The notes under the pieces: generated by a model
What the model was told of the DNA's origin: nothing
The model's input: only the letters and a program-made list of their open reading frames with translations
Database searches by the model: none
IMG/VR virus record: IMGVR_UViG_3300015201_000002
Reading direction: 5' to 3' (one strand)
Origin: a virus
Length of the DNA: 33,313 nt
Part shown: positions 1-33,313 of the stretch, one piece after another
Layout: each line of letters starts with the position of its first letter
Numbering within the stretch: the first letter of the stretch is position 1
Program-made: the position numbers and the translations under genes

Positions 1-2618
1 AAGCTAATGGTGCAATCTCTGGAAAGCTATATGCTCAGGGATTCGGTGATTCTGCTGCTGAGGTAGGAGATGCAGCCGGGTTGATTGGTAAGCTTACTGG
101 CGCATCTGGCAAGGCTCTAGAGGATATGACTAAGCAGGGTCTAACCTTGCAGAAAGTATTCGGATATGACGTTAAGGAATCTGTAGCTGCTGCAAATAAC
201 ATTGTAGCTAACGGACTTGCACCTAATACAACTGCTGCATTCGACCTTATTGCTAAGGGTGCGCAGATGGGTCTAGATGTTAATGATGACCTTATCGATT
301 CACTGACTGAGTATTCCTCACAGTGGCATAAGCTTGGTATTGATGGTCCTACTGCTTTAGGTCTGATGAGTCAGGCTCAGAAGGCAGGTATCAGGAACAC
401 AGACCTACTGAATGATGCATTTAAGGAATTCTCTTTAAGAGCAATTGATGGATCAAAGTCAACGCTTAATGCGCTTGCTGATCTTAAATTAGGTGCTGAT
501 GGTATTCCTGAGGCTTTAGCTAAGGGTGGACCTGCTGCAACTAATGCTATGAACACTGTAATTAAGAGTATTCAGGGAGTTAAAGATCCTCTGAAGCAGA
601 ACGAAATTGCTGTAGCTCTATTCGGTACTCAGTTTGAAGATATGGGACCTAAGGTATTCAATAGCCTTGATGTTGTTGCTGCTGGTGCTACCAAGGTAGG
701 AAACACTACTGGTCAAATGATTACTGACCTAAGTGCTACTACAGCAGCAAGGTTTGAAGTAATTAAGCGCACAGCACAGCAGTGGGCTACTAACATTGCA
801 GGTAACTTCCTTAATATGGCTGCTGAAGGTGTTAAGCAGTTCAAGGCATTGTGGAATGGTGAGGGTGGAGCTGGACCATTTAGTAACTTGGGTCCTATTA
901 TCCAGAAGGTAAAGGCTCTGGGTGGTACATTTGCTACTATCTTCAATGAGATTAAAACTGTAATTATGGAAAACAAAGATTCTTTCCAGACATTCTTTAA
1001 TTTCATCTTAGGACTTTCTAATATCTTATGGTCTGCTGTAGGTCCAGTATTCAAGGCTCTTGGTGCTACCATCAAGGCGGTTATTGGTATCCTTGCTGGT
1101 CTTATTGAATTCTTCGCTGGTGTGTTTACAGGAGACTGGAAGCGTGCAGGAGATGGATTACATAAGATTTGGTTCTCTCTATGGGAGGGAATCAAGGGAA
1201 TCCTAATGAACGTAGGTGTAGCACTTCTTAATATCGTTAAGGGTATTTGGAGTGGTATTAAGGGTACTGTAATGGGCTTTGTGAATTGGTTCGTTAACGG
1301 TTGGAAGACAGCTTGGCTCAGTGCAAAGAATGATGTAATTAATATGGGTAATGCAATTAAGGATGGTATTACCTCTCGATTCAATGCTATGAGAAATAAC
1401 ATCAACAATGCTGTAAATGGTATACGTGGATTTATTACTGGAATGCGTGATCACATTGCTAATATGGTTCGTTCTATGGGAGATAAATTCACAGCCTTCA
1501 AAGACAATACTATTAGAGCATTCACACTTGCTAAGGATGGCGTAGCTAAGGTTTGGAATAAGCTTCAGGACGTTGCTAAAAAGCCTGTTAACTTTATTAT
1601 TGATCCTGTATATGCCAACATTCGTAATCTTTGGAATAACATTGCTTCTAAGGTAGGTATGGGTCAGCTTCCTGCTGTTGCTAAGTTCGCTAAGGGTGGT
1701 ATTGCACCTGGAACAGGAAATAGAGACACAGTTCCAGCAATGCTAACTCCTGGTGAAGGTATTCTGACAAAGAAAGAAATGAAGAAGATGGGCGGACCGG
1801 CTGGATTTGCAGCATTCCGTGACCAGCTTCAGTATTTCAAGGATGGTGGAGTTGTAGGTTGGGTTAAAGATAAGCTAGGTGGCGCTGTACGTGGAGGACT
1901 TTACTCAGGTGCTAAGAGTGTAGCTGATAAATTCGTTTATCCTTATATCAATCAGATGCAGGGTGGAAATGGATTTGATGGTCTTCTAAAGGCTGGCGCA
2001 AGTAAGCTTATTGGTGGAGCGCTGAACTGGATTAAGGGTGATGATAAAAAGAATGCAGTTAACTTCGGTAATTATCCTTCTAGTCCTGGTGCTGTGCGTG
2101 GTGACTCTGGTGTATGGAGAAGCGTTGTAAAGCTTATTAAGTCTGGTCCTAAGATGGGATCATTCGGGAATGGTTACCGTCCTGGTGATCCTCTATGGCA
2201 CGGTTCAGGTAGAGCTGTTGACTGGATGGGTTATAACATGGACCCGCTAGCAGCATTCCTTGCTGCTAAAAAGCCTCTTGAGCTTATCCACAGAACTAAG
2301 CAGCGTGACTATGCCTATACTCGTGGTCGTGATAAGGGAAGTTTCAATAATTCTCTTATGGAAGCTCACCGTAACCACATTCACGTAGCTATGGATAATG
2401 GTGGAGTAATTCCTGCAAACTCTACAGCTACAGTAACTAACTCTACTAGCGATGCTGAATTTGCATTAACTAAGGCTCACCTAAAGGATGTTGTAGGCGA
2501 TAAGATTTTCAACATTACTATGCAGGTGCGTGCTGAGGATATGGATAGTGTGCAAAAGGTAATTGACGTATTCGCAAACCTAGAAAAATCTGTTAATACT
2601 GGCTTTACCGGTTTCTGA
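1..2618 (+). CDS. Tail tape measure protein, C-terminal part (about 870 codons). The 5' end is at 32809..33190, because the ORF is split by the linearisation point.
   Basis: The frame is open from base 3 and is in phase with the ORF starting at ATG 32809 once 33191..33313 is overlaid on 1..123. It is the longest ORF directly after the G/G-T chaperone pair. The middle has periodic W/F and is Gly/Ala-rich, and a PAMLTPGEGILT-type motif is present. A C-terminal HxxGxAxD (2199..2222) plus HIH (2376..2384) forms a metallopeptidase-like signature. Stop TGA at 2616..2618. Confidence 0.9.
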   Translation, partial: ANGAISGKLYAQGFGDSAAEVGDAAGLIGKLTGASGKALEDMTKQGLTLQKVFGYDVKESVAAANNIVANGLAPNTTAAFDLIAKGAQMGLDVNDDLIDSLTEYSSQWHKLGIDGPTALGLMSQAQKAGIRNTDLLNDAFKEFSLRAIDGSKSTLNALADLKLGADGIPEALAKGGPAATNAMNTVIKSIQGVKDPLKQNEIAVALFGTQFEDMGPKVFNSLDVVAAGATKVGNTTGQMITDLSATTAARFEVIKRTAQQWATNIAGNFLNMAAEGVKQFKALWNGEGGAGPFSNLGPIIQKVKALGGTFATIFNEIKTVIMENKDSFQTFFNFILGLSNILWSAVGPVFKALGATIKAVIGILAGLIEFFAGVFTGDWKRAGDGLHKIWFSLWEGIKGILMNVGVALLNIVKGIWSGIKGTVMGFVNWFVNGWKTAWLSAKNDVINMGNAIKDGITSRFNAMRNNINNAVNGIRGFITGMRDHIANMVRSMGDKFTAFKDNTIRAFTLAKDGVAKVWNKLQDVAKKPVNFIIDPVYANIRNLWNNIASKVGMGQLPAVAKFAKGGIAPGTGNRDTVPAMLTPGEGILTKKEMKKMGGPAGFAAFRDQLQYFKDGGVVGWVKDKLGGAVRGGLYSGAKSVADKFVYPYINQMQGGNGFDGLLKAGASKLIGGALNWIKGDDKKNAVNFGNYPSSPGAVRGDSGVWRSVVKLIKSGPKMGSFGNGYRPGDPLWHGSGRAVDWMGYNMDPLAAFLAAKKPLELIHRTKQRDYAYTRGRDKGSFNNSLMEAHRNHIHVAMDNGGVIPANSTATVTNSTSDAEFALTKAHLKDVVGDKIFNITMQVRAEDMDSVQKVIDVFANLEKSVNTGFTGF

Positions 2619-2679
2619 TTCTACGGAAAAGGAAACCGGTAACCCCGGTTTTTATTCAAACCTAAGTTAAGGAAATAAC

Positions 2680-5600
2680 ATGGCTGGAACACTAAGGCTA
2701 CGAAGCCTGTTCAATTACCCTTTTGGTAGAGGAAACTGGGCAGGTGTTTATGGAGGAACATCTAACTTCAATACCGTAACTGGTGATAACTCAGATGGTT
2801 CCTACATTTACCTATCCTCACCTTATACTGGAAGCCCTTCAACAGGGGCATCATTCAAATATAAGGTAGCTCCTGGTCTAGTTCCTGGTGGAGCTAAAGT
2901 AAAGTCAATGCGTGCAGGTGGTAGAGGTAAAACTACCAATGCTAGTACTGAAGCTAATATTAGGTGTACTGCTCAGAATATTTCAGCAGGGCAGCCACTT
3001 GGAGCTAACTATCCTACAGTCGGAGGTTTTATTAAACTGACAACTTCTTTTGCAGATTTCTACAATACTGTAACTGACACAACTACTATTTCTGGTGGAA
3101 TCATCACTAATGGTGGAGCCATTACTCCCGAATTAGTAGCATCAGGAAATCTAGTAGTTGAAGTATATAATGTTGAGACTACTGTAATCCAGATTTCTGA
3201 ATTATGGATTGATGTTGCATACGATGAGAAGCCTGTTGTAGTAATCGATGAATTAGGAGACGTAACCAACACTACATCACCTAACATTACCTGGACTTAT
3301 ACTGATGATGAAATGCCTCAGAAGGCTTATGATATCCAGGTACTTAATGGATCAACTATAGTCTATGAAGCATATAATGTTCAGTCAGCGCTTCCATCAG
3401 CAAGAATTCCAATTTCTCTTGCTGATGGAACTTATACTGTTAAGGTAAGAGCTTACCAGGAATGGAATTATGCTGGTGATGGTCCTGTAAGCGACTATGA
3501 CACTATGACTTTTGATATTATTCTAGGTCGCCCTGCTGTACCTACCCTTACAGGATTTGAAGAGCCTACATTAGGTAGAACTAGACTAGTAGCTAACCAT
3601 AAGCTAAACCTTCTATCAGAGGGTGCTGCTGAAATGGAGGTAGCTTCCTGGGATGATGCTACTAACGCTGTATTAATGACTAATACCACTACTGTAAGTA
3701 CAGGAGATAGAAGCCTATTGGTTGAATTTACTGGTGCAGGAGCTACTGCTGATGTGAAAAGCGTTAGCTATGTTCCGGTAGTAGCAGGTGTAGCTTATGG
3801 ATATGCATTTAGATTCAGGGCATATCCTGGAGATGCTTTAGTAGACCTTACTGCATCAGTAGCTTGGTATGATGCTAACCTATCCCTACTATCTACAAGC
3901 TCAGGTACTCCTGTAACTGAATCTAGCGCATCCTTCAGATTAGCTTCAGTAAATGCTGTTGCTCCTGTAAATGCAGCTTATGCTAAGCCTTTATGTCATT
4001 TCAGCGGAAATGCTGCTGGAGATTGGCATTTCTTGGATAGCGCAAGGTTTGCTGCATTAAACTCAGTTGGAGACACCGTACCTGATTGGACTAGAGGTGG
4101 TTTTGCATTTAACAGTGTGAACTTCTTGAGCTATGGTGATTCTACTATGGAATCTACTACACACTGGACACCATCTAATGTTAACACTTCTGCTACTGTC
4201 GTAGATTCAGGAATTACGGGAGTATCTGATTACCAGGGAAACAGTTCACTTGAATTGAAGACTACTGGACTTCTTGCAAGGCGTGATAACGAAACTGCTG
4301 TAATTGCTACAGGCACAGCTCTAGTTATTAACCTTGGTGATGTAGTTGAGGGTGATGTAATGCTTGCCCTTATTCTAGGAACACAGACTACTATCACAGC
4401 TCCTTCAGGTTGGACATTGCGAGTAGGACCAACAGATGATGGAACTTCAACAAGAGTATGGGCATATACAAAGGTAGCTACTGCTGCTGAGCCCTCTACT
4501 TATACTTGGACTTTAGGGGCTTCAGGTAAGCACGCTGGTTTGATCACATCTTATGATGGAATCAACACCACTACACCTATTCATGCGATTACTGCAACTG
4601 CTGCTCCTGCTGCCGCTACAGTATTCTCAATGCCTGCTACTACAACTCCACACAATGGAATTCTAGTTCAGGCTGTATTAGGTCGTAGAGCTGCCTCAAC
4701 TGTAGCTACAACTTGGACATCTAACCTAGGAACAGGATCTAATAAGGATGCGGAATTAAGTACTACAGCTAATACAGCTAACGAGGTTGCTTTTGGAGTA
4801 TTCTCACAGAGGCAGGAGACAGAGGTTGTAGTTAACACTACAGCAGTTTCAGGTAAGACTTTAACTGCATCTGCCTCTCTTCCTGATGCTGTAGCAATCA
4901 CAGTAGTTCTTAACCCTGCTAAAACTACTGTAGGTACTACTCTAAAGACTTATGAAATGTATCCTATTAGTACAAGCACTGATTATGTAGTTCACGCTGC
5001 TGTTCTTGGGGCTGATGAATCTACTACAATTTATGATTCTGCTAATAGAGATGTTTCAATCTGGCTGGATCTATTCGATAACAATAAGGCATACCTTACT
5101 ACTACAGGATTAACCTTTACTGCAAGCCCTGGAAACTGGAAGAAGATTGGAACAGCATTCAATCTTGCAGATAACCCTGCTGTAGCATTTGCCTCATTGC
5201 GAATCGAAGTAGATTCAATTACAGATAATGAGGCATATTATCTTGATGCTATTAGTTTCTATGCTGGAAATGTAGACCTAGGGTACATTGAAGGAAAGAA
5301 GGTAGTAGATGGTCCTTACACTGAGTTGCAATACTCAGAGGATAATGGAGTAACTTGGCTATCTAAGGAAGCTATGTGGGTTGAATTTGCATCACAGCCT
5401 ACTATTGAATTCTTGGATTATGAAATTGCCTCTGAAACTCCAAGATTGTATAGAGCTTTCAACTGGAAGGTTGAAGAGGGTAATCTTCTTCAGTCAGACT
5501 ATTCTAGTACAATAGAATTGGAAGTTACTTTAGTAAGGGTATGGATTCATCTAGAAACTGACCCTGAAGGAACTATCAATCAATTCATTTATGACAGTGG

Positions 5601-5898
5601 AAGAGATGATACCTTCGACAAGAATGAAACTGTTCTACAGTTTGCAGGTAGGGAATATGGTCAGGCTCATTTTGGTGAGACATCTGAACGAGTTATTAAC
5701 GGATCTCTTCAGATTCCCGATAAGCTATCATATAACCAGCTTGCAATTCTTAATAAGGTAAAGGCTCTTGTCATCTATCGTGATGGTAGAGGTAGAAGAG
5801 TTAAGGGTATTTTGAAGGTTGTGTTTACCGACGTTAATGGAGGAAACACTGCAAGCTATACAGTGAATGTTCTAGGTATTCAGCCCTGGGCATACTGA
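2680..5898 (+). CDS. Large minor tail / tail-tip protein (1072 aa) with several beta-sandwich carbohydrate-binding-like modules. The C-terminal ~230 aa may be a distal-tail-protein-like domain.
   Basis: ATG follows AAGGAAATAAC. It is the first gene after the tape measure. The protein is Thr/Ser/Ala/Gly-rich and has repeated segments of the pattern G..SL.V........Y.......A......V.....W.D, typical of CBM-like jelly rolls. The domain assignment is by pattern only. Confidence 0.6.
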   Translation: MAGTLRLRSLFNYPFGRGNWAGVYGGTSNFNTVTGDNSDGSYIYLSSPYTGSPSTGASFKYKVAPGLVPGGAKVKSMRAGGRGKTTNASTEANIRCTAQNISAGQPLGANYPTVGGFIKLTTSFADFYNTVTDTTTISGGIITNGGAITPELVASGNLVVEVYNVETTVIQISELWIDVAYDEKPVVVIDELGDVTNTTSPNITWTYTDDEMPQKAYDIQVLNGSTIVYEAYNVQSALPSARIPISLADGTYTVKVRAYQEWNYAGDGPVSDYDTMTFDIILGRPAVPTLTGFEEPTLGRTRLVANHKLNLLSEGAAEMEVASWDDATNAVLMTNTTTVSTGDRSLLVEFTGAGATADVKSVSYVPVVAGVAYGYAFRFRAYPGDALVDLTASVAWYDANLSLLSTSSGTPVTESSASFRLASVNAVAPVNAAYAKPLCHFSGNAAGDWHFLDSARFAALNSVGDTVPDWTRGGFAFNSVNFLSYGDSTMESTTHWTPSNVNTSATVVDSGITGVSDYQGNSSLELKTTGLLARRDNETAVIATGTALVINLGDVVEGDVMLALILGTQTTITAPSGWTLRVGPTDDGTSTRVWAYTKVATAAEPSTYTWTLGASGKHAGLITSYDGINTTTPIHAITATAAPAAATVFSMPATTTPHNGILVQAVLGRRAASTVATTWTSNLGTGSNKDAELSTTANTANEVAFGVFSQRQETEVVVNTTAVSGKTLTASASLPDAVAITVVLNPAKTTVGTTLKTYEMYPISTSTDYVVHAAVLGADESTTIYDSANRDVSIWLDLFDNNKAYLTTTGLTFTASPGNWKKIGTAFNLADNPAVAFASLRIEVDSITDNEAYYLDAISFYAGNVDLGYIEGKKVVDGPYTELQYSEDNGVTWLSKEAMWVEFASQPTIEFLDYEIASETPRLYRAFNWKVEEGNLLQSDYSSTIELEVTLVRVWIHLETDPEGTINQFIYDSGRDDTFDKNETVLQFAGREYGQAHFGETSERVINGSLQIPDKLSYNQLAILNKVKALVIYRDGRGRRVKGILKVVFTDVNGGNTASYTVNVLGIQPWAY

Positions 5899-5908
5899 GC
5901 ATTAGAAA

Positions 5909-5943
5909 GTGCCTCAGACCCGCTGAGAGGCAATCTGAGGCAC
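5909..5943 (+). terminator. Stem-loop after the 1072-aa tail gene (possible attenuating terminator)
   Basis: GTGCCTCAGA (5909..5918) pairs with TCTGAGGCAC (5934..5943), giving a 10-bp stem and a 15-nt loop, followed by CTTCTTTATTATT. Confidence 0.4.
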
Positions 5944-5968
5944 CTTCTTTATTATTGGAGGTAGAGGT

Positions 5969-6235
5969 ATGGCTAAGAAAACTAAGGCTAAGTTTTCCCC
6001 TGAAGAGCCTACAACTGAGGAAGTTGAGGCAGCTAGATTGCTAAGGGAGAAGAGAGCAGCAAAAAGAAAGGCATTAGAGCCTGAGGGAGAGGTACCTACA
6101 CCAGTAGTAGACTCTCCAGATAATGACATTACATCAATTAGAGTAGCGACACCGGAAGATCCTACAGGACAGGCGGAAACTATTATCGACAATAACACAC
6201 CATCGGAGGAAGATGATGGCACTACCATTTCTTAA
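5969..6235 (+). CDS. Hypothetical small charged protein (88 aa)
   Basis: GGAGGTAGAGGT precedes the ATG. Composition is Lys/Glu/Pro-rich and low-complexity. It overlaps the next gene start, which suggests translational coupling. Confidence 0.5.
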   Translation: MAKKTKAKFSPEEPTTEEVEAARLLREKRAAKRKALEPEGEVPTPVVDSPDNDITSIRVATPEDPTGQAETIIDNNTPSEEDDGTTIS

Positions 6236-7340
6236 TCCTGCCTTCATCACTCCTGAGCTTGATCAGGCAGTACGTGGTGGAATGGTTAATACTAAATTCA
6301 GATACGAATTACTTGACAACAATAAAGCAAGTAAAGGATTCCTTGACTGTGTGCAAGTTGGAGGATCTGTTAGATCAAGTTATCTTTCTGAAATCAAGAC
6401 TACTTGCAGCTTTAGTATTGCAGAAATAGGTAACTTTAGTCAGATTAATTTCTTAACTGATAGAGTTAAAATTTATTGTGATATCTTAAATTACACCACA
6501 AACAAGTACATGAGCTATCCTCTAGGCGTTTACTTAATGAGTGCTGGTACTCGTACAGCTAGTGAAGGTGTTATCAGTAGGGAAGTATTCGGATATGATC
6601 AGACTCAAATCTTAAAGGATGCTAAGCATTTGGAGAGGTTTACTGTAGCGGTAGGTGCAAACATTATCGATACAGTAAGAACTTTACTGAATACTTATGG
6701 AATTACTCACAATATCGCTGATTCTACAGAAGTCATGGTAGCTGAGAGAAGTTATGATCCTGGAACCGAAATTATCGCTACTATTAATGATCTATTTTCA
6801 ATGATTACCTACAGGAGTTTGTATTTTGATTTCAACGGTACAGCAGTATCAAGTAGCTATATAGCATCTGTAGATAGGTCTATTGAAACTGAATACATTA
6901 CTGATGATACTTCCTTAATCGCTCCCGGAACTGAACTGAATCAGGATTTATTCAATGTCCCTAATCAGGTACTGGTAGTTGTTTCTCAGCCTGATAGACC
7001 TGTCATTACTGCCACAGCAACTAATGATAATCCTGAATCACCTACATCTACAGTAAGTAGAGGCTCTACTATTGTTCAGGTGTACTCAGAAAATGAAGAT
7101 GTTACTACTCAAGAGCAGGCACAGGCTAAAGCTGACAGGTACTTAACCGAAATCTCACAAATCTTCGAGACTATTCAGTTTAGTACTCCTATCATTCCTG
7201 TTCACGGTGAAAATACTATTGTGAGTATTAAGCATACTGATCTAGATATCTCCGCTGTTTACAGTGAAACTGATTGGTCTATTACATTACAGGCAGGAAC
7301 TTATATGACACATACTGCTCGAAGGACGGTGAACGTTTAA
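6213..7340 (+). CDS. Minor tail protein (375 aa), tail-tip/baseplate position
   Basis: GGAGGAAG lies just upstream of ATGATG (the start could be 6213 or 6216). The call rests on its position in the tail-tip block. No catalytic motif was recognised. Confidence 0.55.
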   Translation: MMALPFLNPAFITPELDQAVRGGMVNTKFRYELLDNNKASKGFLDCVQVGGSVRSSYLSEIKTTCSFSIAEIGNFSQINFLTDRVKIYCDILNYTTNKYMSYPLGVYLMSAGTRTASEGVISREVFGYDQTQILKDAKHLERFTVAVGANIIDTVRTLLNTYGITHNIADSTEVMVAERSYDPGTEIIATINDLFSMITYRSLYFDFNGTAVSSSYIASVDRSIETEYITDDTSLIAPGTELNQDLFNVPNQVLVVVSQPDRPVITATATNDNPESPTSTVSRGSTIVQVYSENEDVTTQEQAQAKADRYLTEISQIFETIQFSTPIIPVHGENTIVSIKHTDLDISAVYSETDWSITLQAGTYMTHTARRTVNV

Positions 7341-8089
7341 TGGCAAGCAAATTACCTGCTGGTTTCAATGCAGACTACGTAACTCGTGTACTTTCTAGGT
7401 TACAAAGACAGAATGAGCAGAATAAGCCTAGTCCTACACAAGACCCTAATAAAAGGTTGGGAACTATTCAGACTGGGTTTGTTCCTAACAATGCTAGTAC
7501 ATTAGTTCCTGTAATTTTTGATGGTGAGGCTTCAGCACAGAACCTTATGAGCACTGTTACAGTATTTGCAGGCGATAGAGTAACGCTAGATAAATATGGT
7601 GGGGCTTGGGTAGTGAGAGGAAACTTAACTACTCCTAGTAGGGAAAAAATGCTTATTAAAGCTAACACTACAACCAGAGCTAATACTGTAACACCCACTG
7701 ATGATCCTGAACTTGTAGCTACTATCTATGCAGCAGGAAACTATTTGGTGACATTCAATATCATTGCTCTTGCTAGTGATTCATTTGATTTGAGAACTGC
7801 TTGGAGACCTGACTCTAATGTGTCTAACGGAACTAAATACGTTATAGGTCCTGGTACTGGAAACGATGGTTCTGATAACTCTACTTCACGTTGGGGTGGA
7901 GCAGGATTAGCTACACCTCTTAACTACGGAGCAAGAACTGGTAACTTCCAATTTAATCTAGTGGAATGGTCATATATTCAGGCTACGGGAGCAGGAACAA
8001 TTTATTTTCAGTGGTCACAGGTTAGCTCTGGAGCTACTGTAACAGCCTTGGTAGCTGGGTCTGTAGCTACCGTAAAAAGAATCAGTTAA
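7340..8089 (+). CDS. Minor tail protein / possible receptor-binding protein (249 aa)
   Basis: ATG 7340 overlaps the upstream TAA (TAATG), so I prefer it to the track start at 7274. The C-terminal half is Gly/Thr/Ser/Asn-rich and beta-rich. It is the last large ORF of the tail block. Confidence 0.5.
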   Translation: MASKLPAGFNADYVTRVLSRLQRQNEQNKPSPTQDPNKRLGTIQTGFVPNNASTLVPVIFDGEASAQNLMSTVTVFAGDRVTLDKYGGAWVVRGNLTTPSREKMLIKANTTTRANTVTPTDDPELVATIYAAGNYLVTFNIIALASDSFDLRTAWRPDSNVSNGTKYVIGPGTGNDGSDNSTSRWGGAGLATPLNYGARTGNFQFNLVEWSYIQATGAGTIYFQWSQVSSGATVTALVAGSVATVKRIS

Positions 8090-8099
8090 GGAGAACAAA

Positions 8100-8435
8100 A
8101 TGGAGATTCCAGCAACAGGTACATTCACTACTGACAAGGTACTTTTCGAAATTAGCGCTTATGAAGGTTATGATCCTGAATTAGGTTCTGTCTTTTTCTA
8201 TAGCCTTCCCCTATTAACTAACTTTAGTTCTTTCCAAATGCAGATTGGTTCAATGGAGGTATCTAGGGAAGTTTATCTAGATGTTGTTCTACATGGAGTA
8301 CGTGCTATGTGTGAAAAGTTTGCTGAAATTACTGAACGCCCTGACATCTTCCTTTCAGAGGATAGAATCAGAGTGACTATGACAGGAAATGCAAATACTA
8401 TTACTGAATTCGATGCAGTAGAAGAAGAGGTTTAA
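8100..8435 (+). CDS. Hypothetical acidic protein (111 aa)
   Basis: AAGGAGAACAAA precedes the ATG. The gene is tightly packed between tail and lysis-like genes. Confidence 0.55.
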   Translation: MEIPATGTFTTDKVLFEISAYEGYDPELGSVFFYSLPLLTNFSSFQMQIGSMEVSREVYLDVVLHGVRAMCEKFAEITERPDIFLSEDRIRVTMTGNANTITEFDAVEEEV

Positions 8436-8437
8436 TT

Positions 8438-8731
8438 ATGACAGAAAAACTAAGTAAGCCAGTACTAAAGGTAGATGGCGCAGCTAACCCATCAGATGCT
8501 AAGTCAGAGGATTACAGCCCATCTGAGGCACCTAAGAATAGTATCCTAGGTGCACGTGAGCTTAAGCGTGGTGACCGTGGAGAAGATGTTACAGCCTTGC
8601 AGCGTAGGTTAGGTGTTGAACCTAGTGGACACTTCAATGAGGAAACTGAAGCAAAGGTTAATTACCTACGTAGAATTCTTTCACTTGAAGACGGCTCAGT
8701 TGATTCAGAGTTTCTAGCTCGAATTAAGTAA
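8438..8731 (+). CDS. Stand-alone peptidoglycan-binding-domain protein (97 aa)
   Basis: The C-terminal 55 aa (RGDRGEDVTALQRRLGVEPSGHFNEETEAKVNYLRRILSL) fit the PG_binding_1 pattern G..G..V..LQ..L.......G.F...T...V. No catalytic domain is attached. Confidence 0.6.
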   Translation: MTEKLSKPVLKVDGAANPSDAKSEDYSPSEAPKNSILGARELKRGDRGEDVTALQRRLGVEPSGHFNEETEAKVNYLRRILSLEDGSVDSEFLARIK

Positions 8732-8740
8732 AACTAAAAT

Positions 8741-8781
8741 AAGCCCTGCTTGAGTAACATAACTATACTCAAGCAGGGCTT
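8741..8781 (+). terminator. Strong stem-loop between the PG-binding gene and the membrane-protein gene
   Basis: AAGCCCTGCTTGAGTA (8741..8756) pairs with TACTCAAGCAGGGCTT (8766..8781), giving a 16-bp perfect stem and a 9-nt loop. Confidence 0.7.
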
Positions 8782-8841
8782 ATGGTTTATCTGCCGATTA
8801 GTCTACTGAAACCTAATTGTTTATTAGGAAGGGAATTTGAA

Positions 8842-9270
8842 ATGGTTAATGTCGTAGCCAAGAAGTTTGGTAAGAGAGGTGCAGCTTGCATCTGGTTCGG
8901 AATTGTATTCATCATTATCGGGTTGTCATTCGTAATCGGTGAACAGTCTCCTACACTAAAGGTAAACCTGCAATTTCTTACAAATGTATTACCGTTAGAT
9001 GTGTGGGGAAGTTTCTGGACGCTAGGAGGAATTACTTTCCTTGTAGCTGCATTCTGGAAGAGGCTAGAACTCGTCGCATTCATGCTTGGAATTGCTATTA
9101 CAGCCAATTGGTCTGTAGGGTATGCAATTCAGGCTGCTTTTGGAGAATCATCACGTGGATGGGTTAGCGCAGCAATTTATGGTTTCTTCGCAGTTCTCAT
9201 TCTCTTGATCTCTACCTGGGCAGAACCGGTTGCAGATGTAGAGATGGGAGATAGGGAAAATGGATCTTAG
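8842..9270 (+). CDS. Four-pass membrane protein, holin-like by position (142 aa)
   Basis: I chose ATG 8842 because AGGAAGGGAATTTGAA precedes it. Four hydrophobic segments are visible (IWFGIVFIIIGLSFVI, VWGSFWTLGGITFLVAAFW, LVAFMLGIAITANWSVGYAI, AIYGFFAVLILLISTW). Confidence 0.5.
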   Translation: MVNVVAKKFGKRGAACIWFGIVFIIIGLSFVIGEQSPTLKVNLQFLTNVLPLDVWGSFWTLGGITFLVAAFWKRLELVAFMLGIAITANWSVGYAIQAAFGESSRGWVSAAIYGFFAVLILLISTWAEPVADVEMGDRENGS

Positions 9271-9634
9271 CTTAGTTGTTGTCGCAGTAATAGGTTTAGG
9301 CGGTCCTACATTTATCTATTTTCAGAATAAGCAAAATAACAAGCGTCTTGAAAAGAATGATGCTAATGTTATGGCTATCGAAAAGGAAAAACTAGATGGT
9401 CTAGTCATGGACAGGTCAAAAGCCTTATATGACGGAATGATCAATCAATTAGAAGCTCAAGTAACCAAATTGAGACAGACAATCGATTATTTAGAGAAGG
9501 ATTTAGAGGAGGAACGTGGGGAGAATACAAAGTTAAGGCAGCGTATTCGAGAGTTAGAGGATCAGGCTGATAACCTTGACGAGGAAATCTATCAGCTTAA
9601 AGTGAAGCTCACTCGTCTACTCGAAACCAAGTAA
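9260..9634 (+). CDS. Single-pass membrane protein with a long coiled coil (124 aa), lysis-associated by position
   Basis: N-terminal transmembrane segment LSLVVVAVIGLGGPTFIYF, then heptad-rich EKEKLDGL...LEEERGENTKLRQRIRELEDQ. Its start overlaps the stop of 8842..9270. Confidence 0.5.
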   Translation: MDLSLVVVAVIGLGGPTFIYFQNKQNNKRLEKNDANVMAIEKEKLDGLVMDRSKALYDGMINQLEAQVTKLRQTIDYLEKDLEEERGENTKLRQRIRELEDQADNLDEEIYQLKVKLTRLLETK

Positions 9635-9638
9635 AAAG

Positions 9639-9688
9639 GAAACACCCTGCATCATAACCTTGTGTGGAAGGCTGATGCAGGGTGTTTC
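9639..9688. terminator. Bidirectional terminator between convergent genes
   Basis: GAAACACCCTGCATCA (9639..9654) pairs with TGATGCAGGGTGTTTC (9673..9688), giving a 16-bp perfect stem. It lies between the + strand stop at 9634 and the - strand stop at 9705. Confidence 0.75.
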
Positions 9689-9704
9689 TATTTGGAGTAA
9701 AGTT

Positions 9705-10232
9705 TTATGACCAGCTAGCTACTGTTCCGCTCATATCTTCCAGAGTGACAGTTCCCGTCTTGAAAGAATCCTCAGTACTGATGAGTTGCATGTGGTAGGT
9801 CTTCTTTGTACCTTCGCTCATGTTGTCGAAGAACGGTCCCATTCCGTTCTCACATGCGATTGATGCTGTGATGTCACCTTCTACTGTACGGAAACCAAAG
9901 TGAGGACCATCAGTGCTCAGTTCCTCCTGCATCCAGCCGTTAGGAGCCTCAAAGAGGATGTCGAAGTTAGAAACCTGCCCTTCATCCTCAACGATCCATT
10001 TTCCTTCTTTCGGCATTCTGGGCTTAGAGACAGTCAGCTTGACACCATCCAGATAGGTGAAGCTCTGTCCGTACTTGAGAGAAGCTACTGAGACGTTTTC
10101 TGAGCTGTCTTCTGGGTTGAGGGTTGCAGAGGGGCTAGGAATAACTTCTGATGGCTCTACGTTACTCTCAGGTGCCTTAGAACATGCTCCTAGCATAGTA
10201 ACGAGTAGAGCTAGAGTGATGATGGCTTTCAT
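9705..10232 (-). CDS. Secreted lipoprotein (175 aa), candidate lysogenic-conversion / superinfection-exclusion gene
   Basis: The signal peptide MKAIITLALLVTMLGAC carries an L-G-A-C lipobox. AAAGGGAAACC lies upstream of the ATG. The gene is on the strand opposite almost all other genes and has visibly higher G+C and C/G-ending codons. Confidence 0.8.
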   Translation of the reverse strand: MKAIITLALLVTMLGACSKAPESNVEPSEVIPSPSATLNPEDSSENVSVASLKYGQSFTYLDGVKLTVSKPRMPKEGKWIVEDEGQVSNFDILFEAPNGWMQEELSTDGPHFGFRTVEGDITASIACENGMGPFFDNMSEGTKKTYHMQLISTEDSFKTGTVTLEDMSGTVASWS

Positions 10233-10306
10233 GGTTTCCCTTTCTAGGAAAGTAGGGAGGCTACCGGAATTAGTAGCCCCTACCTCGGAATTCTCTTCTT
10301 CTAGAC

Positions 10307-10333
10307 TTTTCTGACTAACAACAGTAGTCCTAG
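10307..10333 (+). repeat. 27-bp motif copy 1 (TTTTCTGACTAACAACAGTAGTCCTAG). The extended 41-mer 10301..10341 is the exact reverse complement of 15675..15715.
   Basis: Read directly. It lies between the 81-aa gene and the lipoprotein gene. Confidence 0.95.
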
Positions 10334-10342
10334 TAACTAGGC

Positions 10343-10588
10343 TCAGTTCCAGAGACTATACTCGTCACAAGTCTTGCGAAGCTGGATGACGTGAGAGCAG
10401 TTAACAGCCGTTCCGTGTTCGCTGCACTTGCTCATACCGTTGCGGAAGACTCGTACAGGAACTTCACGAACGATTCCGATGACCTGGATTGCCCAGCGGC
10501 GACGGTAGATAGCAGTCACAGTTTTGCGACCAACAGCCAGGATCTCAGTACGAAGCTCAGCAGGCTTACGGGTAGCTACAGCGTTCAT
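10343..10588 (-). CDS. Hypothetical basic protein (81 aa) with three Cys and His residues; function unknown
   Basis: AGGGAGAA lies 6 nt upstream of the ATG. My hand count is 130 G+C in 246 nt (about 53%), against about 42% in a sampled 100 nt of the portal gene. It has its own sigma70-like promoter and is flanked on both sides by the 27-bp motif. Confidence 0.7.
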   Translation of the reverse strand: MNAVATRKPAELRTEILAVGRKTVTAIYRRRWAIQVIGIVREVPVRVFRNGMSKCSEHGTAVNCSHVIQLRKTCDEYSLWN

Positions 10589-10624
10589 GATGTTCTCCCT
10601 GGTTCATCGGGGGTGTTGAGAAGA

Positions 10625-10653
10625 ACATTAGTAGCTTGGAGAGCTGCTGTCAA
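10625..10653 (-). promoter_or_regulatory. Sigma70-like promoter for the 81-aa gene / lipoprotein pair
   Basis: On the minus strand: TTGACA (10653..10648), a 17-nt spacer, then TAATGT (10630..10625). It sits about 35 nt upstream of the ATG at 10588. Confidence 0.5.
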
Positions 10654-10686
10654 GTCTTAATCCTAGGATCTTGCCTGTTTCAAAAG

Positions 10687-10713
10687 TTTTCTGACTAACA
10701 ACAGTAACCCTAG
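10687..10713 (+). repeat. 27-bp motif copy 2 (TTTTCTGACTAACAACAGTAACCCTAG), the same subtype as copy 4
   Basis: Read directly. On the minus strand it lies about 35 nt upstream of the -35 box of the 81-aa gene promoter. Confidence 0.95.
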
Positions 10714-10763
10714 ATAGGTACCTGGAGAAGGTAGGGGTTGCTTCATCTGTGTTAGCTCTAGAC

Positions 10764-10790
10764 TTTTCTGACTAACAACATTAACCCTAG
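10764..10790 (+). repeat. 27-bp motif copy 3 (consensus sequence)
   Basis: Read directly. It ends exactly at the stop codon (10791..10793, minus strand) of the regulator gene. Confidence 0.95.
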
Positions 10791-11219
10791 TTACTTACTC
10801 TTGGGGTTGTTAAGTTCTATGTACCAGTCATAGCCCATACTCCTATCCTTAGGGTTATGGTATTTACGGGTTACCAATCCTAGTTCAAGAAGTTTGTGAA
10901 GGTATCTGAATACTGATACAGCAGGTACTCCTGTTTCTTCCGCTAATAGATCAACTGTCTTATCGATCCTGTAGGTATCAGGTCCATAAACTGTTAAAAC
11001 CCTTTCCAGGAATCTTAGAGAGTTATTCTCTCTTGATGTAGCTCTTTGGAGAGGGTCACGGTATTTTAAGTCTCTTTGCTTGACTGCATTCATACTGTAT
11101 CTATGGTAAGTGCAGTATTTACAAACTCTTGTGAGGTTATCCTTTGTTTTGCTTGAGAAATAAAACTCTGATACAGGCTTCTCCGTTTGACAAGGGTAGC
11201 AAAACTTTACTAGTGCCAT
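10791..11219 (-). CDS. Zinc-ribbon plus winged-helix DNA-binding regulator (142 aa), repressor-like by position
   Basis: N-terminal C-x2-C...K-x4-EF...C-x2-C (FCYPCQTEKPVSEFY...VCKYCTY). C-terminal wHTH-like LLAEETGVPAVSVFRYLHKLLELGLVTRK. It is transcribed divergently from the early rightward operon. Confidence 0.65.
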   Translation of the reverse strand: MALVKFCYPCQTEKPVSEFYFSSKTKDNLTRVCKYCTYHRYSMNAVKQRDLKYRDPLQRATSRENNSLRFLERVLTVYGPDTYRIDKTVDLLAEETGVPAVSVFRYLHKLLELGLVTRKYHNPKDRSMGYDWYIELNNPKSK

Positions 11220-11335
11220 TATAAAACTCCTTAAAATAATTTGAGAAATTGCATGATTCTCAGGTACACCATACCGATAGTAAAGACATCGGCTTTTATA
11301 TGTCGTAAAAGGACTTGAGGCTAGGAGAAATAATT

Positions 11336-13270
11336 ATGGCTTTTGGAAAAGATAGCACTACAAGAAATGTAAACTTTACCAACACCAATGAGATTGAGGG
11401 TTGGTTCAGACCTTATACAATGATGGGTGTTGGTGCTGCTGTAGTATTTGGATTTGTAGCAATTATGAGAATTGCTATGTGGATTAATTTATACTTTTTC
11501 CATAATCTACCTGCCACAAACTTCTGGACATGGGGATTAACTGTTTGTGGAATTATTGCATGTGTCTTCGTGTATAAGTTCTATCACCGTAGAGGCGAGC
11601 AGGGTAATGAAGTTCTTATCAGGTTTCATCCTACAGTAAGTACAGCATTAGGATTTATTTGGATGATCTTAGCTTTCAACGATCAGCCCAACGCATGGAT
11701 GTTCTCACAAGTAAGTTTAGGCTTATTCATTTTAGGTGGAGGACTTGTTGCCTTTACTTGGATGGCAAGGCGTTGGAGTTTCAAGAGTTTCCAACCAGCA
11801 GAACCTAAAACTAATGAGTGGGAATTGCTAGGATTTGGTGAGACTTCAGCTATGGGCAATGTTCCTGTTCCTGGTGGACGTAAAATTAAGTTGAAGCTAG
11901 ACCCTAAAGTTACTACATCAGATTTGCTTGACAAGATTACTTTAATCGCTAAGAAGTTCAAAACTAGTTACAAAAAGATTCGTATTCAGGAAGATTTGGA
12001 AGATCCTAACTTCGCTTACGTAACTGTAATGGAGCAGGAGCCGTTTGCAGAGGCAGTGTTATGGAAGGGACCTGATAAGCCAGGAACTAGTATTGCAGAA
12101 CCTATTGAGTTTGCTACTTATGATACAGGCGAAAGAGCCAATCTTTATTTATCAGGTAAGGATGGTGAATCTTGTTTCTCATGGTTAACTACTGGAATGC
12201 CGGGAACAGGTAAGACTTATGCATGGCAGGTAATTTATGGATCTGTTCTAGCTCGCAAGGAAGTTAGTTTAGTATGGATCGATGCATCAAAGGATTATGC
12301 ATCGGCTATGCCTCTACTATCTGGAATCGAATGGTTTGCAGGTAGTCTAGAGTATGCTCATAAAGTAATTGCTAATGTAGATAGGTCAATTGAGTCTCGC
12401 ATGAAGTACCTTGCTAGTAAAGGTTATCAGTATTGGAAGCCTGGTTGTGGAATTAATTTCATCATCCTTCACGTTGAGGAGGCATCTGATTTCCTGGATA
12501 CTGAATCTGAGAAGGTCTTGAAGCATATTTCTAGAGCAGGTCGTTCTGCTGGCGTTATCGTTATTTATTCTCTTCAGCGTGCCACTAACGATAATATGCC
12601 TACCTCTCTACGAAACAACCTAGAAGGAAAGATGGCATTCAAGGTTGGTAAGAAAAGCGAGCGTCAGTTCTGTCTTTCAGATAAGCAGCTTGGGGCAGGT
12701 GCAGCACCAGAAACAATTGCAGTTAACGGTGGGTTCTATTTTGACAGTAGGTATGAACCATCTGAATTAGCTGGAAATATGGTACGTGGAGATAAGATGG
12801 ATGAGCTTGAATTAGAGCGCTCTGTGGATATGAGTGCAGGATTCAGAACACCTCTTGATAATGTTACAGCTTCAGCATTTGGTCAGCCTTATGAAAAGTA
12901 CCGTGCTGAAGTTATGAACAATGCAACTGAATGGCAGAAGGTTCGTATGAATCGAGGTTCACATAATTCTGAAAGTATGAAAACTGGATATGAAAATATG
13001 AACGATGACACAGCAGAGTATGAAAAGTATGAAAAGCCTGTGAAAAGCAATCGTTCACAGAATTTGAATAGTGATCCTGCTGCTGAGGCTGAGAAGCTTT
13101 GGAATTTCATAGTTACTATGGATTTCGAGAAGTTCACAAAGTCTGAAATCTACAAGCCATACATGGCAGCTACAGGAAAGAGCAAGTCTTGGATTTGTTC
13201 ACAGATTGACAAGTGGGAAAACGATGGAAAGATCGCTAACGAAGGATCAGGTAAGTATTCCATCAAGTAA
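11336..13270 (+). CDS. Membrane-anchored FtsK/SpoIIIE-family DNA translocase-like ATPase (644 aa)
   Basis: ATG 11336 follows AGGAGAAATAATT. Four N-terminal hydrophobic helices are present. Walker A is GMPGTGKT and Walker B-like is NFIILHVEEA. RAGRSAGVIVIYSLQRATNDNMPTSLRNNLEGKMAFKV matches the FtsK pattern gRa.Gi....tQrp....i....r.n...ri.f.v. The C-terminus is winged-helix-like. Confidence 0.85.
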   Translation: MAFGKDSTTRNVNFTNTNEIEGWFRPYTMMGVGAAVVFGFVAIMRIAMWINLYFFHNLPATNFWTWGLTVCGIIACVFVYKFYHRRGEQGNEVLIRFHPTVSTALGFIWMILAFNDQPNAWMFSQVSLGLFILGGGLVAFTWMARRWSFKSFQPAEPKTNEWELLGFGETSAMGNVPVPGGRKIKLKLDPKVTTSDLLDKITLIAKKFKTSYKKIRIQEDLEDPNFAYVTVMEQEPFAEAVLWKGPDKPGTSIAEPIEFATYDTGERANLYLSGKDGESCFSWLTTGMPGTGKTYAWQVIYGSVLARKEVSLVWIDASKDYASAMPLLSGIEWFAGSLEYAHKVIANVDRSIESRMKYLASKGYQYWKPGCGINFIILHVEEASDFLDTESEKVLKHISRAGRSAGVIVIYSLQRATNDNMPTSLRNNLEGKMAFKVGKKSERQFCLSDKQLGAGAAPETIAVNGGFYFDSRYEPSELAGNMVRGDKMDELELERSVDMSAGFRTPLDNVTASAFGQPYEKYRAEVMNNATEWQKVRMNRGSHNSESMKTGYENMNDDTAEYEKYEKPVKSNRSQNLNSDPAAEAEKLWNFIVTMDFEKFTKSEIYKPYMAATGKSKSWICSQIDKWENDGKIANEGSGKYSIK

Positions 13271-13382
13271 GTCCTAGGCAGTACACCAAGGACCAGTTCT
13301 AGTTAGTTCTAGGCTGGTCCTTGGTTGGTTCTAGGGCAGTCCTAGGCATGGTTTTAGGCGAGTCCTAGGGGTAGTTCTAGGG
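13271..13382 (+). repeat. Array of eight direct GTYCTAGG(C/G) repeats with about 11-bp phasing
   Basis: Copies start at 13271, 13296, 13306, 13328, 13339, 13351 (degenerate GTTTTAGGC), 13362 and 13374. Spacings are 25, 10, 22, 11, 12, 11 and 12 bp. The array begins 1 nt after the stop codon of the FtsK-like gene. Confidence 0.8.
13285..13325 (+). terminator. Stem-loop after the FtsK-like gene, embedded in the repeat array
   Basis: ACCAAGGACCAG (13285..13296) pairs with CTGGTCCTTGGT (13314..13325), giving a 12-bp perfect stem. Two GTTCTAG repeats lie in the loop. The downstream T-tract is weak. Confidence 0.55.
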
Positions 13383-13582
13383 TGTTTTGCCTGGTCACAG
13401 TAATAAGAGAGCGGGACAGAGATTTCTGTCGTACACATAGCAGTATCGTTGAGAGAAATCCTTATGCATATATGCCTGCCAGGATAGTCCTACAGCCCGT
13501 TCAGAGCCACGCTGAGAGTTGTTTTAATACTTCTGGTAGTCCTGTCAGGCTAGAGTTTAAAACCGATTAGAGAGGAAATAAA

Positions 13583-13768
13583 ATGCCATATTCAACTGAG
13601 TATTCCTGCAACCATTCCACCAAGAATCAAGAGGATAATAACCCTAAGCATAAATGTTCTGCTGGATATGTTCCAGAGGATGATTCTTGTCCTGTTCATC
13701 CCCTCTGGCACGCAGCTATCAAGAGAGAACTAGCTAAGGAAGTTACTTGGATGGATGAACTAGAGTAG
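13583..13768 (+). CDS. Hypothetical small Cys/His-containing protein (61 aa)
   Basis: AGAGAGGAAATAAA precedes the ATG. It is the only credible ORF in the 13271..14397 region. Confidence 0.45.
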   Translation: MPYSTEYSCNHSTKNQEDNNPKHKCSAGYVPEDDSCPVHPLWHAAIKRELAKEVTWMDELE

Positions 13769-13778
13769 CTTCTAGCTT

Positions 13779-14090
13779 TTCACACATGTGTGAAGGATAT
13801 GAAAAGTGTGAAAACAAATCTGTGAAGAGTTCATACTGTATGAAGAGATATGTGAAATGTATGAAAACACCAGTTCACAGAAGTGTGAAGATTTCACACC
13901 TCGTAGAATCTATGAATTCACACTTTTCATGTCCTTCATAGTTTTCATACATCTGTGAATTGAGGTTTTCACACTCTGGGACTACTCTTCACACAACTAT
14001 GAAAAGATGTTACACTGTATGAAGAACAAGCAAAACTGTGTAAGCAGTTGAGCTTAAAGTGTGAAATGTGAAAATTCATCTATGAAAAAG
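13779..14090. repeat. Dense heptamer (TRTGAAR) iteron field; probable replication origin or other multi-site protein-binding locus
   Basis: I counted about 15 forward and 11 reverse copies of T[G/A]TGAA[A/G]. Examples include the 16-bp palindrome TTCACACATGTGTGAA (13779..13794), TGTGAAGATTTCACA (13884..13898), TATGAATTCACAC (13911..13923) and TGTGAAATGTGAAAA (14060..14074). No ORF is present and the region is AT-rich. Confidence 0.85.
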
Positions 14091-14260
14091 GATGCCAATC
14101 CTAGACGTAGAAAAATTTTCAGACTTTTATCGAGATTCGGGTAACTTCGTGGCTGTTGTGACCGATAGGTAAGAGTGAAGCATTAAAATAGATTCGCACT
14201 CTCCAAGGGTGGTTCCGGAAGAGAGTAAACATAGCTCCTCATTTCTGGGTGCGATGGTTT

Positions 14261-14290
14261 AGGGTCCATTGGCTTTGGCTGATGGACCCT
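14261..14290 (+). terminator. Stem-loop with a partial U-tract immediately upstream of the 517-aa ORF (terminator or attenuator)
   Basis: AGGGTCCAT (14261..14269) pairs with ATGGACCCT (14282..14290), giving a 9-bp stem and a 12-nt loop, followed by TTGGGTTTCT. Confidence 0.5.
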
Positions 14291-14397
14291 TTGGGTTTCT
14301 ATCCGATGCTTCTAAACAGTAAAGAATTTTGCAAGTACCAAACCCAAACCATACGTACAGAGGTTTACCACCTCATAATCAGAATAAGGTCGTAGCT

Positions 14398-15951
14398 ATG
14401 AAAAACACTAAGCTTTCTCGTGAAGAGAATGTAGCCAAGGGCTATGCAGTAATTAATCCTAATGGGATTTATAGAAGACCTCCTGCAATGAACCAGGAGA
14501 TGAGAGATAAAGTTGACTCAGGTTACGTGCAGGTAAATGCATGGGGAAAGATCGAGTTGACAGATAAGTATGATCTCGAAATTAACGCTATTCAGAAGCC
14601 TACCCTAAAAAATCCTCTATTCACTGGCGATCAGGTTGATATTATGTTCGGCTCAATTCTATTGCAGGATATGCAAGAGTTGAAAAGCCAAATGGTAGCT
14701 CAATTCCCTGAAAGTGTGAATTCCGTTGTTTACCTTATCGATAAGAAGCCTGTAAAGCTGGCAGCTATGGAAGCTAAGCTAAACAGAATGTTCAACAACT
14801 ACTGGACACCTGAACGTAAAGCTATCGCTAAGAACAACCAGCACATGCAGTACGCTTATGAAGTTGCTGTACTTAAGCTAGAGCAGGCTAAAAGCAATAC
14901 CCTAGCTAAAATCGCTAAAGCTGACTCTTACCTACAGAGTGCTATTGAAAGAAAGAACAACCCTGAACTAGCAAAGAGTCAGAACAAGATTGCAGCCATC
15001 ATTGAAGATAAGAAGCGTTCATCTTCTCAGAAGGTTGAAGCTATCTTTGAAGGTGATAAGTCAGCAGGTGCTAGCCACAATGCTAAGAGGACTATTGTTC
15101 TTGCTATTGCTGGTTTCCTTGGTAAGGGATTGGATAAGGATTCTATCTTTGCTGAGATCGTTAAGATGGATGAATTCTCAGCCCTATCCTACAAGCGTCC
15201 TGAAAAGGAATTCAGCAGGATCTTTAATGATACTACCTCTTGGATTCATCACAAGAACCAGATTAAGGTATTCTATGATCTTCTTGGCTGGATCTCTGAA
15301 GGAATGAACAACACCAAGATTCGTACCAAGACTAAGGATCTCTTCTACGTCCTTATGACTATGGTTGCATTGCATCAGGCTAAGGATAATGACTCAAGAG
15401 GACTAGTAGCCTTCAGGTATCTATCTAGGGTTACTGTTGTTAGTCAGAAAAGTCTAGAGCTAGATCCTCGCTCTCTGGGAGAGAAGTTCTCAGCTTATGC
15501 AAAACTTGGCTACATCAACTATGAAAAAGGTATTCAGGGAGGAATCAGTTCTCGTGCAGGATTGAAGCCTTATACATCTGAGCTAAGCCTGGAAGATGCT
15601 ATCAAGGCTAAAGAAGCAATCCTCAATCTCTTCCAGGACTCACCTTTCTACACTGAACTAGAGGCTGTATTGAACCTAGTTACTAGGACTACTGTTGTTA
15701 GTCAGAAAAGTCTAGCTACTCCTGCTTACAACGACTCTGATCTTGAGAATACTGTATTTGACCTGCTAAATGTATTCGTTCCTCTAACTCGTACAGCAGC
15801 AGATGAGAGGATTGCAGAGCGTCAGATTGAAAGTGTGGACTTTGAAGCAGCGAAGGAAAATTACCTTGCTGAGCAGGAGGAAAGAATCAAGGTTCATCTT
15901 GCAACAGGACTAGGCTTTCAGCCATGTAAGAAGGTATTTCTAGCCCCCTGA
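14398..15951 (+). CDS. Hypothetical 517-aa protein; candidate replication initiator / DNA-binding protein by context
   Basis: The long ORF is open from TTG 14329. I prefer ATG 14398 (MKNTKL), which has AAGG 8 nt upstream. It lies next to the iteron field. It contains two in-frame copies of the 27-bp motif, each encoding TVVSQKSL within wHTH-like context (RYLSRVTVVSQKSLELDPRSLGEKFSAYAKLGYINYEKG). No polymerase or helicase motif was seen. Confidence 0.65.
   Translation: MKNTKLSREENVAKGYAVINPNGIYRRPPAMNQEMRDKVDSGYVQVNAWGKIELTDKYDLEINAIQKPTLKNPLFTGDQVDIMFGSILLQDMQELKSQMVAQFPESVNSVVYLIDKKPVKLAAMEAKLNRMFNNYWTPERKAIAKNNQHMQYAYEVAVLKLEQAKSNTLAKIAKADSYLQSAIERKNNPELAKSQNKIAAIIEDKKRSSSQKVEAIFEGDKSAGASHNAKRTIVLAIAGFLGKGLDKDSIFAEIVKMDEFSALSYKRPEKEFSRIFNDTTSWIHHKNQIKVFYDLLGWISEGMNNTKIRTKTKDLFYVLMTMVALHQAKDNDSRGLVAFRYLSRVTVVSQKSLELDPRSLGEKFSAYAKLGYINYEKGIQGGISSRAGLKPYTSELSLEDAIKAKEAILNLFQDSPFYTELEAVLNLVTRTTVVSQKSLATPAYNDSDLENTVFDLLNVFVPLTRTAADERIAERQIESVDFEAAKENYLAEQEERIKVHLATGLGFQPCKKVFLAP
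15425..15451 (-). repeat. 27-bp motif copy 4, inside ORF 14398..15951, encoding RVTVVSQK
   Basis: The + strand reads CTAGGGTTACTGTTGTTAGTCAGAAAA. It shares 30 identical bp (TATCTAGGGTTACTGTTGTTAGTCAGAAAA) with the reverse complement of copy 2. Confidence 0.95.
15683..15709 (-). repeat. 27-bp motif copy 5, inside ORF 14398..15951, encoding TRTTVVSQK
   Basis: The + strand reads CTAGGACTACTGTTGTTAGTCAGAAAA. The 41-mer 15675..15715 is the exact reverse complement of 10301..10341. Confidence 0.95.
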
Positions 15952-16011
15952 GAAGCCCGTAGACGAGTTAATTTAATAAATCCCTATACTTCCCTGGATA
16001 CCTTAAATACT

Positions 16012-16047
16012 TGGAGAGTATTGACTGTAGGGGGTTGATACTCTCCA
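16012..16047 (+). terminator. Stem-loop after the 517-aa ORF
   Basis: TGGAGAGTAT (16012..16021) pairs with ATACTCTCCA (16038..16047), giving a 10-bp stem and a 16-nt loop, followed by TCCTTTCCC. Confidence 0.5.
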
Positions 16048-16071
16048 TCCTTTCCCTAGAAGGAGTAATAA

Positions 16072-17091
16072 ATGAAGACTTGTAGTAAATGTAAGCAACT
16101 TAAAAATCTATCTGAGTTCTATAAGTTAGCTCAAAGTAGAGATGGACACAGACCAGATTGCAGGCTTTGTGTAAAGGTTAGAGTTGTTAAGCCTTTCGTT
16201 CCTGATGGACATAAGCGCTGTACTAAATGTGAAGAAGTAAAAGTAATCACAGATTTTCACAAACATAAAAGTAGTTCTGATGGTTATTTTTCACGTTGTA
16301 AGCTTTGTAGGGTAACTAGAAAGCCTGAGACATATGTAAGAACTATTACTAAAGATAAGGCTTCCTGTAGTCGATGTAGAGAAATGAAGCCCTTTGATCA
16401 ATTTCATAAACTAAAAGGTAGAGCTGTTGAAATAGTCGCTAATTGTAAATCTTGTGTAGCAATTAAAGGAAAGATTGAGGCTACAAAGATTACTATTCAA
16501 ATCCCTACTGAGCCTCAATACTGTAATGGTTGTGGTCAATTCAAAGATTTTAGTAAATTCCACAAAAGCTCTCGTCGTAAAACAGGTATTACTACACTCT
16601 GTAAAATTTGTAGGAATGAAAGAAATGTCAAAGCAGGTAACCGAGGTATTCCTGATGATAGTGAATTGCATGGGGAAGTCGTAGGTTATAACAGAGGGTG
16701 TAGATGTCCTCTCTGCATTACGGCTCATAGTATTTATCAAAAGAATGTAAGAGCAAATTATTCACCAGAGCGTAAACGTAGATACTATGAGGCTTCAAAA
16801 CCTAGTTTATCTGCTTCAGGTGCAAGACGAAGAATGCGCACACTAACAGCTATGACTCCGCTAGATATTAAAAAGAGTAAAGCGCACAGGCGAAGAATTA
16901 AAAACAATCCTTGCTATTACTGTGGAATTAAGATTGATAATATGCATGTAGAGCATGTCTATCCTTTAGTTCGTGGAGGAACAGACCATTGGTGGAACTT
17001 AGTGATGAGTTGTCAACCTTGTAACAATGAAAAATACATGAAGACCGGGAAAGAATATGAACAATTCCGTAAGGTTTTATATTTTAATTAA
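16072..17091 (+). CDS. HNH endonuclease with four N-terminal zinc-ribbon repeats (339 aa)
   Basis: The C-terminal sequence CYYCGIKIDNMHVEHVYPLVRGGTDHWWNLVMSCQPCNNEK is a classical HNH core. The GYNRGCRCPLC motif is present. There are four tandem C-x2-C...K...F.K...C-x2-C units. GAAGGAG precedes the ATG. Confidence 0.9.
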   Translation: MKTCSKCKQLKNLSEFYKLAQSRDGHRPDCRLCVKVRVVKPFVPDGHKRCTKCEEVKVITDFHKHKSSSDGYFSRCKLCRVTRKPETYVRTITKDKASCSRCREMKPFDQFHKLKGRAVEIVANCKSCVAIKGKIEATKITIQIPTEPQYCNGCGQFKDFSKFHKSSRRKTGITTLCKICRNERNVKAGNRGIPDDSELHGEVVGYNRGCRCPLCITAHSIYQKNVRANYSPERKRRYYEASKPSLSASGARRRMRTLTAMTPLDIKKSKAHRRRIKNNPCYYCGIKIDNMHVEHVYPLVRGGTDHWWNLVMSCQPCNNEKYMKTGKEYEQFRKVLYFN

Positions 17092-17113
17092 ATAGTTTTA
17101 TGAAAAGCATGTA

Positions 17114-17206
17114 AATTGCCTCTTTCATGACGATAATACCTTTGAGCGTAAAAAGAATTAAGCCCTCTTTGCTCATAACCCAACCGTCGTCATGAAAGAG
17201 GCAATT
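17114..17206 (+). promoter_or_regulatory. 20-bp perfect inverted repeat whose right arm contains the ribosome-binding site of gene 17211
   Basis: AATTGCCTCTTTCATGACGA (17114..17133) is the exact reverse complement of TCGTCATGAAAGAGGCAATT (17187..17206). The spacer is 53 nt. The right arm ends 4 nt before ATG 17211 and contains GAAAGAGG. Confidence 0.6.
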
Positions 17207-17210
17207 AGCT

Positions 17211-17858
17211 ATGAACGAGAATGAAATTGATCTTGAGACTGCTCAGCTTATGACTAAGCTTTACCTTGGTGATAATGTTGATGAACTTACTAATAAAGAA
17301 ATTAACCAAAGAATTGAAGAACTTGCCAAGATCAAAGAGGCTATGCAGCCGAAGGTTGTATTTAGAGACAATCCAGAGCCTAAACCAAAACCTTTTTATC
17401 CTGGGCATGTGCGAAAGAACGCATCTAATTATGAAAGAACAGGTAAGAGAGATCAGACTGTATCAATTGCTGCAAGATGGATTGGAGATAGACCAGGGAT
17501 GCTATCAGAAGGTATAGCTCATCTGGATGCTGACCTCGAACAAGTGTGCAAAGAGAACTGCTGGAAGGTGTATGCCTATCTTGAAGCGAGCGCAGATCCT
17601 TCAAAGAAAGCATTCATTACGAGAGGTAAGTCAGAGGATACTAAGCATACTAGTTGGGCTATTAGATTGATCCATCATCCTCATGATATCAATTTAGAAA
17701 AGCCGATTAAATCTATTCACATTTGGGAGAATGGACGTAAATTAGTTGGCACAGCAGAAAACATTACATGGGAGCAGTTTCACGCTATGATGGAGAAGCT
17801 GCACCTACTACATAAGGACAGGAATGGTTGTGTAAAGCGCCCATTCTTCAAAGACTGA
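17211..17858 (+). CDS. Hypothetical protein (215 aa)
   Basis: The ORF has phage-typical codon use and GAAAGAGG upstream. No motif was recognised. Confidence 0.7.
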   Translation: MNENEIDLETAQLMTKLYLGDNVDELTNKEINQRIEELAKIKEAMQPKVVFRDNPEPKPKPFYPGHVRKNASNYERTGKRDQTVSIAARWIGDRPGMLSEGIAHLDADLEQVCKENCWKVYAYLEASADPSKKAFITRGKSEDTKHTSWAIRLIHHPHDINLEKPIKSIHIWENGRKLVGTAENITWEQFHAMMEKLHLLHKDRNGCVKRPFFKD

Positions 17859-17876
17859 TGAAAAGGATATAGGAAA

Positions 17877-18047
17877 ATGACGTCAGTATTAGATAAAGAG
17901 TTTACAGTAATGGACCCAGTTCCAGGTCAGTGCCTTAAAGAGTGTAAGCAGACTTGGAATCAACTTACTAGCGCAGACAAGTGGAGGCTAGGAGAAATTC
18001 TAGGTTTTGATGTTGTCTTACGACTTGAAAGAATGAATGCAAGATAG
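17877..18047 (+). CDS. Hypothetical small protein (56 aa), below the ORF-track cutoff
   Basis: ATG 17877 follows AAAGGATATAGGAAA. It reads MTSVLDKEFTVMDPVPGQCLKECKQTWNQL... to TAG 18045..18047, and a strong terminator follows directly. Confidence 0.45.
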   Translation: MTSVLDKEFTVMDPVPGQCLKECKQTWNQLTSADKWRLGEILGFDVVLRLERMNAR

Positions 18048-18057
18048 TTAAGAAATA

Positions 18058-18104
18058 AAGATACCCCGTGATTCTGGCAAAACTCCAGGTCACGGGGTAT
18101 CTTT
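18058..18104 (+). terminator. Strong stem-loop terminator
   Basis: AAAGATACCCCGTGA (18058..18072) pairs with TCACGGGGTATCTTT (18090..18104), giving a 15-bp perfect stem, followed by an AT-rich tract. Confidence 0.8.
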
Positions 18105-18215
18105 ATATGCAGTATCAAAATCTTATAAAAATAATTTCTCAAAAAGCCTAGTTTCTGCTGTCCAACGACCGTTACTTCTAATAGGTAAGAAAACAACAAA
18201 AAGGAGCCAGCTAAA

Positions 18216-18476
18216 ATGGACGAATATACTTTTAAGCGCCTATCTAAGGTTACTGTTCGCTACATCCTTAGTGAGGATGATTTCCTAGAGCAGTTTGGAG
18301 ATAGGAAGGCTAGGGAATTTTATAAGGTTCCTACTGACGGAGGAATTATTTACTTCGATCCCGTAACAGCAGAACAGTTTACAGTACTTTGGAATTCAGC
18401 TCAAACAAAAGCAAGGATTGCCGAATTCTTAGAACGAAAGAAAGCCCTTGGATCTAATCGAATTGTTCGTAAGTGA
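18216..18476 (+). CDS. Hypothetical protein (86 aa)
   Basis: AAAAGGAGCCAGCTAAA precedes the ATG. It is the first gene after the terminator at 18058..18104. Confidence 0.65.
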   Translation: MDEYTFKRLSKVTVRYILSEDDFLEQFGDRKAREFYKVPTDGGIIYFDPVTAEQFTVLWNSAQTKARIAEFLERKKALGSNRIVRK

Positions 18477-18484
18477 AAGAGAGA

Positions 18485-18667
18485 ATGAAAATGACTAATT
18501 CAGAACAGCTTGAGCAGTATAGCAAGAAACTAGTAGAAGCTAGTGCCAGGTATACAGATCAGAAAATTAGGCTAGATGTTGTAGCTCAAAGAATCGAGAA
18601 GATTCGAGGACAACTAGATAGTATAATTTCAGAACTGGCAACATATAAAAGTAATGATCTAGCTTAG
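18485..18667 (+). CDS. Hypothetical coiled-coil protein (about 60 aa)
   Basis: The ORF is open from GTG 18473, which overlaps the upstream stop. ATG 18485 or 18491 is more likely, after AAAGAGAGA. The start is uncertain. Confidence 0.5.
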   Translation: MKMTNSEQLEQYSKKLVEASARYTDQKIRLDVVAQRIEKIRGQLDSIISELATYKSNDLA

Positions 18668-18699
18668 CCTCACTAAGTTTGACTAAAAGGAGATAGGAA

Positions 18700-19608
18700 A
18701 TGAAAGACAAAGAAGAGAAAGAAAAGATTATTGATATTGCAATTGCCATCCTTTTCGGTATTGCAGTAATTGTAGCTCTAATTATGTCATGGTTCTCTAT
18801 GACAGACTTGGCAATTAACACATTCGGACTACCAGAACTACTAGCTTGGATCATTTCCCTAGCATTTGATATTGGAGCTATCTTCCTGGCTCTGATTACT
18901 GTATCAGCAGCCTTGAAGGGTGAGAACGCAACAATGGCTAAGCTAGCAACCCTAGCATTCATTGGAACTTCTCTTTACATCAATGTAGTACACGCTGATG
19001 TAAGTGGGTACGGAACAGTCGGAATGATTATGTTCGGTGCTGCTCCTGCAATCGTATTCATCGCTTTTGAAGTTTACCTACGTCATATGCTTAAGCGAGA
19101 GCTAAGAGTACAGGGGTTGATTCCTGATAGAATGCCTAAGGTTGGTGCATTAACTTGGGTACGTCACCCTAAGCCAGCATTCAGCCTAGCCAGTAAGGCA
19201 TTGATGCTAAGGCTAGTTAAGGAAGATGTCATTCTAAACAGTAAGAATGAAAGCTATGAAAATCGTGAAGCAATTAATGTAGGACCAGCTACCGTAGCAA
19301 AGCCTGAGAAGCCTTCTAAGAATAAAATTGAGAGTACTAAGCAGATTCCTCAGCTTGCTCCTGCAATGCTCTCAGAAACAGTCTCAGAGCCTCTAGCAAC
19401 ACCTGTAGTTGAGGCGAAGGAAGAGTTTAAGTTTGGATTCCAGGCTACTCCCACTTTTACAGCTACAAAGCCTAGGGGAATGGCAATTGAAGCATACAAG
19501 CAGGGATTTGAAGATCATAATCAGATTGCAGAATGGATCAGTAAGGAATTAGGACAGCCTGTTAATCCTTCAAGTGTTCAGAAGTACAAGAGTGAAGCTA
19601 AGAAGTAA
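18700..19608 (+). CDS. Polytopic membrane protein with a C-terminal helix-turn-helix-like tail (302 aa)
   Basis: AAAGGAGATAGGAA precedes the ATG. There are four hydrophobic helices in the first 130 aa. The C-terminus GMAIEAYKQGFEDHNQIAEWISKELGQPVNPSSVQKY resembles an HTH. The architecture recalls actinobacterial DUF2637-type proteins, but this is from memory and was not searched. Confidence 0.65.
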   Translation: MKDKEEKEKIIDIAIAILFGIAVIVALIMSWFSMTDLAINTFGLPELLAWIISLAFDIGAIFLALITVSAALKGENATMAKLATLAFIGTSLYINVVHADVSGYGTVGMIMFGAAPAIVFIAFEVYLRHMLKRELRVQGLIPDRMPKVGALTWVRHPKPAFSLASKALMLRLVKEDVILNSKNESYENREAINVGPATVAKPEKPSKNKIESTKQIPQLAPAMLSETVSEPLATPVVEAKEEFKFGFQATPTFTATKPRGMAIEAYKQGFEDHNQIAEWISKELGQPVNPSSVQKYKSEAKK

Positions 19609-19623
19609 CTAAATCGGGAGGCA

Positions 19624-20064
19624 ATGCCAATAAGTCCTCTCGTACCCTCCATTATCACAGATAGGACTAAGAAAATGATTCACAGAGCAGAGAGCGAGAA
19701 AGTATTAAAGATTCATACAGCATTCTATAACATGATTGATCTTGGAATGTATGGCTGCAAGTTAGTAATCTGCTGGGTAAGGCATCCAATTTTAAGTTGG
19801 AATCTCTACTACGGCAAGCAACAGTCAGTTCCTTTAGCAAAGCACCCCTACATTCATATTAAGATCCTTAGCAACAAGCATCATACAGTAGCAGTTAAGC
19901 ACTCACAATTTCCTAAAGATGTTTATGTTACTGAGATTTACCCTCATAAGCAGGATGAGGCAGAAAAAGAAATCGTAAGCTTCTTTAAGGTTCTTAAGGA
20001 AATCGAAAGTAGAAAGAACCCTGAAACTCCAAGAGGTACTACTTATAGAAGCAGGAACAACTAA
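19624..20064 (+). CDS. Hypothetical protein (146 aa)
   Basis: GGGAGGCA precedes the ATG. No motif was recognised. Confidence 0.65.
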   Translation: MPISPLVPSIITDRTKKMIHRAESEKVLKIHTAFYNMIDLGMYGCKLVICWVRHPILSWNLYYGKQQSVPLAKHPYIHIKILSNKHHTVAVKHSQFPKDVYVTEIYPHKQDEAEKEIVSFFKVLKEIESRKNPETPRGTTYRSRNN

Positions 20065-20167
20065 ATAAAAAGAGAGAAGAAATTCTCTCCAAGGGGCTAG
20101 CAGGTAGCGAACTTATGACGTTCAAATCGTCATAGCTCCACTCAGTAATAAAGGACAAGGTAAAGGA

Positions 20168-20941
20168 ATGGTTATGACAGATTCAAAAGTTAACAATAGC
20201 TGGGCTGACCCTTACAGTACAGATTATCGATCTGACATTACTCAGCTTATTGAAAATGTGGCTACCAGTAAAACAACCCTCGCTAAGAATGTATGGCATA
20301 TAAATGTAGAAAGGGAGGATTTGATAAGTGAGCTATATTGCTATCTGCTCAGTAAGCCTAGTCTAATTGAGGATGGAAAAGTTCCCTCAAAGATTTTGCA
20401 TAATAGAGCTAGCAATTTCTGCTTTAAACAGCGCCTTGATAAAGGCGCTGCTATTGTAGGTACAGATACTCTACATGATATGCTTCTAGAATTTAATAAA
20501 CTTCCTACATACATTCTTGATGTTCTTTATGGTCCTGTATTTGCTAAGGCTGGTAAGCCTGTAGGTACTTACCTTGAAATTATCGAGCAGGAATACAAGT
20601 ACAAAAACAAGGTTGTAGGAGCTAGCAATAGGAAAACCCTAGCAAGAGCAGTAGCGAGACTAGCAGAGGTGATTTCAGGTATTATGGTAGGTACACCAGA
20701 TAGCTTTAATTCGTTAACCTATGCTGCTAATGTACCTAGTTATGAAATGCAGGATAATAGTGATGACTCCTTAGATTCTACTTTTGCTCCCTTTACAGCA
20801 ATTTACACATGCACTAATAATCATTCCTACAGAATCAACACAGGAGCTAAGCCTGACACTACAAGAATTGGGCAGAATCATCTACTAGGATATTACAAAT
20901 GTAAATGTGGAGAAGTCTTAGAGTTGGACAGCAGAAACTAA
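20168..20941 (+). CDS. Hypothetical protein (257 aa); possible ECF-sigma-like transcription factor with a C-terminal zinc ribbon
   Basis: EDLISELYCYLL....KILHNRASNFCFKQR loosely fits sigma region 2 (eDl.Qe....l.....ia.N...d..R). LPTYILDVL....NRKTLARAVARLAEV loosely fits region 4. The C-terminus has C-x...H and CKCG. The start could be 20168 or 20174. The sigma assignment is weak. Confidence 0.55.
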   Translation: MVMTDSKVNNSWADPYSTDYRSDITQLIENVATSKTTLAKNVWHINVEREDLISELYCYLLSKPSLIEDGKVPSKILHNRASNFCFKQRLDKGAAIVGTDTLHDMLLEFNKLPTYILDVLYGPVFAKAGKPVGTYLEIIEQEYKYKNKVVGASNRKTLARAVARLAEVISGIMVGTPDSFNSLTYAANVPSYEMQDNSDDSLDSTFAPFTAIYTCTNNHSYRINTGAKPDTTRIGQNHLLGYYKCKCGEVLELDSRN

Positions 20942-21004
20942 GTGTGATAGTGAGGGATCACAGGTAAATCCTACTTTGCGAGAGTATGAAGATACAGAGT
21001 AGGT

Positions 21005-21084
21005 ATACTAAGGTAGGTAGTATGAGAGTTTAACTCCGTTGGGTTTTTCCTAGTCCTCCCAATGTTTACTACCTACCTTAGTAT
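21005..21084. repeat. 18-bp perfect inverted repeat (ATACTAAGGTAGGTAGTA / TACTACCTACCTTAGTAT) upstream of gene 21146
   Basis: The left arm is 21005..21022 and the right arm is 21067..21084, separated by a 44-nt spacer. The arms resemble the arms of the capsid-gene hairpin at 29059..29116 (AGGTAGGTACTAGG). Confidence 0.6.
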
Positions 21085-21145
21085 TTCTCACATTTAAAGC
21101 TTGAAGCAATACCGCTTCAGAAATTAGATAGATAGGTAGATTAAA

Positions 21146-21628
21146 ATGAAGCTAGTAAAAGCACTTAACGGTGATTGGGTAAATGTAGCTCAGGCATCCT
21201 CATTTAACGTAGCAGACTTTGGTAATCGTGTAGTTGTCTATGCTCGTGTAGGAAACGTTAGCTATGAAATATTTTCTGCTGGATGGCAAGAAGGACTTAG
21301 TGCTAAAGCTAGTGTTATAGCTGCTGAAAGCTTCCTAGACGAACTATTTAATAGGTTAGATGATGTTCTGAACGTTCCTGATAATGGGCTTAAATCAGTA
21401 TTTCTAAAATTAGATTTTGATAAGCCTAAAACAGTAGAGCTTATCAAGATGATGAATAACCTAGAAACTGCTCTAGGAAAAGAAGCTTTCGATGAGCTTA
21501 AAGAAATTGCTGATGAAAAGAAGGATTTGCATGGAGTTAGGGAAGTAACTGCGCATATTGCACCAGTTATGAAGAGTACTAAGCCTGTAAAACGCACTAC
21601 TCGTAAGAAGGCTGATCCTGATGCCTGA
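21146..21628 (+). CDS. Hypothetical protein (160 aa)
   Basis: The ORF has phage codon use and a Lys-rich C-terminus. The weak purine-rich leader is GATAGATAGGTAGATTAAA. Confidence 0.7.
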   Translation: MKLVKALNGDWVNVAQASSFNVADFGNRVVVYARVGNVSYEIFSAGWQEGLSAKASVIAAESFLDELFNRLDDVLNVPDNGLKSVFLKLDFDKPKTVELIKMMNNLETALGKEAFDELKEIADEKKDLHGVREVTAHIAPVMKSTKPVKRTTRKKADPDA

Positions 21629-21803
21629 GGTTGTAGAGATTACTGATTACGATGTTCATGCTGTTATTCCAGCAAAGTCACTACCAGCAGCAATCGAGGC
21701 TATCAGTCATGTTGAAGGCGTTGTTTTCTCAGTTAAAAAGCATGAAGGTAAAGGACAGACACCTACTTGCAGAACAACTACGAGAGGATCAACTAATGTA
21801 TGA
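21621..21803 (+). CDS. Hypothetical small protein (60 aa)
   Basis: The ATG overlaps the upstream stop (ATGCCTGA), consistent with coupled translation. Confidence 0.5.
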   Translation: MPEVVEITDYDVHAVIPAKSLPAAIEAISHVEGVVFSVKKHEGKGQTPTCRTTTRGSTNV

Positions 21804-21996
21804 AGATGTCTTTATTGCTGTTAATGCTCTAGTTCCAGCCTATACAGATAACCTACTTATTGAATTCAAGAAGGCTGGAATCAGTGATGAGCTTAATAGG
21901 TCTCATTTAATCCTCTACGCTTTAAGTATAGTTAATGAGATGGTTGAAACTAAAAGATTTGAAGATATCACTAAGGGGTTCAGTTCAGAGCAATAG
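21796..21996 (+). CDS. Hypothetical small protein (66 aa)
   Basis: This is an internal ATG of track ORF 21652..21996. GAGAGGATCAACTA precedes it, and it overlaps the stop of 21621..21803 (ATGTATGA). The longer 21652 start would overlap the previous gene out of frame for 150 nt. Confidence 0.55.
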   Translation: MYEDVFIAVNALVPAYTDNLLIEFKKAGISDELNRSHLILYALSIVNEMVETKRFEDITKGFSSEQ

Positions 21997-22023
21997 TTTT
22001 CTGACTAACAACATTATCCCTAG
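21997..22023 (+). repeat. 27-bp motif copy 6 (TTTTCTGACTAACAACATTATCCCTAG)
   Basis: It starts on the base after stop codon TAG 21994..21996 and lies 27 nt before ATG 22050. Confidence 0.95.
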
Positions 22024-22049
22024 AATGAACAGAAAGAAGGTAAGGTATT

Positions 22050-22292
22050 ATGTCAGAATTCATAAACACAGTAAAGCCGAATGAGCTAGTAAACCTTGAT
22101 GCTGTAGAGGCAGTATTTATTAAGAATCCTCCTACAGTCGATATGAGTAAACTAGGTAGAACTAAAGATGAGATTGATGCGAATGTGGCTAGAATTGCTA
22201 AATCATTTAGAGTAGTAGCAAGAGGAACATCAACGTACATTTTATTTGAAGGAACTCTAGAGCAGTGTAAGGATTATCTAGATACAATCTAA
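22050..22292 (+). CDS. Hypothetical protein (80 aa)
   Basis: GAAGGTAAGGTATT precedes the ATG. A small hairpin CCCTGA-TGTA-TCAGGG (22302..22317) follows the gene. Confidence 0.65.
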   Translation: MSEFINTVKPNELVNLDAVEAVFIKNPPTVDMSKLGRTKDEIDANVARIAKSFRVVARGTSTYILFEGTLEQCKDYLDTI

Positions 22293-22321
22293 AGTAATAA
22301 GCCCTGATGTATCAGGGTGTT

Positions 22322-22396
22322 GCTGATGTAGTCCAATTGGTAGGAGACAAGAGCTTTAAACCCTCTACAGTGCCAGTTCGAATCTGGTCATCAGCA
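22322..22396 (+). tRNA. tRNA (75 nt, no encoded CCA). The best fold gives anticodon UAA, which reads UUA/UUG Leu codons, but with a short variable arm.
   Basis: The acceptor stem GCTGATG/CATCAGC has 7 bp, and the discriminator is A. The T arm is GCCAG-TTCGAAT-CTGGT. The D arm is GTC(C)...(A)GAC with GG in the loop. The anticodon stem AGAGC/CCTCT has 4 bp plus a C-C mismatch. The loop is TTTAAAC, with TAA at 22357..22359. Confidence 0.8.
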
Positions 22397-22558
22397 CTTA
22401 AGCAAGTACTAATTATCTTATTAGATATCTCCTTTCGGATTATATTTGTGAGTTTGGTTGCCTCAGTACTTGCTTATTAAATATAAAGCCCTAGCACATA
22501 AGATGTATCTCGTCATAGAGAACTAGGGCACTTAATAAAACATAAGGAGGTGAACAAT

Positions 22559-22972
22559 ATGGCAGAAGCATATGACCCAGAACGAGCAGATAGAAATGCA
22601 GCTATTATCCAGGATAGGATTAATGGTCTGACATATAGGCAGCTTGCTGCTAAATATAATCTTTCACCTGCTGCTGTTCATGGAATTGTTAGAGGCTATA
22701 CAGATAATGCTATCAAGCCTGCTGCTGAGGAATTAGTACAGCTTGAAATTGATAGGCATGAAAGATTGCTTAATGCTCTTGAGCCTAAGATTGAAGCAGG
22801 AGACGTTAAGGCTATCGAGGCAGCAGTTAAAGTCTCTATGTCTTACAGAAAGCTCATTGGTGTAGATGCAGCTACTAAGGTAAACGTTGAGCATACAGCT
22901 ACAGCAGCAGTGACAGAGCTTCAGGAGAGGCTAAATAAAGCCCTTCAGAGCCACGTAGACGAGACAGAATAA
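22559..22972 (+). CDS. terS: Terminase small subunit (137 aa)
   Basis: AAGGAGGTGAACAAT precedes ATG 22559. N-terminal HTH (LTYRQLAAKYNLSPAAVHGIV), then a coiled-coil oligomerisation-like region. It lies immediately upstream of terL. Confidence 0.7.
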   Translation: MAEAYDPERADRNAAIIQDRINGLTYRQLAAKYNLSPAAVHGIVRGYTDNAIKPAAEELVQLEIDRHERLLNALEPKIEAGDVKAIEAAVKVSMSYRKLIGVDAATKVNVEHTATAAVTELQERLNKALQSHVDETE

Positions 22973-22985
22973 AGGATTGGTAGAG

Positions 22986-24656
22986 ATGGCAGTATATGAT
23001 TTCATCAATCCTGAAACCTTCAATGAGCTTGAGTATCTAGCATCAGGTGGTTTACTAGGTAGGAGAGATCCTGCTCTTGGTAAAGACCTGATGCTAGCTC
23101 TTGCTGATCCTTCTATCGATGAATCTGTTAAGTCAGGATTCAGGCGTAAGCTTTGCAAATATGATCCTTTGATGTTTGCTCTATTGTACCTACGTAAGCA
23201 CATTAGTGATGCATATGGCAATGTGATCTTTGCTCAGTTCCATATCGATACCTATTCATGGGCTGCTGAGACATTACCTTATGCAGATAAGCTTGATATT
23301 GCTGATAAGAGAACAGCTTTCATTGCTCCACGTAAAGCAGGTAAATCAACTACCCTATTCGTTATCCTTCCTCTTTGGGCATTGGCTCATAGGCATAGGA
23401 AGTTTGTTACTGCTTATGGTGCAAGTGCTGAGCCTGTGCAGGATCACTTGAAGAATGTTAGACAGGAACTAGAGCTTAATGAATTGTTGAGGCTAGATCA
23501 TTCTGGCTTTGTTCAGGCTACTACATCTCGTGATTCTCTTTATTACACAGCCAAGACTAATGTAGCTATGAGTGCTAAAGGATTAGATAAGGCTACTCGT
23601 GGTCAGAAAGTAGAGAACCTTAGACCTGACTGGATTCTCTTTGATGATGTTGAGCTAGGTGAATCTAACTATTCTGACAAAGAAATTGAGAAGCGTAAGG
23701 TTACTATTCGTCAAGACATTATTGGTGGTGACCCATCTGCTGTTGTGTCCTTTGTAGGAACAGTGACAAGAGCCGGATCTATTATGCATGACATCTTGCG
23801 TACAGAGACAGAACATGCAGCTATCGATTGGGTAGCAGAGGATCAGATTAAGGCTCGCTATTATCCTGCACTTATCACATTAGACAATGGCGATAAGGTA
23901 AGCATGTGGAAGAATAACCCAGAACAGGAATGGTCTACTGAATGGATGCTTAGTGTAGAGAAGACTAACGCATTCCAGGTAGAGCGTATGAATAACCCTA
24001 TGGGTAAGCAAGGTAAGTACTGGTCTATGGATGACATTAAGATTGGTAGTTTAGATAATCCTGCTGGATCTCGTACAATTCTTATGGTTGATGGTGCTGT
24101 TACTACTAAGGACACATCAGACTATACAGGTATTGCAGTTATCCGTTACACACCTTCTCAGGTAATCGATGGTAAGAAGACATTACCTACTGCTGAGGTT
24201 TTATTTGCTAAGCATTATAAGTTAGTTAATGAGGATCTACAGAAAAAGGTAGTTCAAATCATCAGTGAGTTTGCAGTAAAGGGAATTTATATCCGTTATG
24301 TTAGAACAGAAGTGAATAATGGTGGAGATTTGTGGGGTAAGCCTCACAAGCCTAATGATCCTCGCAGTAAATCAGGAGTATTCTCTAATCTCCCTGAAGG
24401 CGTAGGGCTTATGGTTGCTAATACAAGCGATAAGAAGGAAGTGAAGTTTGCTAAGGCACATGACCTTTATCAGAAGCCTGGTGTGCAAATTCTTCACGCT
24501 GAATCTTTTGGTGATTTAGAGCGAGAGCTTATTGAATTCCCTAAAGCTAAGAATGATGACATAGCTGATGCTGTAGTAATGGGACTTCTGTATTTCCTAG
24601 AAAAGAAGCCTAGTAAGAAGATCAGAACTGATTCTACAGAGTATAGCTACCTGTAG
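22986..24656 (+). CDS. terL: Terminase large subunit (556 aa)
   Basis: Walker A is FIAPRKAGKST and Walker B is DWILFDDVE. The C-terminal nuclease-like acidic motifs are ILMVDGA and KNDDIADAV. The gene lies between terS and the portal gene. Confidence 0.9.
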   Translation: MAVYDFINPETFNELEYLASGGLLGRRDPALGKDLMLALADPSIDESVKSGFRRKLCKYDPLMFALLYLRKHISDAYGNVIFAQFHIDTYSWAAETLPYADKLDIADKRTAFIAPRKAGKSTTLFVILPLWALAHRHRKFVTAYGASAEPVQDHLKNVRQELELNELLRLDHSGFVQATTSRDSLYYTAKTNVAMSAKGLDKATRGQKVENLRPDWILFDDVELGESNYSDKEIEKRKVTIRQDIIGGDPSAVVSFVGTVTRAGSIMHDILRTETEHAAIDWVAEDQIKARYYPALITLDNGDKVSMWKNNPEQEWSTEWMLSVEKTNAFQVERMNNPMGKQGKYWSMDDIKIGSLDNPAGSRTILMVDGAVTTKDTSDYTGIAVIRYTPSQVIDGKKTLPTAEVLFAKHYKLVNEDLQKKVVQIISEFAVKGIYIRYVRTEVNNGGDLWGKPHKPNDPRSKSGVFSNLPEGVGLMVANTSDKKEVKFAKAHDLYQKPGVQILHAESFGDLERELIEFPKAKNDDIADAVVMGLLYFLEKKPSKKIRTDSTEYSYL

Positions 24657-24658
24657 AC

Positions 24659-24685
24659 TTTTCTGACTAACAACATTAACCCTAG
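24659..24685 (+). repeat. 27-bp motif copy 7 (consensus)
   Basis: It starts 2 nt after the terL stop TAG 24654..24656, between terL and the portal gene. Confidence 0.95.
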
Positions 24686-24722
24686 TAAGTTAACTAGCCG
24701 TCCTACAGAAGGGGCTGAGTAT

Positions 24723-26258
24723 ATGAGTATCACTGACGTAGTGCACGGTGTAATGGCACTAGATAATGCAAGGAGCAAATACATTGAAGCTGAGGAAATG
24801 TTCAATGGAACTGCTCAGGAATTCTTTACTACAACTCAAATTGAACGTGAAGTGGCTAAGACTGGTTCTATGGGAAGAGTAAACCTCGTAAAGAGAATTA
24901 CTACTACCGTAGCCAATCGTATTAAGCTCGCTGCCGTATCTGTTCCTGATGGTGGTGAACAGGTCAATTCACTTCTAGATTTTATCCGTGAAGCAAACAA
25001 CATGGATATTTATGAGAAGACTTTAATTAAGAAGACACTTATGTATGGAGACTCTTACATTTCTATTTGGAATGTAGATGAAGAGGATCTTACTGAAGAT
25101 GAAGCTATGCGTGAAGCAGGTGTAAGCCTTAGCTACAATTCACCTCTATGTATGCGAATGATCTATGATCCTACCAATGAACGTAAGGCAATGTATGCAA
25201 TTAAGTCATGGAAGGAAGATAAATTAAGAAGGGCTGATCTTTATTTCCGTGATCGTGTAGAGCGCTACATTACCAAAGATGAGAATCTAGATGGACATAA
25301 GCCTGAGCATTGGGTTACTTATGATGAGGATGTTCTTGATCCTATGTCAGGAGAATTCACATCTGATAATGGAATTATGTTCCATGAATTCGGGGAGATT
25401 CCTGTTATCCACTTTAGGACAGACCTAACTTATGGAAATCCTGAGGCTATTGATGGTTATTCTTTGCAGCGTGCTATTAATAAGGCTCTTGTAACTCTCG
25501 TAGCTACTATTGAGCGTACAGGATATCCTGTAAGACTTATGCTTATGTATCCTGAAGCTATTCTAGATGATAGTAGTGAGGTAGATCCTGATTGGGAGTT
25601 AGATGAAGAAGTTCCTACTGCTCCCGTAATTCCTCAGACTCCTGCTACTGATAGACCAGGAACTATGCGCAAAGAACGTGGAGTAAAGGATATTAAGGAA
25701 TTTGCACCAGGGCAGCCTAGTGTATTCCTTGATCCTATTATGGCGTTCATTAAGCTTATGGCTTTGGCTACTGAGACTCCAGCTTATGAGCTTAACCCTG
25801 ATGGTAATCAGCCATCAGGAGAGGCACGTAGACAAGCTGACAAGCCGCTAGAGGCAAAAGTAATTGATAGGCAGACATTCTTGAAGGGTCCATTTAGTAA
25901 CCTATACAGACTCGCTCTGAAGGCTGTTGATGTAGTAGTTCGTAAGGTTGATATTCAGTGGGCTCCTACTTCACCTATCAACGATGCTGAAGGTTGGGCA
26001 ACTATTGCAGCTAAGCAGGATGCAGGCGTTCCTGTAGCTCAGACTTTGGCTGAGGCTGGATATAGTGAAGACCTTATTGCTGAATGGACTGACAATGTAG
26101 CTGAGGCTACAACCCTTTCTGAGAAGCTTGAGTATCTATCAAAGATTTCTCTAGCATTGAAGGATATGGGAACAGCATCTACTCTCGGAGTTATTTCTCC
26201 TGAGCAGATTGAAGCTATTGTAGAGTCTCTTATTGCTTCTCTAGAGTCAGATCAGTAG
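24723..26258 (+). CDS. Portal protein (511 aa)
   Basis: The size and its position directly after terL fit a portal. The C-terminus is acidic. GAAGGGGCTGAGTAT precedes the ATG. Confidence 0.85.
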   Translation: MSITDVVHGVMALDNARSKYIEAEEMFNGTAQEFFTTTQIEREVAKTGSMGRVNLVKRITTTVANRIKLAAVSVPDGGEQVNSLLDFIREANNMDIYEKTLIKKTLMYGDSYISIWNVDEEDLTEDEAMREAGVSLSYNSPLCMRMIYDPTNERKAMYAIKSWKEDKLRRADLYFRDRVERYITKDENLDGHKPEHWVTYDEDVLDPMSGEFTSDNGIMFHEFGEIPVIHFRTDLTYGNPEAIDGYSLQRAINKALVTLVATIERTGYPVRLMLMYPEAILDDSSEVDPDWELDEEVPTAPVIPQTPATDRPGTMRKERGVKDIKEFAPGQPSVFLDPIMAFIKLMALATETPAYELNPDGNQPSGEARRQADKPLEAKVIDRQTFLKGPFSNLYRLALKAVDVVVRKVDIQWAPTSPINDAEGWATIAAKQDAGVPVAQTLAEAGYSEDLIAEWTDNVAEATTLSEKLEYLSKISLALKDMGTASTLGVISPEQIEAIVESLIASLESDQ

Positions 26259-26261
26259 AAG

Positions 26262-26288
26262 TTTTCTGACTAACAACATTAACCCTAG
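26262..26288 (+). repeat. 27-bp motif copy 8 (consensus)
   Basis: It starts 3 nt after the portal stop TAG 26256..26258. It is followed by TATATAA. Confidence 0.95.
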
Positions 26289-26338
26289 TATATAACAGAT
26301 GGACAGCAGAGTAAGTTATGAGAGAGGAATATTAAATT

Positions 26339-27325
26339 ATGACTTCACCTATAAACTCTCTCATAACTTCTCAAGAGGATAAAGTATCCGAGGTATATGA
26401 GAGTAGTACACTTAAGCTTGTCAGCTCTATTGTTGAGCAGGTACAGAAAGTTATTGCAGATATTCTTATTGCTGAGGGAAGACTTAGTGATGAGGAATTA
26501 AAGCTTAGGGTTATTGAAATTGTCTCTAATCTTAAGCCTATATTATCTAAGAAACCACTAGTATCTGCTGTACTTGAAGGATTGAACTTAGGAATTGCTC
26601 AGGCTGGATTGTATGAGGATATGACTAAGCCTGTAGTTAAAGCAAAAGATGCTAAGGCAATCGCTAATGATGTAGCTGATTATAGTAAAATCATTTCTTC
26701 TGCTGCTAAGGATGCTTTGAATCTCGCTAAGAAACTTCCTATGGATGGTACCTACATTGATACAGTCCTAGGCAAAGTTAAACAGGTTGAGAACAAAGCT
26801 ACTCGTGCAGCAGCAACCCTAGCTAATAGGGCACAGGCTGAAGGAACAATACTTGCAGCTAAAGCTAATAACACAAAACTTGTATGGGTTAATGAGAATA
26901 AAGCATGTCTTCATTGTCTAGCTTATGCAGGTCGTGTAGTTAGTCCTGATAAGCCTTTTGGAGATCATTCATACGATCCTAAAGGACTTAATACTGAAGG
27001 CTTGCAGCTAGAAAATCCTGATGGTGTGAAAGGTCCACCACTTCATCCTCATTGCAGATGTCGATTGAGGATATGGGATGGTCCTGATCCTAGAAAGCCA
27101 GAGGATATTCCTACTAAGAATAATGAAGTTACCTTCCCTGAAGCGTTGCAGCGTGAAGCACGTAGAGCAGTGTTGAGAGGTGACTCAGATTATGACTCTC
27201 TGCCTACAAGAATTAAGGCAGCAGATAAGCTACTTGCTATTGGCGCTAATCTTCCTAAGACAGTTGAGAAGAGAGCAGCTATAGCAGTAACAAAGGGAGA
27301 GTTCCCTAACCGTGTCGGTAATTAA
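26339..27325 (+). CDS. MuF / SPP1 gp7-like head morphogenesis (minor capsid) protein (328 aa)
   Basis: CLHCLAYAGRVV...GPPLHPHCRCRL matches the Phage_Mu_F signature (C..C...G....PP.HP.CRC). It is positioned after the portal gene. Confidence 0.85.
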   Translation: MTSPINSLITSQEDKVSEVYESSTLKLVSSIVEQVQKVIADILIAEGRLSDEELKLRVIEIVSNLKPILSKKPLVSAVLEGLNLGIAQAGLYEDMTKPVVKAKDAKAIANDVADYSKIISSAAKDALNLAKKLPMDGTYIDTVLGKVKQVENKATRAAATLANRAQAEGTILAAKANNTKLVWVNENKACLHCLAYAGRVVSPDKPFGDHSYDPKGLNTEGLQLENPDGVKGPPLHPHCRCRLRIWDGPDPRKPEDIPTKNNEVTFPEALQREARRAVLRGDSDYDSLPTRIKAADKLLAIGANLPKTVEKRAAIAVTKGEFPNRVGN

Positions 27326-27357
27326 GTTCCGTGTCGGAACAGATGGAGGAAGTAAAG

Positions 27358-27891
27358 ATGGCTACAGATAACGATAATCCAGAGGTAGAAGAGCCTGAAG
27401 TAGAAGCCGAAGAGGAATCTACAGAAGAGGTAGAGCCTACTGTAGAAGAGCTAAAGGCTCAAATTGCAGAGAAGGATAAAGCCCTTAAGAAGGCTAACGC
27501 AGAGCGCACACGTCTAGGTAAGAAGCTTAAAGAAGTTCCTAAGCCTGAGGACAAGGAAGCTGCTCCTGAACTATCTGATAAGGCTAAGCGTGCTCTTGCT
27601 GTTTCATATCTTCGTACAGAAGGACTTAATGACGTACAGGCTAAGAAGTTTGCTAAGCTAATCGATCTTGAAGATATTGAAATCGATGATGATGGTGACC
27701 TTACTGGAATTGACCTTGATGAATTGAAGGAAGATTTTCCTGAGTTGTTTGTAAAATTTAACAGCAGTAACCCACCTAAAAAGAATGGTGGACGTAAGCC
27801 TGATACAGGTGATAAGTCAGACAATTCTAATCCTCCATCTGGTTTAAGCGAGGCATCTAAAAGAATGCTGAAACTTGCCGGTAGGAAGTAA
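27358..27891 (+). CDS. Scaffolding protein (177 aa)
   Basis: GGAGGAAGTAAAG precedes ATG 27358; alternative in-frame starts are 27331 and 27343. The protein is very acidic, Lys/Glu-rich and coiled-coil. It lies directly upstream of the capsid gene. Confidence 0.7.
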   Translation: MATDNDNPEVEEPEVEAEEESTEEVEPTVEELKAQIAEKDKALKKANAERTRLGKKLKEVPKPEDKEAAPELSDKAKRALAVSYLRTEGLNDVQAKKFAKLIDLEDIEIDDDGDLTGIDLDELKEDFPELFVKFNSSNPPKKNGGRKPDTGDKSDNSNPPSGLSEASKRMLKLAGRK

Positions 27892-28088
27892 CCGATAAGT
27901 AATAACAATAGACTTCTTTCCGTGTCGGAAAGAGACTCCGCAATTAGCGCATAGGATAATCCGAGTCGGGCTATTCTAGCAAGATTGCATTTCAGCCCTT
28001 TGTCAGGGCGTTTTAAATTAATTCGCCAATATTGGCAATGGGCTATATGAATGCCCATATCCAGTGCCTAATACTAAGGAGATTTATA

Positions 28089-29048
28089 ATGGCACGTGAA
28101 ACTTATGAAAACTGGATTCCTGATGAGGTTGCTGCCTCTGTTATCCAGGTAGCAGACAAGGGTTCTGCTGTAGAGCTAGCTGCTCGTACTGAAGTAATGG
28201 CATCAGACCTTAAGCGTGTTCCTCGTTCAGGTGGATTCACTGTAGGAACTGTAGCTAAGGGTGGTACTTATTCAGAGTCTACTTCAACCAACGATTACGT
28301 AGAGCTTATTGCTCGTAAGATCGGTGGAATTGAGCGTATCGCAGTTGAGGATCTTGTAGATACTACAATCGATCCTCTAGCTGTAAAGCGTGTAGATGCT
28401 GCTTACGCTATGGGTAAGTTCTTCGACAACGCAGCTCTAGGAACTAAGGTTGTTGCTAACGGTACTACTGTTCCATTCAACTCAGTTTACTACACAGTAA
28501 CTCAGGCTGATGCAGCAGTTGGATATACCGCTAACGCTAACCTAAAGGCTACTGCTGGTGCTCTAACTTACGCAAAGCTTGTAGAAACTATTAGCGCTGT
28601 TGGTGCTGGTGACTGGGGTTCTGACCTAGTAATCATCGCTCACCCAACCTTCCGTTTCGAGACTCTTGGAATTACAGGAAACAACGTTCCTCTTATTGAC
28701 AATGCTCTTACTGGTGGATGGGAAGGACGTACCCTACTAGGTGTTCCTGTTCTATGGAGCCAGGGTGCAAAGGTTTCTGCTACTGCATCTGGTGCTTCTG
28801 GTTCTGGTACTCCTGGTGTTGCTGGTACAAACGGTAACCCTCTATTGATCGTTGCTAACCGCAGCCTTCTAATTAAGGGTGTTGCTAACCTTCCTGGTGT
28901 ATCTAATGGTGCTCCAGGATTCAGCTTCCAGGACGTAAACGATGGTGCTGGTTACCTTACTGATGAAAGCTTGATGAAAGCTGCAATGAGGCGAGGATTT
29001 GCTGTAGGAAACGTAAACGGTGTAGCTGTACTTGAGCGCACTGCCTAA
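28089..29048 (+). CDS. Major capsid protein (319 aa)
   Basis: TAAGGAGATTTATA precedes ATG 28089. Position after the scaffold gene, a long structured leader, strong codon bias (GCT/GGT/GTT/ACT) and a strong hairpin immediately downstream all fit a major capsid protein. The HK97 fold is inferred from gene order only. Confidence 0.85.
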   Translation: MARETYENWIPDEVAASVIQVADKGSAVELAARTEVMASDLKRVPRSGGFTVGTVAKGGTYSESTSTNDYVELIARKIGGIERIAVEDLVDTTIDPLAVKRVDAAYAMGKFFDNAALGTKVVANGTTVPFNSVYYTVTQADAAVGYTANANLKATAGALTYAKLVETISAVGAGDWGSDLVIIAHPTFRFETLGITGNNVPLIDNALTGGWEGRTLLGVPVLWSQGAKVSATASGASGSGTPGVAGTNGNPLLIVANRSLLIKGVANLPGVSNGAPGFSFQDVNDGAGYLTDESLMKAAMRRGFAVGNVNGVAVLERTA

Positions 29049-29058
29049 TCAAAATATA

Positions 29059-29116
29059 AGGTAGGTACTAGGGTTAATGTTGTTAGTCAGAAAACTTTTG
29101 ATCCTAGTACCTACCT
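29059..29116 (+). terminator. 14-bp perfect hairpin after the capsid gene, carrying motif copy 9 in its loop
   Basis: AGGTAGGTACTAGG (29059..29072) pairs with CCTAGTACCTACCT (29103..29116). The loop is 30 nt, and CTTATTCC follows. Confidence 0.65.
29068..29094 (-). repeat. 27-bp motif copy 9 (consensus, inverted)
   Basis: The + strand reads CTAGGGTTAATGTTGTTAGTCAGAAAA. It lies within the hairpin after the capsid gene. A 32-bp stretch is identical to copies 8 and 10. Confidence 0.95.
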
Positions 29117-29140
29117 CTTATTCCTTAAGGAGGAATTGAA

Positions 29141-29521
29141 ATGGCTAAGGACGTTAAGCCTAAGGCAAATGCACCTCTAACAGAGGCTAAGCTAAACGAA
29201 AACAAGACTACTGTTGATTATGTAGCTGCTCGTTCAACTGATGGTTCAGAAGGTACACGTTACAAGAAGGTATTTGTTATTCAGGCTGTTCCTTCATGGG
29301 ACGAAATCAAGTTTGATCACGAACCTAATCTTGTAGGTACTCTTTCTGAGGCACTTGTACGAGGACTTCACCCGCTAGGTGAGGCTACCTTTGAAGGCGC
29401 AGAAGTTCAGGCAGATGGTGTAAGCGTTGAGCTTACTTATTCTGTCAACGTAAAGCCTGTAGAGGACAACCCTACTGGTGCAGAAACTCTAGCTCCTTCA
29501 GAATCAAAGCACATTAACTAA
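29141..29521 (+). CDS. Hypothetical head-associated protein (126 aa)
   Basis: AAGGAGGAATTGAA precedes the ATG. The call rests on its position between the capsid and connector genes. Confidence 0.6.
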   Translation: MAKDVKPKANAPLTEAKLNENKTTVDYVAARSTDGSEGTRYKKVFVIQAVPSWDEIKFDHEPNLVGTLSEALVRGLHPLGEATFEGAEVQADGVSVELTYSVNVKPVEDNPTGAETLAPSESKHIN

Positions 29522-29537
29522 TTGAGAGGCGGCTGTT

Positions 29538-29999
29538 ATGGCTTGGTTTACAAATAAGGCTGAGGCAGCCGCTCTTATTTCTGTCGATCCTTCAACAATT
29601 ACTGATGCTAATTACGCTATGGCAATTTCTGCTGTAGAGGCATTCATTAATCGTGAAGTTGAGGATATTCCCTCTATCGATACTAGGGATTTCCGCAGAA
29701 TTAAGAAGGCTATGGCATGGCAAATGCTATTCTTAGCTGATCAGCCTGATTATGGATATAGGACTTTGATTGAATCTGCTTCCGCTGATGGTCAGCAATT
29801 TACTATGGTAAATGCTGCTGGTGGAGGTGTAGATATTGCAGCTCAAATGCTCCATCCTCTAACTATTAGGTATTTACGTAACCTTTCATGGAAGCGTAAT
29901 CCTGTAACTGAGGATCAGGCAGCATTGCTTGCACAAGCATATAGGAATTTCTTGAATGAATCTTCCGATAGTTATACACGTTGGGAGAAGCTTTCATGA
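29538..29999 (+). CDS. Head-tail connector / adaptor protein (153 aa)
   Basis: Position and an N-terminal pattern typical of gp6-like connectors (..A.AALISVDPSTITDANYAMAISAVEAFINREV). Confidence 0.6.
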   Translation: MAWFTNKAEAAALISVDPSTITDANYAMAISAVEAFINREVEDIPSIDTRDFRRIKKAMAWQMLFLADQPDYGYRTLIESASADGQQFTMVNAAGGGVDIAAQMLHPLTIRYLRNLSWKRNPVTEDQAALLAQAYRNFLNESSDSYTRWEKLS

Positions 30000-30331
30000 G
30001 AAGCCTAGCTAATACTACTGTTCAAATTGAGGGTGCAATAGTTCTGGATGAGTATGGTGATCCGGTAGGAGATTCAGATCCTATTGGTAATCCTATTCCA
30101 GTCTCTCTTATCGAGAAAAGGCAGTTGGTTGCAGAACCTTCAGATAATAAAACAATAACTTACGTTCGATATGCTGTAATGAGATGCAAACCTAATTCAG
30201 GAATCGAACAGGATCAAATCGTAAGGGATCTCAAGACTGATATTCGTTGGGTTGTAGCTGAGGTTACTCAGTTATTCAATCCGATGACAGGTATGGATCT
30301 AAGATGTCAATTAAATAGGATATCTAACTGA
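29996..30331 (+). CDS. Head closure / head-tail joining protein (111 aa)
   Basis: ATG 29996 overlaps the upstream TGA (ATGA). The call rests on position. Confidence 0.5.
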   Translation: MRSLANTTVQIEGAIVLDEYGDPVGDSDPIGNPIPVSLIEKRQLVAEPSDNKTITYVRYAVMRCKPNSGIEQDQIVRDLKTDIRWVVAEVTQLFNPMTGMDLRCQLNRISN

Positions 30332-30400
30332 TGACTAAAGAATTCGACAAGAATTCTGCAATACTTTTTCCCGTAACTGACGAAGGCGGGGTGATTAACA

Positions 30401-30784
30401 ATGGCAAAAGATAAGTTTGAACTAGACCTTAATGGCATAGTTCAAATCGAGCACAGCTCAGCAGATGCAGTAAAACTCATTCTTGAGGATATTGCTGATG
30501 ATGCTAGGAGATTAGTTCCTAAGGATACTATGGAGCTACATGACTCTATTGAAGTTGTGCACAGAGAAGGCGAACTAACTGGATCTGTTGTAGTAGGTAC
30601 CGATCATTGGGCTCCTACTGAATATGGTTCTGAGCCTCACATTATCGAAGCTAATGGCGATTACTCTCTATCCGATGGAACAGGAGAGTATTACGGCAGA
30701 ATTGTTAATCACCCTGGAACGCCTGAGCAACCTTTCATGAGACCAGCTCTCTATAAGAAAAGGAAGCTTAAAGGTTCTCCCTAA
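30401..30784 (+). CDS. HK97 gp10-like neck / tail-completion protein (127 aa)
   Basis: PKDTMELHDSIEV....TEYGSEPH....HPGTPEQPFMRPAL matches the gp10-family pattern (.dTG.L..si......yvE.G.....a.PFlrPA). Confidence 0.7.
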   Translation: MAKDKFELDLNGIVQIEHSSADAVKLILEDIADDARRLVPKDTMELHDSIEVVHREGELTGSVVVGTDHWAPTEYGSEPHIIEANGDYSLSDGTGEYYGRIVNHPGTPEQPFMRPALYKKRKLKGSP

Positions 30785-30829
30785 AGTCAGCTACGGGATA
30801 TTTTTATGTCCAGAAAGGTAGGTGAATTA

Positions 30830-31306
30830 ATGGCAGATTTATTGCCAAACGCAGAGACGGTAGTAGTAAGTTATCTTAAGGCTATTAATGTTATTGGTAA
30901 TAATGTTGCTACTGATCTGCCTGGTCCTGATGGAAGTGGTAATTACGCTTGGCAAGATACCGGTTTCATTCGAGTAGGTAGCATTTTTGAAGATATTAAT
31001 TACTACACAACCAGGCGTGAAGCTGTAGCAACTCTTGAATGTATTGCATTTACTCCAAATGCAAGTAAGCCACCTTATCCTAAAGCTAATCTTATTGCTG
31101 AGAAGGTTGTTAATTCAACGTTACCTAACCAGCATTTTAATGTGCTAAAGGGGAAGTTGGAATTACCTTCTAGGTATTATCCTGCAAGTGTATTAGAAGC
31201 AACAATAGCCGTAGGTCCAAGACGAGACTTTAGGCTAGTACAAGATAATCGTGCCATCTATATGGTCGATCTTAGAATTATATGGGTAGCTCTACCCAAC
31301 TCCTAA
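30830..31306 (+). CDS. Tail terminator-like protein (158 aa)
   Basis: I prefer ATG 30830 (AAAGGTAGGTGAATTA upstream) to 30806. It is the last gene before the major tail protein. Confidence 0.5.
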   Translation: MADLLPNAETVVVSYLKAINVIGNNVATDLPGPDGSGNYAWQDTGFIRVGSIFEDINYYTTRREAVATLECIAFTPNASKPPYPKANLIAEKVVNSTLPNQHFNVLKGKLELPSRYYPASVLEATIAVGPRRDFRLVQDNRAIYMVDLRIIWVALPNS

Positions 31307-31326
31307 CATGAAATGAGGAATTAACT

Positions 31327-31911
31327 ATGGCTAACGCAGGAAACTTGCTAGTCTCTAATGCAAAGATTTGGGTAGCTCCTTATGGTTCAACCCTTCCAGC
31401 ATTCACTGAGACTGCTCTTCTAGCTAACCCTGCTTCACCTTTCGTAAGTCCTGGCTTTACTAATGGTGGAGTTACTTGGAATGTCGAAAATGACTTTACT
31501 GAGTATCGTGCAGATCAGGTAAAGAACTCTCTTGGTGCCGCTAATACAGACCAGACAATTACTGTAGAGATGACACTAGCTGAGGTAACTCTAGCTAACC
31601 TTGCATATGCTCTTGCTGATGGAACTGTAGATGCAACTCTTGATACAAACAAGATCACTAAGTTCACACCAGCAGCATCAAATGATTTCCAGATGCCTTA
31701 TATGACTCTGATCCTAGATACAGATGCTCCATCTGGTCTACAGGGTGTTAACAAGCGTCGTAGAATCATCTTCAAGCGTTGCCTTCCTACATCAGGTACA
31801 GAACTTGCTTATGGTCGTGAGGACCAGCAGGGATTACCTGTAACTTGGACTGTATACGGTATTGATGAGACTACTGCACTATACGAAATCTACGAGCAGA
31901 CTGCTGCTTAA
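31327..31911 (+). CDS. Major tail protein (194 aa)
   Basis: GAGGAATTAACT precedes the ATG. The gene sits immediately before the chaperone pair, has strong codon bias and is followed by a strong terminator. Confidence 0.75.
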   Translation: MANAGNLLVSNAKIWVAPYGSTLPAFTETALLANPASPFVSPGFTNGGVTWNVENDFTEYRADQVKNSLGAANTDQTITVEMTLAEVTLANLAYALADGTVDATLDTNKITKFTPAASNDFQMPYMTLILDTDAPSGLQGVNKRRRIIFKRCLPTSGTELAYGREDQQGLPVTWTVYGIDETTALYEIYEQTAA

Positions 31912-31920
31912 GTTTAATTA

Positions 31921-31954
31921 TTGCAGGGCTATTCATACTTGGGTAGCCCTGCAA
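31921..31954 (+). terminator. Stem-loop terminator after the major tail gene
   Basis: TTGCAGGGCTA (31921..31931) pairs with TAGCCCTGCAA (31944..31954), giving an 11-bp perfect stem and a 12-nt loop. Confidence 0.75.
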
Positions 31955-31963
31955 GTATACGTA

Positions 31964-31990
31964 CTAGGGTTAATGTTGTTAGTCAGAAAA
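31964..31990 (-). repeat. 27-bp motif copy 10 (consensus, inverted)
   Basis: The + strand reads CTAGGGTTAATGTTGTTAGTCAGAAAA. It lies 10 nt after the major-tail terminator and 32 nt before ATG 32022. Confidence 0.95.
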
Positions 31991-32021
31991 CTTTTGACTA
32001 TGAATGAGAGAAGGAATTGAA

Positions 32022-32372
32022 ATGGCTACAGGCGTAAAGAAAGTAAAGCGTAAGGGTCCTCTACACTTTGATGTACCAGCGATCCCAGAACGAACACACG
32101 TACTATTCACATGGGGAGAAAAGGAATTTCTTGTATATGAATCCAAGGATACCTCTCCATTAATTATGGCTACTGCTCTTGAGATGCTTGAAGAGAATCC
32201 TCTTGCTGCTATGACCTATACCTTTAAAGAAATTCTTGGTACAGAGCAGTATAAGGAATTTACTAAGCTTAACCTATCCCCTGAAAGCTTCAAGGCTATT
32301 ACTGCTGAAGTAATGGAGCATCTTGCATCAGCTTTCGTAGAGGAAGAAGTTGAAGAAGAGGGAAAAGCCTAA
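32022..32372 (+). CDS. Tail assembly chaperone (gpG-like, 116 aa)
   Basis: GAAGGAATTGAA precedes ATG 32022, the same leader as gene 29141. The C-terminus is acidic. It lies between the major tail protein and the tape measure. Confidence 0.75.
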   Translation: MATGVKKVKRKGPLHFDVPAIPERTHVLFTWGEKEFLVYESKDTSPLIMATALEMLEENPLAAMTYTFKEILGTEQYKEFTKLNLSPESFKAITAEVMEHLASAFVEEEVEEEGKA

Positions 32373-32791
32373 GCTTTCCAGACTTCTTTACTAGGTTGTG
32401 TTTTTTGCTTACCAAGGTGATGGTTACTGGTTATAAAACTCATTGGATTAAGCCTTTTATTCAGCAGATCAGACAGATTATTTATTACACCATATATTCT
32501 GATGAGATTATGTCTGACTTTATGTTTATCGCTAATAAGGAAATCAATCCTGATGCTGATGACTTTGGTGGAATGAGTTCTAAACAGTTCTTTGCTTTGG
32601 TAAAGCAACTTCCTGGTTATGAAGGAGCTGTAAGAAGACGATTCCTTAGAGAGGCAGAATATGAAAAGAAGAGGCAGCAGCAAAGACTTGCAGGCTTGAA
32701 GAAGCCTAATGGAGATTATAACTGGCTGGCTCTAGCTGCTAGTGCTAATGGAGGTAAAGGTCTTGAAAGAGGAAGTGAACCGAATGGATGA
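32360..32791 (+). CDS. -1 frameshift extension of the tail assembly chaperone (gpGT-like fusion: 32022..32366 joined to 32366..32791)
   Basis: The slippery heptamer G GGA AAA (32360..32366) is in the zero frame, 2 codons before the TAA. The -1 frame is open only from 32354 and runs to TGA 32791, so the overlap window is 19 nt. Lambda uses G GGA AAG at the equivalent site. Confidence 0.7.
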   Translation, partial: GKSLSFPDFFTRLCFLLTKVMVTGYKTHWIKPFIQQIRQIIYYTIYSDEIMSDFMFIANKEINPDADDFGGMSSKQFFALVKQLPGYEGAVRRRFLREAEYEKKRQQQRLAGLKKPNGDYNWLALAASANGGKGLERGSEPNG

Positions 32792-32808
32792 GAGGGAGGT
32801 GGCTCTAA

Positions 32809-33313
32809 ATGCAGCCTAATGGTGGAACTAAAATTGGTCAAGGAGTCATCTCCGTAACTGCTGATATCGATAAAGCACAGATTGCTAAAACAGTAGGAGA
32901 TGCTGGAAAGCAGGCAGGGCAGGGATTCAATAAGAGCCTTGCAGATCACTTCAAGCGTGATAAGTCTGCTGTAGTAGCCGCTGGTTCCTCAGGAGAAGAT
33001 GCGGCTAAAGCATCAGGATCAGGTTTCGGTAGCAAGCTAAAGGCTATGGGTCCTATGCTTGCTACTGCTGGTCTAGCTGTTGGAGCTGCTGTTGGAGCCG
33101 CTATTGCTGGCTCAGTAATGAGTGCAATAGATAAGGAAAACGTACAGGCTCAGATGAAGGCTAAGTTTGGTCTTAGCCCTGAAGAGTCTAAAGCTAATGG
33201 TGCAATCTCTGGAAAGCTATATGCTCAGGGATTCGGTGATTCTGCTGCTGAGGTAGGAGATGCAGCCGGGTTGATTGGTAAGCTTACTGGCGCATCTGGC
33301 AAGGCTCTAGAGG
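32809..33313 (+). CDS. Tail tape measure protein, N-terminal part (continues at base 1 via the circular join)
   Basis: ATG 32809 follows GGGAGGTGGCTCTAA. The frame is open to the window end. The last 123 nt are identical to 1..123 and in phase with ORF 81..2618. The joined gene is 3000 nt (999 aa). Confidence 0.9.
   Translation, partial: MQPNGGTKIGQGVISVTADIDKAQIAKTVGDAGKQAGQGFNKSLADHFKRDKSAVVAAGSSGEDAAKASGSGFGSKLKAMGPMLATAGLAVGAAVGAAIAGSVMSAIDKENVQAQMKAKFGLSPEESKANGAISGKLYAQGFGDSAAEVGDAAGLIGKLTGASGKALE
33191..33313 (+). repeat. 123-bp exact duplicate of bases 1..123 (circular-contig overlap or terminal redundancy)
   Basis: Direct comparison of both ends shows they are identical from AAGCTAATGGTGCAATCTCT to AAGGCTCTAGAGG. 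Confidence 0.95.

Follow-up and report, generated by a model that had tools for sequence, protein, structure and literature searches.

The repeat and its ten copies

The window, that is, the whole 33,313-nt stretch of DNA analysed here, derives from a small soil phage, and its ends form an exact 123-bp terminal direct repeat, so that it represents a circular assembly of about 33.19 kb. The initial annotation had described ten copies of an asymmetric 27-bp motif in this phage (W), and all ten are present, each with at most three mismatches to the 27-mer:

W1, 10307..10333, plus strand: subtype AGTAGTC, between the leftward genes 9705..10232 and 10343..10588
W2, 10687..10713, plus strand: subtype AGTAACC, in the gap between 10343..10588 and 10791..11219
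W3, 10764..10790, plus strand: 3' end touching the stop of the leftward zinc-ribbon/wHTH gene 10791..11219
W4, 15425..15451, minus strand: within the gene of a 517-aa protein, translated as SRVTVVSQKS, helix 2 of the predicted winged helix
W5, 15683..15709, minus strand: within the same gene, translated as TRTTVVSQKS
W6, 21997..22023, plus strand: directly after the TAG stop of 21652..21996; syntenic in the related phages B and D
W7, 24659..24685, plus strand: 2 nt past the terL stop, with the portal start 37 nt further on
W8, 26262..26288, plus strand: 3 nt past the portal stop; syntenic in B and D
W9, 29068..29094, minus strand: after the capsid gene, in the loop of a hairpin at 29059-29116
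W10, 31964..31990, minus strand: after the major tail gene, just 3' of a 15-bp hairpin at 31921-31954

Across the ten copies the first 17 nt are invariant (17/17 bases), and the long exact identities reported between pairs were reproduced, up to 41 nt for W1/W5, 37 nt for W9/W10 and 33 nt for W3/W7. The late-operon copies W7 to W10 have the same 29 nt, and the full repeat unit, at about 33-36 bp, is longer than the 27-mer. In dinucleotide-preserving shuffles the 27-mer was never matched, and the 17-mer was matched 0.15 times on average. Tandem arrays contain two to four units, the tandem copies being spaced 33-89 bp apart without helical phasing. As a repeat, the 17-mer is absent from 185,579 species-representative genomes, in which only scattered single matches were found; it is therefore not a host element, and a host repeat was excluded as far as the databases reach.

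The placement of the copies had also been described correctly. W1 to W3 occupy both intergenic gaps of the leftward operon, with W3 touching the stop of 10791..11219, and copies 6, 7 and 8 begin 0, 2 and 3 nt past TAG stops; W6 lies 5' of 22050..22292, a tRNA-Leu gene and terS. Copies 9 and 10 follow the capsid and major tail genes, one in a hairpin loop and the other just past a hairpin. The hairpin around W9 has 19 bp (RNA dG -30.9, z -8.2), and neither hairpin has a T-tract.

Conservation in related phages

Four related metagenomic phages of 33-34 kb carry 10-14 copies apiece, many of them at shared gene junctions. The copy at the terL/portal junction (W7) retains its site and its orientation relative to transcription in five lineages (W, B, C, D and L104), among which terL identity falls as low as 32%, and its 2-nt spacing in W, B, C and D. 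In phage C the 17-mer is exact in 13 copies, whereas the other DNA matches the window only in short patches, at 65-74%. A sequence-specific function, as originally claimed, gains support from this, the motif being far better conserved than its surroundings and its junctions being kept down to that terL identity; the motif is under selection. The W3 site is syntenic in B and D, with a similar copy in L104 at a distance of about 70 nt from the homologous gene's stop, and the W10 site is syntenic in B, D and the close relatives L005 and L008. Other sites are less constant: the W1 site is empty in B, flanked by CTAG...CTAG, the W9 site holds a plain hairpin in B and a copy in the opposite orientation in D, and capsid and tail sites in general are filled or empty depending on the genome.

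The repeat has evolved in concert and in two parts. Its 3' half, (C)TAACAACAGTAATCCTAG, is common to the whole phage family. The 5' half takes one form per genome and is unrelated across lineages (TTTTCTGAC, TTAGCGGCAC, GGTTTTACA); the capsids of W and B are 97% identical, yet the 5' halves of their motifs are unrelated.

The 517-aa gene and its in-gene copies

Besides the repeat and its synteny, the analysis shows a link to the gene in which W4 and W5 reside. This 517/540-aa ORF contains one or two copies in every genome. In the window the gene lies just 3' of an iteron-rich putative origin, with a dense iteron cluster at 13770-14100, and it has the following features:

14398..15951, plus strand: gene of the 517-aa protein (540 aa if TTG at 14329 is used), the candidate motif reader
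15325..15564, plus strand: codons of a predicted winged helix (AlphaFold model m9ce92aa43274, pLDDT 83.6, pTM 0.76)
15325-15387, plus strand: helix 1 of the model
15412-15444, plus strand: helix 2 of the model, overlapping W4
15466-15504, plus strand: helix 3 of the model, the recognition helix (PRSLGEKFSAYAK)
15514-15564, plus strand: wing of the model

The protein family has no Pfam, PHROG or PDB match, the best Pfam score being Rrf2 at E = 0.039 in one homologue only. The C-terminal third is predicted to form a winged helix followed by a long helix, a fold assignment with a 9-sequence alignment beneath it, and the best Foldseek matches of the predicted domain are MarR, PadR and LmrR regulators, all with E of at least 0.19. 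The 517-aa protein therefore has a plausible DNA-binding fold. Modelled in this way, the winged helix and long helix suggest a dimer, whereas the repeat site is asymmetric.

Helix 2 of the model is the product of the first in-gene copy, with the recognition helix directly after it. W, B, C, D, L104 and L098 all have a copy at the W4 codons, but the L098 gene is homologous to the 517-aa gene only as far as the motif and so has no winged helix. The distant homologues P0006 and P0008, 33-35% identical to the W protein, have repeats of unrelated sequence, again at the W4 codons. In each, arms of 34 or 36 nt form a perfect inverted pair: one lies at the helix-2 codons and its partner 864 or 889 nt upstream. 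About ten positions distinguish the two loci, yet within a locus the arms do not differ.

The 5' half of the motif follows the 3' third of the 14398-15951 ORF and not overall relatedness. W and C have the same motif type. Identity between their main structural proteins (tape measure, tail, terL, portal, capsid) is 23-36%, and over most of the length of the C-terminal third their 517-aa proteins are 64-83% identical; upstream of that third the W protein is closest to that of B. The recognition helix reads (S/G)LGEKF(S/T)AY in W and C, KTGRKLEAY in B, SIANRFKAY in D and NMNKRLTTY in L104, and on these alignments it appears to covary with motif type, essentially in the one informative pair of W and C. 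This covariation could be a mere recombination tract that brought the in-gene copies along. In L104 the 5' half of the in-gene copy is unlike that of its three intergenic copies.

The repeat might instead be read by a different phage or host factor, its link to the 517-aa gene being mere physical linkage, which we consider improbable. Candidates would be the zinc-ribbon/wHTH product of 10791..11219, the 146-aa HPILxWN protein, an unrecognised phage protein, or a host protein that recognises the conserved half. The copies at the W3 site in W, B and D touch the stop of the zinc-ribbon/wHTH gene, whose product has weak MarR, IclR and TrmB wHTH matches, but this protein is an unlikely reader because C has 13 copies with no detectable homologue and because the W and D proteins are 63% identical and their motif types differ. 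The 146-aa family is found in 4/4 genomes with W and C as one subtype, and is non-discriminating because identity is 33% for B/D, with different motifs, and 35% for W/C, with the same motif. A factor common to the whole family could read the conserved 3' half; the failure of the 17-mer to recur as a repeat in any of the species-representative genomes argues against a host element. Among the initial proposals we favour the dispersed operator set, with the 517-aa protein, which the initial annotation had listed as an alternative to the zinc-ribbon/wHTH regulator, as the likely reader.

Further products suit the role of reader less well. The gene of an FtsK-like protein is swapped in phage H (36% identity) with the motif unchanged, which excludes this protein. 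A 215-aa protein has 79% identity in W and B despite their different motifs, and the product of 20168..20941 has no detectable homologue in C.

Copying and recombination

W1 matches W5 over 45 nt at 98%, including flank that is coding at W5, and W2 matches the in-gene W4 over 41 nt at 95%, including the W4 coding flank; the 8-14 nt of flank carried by W1 and W2 is conserved coding sequence at W5 and W4. The direction of copying, from W5 to W1 and from W4 to W2 with the in-gene copies as donors, is shown by these flanks. W5 itself is a clean 30-nt in-frame insertion relative to D and the distant homologues.

Such copying, together with the in-frame indel, would be expected if the repeat were upheld by recombination, through gene conversion or as a site-specific element that spreads and is made uniform by short-patch copying, with little or no regulatory role; inverted copies would then permit inversions, and direct copies the gain or loss of cassettes. 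Copies do come and go as discrete units, as at the W1 site in B and the capsid and tail sites, and tandem arrays are present. Among relatives 95-98% identical, positions 18, 21 and 22 switch among a few alleles at four times the flank rate (7/80 versus 19/960 changes, p = 0.002). However, neutral or selfish copies would not keep junction, spacing and orientation across lineages whose terL proteins are as little as 32% identical, and the unit has neither terminal inverted repeats nor a consistent target duplication. The perfect 34-36 nt inverted pairs of L101 and L106 resemble inverton arms, and L101 encodes a tyrosine recombinase, but the bracketed segment has one orientation in L101, L102 and L103, and no recombinase, transposase or reverse transcriptase was detected in W. 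The orientation of the structural module relative to the replication genes is reversed in phage C, and B has extra genes directly 5' of copies. These two B cassettes lend some weight to the earlier suggestion of linkers for module exchange, which is otherwise weak, as the mosaic breakpoints between W and H (95-98% identical) are not at copies. Overall we judge maintenance by recombination to be unlikely.

Orientation, promoters and RNA

As first described, 7/10 window copies read CTAGG..AAAA along local transcription. Over 47 copies orientation is mixed, with 15 forward, 24 reverse and 8 ambiguous, and intergenic copies all lie 13-100 nt 5' of a start codon on one of the two strands.

Promoters of the T7 group have a variable 5' block and a conserved 3' block and are uniform within a genome. 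The repeat has the same pattern, and could be a promoter recognised by a phage-specific transcription factor, sigma factor or RNA polymerase; specificity would lie in the variable 5' half, and melting or initiation in the conserved 3' half, as in T7, T3 and SP6. The position of intergenic copies upstream of some start codon would suit this, as would copy 8, which reads CTGACT-17 nt-TATATA. However, whichever orientation were the active one, 3-7 copies per genome would fire antisense into essential genes, TATATA occurs at copy 8 only, and the -35-like CTGACT belongs to the half that sister phages replace as a whole. None of the ORFs scanned showed an RNA polymerase or sigma domain, sequence past CCTAG is not conserved, sigma-70-like sites are not enriched, and tandem arrays of up to four copies and copies in hairpin loops would be odd for promoters. 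We therefore regard the promoter proposed in the initial annotation as very unlikely.

We likewise hold it quite unlikely that the repeat acts in RNA, where forward and reverse copies would pair as 27-36 bp duplexes, or sit in hairpin loops, within one polycistronic transcript or between early and late transcripts, and thereby control attenuation, the stability of the mRNA or its processing, for example by RNase III. The late operon has forward copies first and reverse copies last in 4/4 genomes, so nested long-range pairing is possible, and the 29 nt shared by W7 to W10 would serve it; W1 to W5, however, have no complementary partner within their own transcripts, and W4 and W5 are translated. 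Six of the 47 copies lie in loops of perfect 11-17 bp local stems (2.8% of random sites have stems of at least 8 bp), and reverse copies at capsid, tail and major-tail sites lie in or beside strong structures (z -4 to -8), yet the capsid-site copy is inverted between W and D with synteny unaffected, and Rfam gave no family match. Pairing would explain a 5' half that is arbitrary but uniform within a genome; on the other hand, position 18 varies by a G/T transversion, so that pairing would be lost and not replaced by a wobble pair, and in L101 and L106 a perfect duplex around the Rep-like gene's start would lead to destruction of that gene's mRNA.

A model for the dispersed sites

The reading that we favour, and to which we give a little less than an even chance, is that the repeat forms dispersed two-part cis-acting sites with the 517-aa protein as candidate reader, whose binding we infer. 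The ancestral copy would be the one embedded in the helix-2 codons, about 15 nt 5' of the recognition-helix codons, and specificity and cognate site would therefore pass through recombination as a single inherited unit, much like O and ori in lambda or gene 38 and oriL in SPP1. Copies at gene junctions would be secondary sites seeded from in-gene copies, and short-patch copying from the latter would keep the dispersed sites uniform.

In most genomes the copies nearest the putative origin point towards it; phage C differs in this respect, and the overall pattern is partly regular. As the gene adjoins the putative origin and the nearest copies face it, the 517-aa protein may be an origin-binding or genome-organising protein. 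How binding would affect transcription or replication is speculative. We suggest that the dispersed sites could be protein roadblocks or attenuators for RNA polymerase at operon junctions, and possibly also stop replication forks, as proposed for gp38 at SPP1 oriR.

Comparison with known systems

In lambda, ori lies inside the O gene. The SPP1 protein gp38 binds repeats within gene 38 (oriL) and also at oriR, which lies among the late genes; stalling of replication forks has been proposed for the protein bound at oriR (PMC6316719). The phages studied here resemble both in having repeated sites within the candidate reader's own coding sequence and a site tightly linked to the specificity domain, which would lead to joint exchange, and they resemble SPP1 in having more sites kilobases away among late genes. 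The sequence of the 517-aa protein shows no homology to either gp38 or O. Each genome here has 10-14 sites, against two clusters in SPP1, and binding here is presumed; unlike those of SPP1 and lambda, they are long two-part sites of 27-36 bp that occur in both orientations, and a separate iteron cluster, at 13770-14100, is the better origin candidate.

The Tus-Ter and RTP-Ter fork traps comprise about ten asymmetric sites of 23-30 bp for each replicon, arranged in groups of opposite orientation. A purely positional likeness is seen in B, C and D, whose copies converge on a zone opposite the putative origin, whereas the origin-proximal copies of W, B and D point the "wrong" way and the convergence zone of W lies about 1.5 kb off the origin antipode. 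No homology to Tus or RTP was found.

Stoperators of cluster A mycobacteriophages (L5 gp71, TipsytheTRex repressor) are asymmetric and non-palindromic, with many intergenic copies (PMC9283540). The repeat is like them in its asymmetric sites, in its genome-wide use of short intergenic gaps, often touching stop codons, and in being lineage-specific; it is also plausible that a single protein reads both parts of such a site (PMC9283540). The analogy that had been drawn fails in its defining feature, however: stoperators are 13-mers whose orientation tracks transcription and whose reversal abolishes function, and the mixed orientation found here means that these are not strict stoperators. Some copies, moreover, lie within the candidate reader's own gene, and no integrase or immunity-repressor homologue was detected.

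In the PeSL cassettes of T4-like phages, for which homologous exchange at repeats has been proposed, short conserved intergenic units likewise stand at gene boundaries beside variable cassettes (PMC2839356, PMC4122927). The repeat differs from them in having no conserved host-type promoter, mixed orientation, stems that are locus-specific and confined to the six copies above, and most mosaic breakpoints away from copies.

Intergenic repeats of actinobacteriophages include those of the Microbacterium clusters EC (18 bp, 12 copies) and EI (30 bp, 5 copies), the 18-bp inverted repeats of EG, the SAS/ESAS of cluster K, the 17-bp palindromes of cluster O and, in T1/TLS, 21-nt repeats (PMC7302621, PMC11447400). 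The likeness lies in a cluster-specific motif of 13-30 bp, in 5-30 copies, in short intergenic regions, also between terminase, portal and head genes (PMC7302621, PMC11447400). Those repeats have been described as running in the same direction as the genes and standing at a constant distance from start codons, in contrast to the copies here, and there is no report among them of a block-swapped, lineage-specific half or of a founding copy in the gene of a DNA-binding protein. By its portal protein, the window phage has its nearest cultured relatives among Streptomyces and Microbacterium phages.

The dispersed motif and the phage that carries it

The ten copies of a 27-bp motif listed in the initial annotation are exactly those recovered by a 27-mer search of the window with up to 3 mismatches, and shuffled sequence gives none. 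The first 17 nt are the same in 10 of 10 copies, as had been stated, and the long shared identity, put at 30 to 41 bp, is borne out by pairs that match exactly over up to 41 nt. The placements described hold as well: the leftward operon has copies 1 to 3 in its two intergenic gaps, copies 6 to 8 follow TAG stops within the 0 to 3 nt claimed, and copies 9 and 10, said to sit at terminators, lie in or beside strong hairpins.

Motif copies in the window (start, strand, position)
W1: 10307, +, leftward operon
W2: 10687, +, leftward operon
W3: 10764, +, leftward operon, abutting the stop of the zinc-ribbon/wHTH regulator gene 10791..11219, as claimed
W4: 15425, -, inside the gene for a 517-aa protein
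W5: 15683, -, inside the same gene
W6: 21997, +, 0 nt after a TAG stop
W7: 24659, +, 2 nt after a TAG stop
W8: 26262, +, 3 nt after a TAG stop
W9: 29068, -, in or beside a strong hairpin
W10: 31964, -, in or beside a strong hairpin

An exact direct repeat of 123 bp, also seen in the related contig D, stands at the two ends of the window (1-123 and 33191-33313). Assembly leaves such a repeat when a genome is circular or circularly permuted, and we therefore regard the window (W) as a complete circular assembly with a true length of ~33,190 bp. W is a 33.2-kb siphovirus-like phage of 41% G+C, with recognisable genes for a tape measure protein (an 845-aa ORF), tail proteins, a leftward three-gene operon, an FtsK/HerA-like ATPase, an HNH endonuclease, a DUF2637 protein, terS, terL, portal and capsid. 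Megablast against GenBank phages gave no nucleotide match, and the closest portals, from Streptomyces and Microbacterium phages, are 27-30% identical. The phage belongs to a small family of 33-34 kb contigs in IMG/VR and metagenomes, from which the genomes of B, C and D were fully assembled.

Relatives of W
H (L099), L005, L006, L008, L081, L093: various metagenomes; 95-98% nucleotide identity to W
B: 3300048625_000195; protein identity to W of 97% for capsid, 89% for portal and 65% for terL
D: 3300012891_000001; structural proteins 64-90% identical to W
C: 3300037882_001071; main structural proteins 23-36% identical to W, gene order differs

One common half and one replaced half

The motif is present in these related phages too, with 10 copies in B, 13 in C and 14 in D. 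In all four genomes the copies are intergenic, except those within the gene for the 517-aa protein. All lineages share one 3' half, (C)TAACAACAGTAATCCTAG(TA), and the 5' half is uniform inside one genome and unrelated between lineages; every 5' half is preceded by AAAAG or TAGAC/TAGAG.

Sequence of the 5' half
W, H and C: TTTTCTGAC
B: TTAGCGGCAC
D: GGTT(T/G)TACA

Tandem copies that directly abut give a unit length of 33-36 bp; from copy to copy the tandem arrays are spaced at 33-89 bp, without helical phasing. Relatives at 95-98% identity show 0/136 changes in the first 17 nt, and in the same relatives positions 18, 21 and 22 alternate between a small number of alleles at four times the flank rate (7/80 vs 19/960, p = 0.002). 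One W-type copy (TTTTCTGACTAACAACCTATGTCCTTG) stands among D-type copies in the array after a tail gene of D (re-oriented, about 30330-30360; L003:3355), which is evidence that units are exchanged between lineages.

We rejected a host repeat or uptake sequence as the source of the motif: the 17-mer gave 50 isolated single matches in 185,579 species genomes (one each, 596 Gb), about the chance number by our own estimate, and no genome held several. Neither the stop codons nor the CTAG tetramer is unusual in itself, as stop usage is ordinary, with no sign of TAG recoding, and the 194 occurrences of CTAG are close to the roughly 198 that a second-order Markov model predicts.

Sites, orientation and local structure

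The motif sites are syntenic, and orientation is kept site by site, the capsid site being mixed.

Syntenic motif sites (genomes, orientation relative to transcription)
terL to portal: W, B, C, D and L104; forward; 2 nt past the terL stop, except in L104, where the copy overlaps the stop
Portal to next gene: W, B and D; forward
Before the block of small gene, tRNA and terS: W, B and D; forward
Major tail to next gene: W, B and D; reverse
1072-aa tail protein to next gene: B, C and D; reverse; W has a plain terminator there
Capsid to next gene: W reverse, D forward; B has a plain hairpin
Stop of the zinc-ribbon/wHTH gene: W, B and D; ambiguous in B and D (convergent genes)

Of the 47 copies in the four genomes, 15 are forward and 24 reverse with respect to transcription, the other 8 being ambiguous; the motif is therefore not a co-directional element. 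Within the late operon, forward copies come early and reverse copies late, and in B, C and D the copies converge near the antipode of the putative origin. This split bears on two proposals of the initial annotation. Stoperators are the characterised case of dispersed phage repeats (PMC9283540), and a comparable operator set stands in part: the many asymmetric copies in short intergenic gaps agree with it, whereas orientation does not follow transcription as it does in cluster A, and the capsid copy is inverted between W and D. Nor was a homologous repressor found; the 20 largest ORFs of W gave no match to an integrase or repressor family in PHROGs or Pfam. Promoters for a phage-encoded factor fare worse. 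The T7-like division into variable and conserved parts is suggestive, but the copies are not co-oriented at a fixed offset, the distance to the next start codon running from 13 to about 100 nt, and the scanned ORFs contain no phage RNA polymerase or sigma factor domain; we consider this reading very unlikely. Sigma-70 promoters and terminators were also rejected, promoter-like sites not being enriched and the copies being absent from the matches.

Perfect locus-specific stems of 11-17 bp enclose 6 of the 47 copies in their loops, and only 2.8% of random sites have stems of at least 8 bp. Structures with z of -4 to -8 contain or adjoin the reverse copies at the capsid, tail and major-tail sites. 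The forward copies that follow terL and portal show no such structure, and the small hairpins within the variable half are at most 5 bp long and often mismatched. An element that acts at the RNA level, by pairing or processing, is in our judgement quite unlikely; as to known RNA families, Rfam gives only a tRNA.

Whole units come and go: W1 has as its counterpart in B an empty site with CTAG...CTAG flanks, and an in-frame indel of 30 nt within the 517-aa gene is another such event. Unit gain and loss, allele switching and the presence of gene cassettes beside copies would all suit a recombination-driven or selfish repeat, which we nevertheless hold to be improbable in view of the deep synteny of the sites and the failure to find a recombinase. 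A MITE- or REP-like mobile repeat was rejected because the unit is not palindromic, CTAG...CTAG flanks occur at one filled/empty pair only, and the 17-mer is not multi-copy in any of the species genomes searched. A PeSL-type cassette was rejected likewise: there is no conserved -10/-35 pair, stems and orientation vary as described, and only two B-specific cassettes abut copies. Comparison of W with H did not show the copies to be general mosaic breakpoints. The two B-specific genes (B is represented by L097/L069/L073; re-oriented 27892-28584 and 5593-5934) lie directly 5' of copies syntenic with W3 and W6, and one of them has collagen-like Gly-X-Y repeats.

The replaced half tracks the 517-aa protein

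The 5' half differs between the close relatives W and B and is the same in the distant W and C. An all-against-all protein comparison gave a single outlier, the product of 14398..15951 (517 aa, or 540 aa from a TTG at 14329). Between W and C it is 61% identical overall and 64-83% identical over most of its C-terminal third, and the DNA of this segment is the best W-C match apart from the motif copies. Upstream of about alignment column 300 the W protein is nearest to that of B, and downstream to that of C. The predicted recognition helix varies with motif type.

Recognition helix by motif type
W and C: (S/G)LGEKF(S/T)AY
B: KTGRKLEAY
D: SIANRFKAY
L104: NMNKRLTTY

That another protein reads the motif seems to us unlikely. 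The FtsK-like ATPase was rejected as reader because the H allele is 36% identical yet the motif is unchanged, and the 215-aa protein because it is 79% identical between W and B despite their different motifs. The zinc-ribbon/wHTH and 257-aa proteins have no detectable homologue in C, and the identity pattern of a 146-aa family does not discriminate. The simplest account, we infer, is that the motif unit is the cognate site of the 517-aa protein.

Copies within the gene and in distant homologues

Copies W4 and W5 lie within this ORF and are translated as SRVTVVSQKS and TRTTVVSQKS. One or two copies occur in the corresponding gene of each of W, B, C, D, L104 and L098, with 8-13 further copies per genome. 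The syntenic 14-kb contig L104, with a protein that shares 32% identity with that of W, has a motif of its own, AAACTCGTTCAA followed by TAACAACGTACATA.CCTWG, with copies near the zinc-ribbon/wHTH gene, after the FtsK-like gene and directly after the terL stop; its in-gene copy, at the helix-2 codons, has a 5' half that differs from its other copies.

Homologues from small integrase-bearing phages, L101 and L106 (51% G+C, measured for L101), have repeats quite unlike the W motif in sequence and alike in geometry. L101 has a perfect 34-nt inverted pair (4683-4716 and 5581-5614) and L106 a perfect 36-nt pair (1-36 and 926-961); in each, one arm falls exactly on the helix-2 codons, and its partner is found 864 or 889 nt upstream, within the gap that precedes the gene, so that the arms bracket this gap and the first ~170 codons. 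The repeats of the two loci differ at about 10 positions, with arms identical within each locus. As an alternative reading, these inverted repeats could be the arms of an invertible segment. To judge from these comparisons, the in-gene site appears to be ancient, and W5 is an insertion relative to D and to the distant homologues. W1 and W2, both intergenic, are flanked by 8-14 nt that at W5 and W4 belong to conserved coding sequence, which indicates that copying went from the gene outwards. An inverted duplication of a gene segment was rejected as the source of W1-W2, as the shared stretch is limited to 41-45 nt and the 81-aa gene that separates them is unrelated.

Predicted fold of the protein

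The 517-aa protein has no sequence match in PHROGs, Pfam or PDB, and a PDB profile search was also empty. Among 5.8 billion sequences it has only four close homologues, and a profile search of 1.8 billion representatives added five distant ones covering the C-terminal 290 residues; over all the large protein libraries the distant homologues number six. With the distant homologues in the alignment, the last 248 residues gave an AlphaFold model (pLDDT 83.6, pTM 0.76) with winged-helix topology (helix 1, strand, helix 2, helix 3, beta-hairpin wing) followed by a long helix.

Elements of the model (model residues)
Helix 1: 41-61
Strand: 66-67
Helix 2: 70-80, FRYLSRVTVVS, mostly encoded by in-gene copy W4
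Helix 3: 88-100, PRSLGEKFSAYAK
Wing: 104-120, strands 104-107 and 117-120
Long C-terminal helix: 178-234

The top Foldseek matches were MhqR, PadR, LmrR, MarR and OhrR, with a best E of 0.19 and best local superpositions of 4.7-5 A over about 80 residues, and the sole Pfam signal was Rrf2 (E = 0.039) for one homologue, P0009. Because no Foldseek match is significant, we regard a MarR/PadR-like winged helix in the C-terminal part as probable and not as established. The full-length model (pLDDT 56) gave nothing meaningful by Foldseek.

A putative origin beside the gene

Just upstream of the 517-aa gene, window 13770-14100 is dense in TGTGAA(A/G), TATGAAA and TTCACAC iterons and is likely to be the replication origin; a 51-aa ORF within it (13786..13941) is probably spurious. 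B and L098 have iterons of the same type and D has ~30 copies of GTATCAAAA; C has CGAACAA x16 elsewhere in its genome (C:8750-9150). The copies nearest to the iteron region face inwards across it and across the 5' part of the gene; this holds for W, B, D, L104, L101 and L106. The 27-mer itself is unlikely to serve as origin iteron, its spacing being unphased and a separate dense iteron cluster being present.

The gene and its in-gene sites resemble the arrangement of lambda O and its ori. SPP1 gp38 binds repeats in two places, oriL within gene 38 and oriR in the midst of late genes, and fork stalling has been proposed for oriR (PMC6316719); the W family similarly has repeats inside the gene of the candidate reader and others elsewhere. 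The motif would work most like the sites of known origin-binding proteins that bind within their own genes. The 517-aa protein has no homology to any of these, and none was found to known replisome organisers or initiators. The predicted winged helix, the covariation of helix and motif, and the position next to the iterons lend indirect support to a putative role in binding these sites and initiating replication. We suggest that the protein could be an origin-binding or genome-organising protein because its gene adjoins the iterons, the nearest copies face inwards, and the arrangement is like that of SPP1 gp38 and lambda O.

How a set of sites could change identity

The site would be written into the helix-2 codons, beside the recognition helix, in an undescribed phage winged-helix family, and site and helix would form one tightly linked cassette. 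With the site inside the reader's own codons, one short recombination tract would transfer reader and site together. Elsewhere in the genome the copies would be secondary sites. Selection for the resident specificity, together with short-patch copying from the in-gene master, would keep them uniform, and through such copying a lineage could switch its genome-wide set as a block. More speculatively, the dispersed copies may be roadblocks or attenuators at operon junctions, and roadblocks there could coordinate replication forks with late transcription. The whole of this, from a site held in the helix-2 codons, through a master that rewrites the dispersed sites, to roadblocks for replication and late transcription, we put forward tentatively, as possible though doubtful.

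Among actinophages and T1-like phages, intergenic repeats specific to one cluster are a familiar feature, for the most part of no established function (PMC7302621, PMC11447400). They have been reported in many phage clusters, especially those of actinophages, and a reader or function has been identified almost only in cluster A; for the motif of W, genome comparison singles out a definite candidate protein and recognition helix. What is new is the lineage-specific replacement of one half of a site as a block, and our data show how a dispersed site set can change identity between near-identical phages. Also new would be a founding copy within the predicted helix-turn-helix codons of an undescribed protein family, and an arrangement that appears to be kept in distant homologues with repeats of unrelated sequence. 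If our proposal is true, the family would offer new DNA-binding proteins with orthogonal 30-bp sites, useful as parts, a model of the co-evolution of protein-DNA specificity in mosaic genomes, and possibly a second example of a phage-programmed roadblock, after SPP1 oriR.

Other features of the genome

Directly 3' of the FtsK/HerA-like gene, seven 8-mers GT(C/T)CTAGG lie within 110 nt (13272-13381). The same place holds TTCCTAGG x7 in C and G(G)TTTTAGG x7 in B, D and H, and in H the FtsK-like gene (36% identical to that of W) and the 8-mer type are swapped together. The cluster looks like a recognition locus of the translocase, which we take to be comparable to the clt/TRS repeats of Streptomyces TraB. 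Between these 8-mers and the iterons, a block of ~50 nt (13470-13525; atatgcctgccaggatagtcctacagccc...gagccacgctgag), without a match in Rfam, is kept in W, B and D.

Upstream of terS, a tRNA-Leu (anticodon UAA) lies at 22322-22397 (+), after the small gene 22050..22292; it overlaps a 57-aa ORF (22307..22480), which is therefore probably not a gene. Over the whole window GGCC (36 expected) and CGCG (10 expected) are both observed 0 times, and CATG, GTAC and TATA are depleted, which suggests avoidance of host restriction systems. The free-standing HNH endonuclease gene (16072-17091) encodes three or four zinc ribbons of the type found at the N-terminus of 10791..11219; missing in sister phage B and placed elsewhere in D, it behaves as a mobile homing-endonuclease gene, and its borders carry no motif copy. 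At 17114-17206 a perfect 20-bp inverted repeat (AATTGCCTCTTTCATGACGA ... TCGTCATGAAAGAGGCAATT), with arms ~50 nt apart, sits in the gap 5' of the 215-aa gene, which is common to all four genomes.

Follow-up and report, generated by a model that had tools for sequence, protein, structure and literature searches.

Arrays of lineage-specific hexamers in an uncultured siphovirus and its relatives: candidate binding sites for the C-terminal domain of a DUF2637 membrane protein

Between a gene for an FtsK-like translocase and a gene for a protein of 517 amino acids, the analyzed phage DNA carries a field of densely packed short repeats in both orientations. This raises the question what kind of element the field represents and which protein might read it. 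An initial interpretation made from the letters alone, here referred to as the sequence-only reading, considered it a candidate iteron-type replication origin or, alternatively, a recognition locus for the translocase. The whole stretch of DNA that was analyzed (here named the window) comprises 33,313 nucleotides and is a near-complete siphovirus genome (~33 kb) of a rare uncultured lineage.

The window encodes a tape measure protein, tail proteins, three genes on the minus strand and the FtsK-like gene, followed by the field and the 517-aa gene (14398..15951, plus strand). Further genes code for an HNH endonuclease, a 215-aa protein, a DUF2637 membrane protein, a tRNA-Leu, the small and large terminase subunits, the portal, head and major tail proteins. 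As already noted in the sequence-only reading, no polymerase, primase or helicase could be recognised, also in searches of Pfam, PHROG and NCBIfam. In a cultured-phage collection, neither DNA search nor tblastn gave a match to the region, the 517-aa protein or the translocase. With Rfam only the tRNA reached the gathering score, and 13200-14450 gave chance-level matches alone.

According to its sequence, the "FtsK-like" gene (11336..13270, plus strand) is homologous to TraB, the conjugation pump of Streptomyces. The predicted product is a membrane DNA translocase with N-terminal transmembrane segments, an FtsK/HerA-type ATPase and a C-terminal winged-helix-like domain. It matched NCBIfam NF041214 (plasmid_TraB) over residues 64-643 with E=1.5e-67, which is below the curated cut-off of 800 bits, as well as PHROG 24831 and 1358. 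A scan of a genome collection for relatives returned solely a 26% identical TraB in Allonocardiopsis.

The main hexamer field (13779..14090) is non-coding and contains 24 TRTGAA/TTCAYA sites in both orientations, all within 308 bp. The 15 forward and 11 reverse copies counted in the sequence-only reading were reproduced as TGAA and TTCA cores in 13771-14100, and the palindromes at 13779, 13884 and 13913 and the tandem pairs at 13851 and 14060 were all found. In total, 24 of the 26 cores extend to TRTGAA and 19 are strict TRTGAAR; about half of the copies read TATGAA. In the TGAA-anchored sites the core is preceded, in this order, by T (91%), R (91%) and T (100%). Since these bases are so constant, we regard the hexamer TRTGAA (TTCAYA on the other strand) as the specific unit. 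The intervals between the sites are irregular and range from 6 to 42 bp, often 9-10 bp. The description of the field as ORF-free holds as far as coding is concerned, but two short ORFs of 41 and 51 aa overlap it; they are composed of repeats and are probably not genes.

A chance origin of the field is excluded. Strict TRTGAAR occurred 19 times, whereas 5000 shuffles of the same region with preserved dinucleotides gave 0.77 +/- 0.85 (maximum 5), so that the shuffle check named in the sequence-only reading left the heptamer density far above chance. In the rest of the window the motif background was about 1-1.6 per kb, and in random 33-kb sequences (n=30) the densest 6-mer reached at most 8 copies per 400 bp.

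The field is not the isolated locus it had been taken for. Another 13 TRTGAA/TTCAYA sites form a second cluster at 12890..13138 in the 3' coding region of the traB-like gene, where it overlies the codons for the linker and for the beginning of the C-terminal domain. Together, the two clusters (12890-13138 and 13779-14090) make up a two-part array of about 37 TTCAYA hexamers, of which the field contributes the larger share. The motif count in the traB-like gene was 15 compared to 6.7 +/- 2.0 (maximum 13) in 2000 synonymous-codon permutations. Two copies within the 517-aa ORF, which had been likened to the lambda arrangement, merely correspond to background density.

Relatives were recovered at several distances. 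These were the siblings and cousins L003/L004, L019 and L005 with L013, and the more distant L001 and L002/L007, which carry a homologue of the 517-aa protein. Furthermore, L006 was recovered via TraB, L020 via DUF2637 and L009 via a protein distantly homologous to the C-terminal half of the 517-aa protein. Wider scans of viral, metagenome and genome collections yielded few extra lineages.

An unbiased search for clustered 6-mers found one outstanding array per related genome. The motif was TRTGAA in L003 and L019 (24-26 copies in the main cluster), mostly TATGAA in L005 (21), TATCAA in L001 (25), GTTACA in L006 (22), GAGACA in L009 (10-12) and TTGACA in L020 (9), while L002/L007 had 34 copies of CGAACA in two clusters. 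Within the 319 kb scanned no other 6-mer reached at least 10 copies per 400 bp, with the exception of low-complexity sequence in L028, an Allonocardiopsis locus of 71% G+C whose cluster is G+C-rich. Five control loci without DUF2637 had no such 6-mer cluster.

Together with the motifs of the cultured phages described below, all motifs align as NNN-A-Y-A (TTCAYA, TTGATA, TTGACA, CGAACA, GTTACA, GAGACA, GTGACA and CGGACA). At least about 10 copies of one NNNAYA hexamer per 400 bp in both orientations were present in 18 of the 19 genomes examined, L020 being weak with 9 copies. The array is real and conserved in position, and its motif is lineage-specific. The proposal of a cis-acting field of putative protein-binding repeats is borne out; the array is enriched, selected and conserved across relatives.

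Selection was also visible in the details. The fields of the window and L003 are nearly identical apart from one 22-bp insertion and one 24-bp deletion, each of whole units, and point changes between them make or break consensus copies. As judged from the two sequences, this pattern is the turnover of a selected site array. The second cluster inside the traB-like linker region was likewise present in L003 (20 copies), L019, L005 (17 copies) and L001 (10 copies of its own motif). In L003 its copies lie in both orientations and several reading frames, and the L002 motif is read in two frames, yielding ERT and NEQ. Intragenic motif counts topped all 2000 synonymous-codon permutations in seven of eight genes tested. 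The arrays are selected at the DNA level, also within genes.

The DUF2637 membrane protein (18700..19608, plus strand; Pfam PF10935, E=8.6e-10) is the only protein common to all array-bearing loci. The L006 locus lacks the 517-aa protein, and the L009 and L020 loci lack TraB and the 215-aa protein. In 13 genomes, namely L002, L006, L009, L020 and nine cultured Streptomyces phages, the array is located inside the DUF2637 gene itself, where it occupies the stretch that codes for the linker immediately preceding the C-terminal domain. By tblastn, DUF2637 homologues were found in 102 records, 101 of which were Streptomyces phages, and ten were sampled. Eight of these (Jay2Jay, Coruscant, Battuta, Karimac, Navo, Tribute, Bmoc and Naboo) carried 12-23 copies of GTGACA/TGTCAC in the DUF2637 linker, and Kromp carried 18 copies of CGGACA there; the DUF2637 protein is gp34 in Jay2Jay and gp82 in Kromp. 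The Streptomyces phage Wakanda has a DUF2637 gene, yet no array within 4 kb on either side. Arrays of this kind are conserved between phages as different as uncultured ones of 33 kb and Streptomyces phages of 130 kb. It was also observed that Val-Thr-rich linkers supply part of the motif signal in the Streptomyces phages.

The C-terminal domain of the DUF2637 protein (nt 19420-19605, ~60 residues, about residues 240-302) is predicted to be a small three-helix unit, and the C-terminal domains of the relatives can all be aligned as such. Window, L003 and L019 share the same motif and C-terminal domains that are 98-100% identical, with a transmembrane domain of 32% identity. To judge from these identities, the transmembrane domain and TraB (38% in L003) were swapped while the motif and the C-terminal domain stayed. 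In the same way, the eight Streptomyces phages have similar C-terminal domains and the common motif GTGACA with differing linkers. The identity of the C-terminal domain to that of the window was 59% in L005, 54% in L001 and 25% in L002, which is the same ranking as that of motif similarity. As far as sequence comparison of few independent lineages and about 8 motif types goes, the motif co-varies with the DUF2637 C-terminal domain. Within the TRTGAA group, co-inheritance with the gene of the 215-aa protein or the 517-aa gene is a possible alternative cause of the covariation. A profile of the domain gave weak matches to Sigma70 region 4 alone (E=0.02 and 0.17), and a comparison with the sequences of solved structures gave nothing significant.

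Based on these observations, we propose that the hexamer arrays are binding sites for the DUF2637 C-terminal domain and tether the phage chromosome to the membrane, a proposal to which we give an even chance. Each hexamer would be bound by the three-helix domain, and the N-terminal transmembrane domain would anchor the protein in the membrane. Because the DUF2637 protein would be held in the membrane, occupation of dozens of sites would tether this stretch of the chromosome. One may conjecture that the tether serves translocation, segregation or replication at the membrane. In the window, 4.6 kb lie between the array and the DUF2637 gene, and the 517-aa gene follows the array directly; a second role of the array beside the 517-aa gene is possible.

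Repeat arrays bound by small DNA-binding domains are an already known kind of element. Centromere-like arrays such as the omega heptads WATCACW of pSM19035 (direct and inverted), the heptamer boxes of P1 parS and R1 parC consist of numerous short sites, present in both orientations, on which a large nucleoprotein complex nucleates, and their lineage-specific motifs co-evolve with a small DNA-binding domain. The hexamer arrays would resemble them in these respects. They differ in that a scan of window ORFs revealed no partition NTPase, and in that the proposed binder is an integral membrane protein whose sites often lie in its own gene. In concept, the DUF2637 protein would be comparable to p16.7 of phi29, a membrane-anchored phage protein that holds phage DNA. 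With its N-terminal membrane anchor and C-terminal DNA-binding domain, p16.7 organises replication at the membrane; it binds DNA without sequence specificity and without a dedicated site array, whereas the proposed binding by DUF2637 would be sequence-specific and would have a dedicated array.

Alternatively, the array might be bound by another co-inherited phage protein, for instance the 215-aa protein (here named p215) or a small lineage-specific protein, and serve regulation, packaging recognition or another function. We consider this rather unlikely. It is in favor of p215 (17211-17858), which is present in most lineages, that its identity amounts to 100% within the TRTGAA group and to 79% in L005; moreover, DUF2637 is a candidate reader, which leaves room for such a protein. 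The invariant DxD and His residues of this DxD/Cys-His protein could, as a mere idea from the sequence, mark a small primase. Searches of Pfam, PHROG, NCBIfam and PADLOC found nothing for p215, and a comparison of its profile with PDB sequences was empty as well. Against this explanation, arrays exist in the L009 and L020 loci, which are without p215, and p215 is just 30% identical in L001, where the motif is one base from TATGAA. Regarding function, 8.5 kb separate the field from the gene of the small terminase, for which reason a pac site was rejected, and a promoter array was rejected because the field contains a single promoter-like match, which is within chance.

The iteron origin favored by the sequence-only reading has to be weighed next. 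Here the 517-aa protein would bind the hexamers, open the DNA and recruit host replication proteins. The field is indeed immediately upstream of the 517-aa gene in five genomes (window, L003, L019, L005 and L001), the phage is without recognisable replication enzymes of the kinds searched for, and distant homologues of the 517-aa protein are the main early gene of small temperate phages. As in the iteron origins of lambda, plasmid Rep systems and P4, a cluster of sites lies beside a large early gene. In P4, the octamers of ori and crr, which are bound by the alpha protein, are short repeats in both orientations, and the spread of copies into coding sequence recalls the lambda origin in gene O.

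The family of the 517-aa protein is very rare, with four homologues among 5.8e9 clustered proteins and seven representatives among 1.84e9, and nothing was found for it in Pfam, PHROG, NCBIfam and PADLOC. A prediction of the whole protein by AF2 was poor (pLDDT 56). For residues 220-517 the prediction reached a pLDDT of 84.5 and contained a helix-turn-helix with a beta wing, and this winged-helix-like module in the C-terminal half would suit an initiator. A Foldseek search of this half against PDB gave nothing significant (E >= 0.23); the leading non-significant matches were mostly winged-helix regulators of the MarR/PadR/YceH type, with DnaD-N further down. The 517-aa protein is possibly a replication or organiser protein. 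Its gene is preceded by a structured leader (14180..14375, plus strand) with two hairpins, including a terminator-like stem at 14261-14290, and both stems are maintained by compensatory changes in window, L003, L005, L001 and L002.

However, the linkage between array and 517-aa protein fails in three lineages, which separates the hexamers from iteron origins. In L002, 3 kb separate the array from the 517-aa homologue, whose upstream region is free of repeats. L009 has its array inside the DUF2637 gene and not in the 467-bp leader of its 517-aa homologue, and L006, with an array of 22 copies, has no 517-aa homologue even by HMM search. Arrays of the same kind are carried by Streptomyces phages with genomes of about 130 kb, and some members of this group are reported to have their own replication enzymes. 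Furthermore, the motif does not track the protein: identity to the window is 62% in L005, 61% in L002 and 46-48% in L001, and the motif is similar to that of the window in L005, unrelated in L002 and one base from TATGAA in L001. The predicted recognition helix is near-identical in window and L002 with their unrelated motifs, and different in L005 with its similar motif. The 517-aa protein is a poor candidate for the reader because the linkage fails in L002, L009 and L006 and because neither its identity nor its recognition helix follows the motif.

The DNA of the field argues in the same direction. In classical theta-type origins the iterons adjoin an AT-rich region (PMC2440964). The hexamer array has no such adjacent unwinding region; A+T content was 65% in the field and 57% in the leader, 13200-14450 has no 40-bp stretch of at least 75% A+T, and the most AT-rich stretches of the genome are located elsewhere. 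The units are 6 bp long and irregularly spaced as opposed to iterons of 17-22 bp. Cumulative GC skew, which had been suggested as a check, climbs steadily across the field without inflection, although for a phage with transcription in a single direction this says little. Taken together, the field is probably not a replication origin, and an iteron array read by the 517-aa protein appears improbable to us.

The other explanation put forward in the sequence-only reading was a recognition locus for the neighboring translocase, comparable to the clt locus, in which the C-terminal winged-helix domain of the TraB-like protein would read the hexamers. One part of it stands, since the neighbor does resemble actinomycete TraB. 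TraB proteins recognise short repeats near the 3' end of traB (PMC4170104), and in pIJ101 TraB reads the 8-bp TRS repeats in clt (PMC4170104). Additionally, hexamers are found within about 1.5 kb of traB in every TraB-bearing lineage and intrude on its 3' coding region in five genomes. The other part, that the hexamers are its target, does not agree with our comparison. Window and L003 share the hexamer, yet their TraB proteins are 38% identical, with 37% in the C-terminal 62 residues, whereas L003 and L001 have C-terminal domains of 77% identity and different hexamers (TRTGAA and TATCAA). Arrays also exist in TraB-less loci (L009, L020, Jay2Jay and others). As the motif does not track the C-terminal domain and arrays occur without TraB, TraB is unlikely to be the hexamer reader, and we regard the clt-like explanation of the hexamers as very improbable.

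A separate set of repeats right behind the traB-like stop codon is the better clt candidate. This array of direct repeats (13271..13381, plus strand) consists of seven exact GTYYTAGG 8-mers and degenerate copies and includes a hairpin at 13285-13325. Seven of the 12 GTYYTAGG matches in the window are packed in these 111 bp, all on the plus strand. Repeats of GTTTTAGG hold the equivalent position in L003, L005 and L001. By analogy, 13271-13381 is a candidate clt/TRS-like site, and it suits the clt/TRS layout better than the hexamers, which here do not follow TraB. Between the 8-mer array and the hexamer field, a conserved non-coding box (TATGCCTGCCAGGATAGTCCTACAGCCCGTTCAGAGCCACG; 13464..13518, plus strand) is kept in four lineages despite diverged flanks.

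Finally, sites for a host factor, such as degenerate DnaA boxes, or a compositional accident seem scarcely credible. The DnaA-box consensus, which we take to be TTWTNCACA, is resembled by TTTTCACA, and the reverse complement of TGTGAAAA fits it at eight of nine positions; a DnaA-box cluster was nevertheless rejected, since about half of the copies are TATGAA, which disrupts a contacted base, and since close relatives and phages of the same strain use other, partly unrelated motifs. Jay2Jay and Kromp, both on S. lividans JI1326, differ in DUF2637 domain as well as in motif, which disfavors a host reader, and shuffles and random sequences exclude an accident. Two further candidates were rejected: a CRP-like palindrome has a spacing of 6 instead of the 5 found here and the relatives have other motifs, and Chi-like sites do not agree with motifs that differ among phages of one host.

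Returning to the proposed tether by DUF2637, the arrangement of the locus suggests how it might be used. The end of the traB-like gene, together with the clt-like 8-mers at 13271-13381, lies between the two hexamer clusters, and the tether could keep the loading site of a DNA pump at the membrane. Because of this bracketing, the region from 12.9 to 14.1 kb looks like a membrane-associated DNA-handling locus.

The locus can be compared with the tra/spd/clt modules of Streptomyces plasmids, which it resembles in the TraB homologue, the short direct repeats directly after its gene and a membrane protein encoded in the same module. In pIJ101 the spread protein SpdA2 binds a site within its own gene, and SpdB2, a membrane protein, both binds DNA and interacts with TraB (PMC4170104). 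These are precedents for a spread-protein DNA site in its own coding region and for a membrane DNA-binder contacting TraB (PMC4170104). The likeness of DUF2637 to Spd is one of functional analogy, and relatedness to Spd proteins is not claimed. Unlike sps, which is a single palindrome, the hexamer array has dozens of sites; moreover, the window, with its genes for terminase, portal and tail, belongs to a tailed phage and not to a plasmid.

Going further, the phage might possess a working conjugation-type module, in which DUF2637 docks the DNA at the membrane or septum and the TraB-like pump exports double-stranded DNA. The pump would load on the 8-mers and send phage DNA virion-free into neighboring hyphal compartments or cells. 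We give this only a slim chance; if true, the phage would be a hybrid of phage and conjugative element.

The results are a warning that dense repeats beside a large early gene are not automatically an origin. In the literature searched, there was no description of a membrane-anchored reader with sites often inside its own gene. FtsK/TraB-like and DUF2637 genes are common in actinophages, and this literature treats them only in passing. The arrays offer both genes a concrete DNA target that can be tested, as the hexamer of each phage predicts the target of its DUF2637 protein. The system is open to study in cultured Streptomyces phages, e.g. Jay2Jay and Kromp. If the prediction is true, the DUF2637 proteins would form a family of DNA tethers that are anchored in the membrane and bind specific sequences by a simple NNN-AYA recognition code. 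More broadly, DUF2637 with self-encoded site arrays would then constitute a general membrane-tethering DNA system in actinophages.

Comparison of the window with its siblings L003 and L019 revealed strong mosaicism at two positions, 11336-13270 and 18700-19419. These three genomes were 96-100% identical elsewhere, yet their TraB alleles shared only 38% identity and the transmembrane domains of their DUF2637 membrane proteins only 32%, while the C-terminal domain of the latter remained identical.

Directly 3' of the traB-like stop codon, GTYYTAGG direct repeats (seven exact and additional degenerate copies, 13271-13381) were found surrounding a hairpin. GTTTTAGG repeats occupied the matching position in L003, in the related phage L005 and in the more distant L001. 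In L006, a phage found via its TraB, eight copies of CCTAGGAAT were located downstream of TraB (10040-10150). The repeats at 13271-13381 are a candidate loading site resembling the clt/TRS repeats recognized by TraB of Streptomyces conjugative plasmids.

Between this 8-mer array and the TRTGAA hexamer field (13779-14090) a non-coding box of approximately 45 bp, TATGCCTGCC...CCTACAGCCC....GAGAGCCACG, was located at 13464-13518. It was kept in four lineages despite diverged flanks and may serve as promoter, nick site or binding site. A Cys/His-rich ORF of 61 aa (13583-13768) lies directly upstream of the field. This ORF was 100% conserved across the TRTGAA phages (the window, L003 and L019), and no homologue was present in L005 or L001.

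The leader of the 517-aa gene (14180-14375) folds as two hairpins including a terminator-like stem at 14261-14290, and both were maintained through compensatory changes in five lineages. A similar hairpin was found upstream of the distant 517-aa homologue of L009 (about 4980-5015). The leader matched no Rfam family. The gene itself contains a 33-nt direct repeat (15425-15457 and 15683-15715) with 94% identity between the copies, by which TVVSQKSL is encoded twice. In L005 both copies read TVVSAAN instead; such alteration in concert is suggestive of gene conversion or a role at the DNA level.

Further downstream, a 215-aa protein (17211-17858) belongs to a family found in most of the related phages, with an invariant DxD motif and several invariant Cys and His residues. 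No match was obtained in Pfam, PHROG, NCBIfam or PDB sequences, and we suspect a small primase-like enzyme. A tRNA-Leu with the anticodon TAA (22322-22397) immediately precedes the small terminase gene.

In Streptomyces phage Jay2Jay (L029), nine forward TACATA copies were observed inside 400 bp (about 7445-7850). The stretch is largely non-coding, lies close to an HNH gene and may represent a further repeat field. The linker-coding part of the DUF2637 genes of cultured Streptomyces phages carried 12-23 copies of GTGACA/TGTCAC, such as in Jay2Jay gp34 (4471-4882) and likewise in L031-L037; Kromp (L038) carried CGGACA in place of GTGACA (gp82, about 1914-2300). As these arrays are present in cultured phages, the proposed reading of hexamer arrays by the DUF2637 C-terminal domain is open to laboratory testing.
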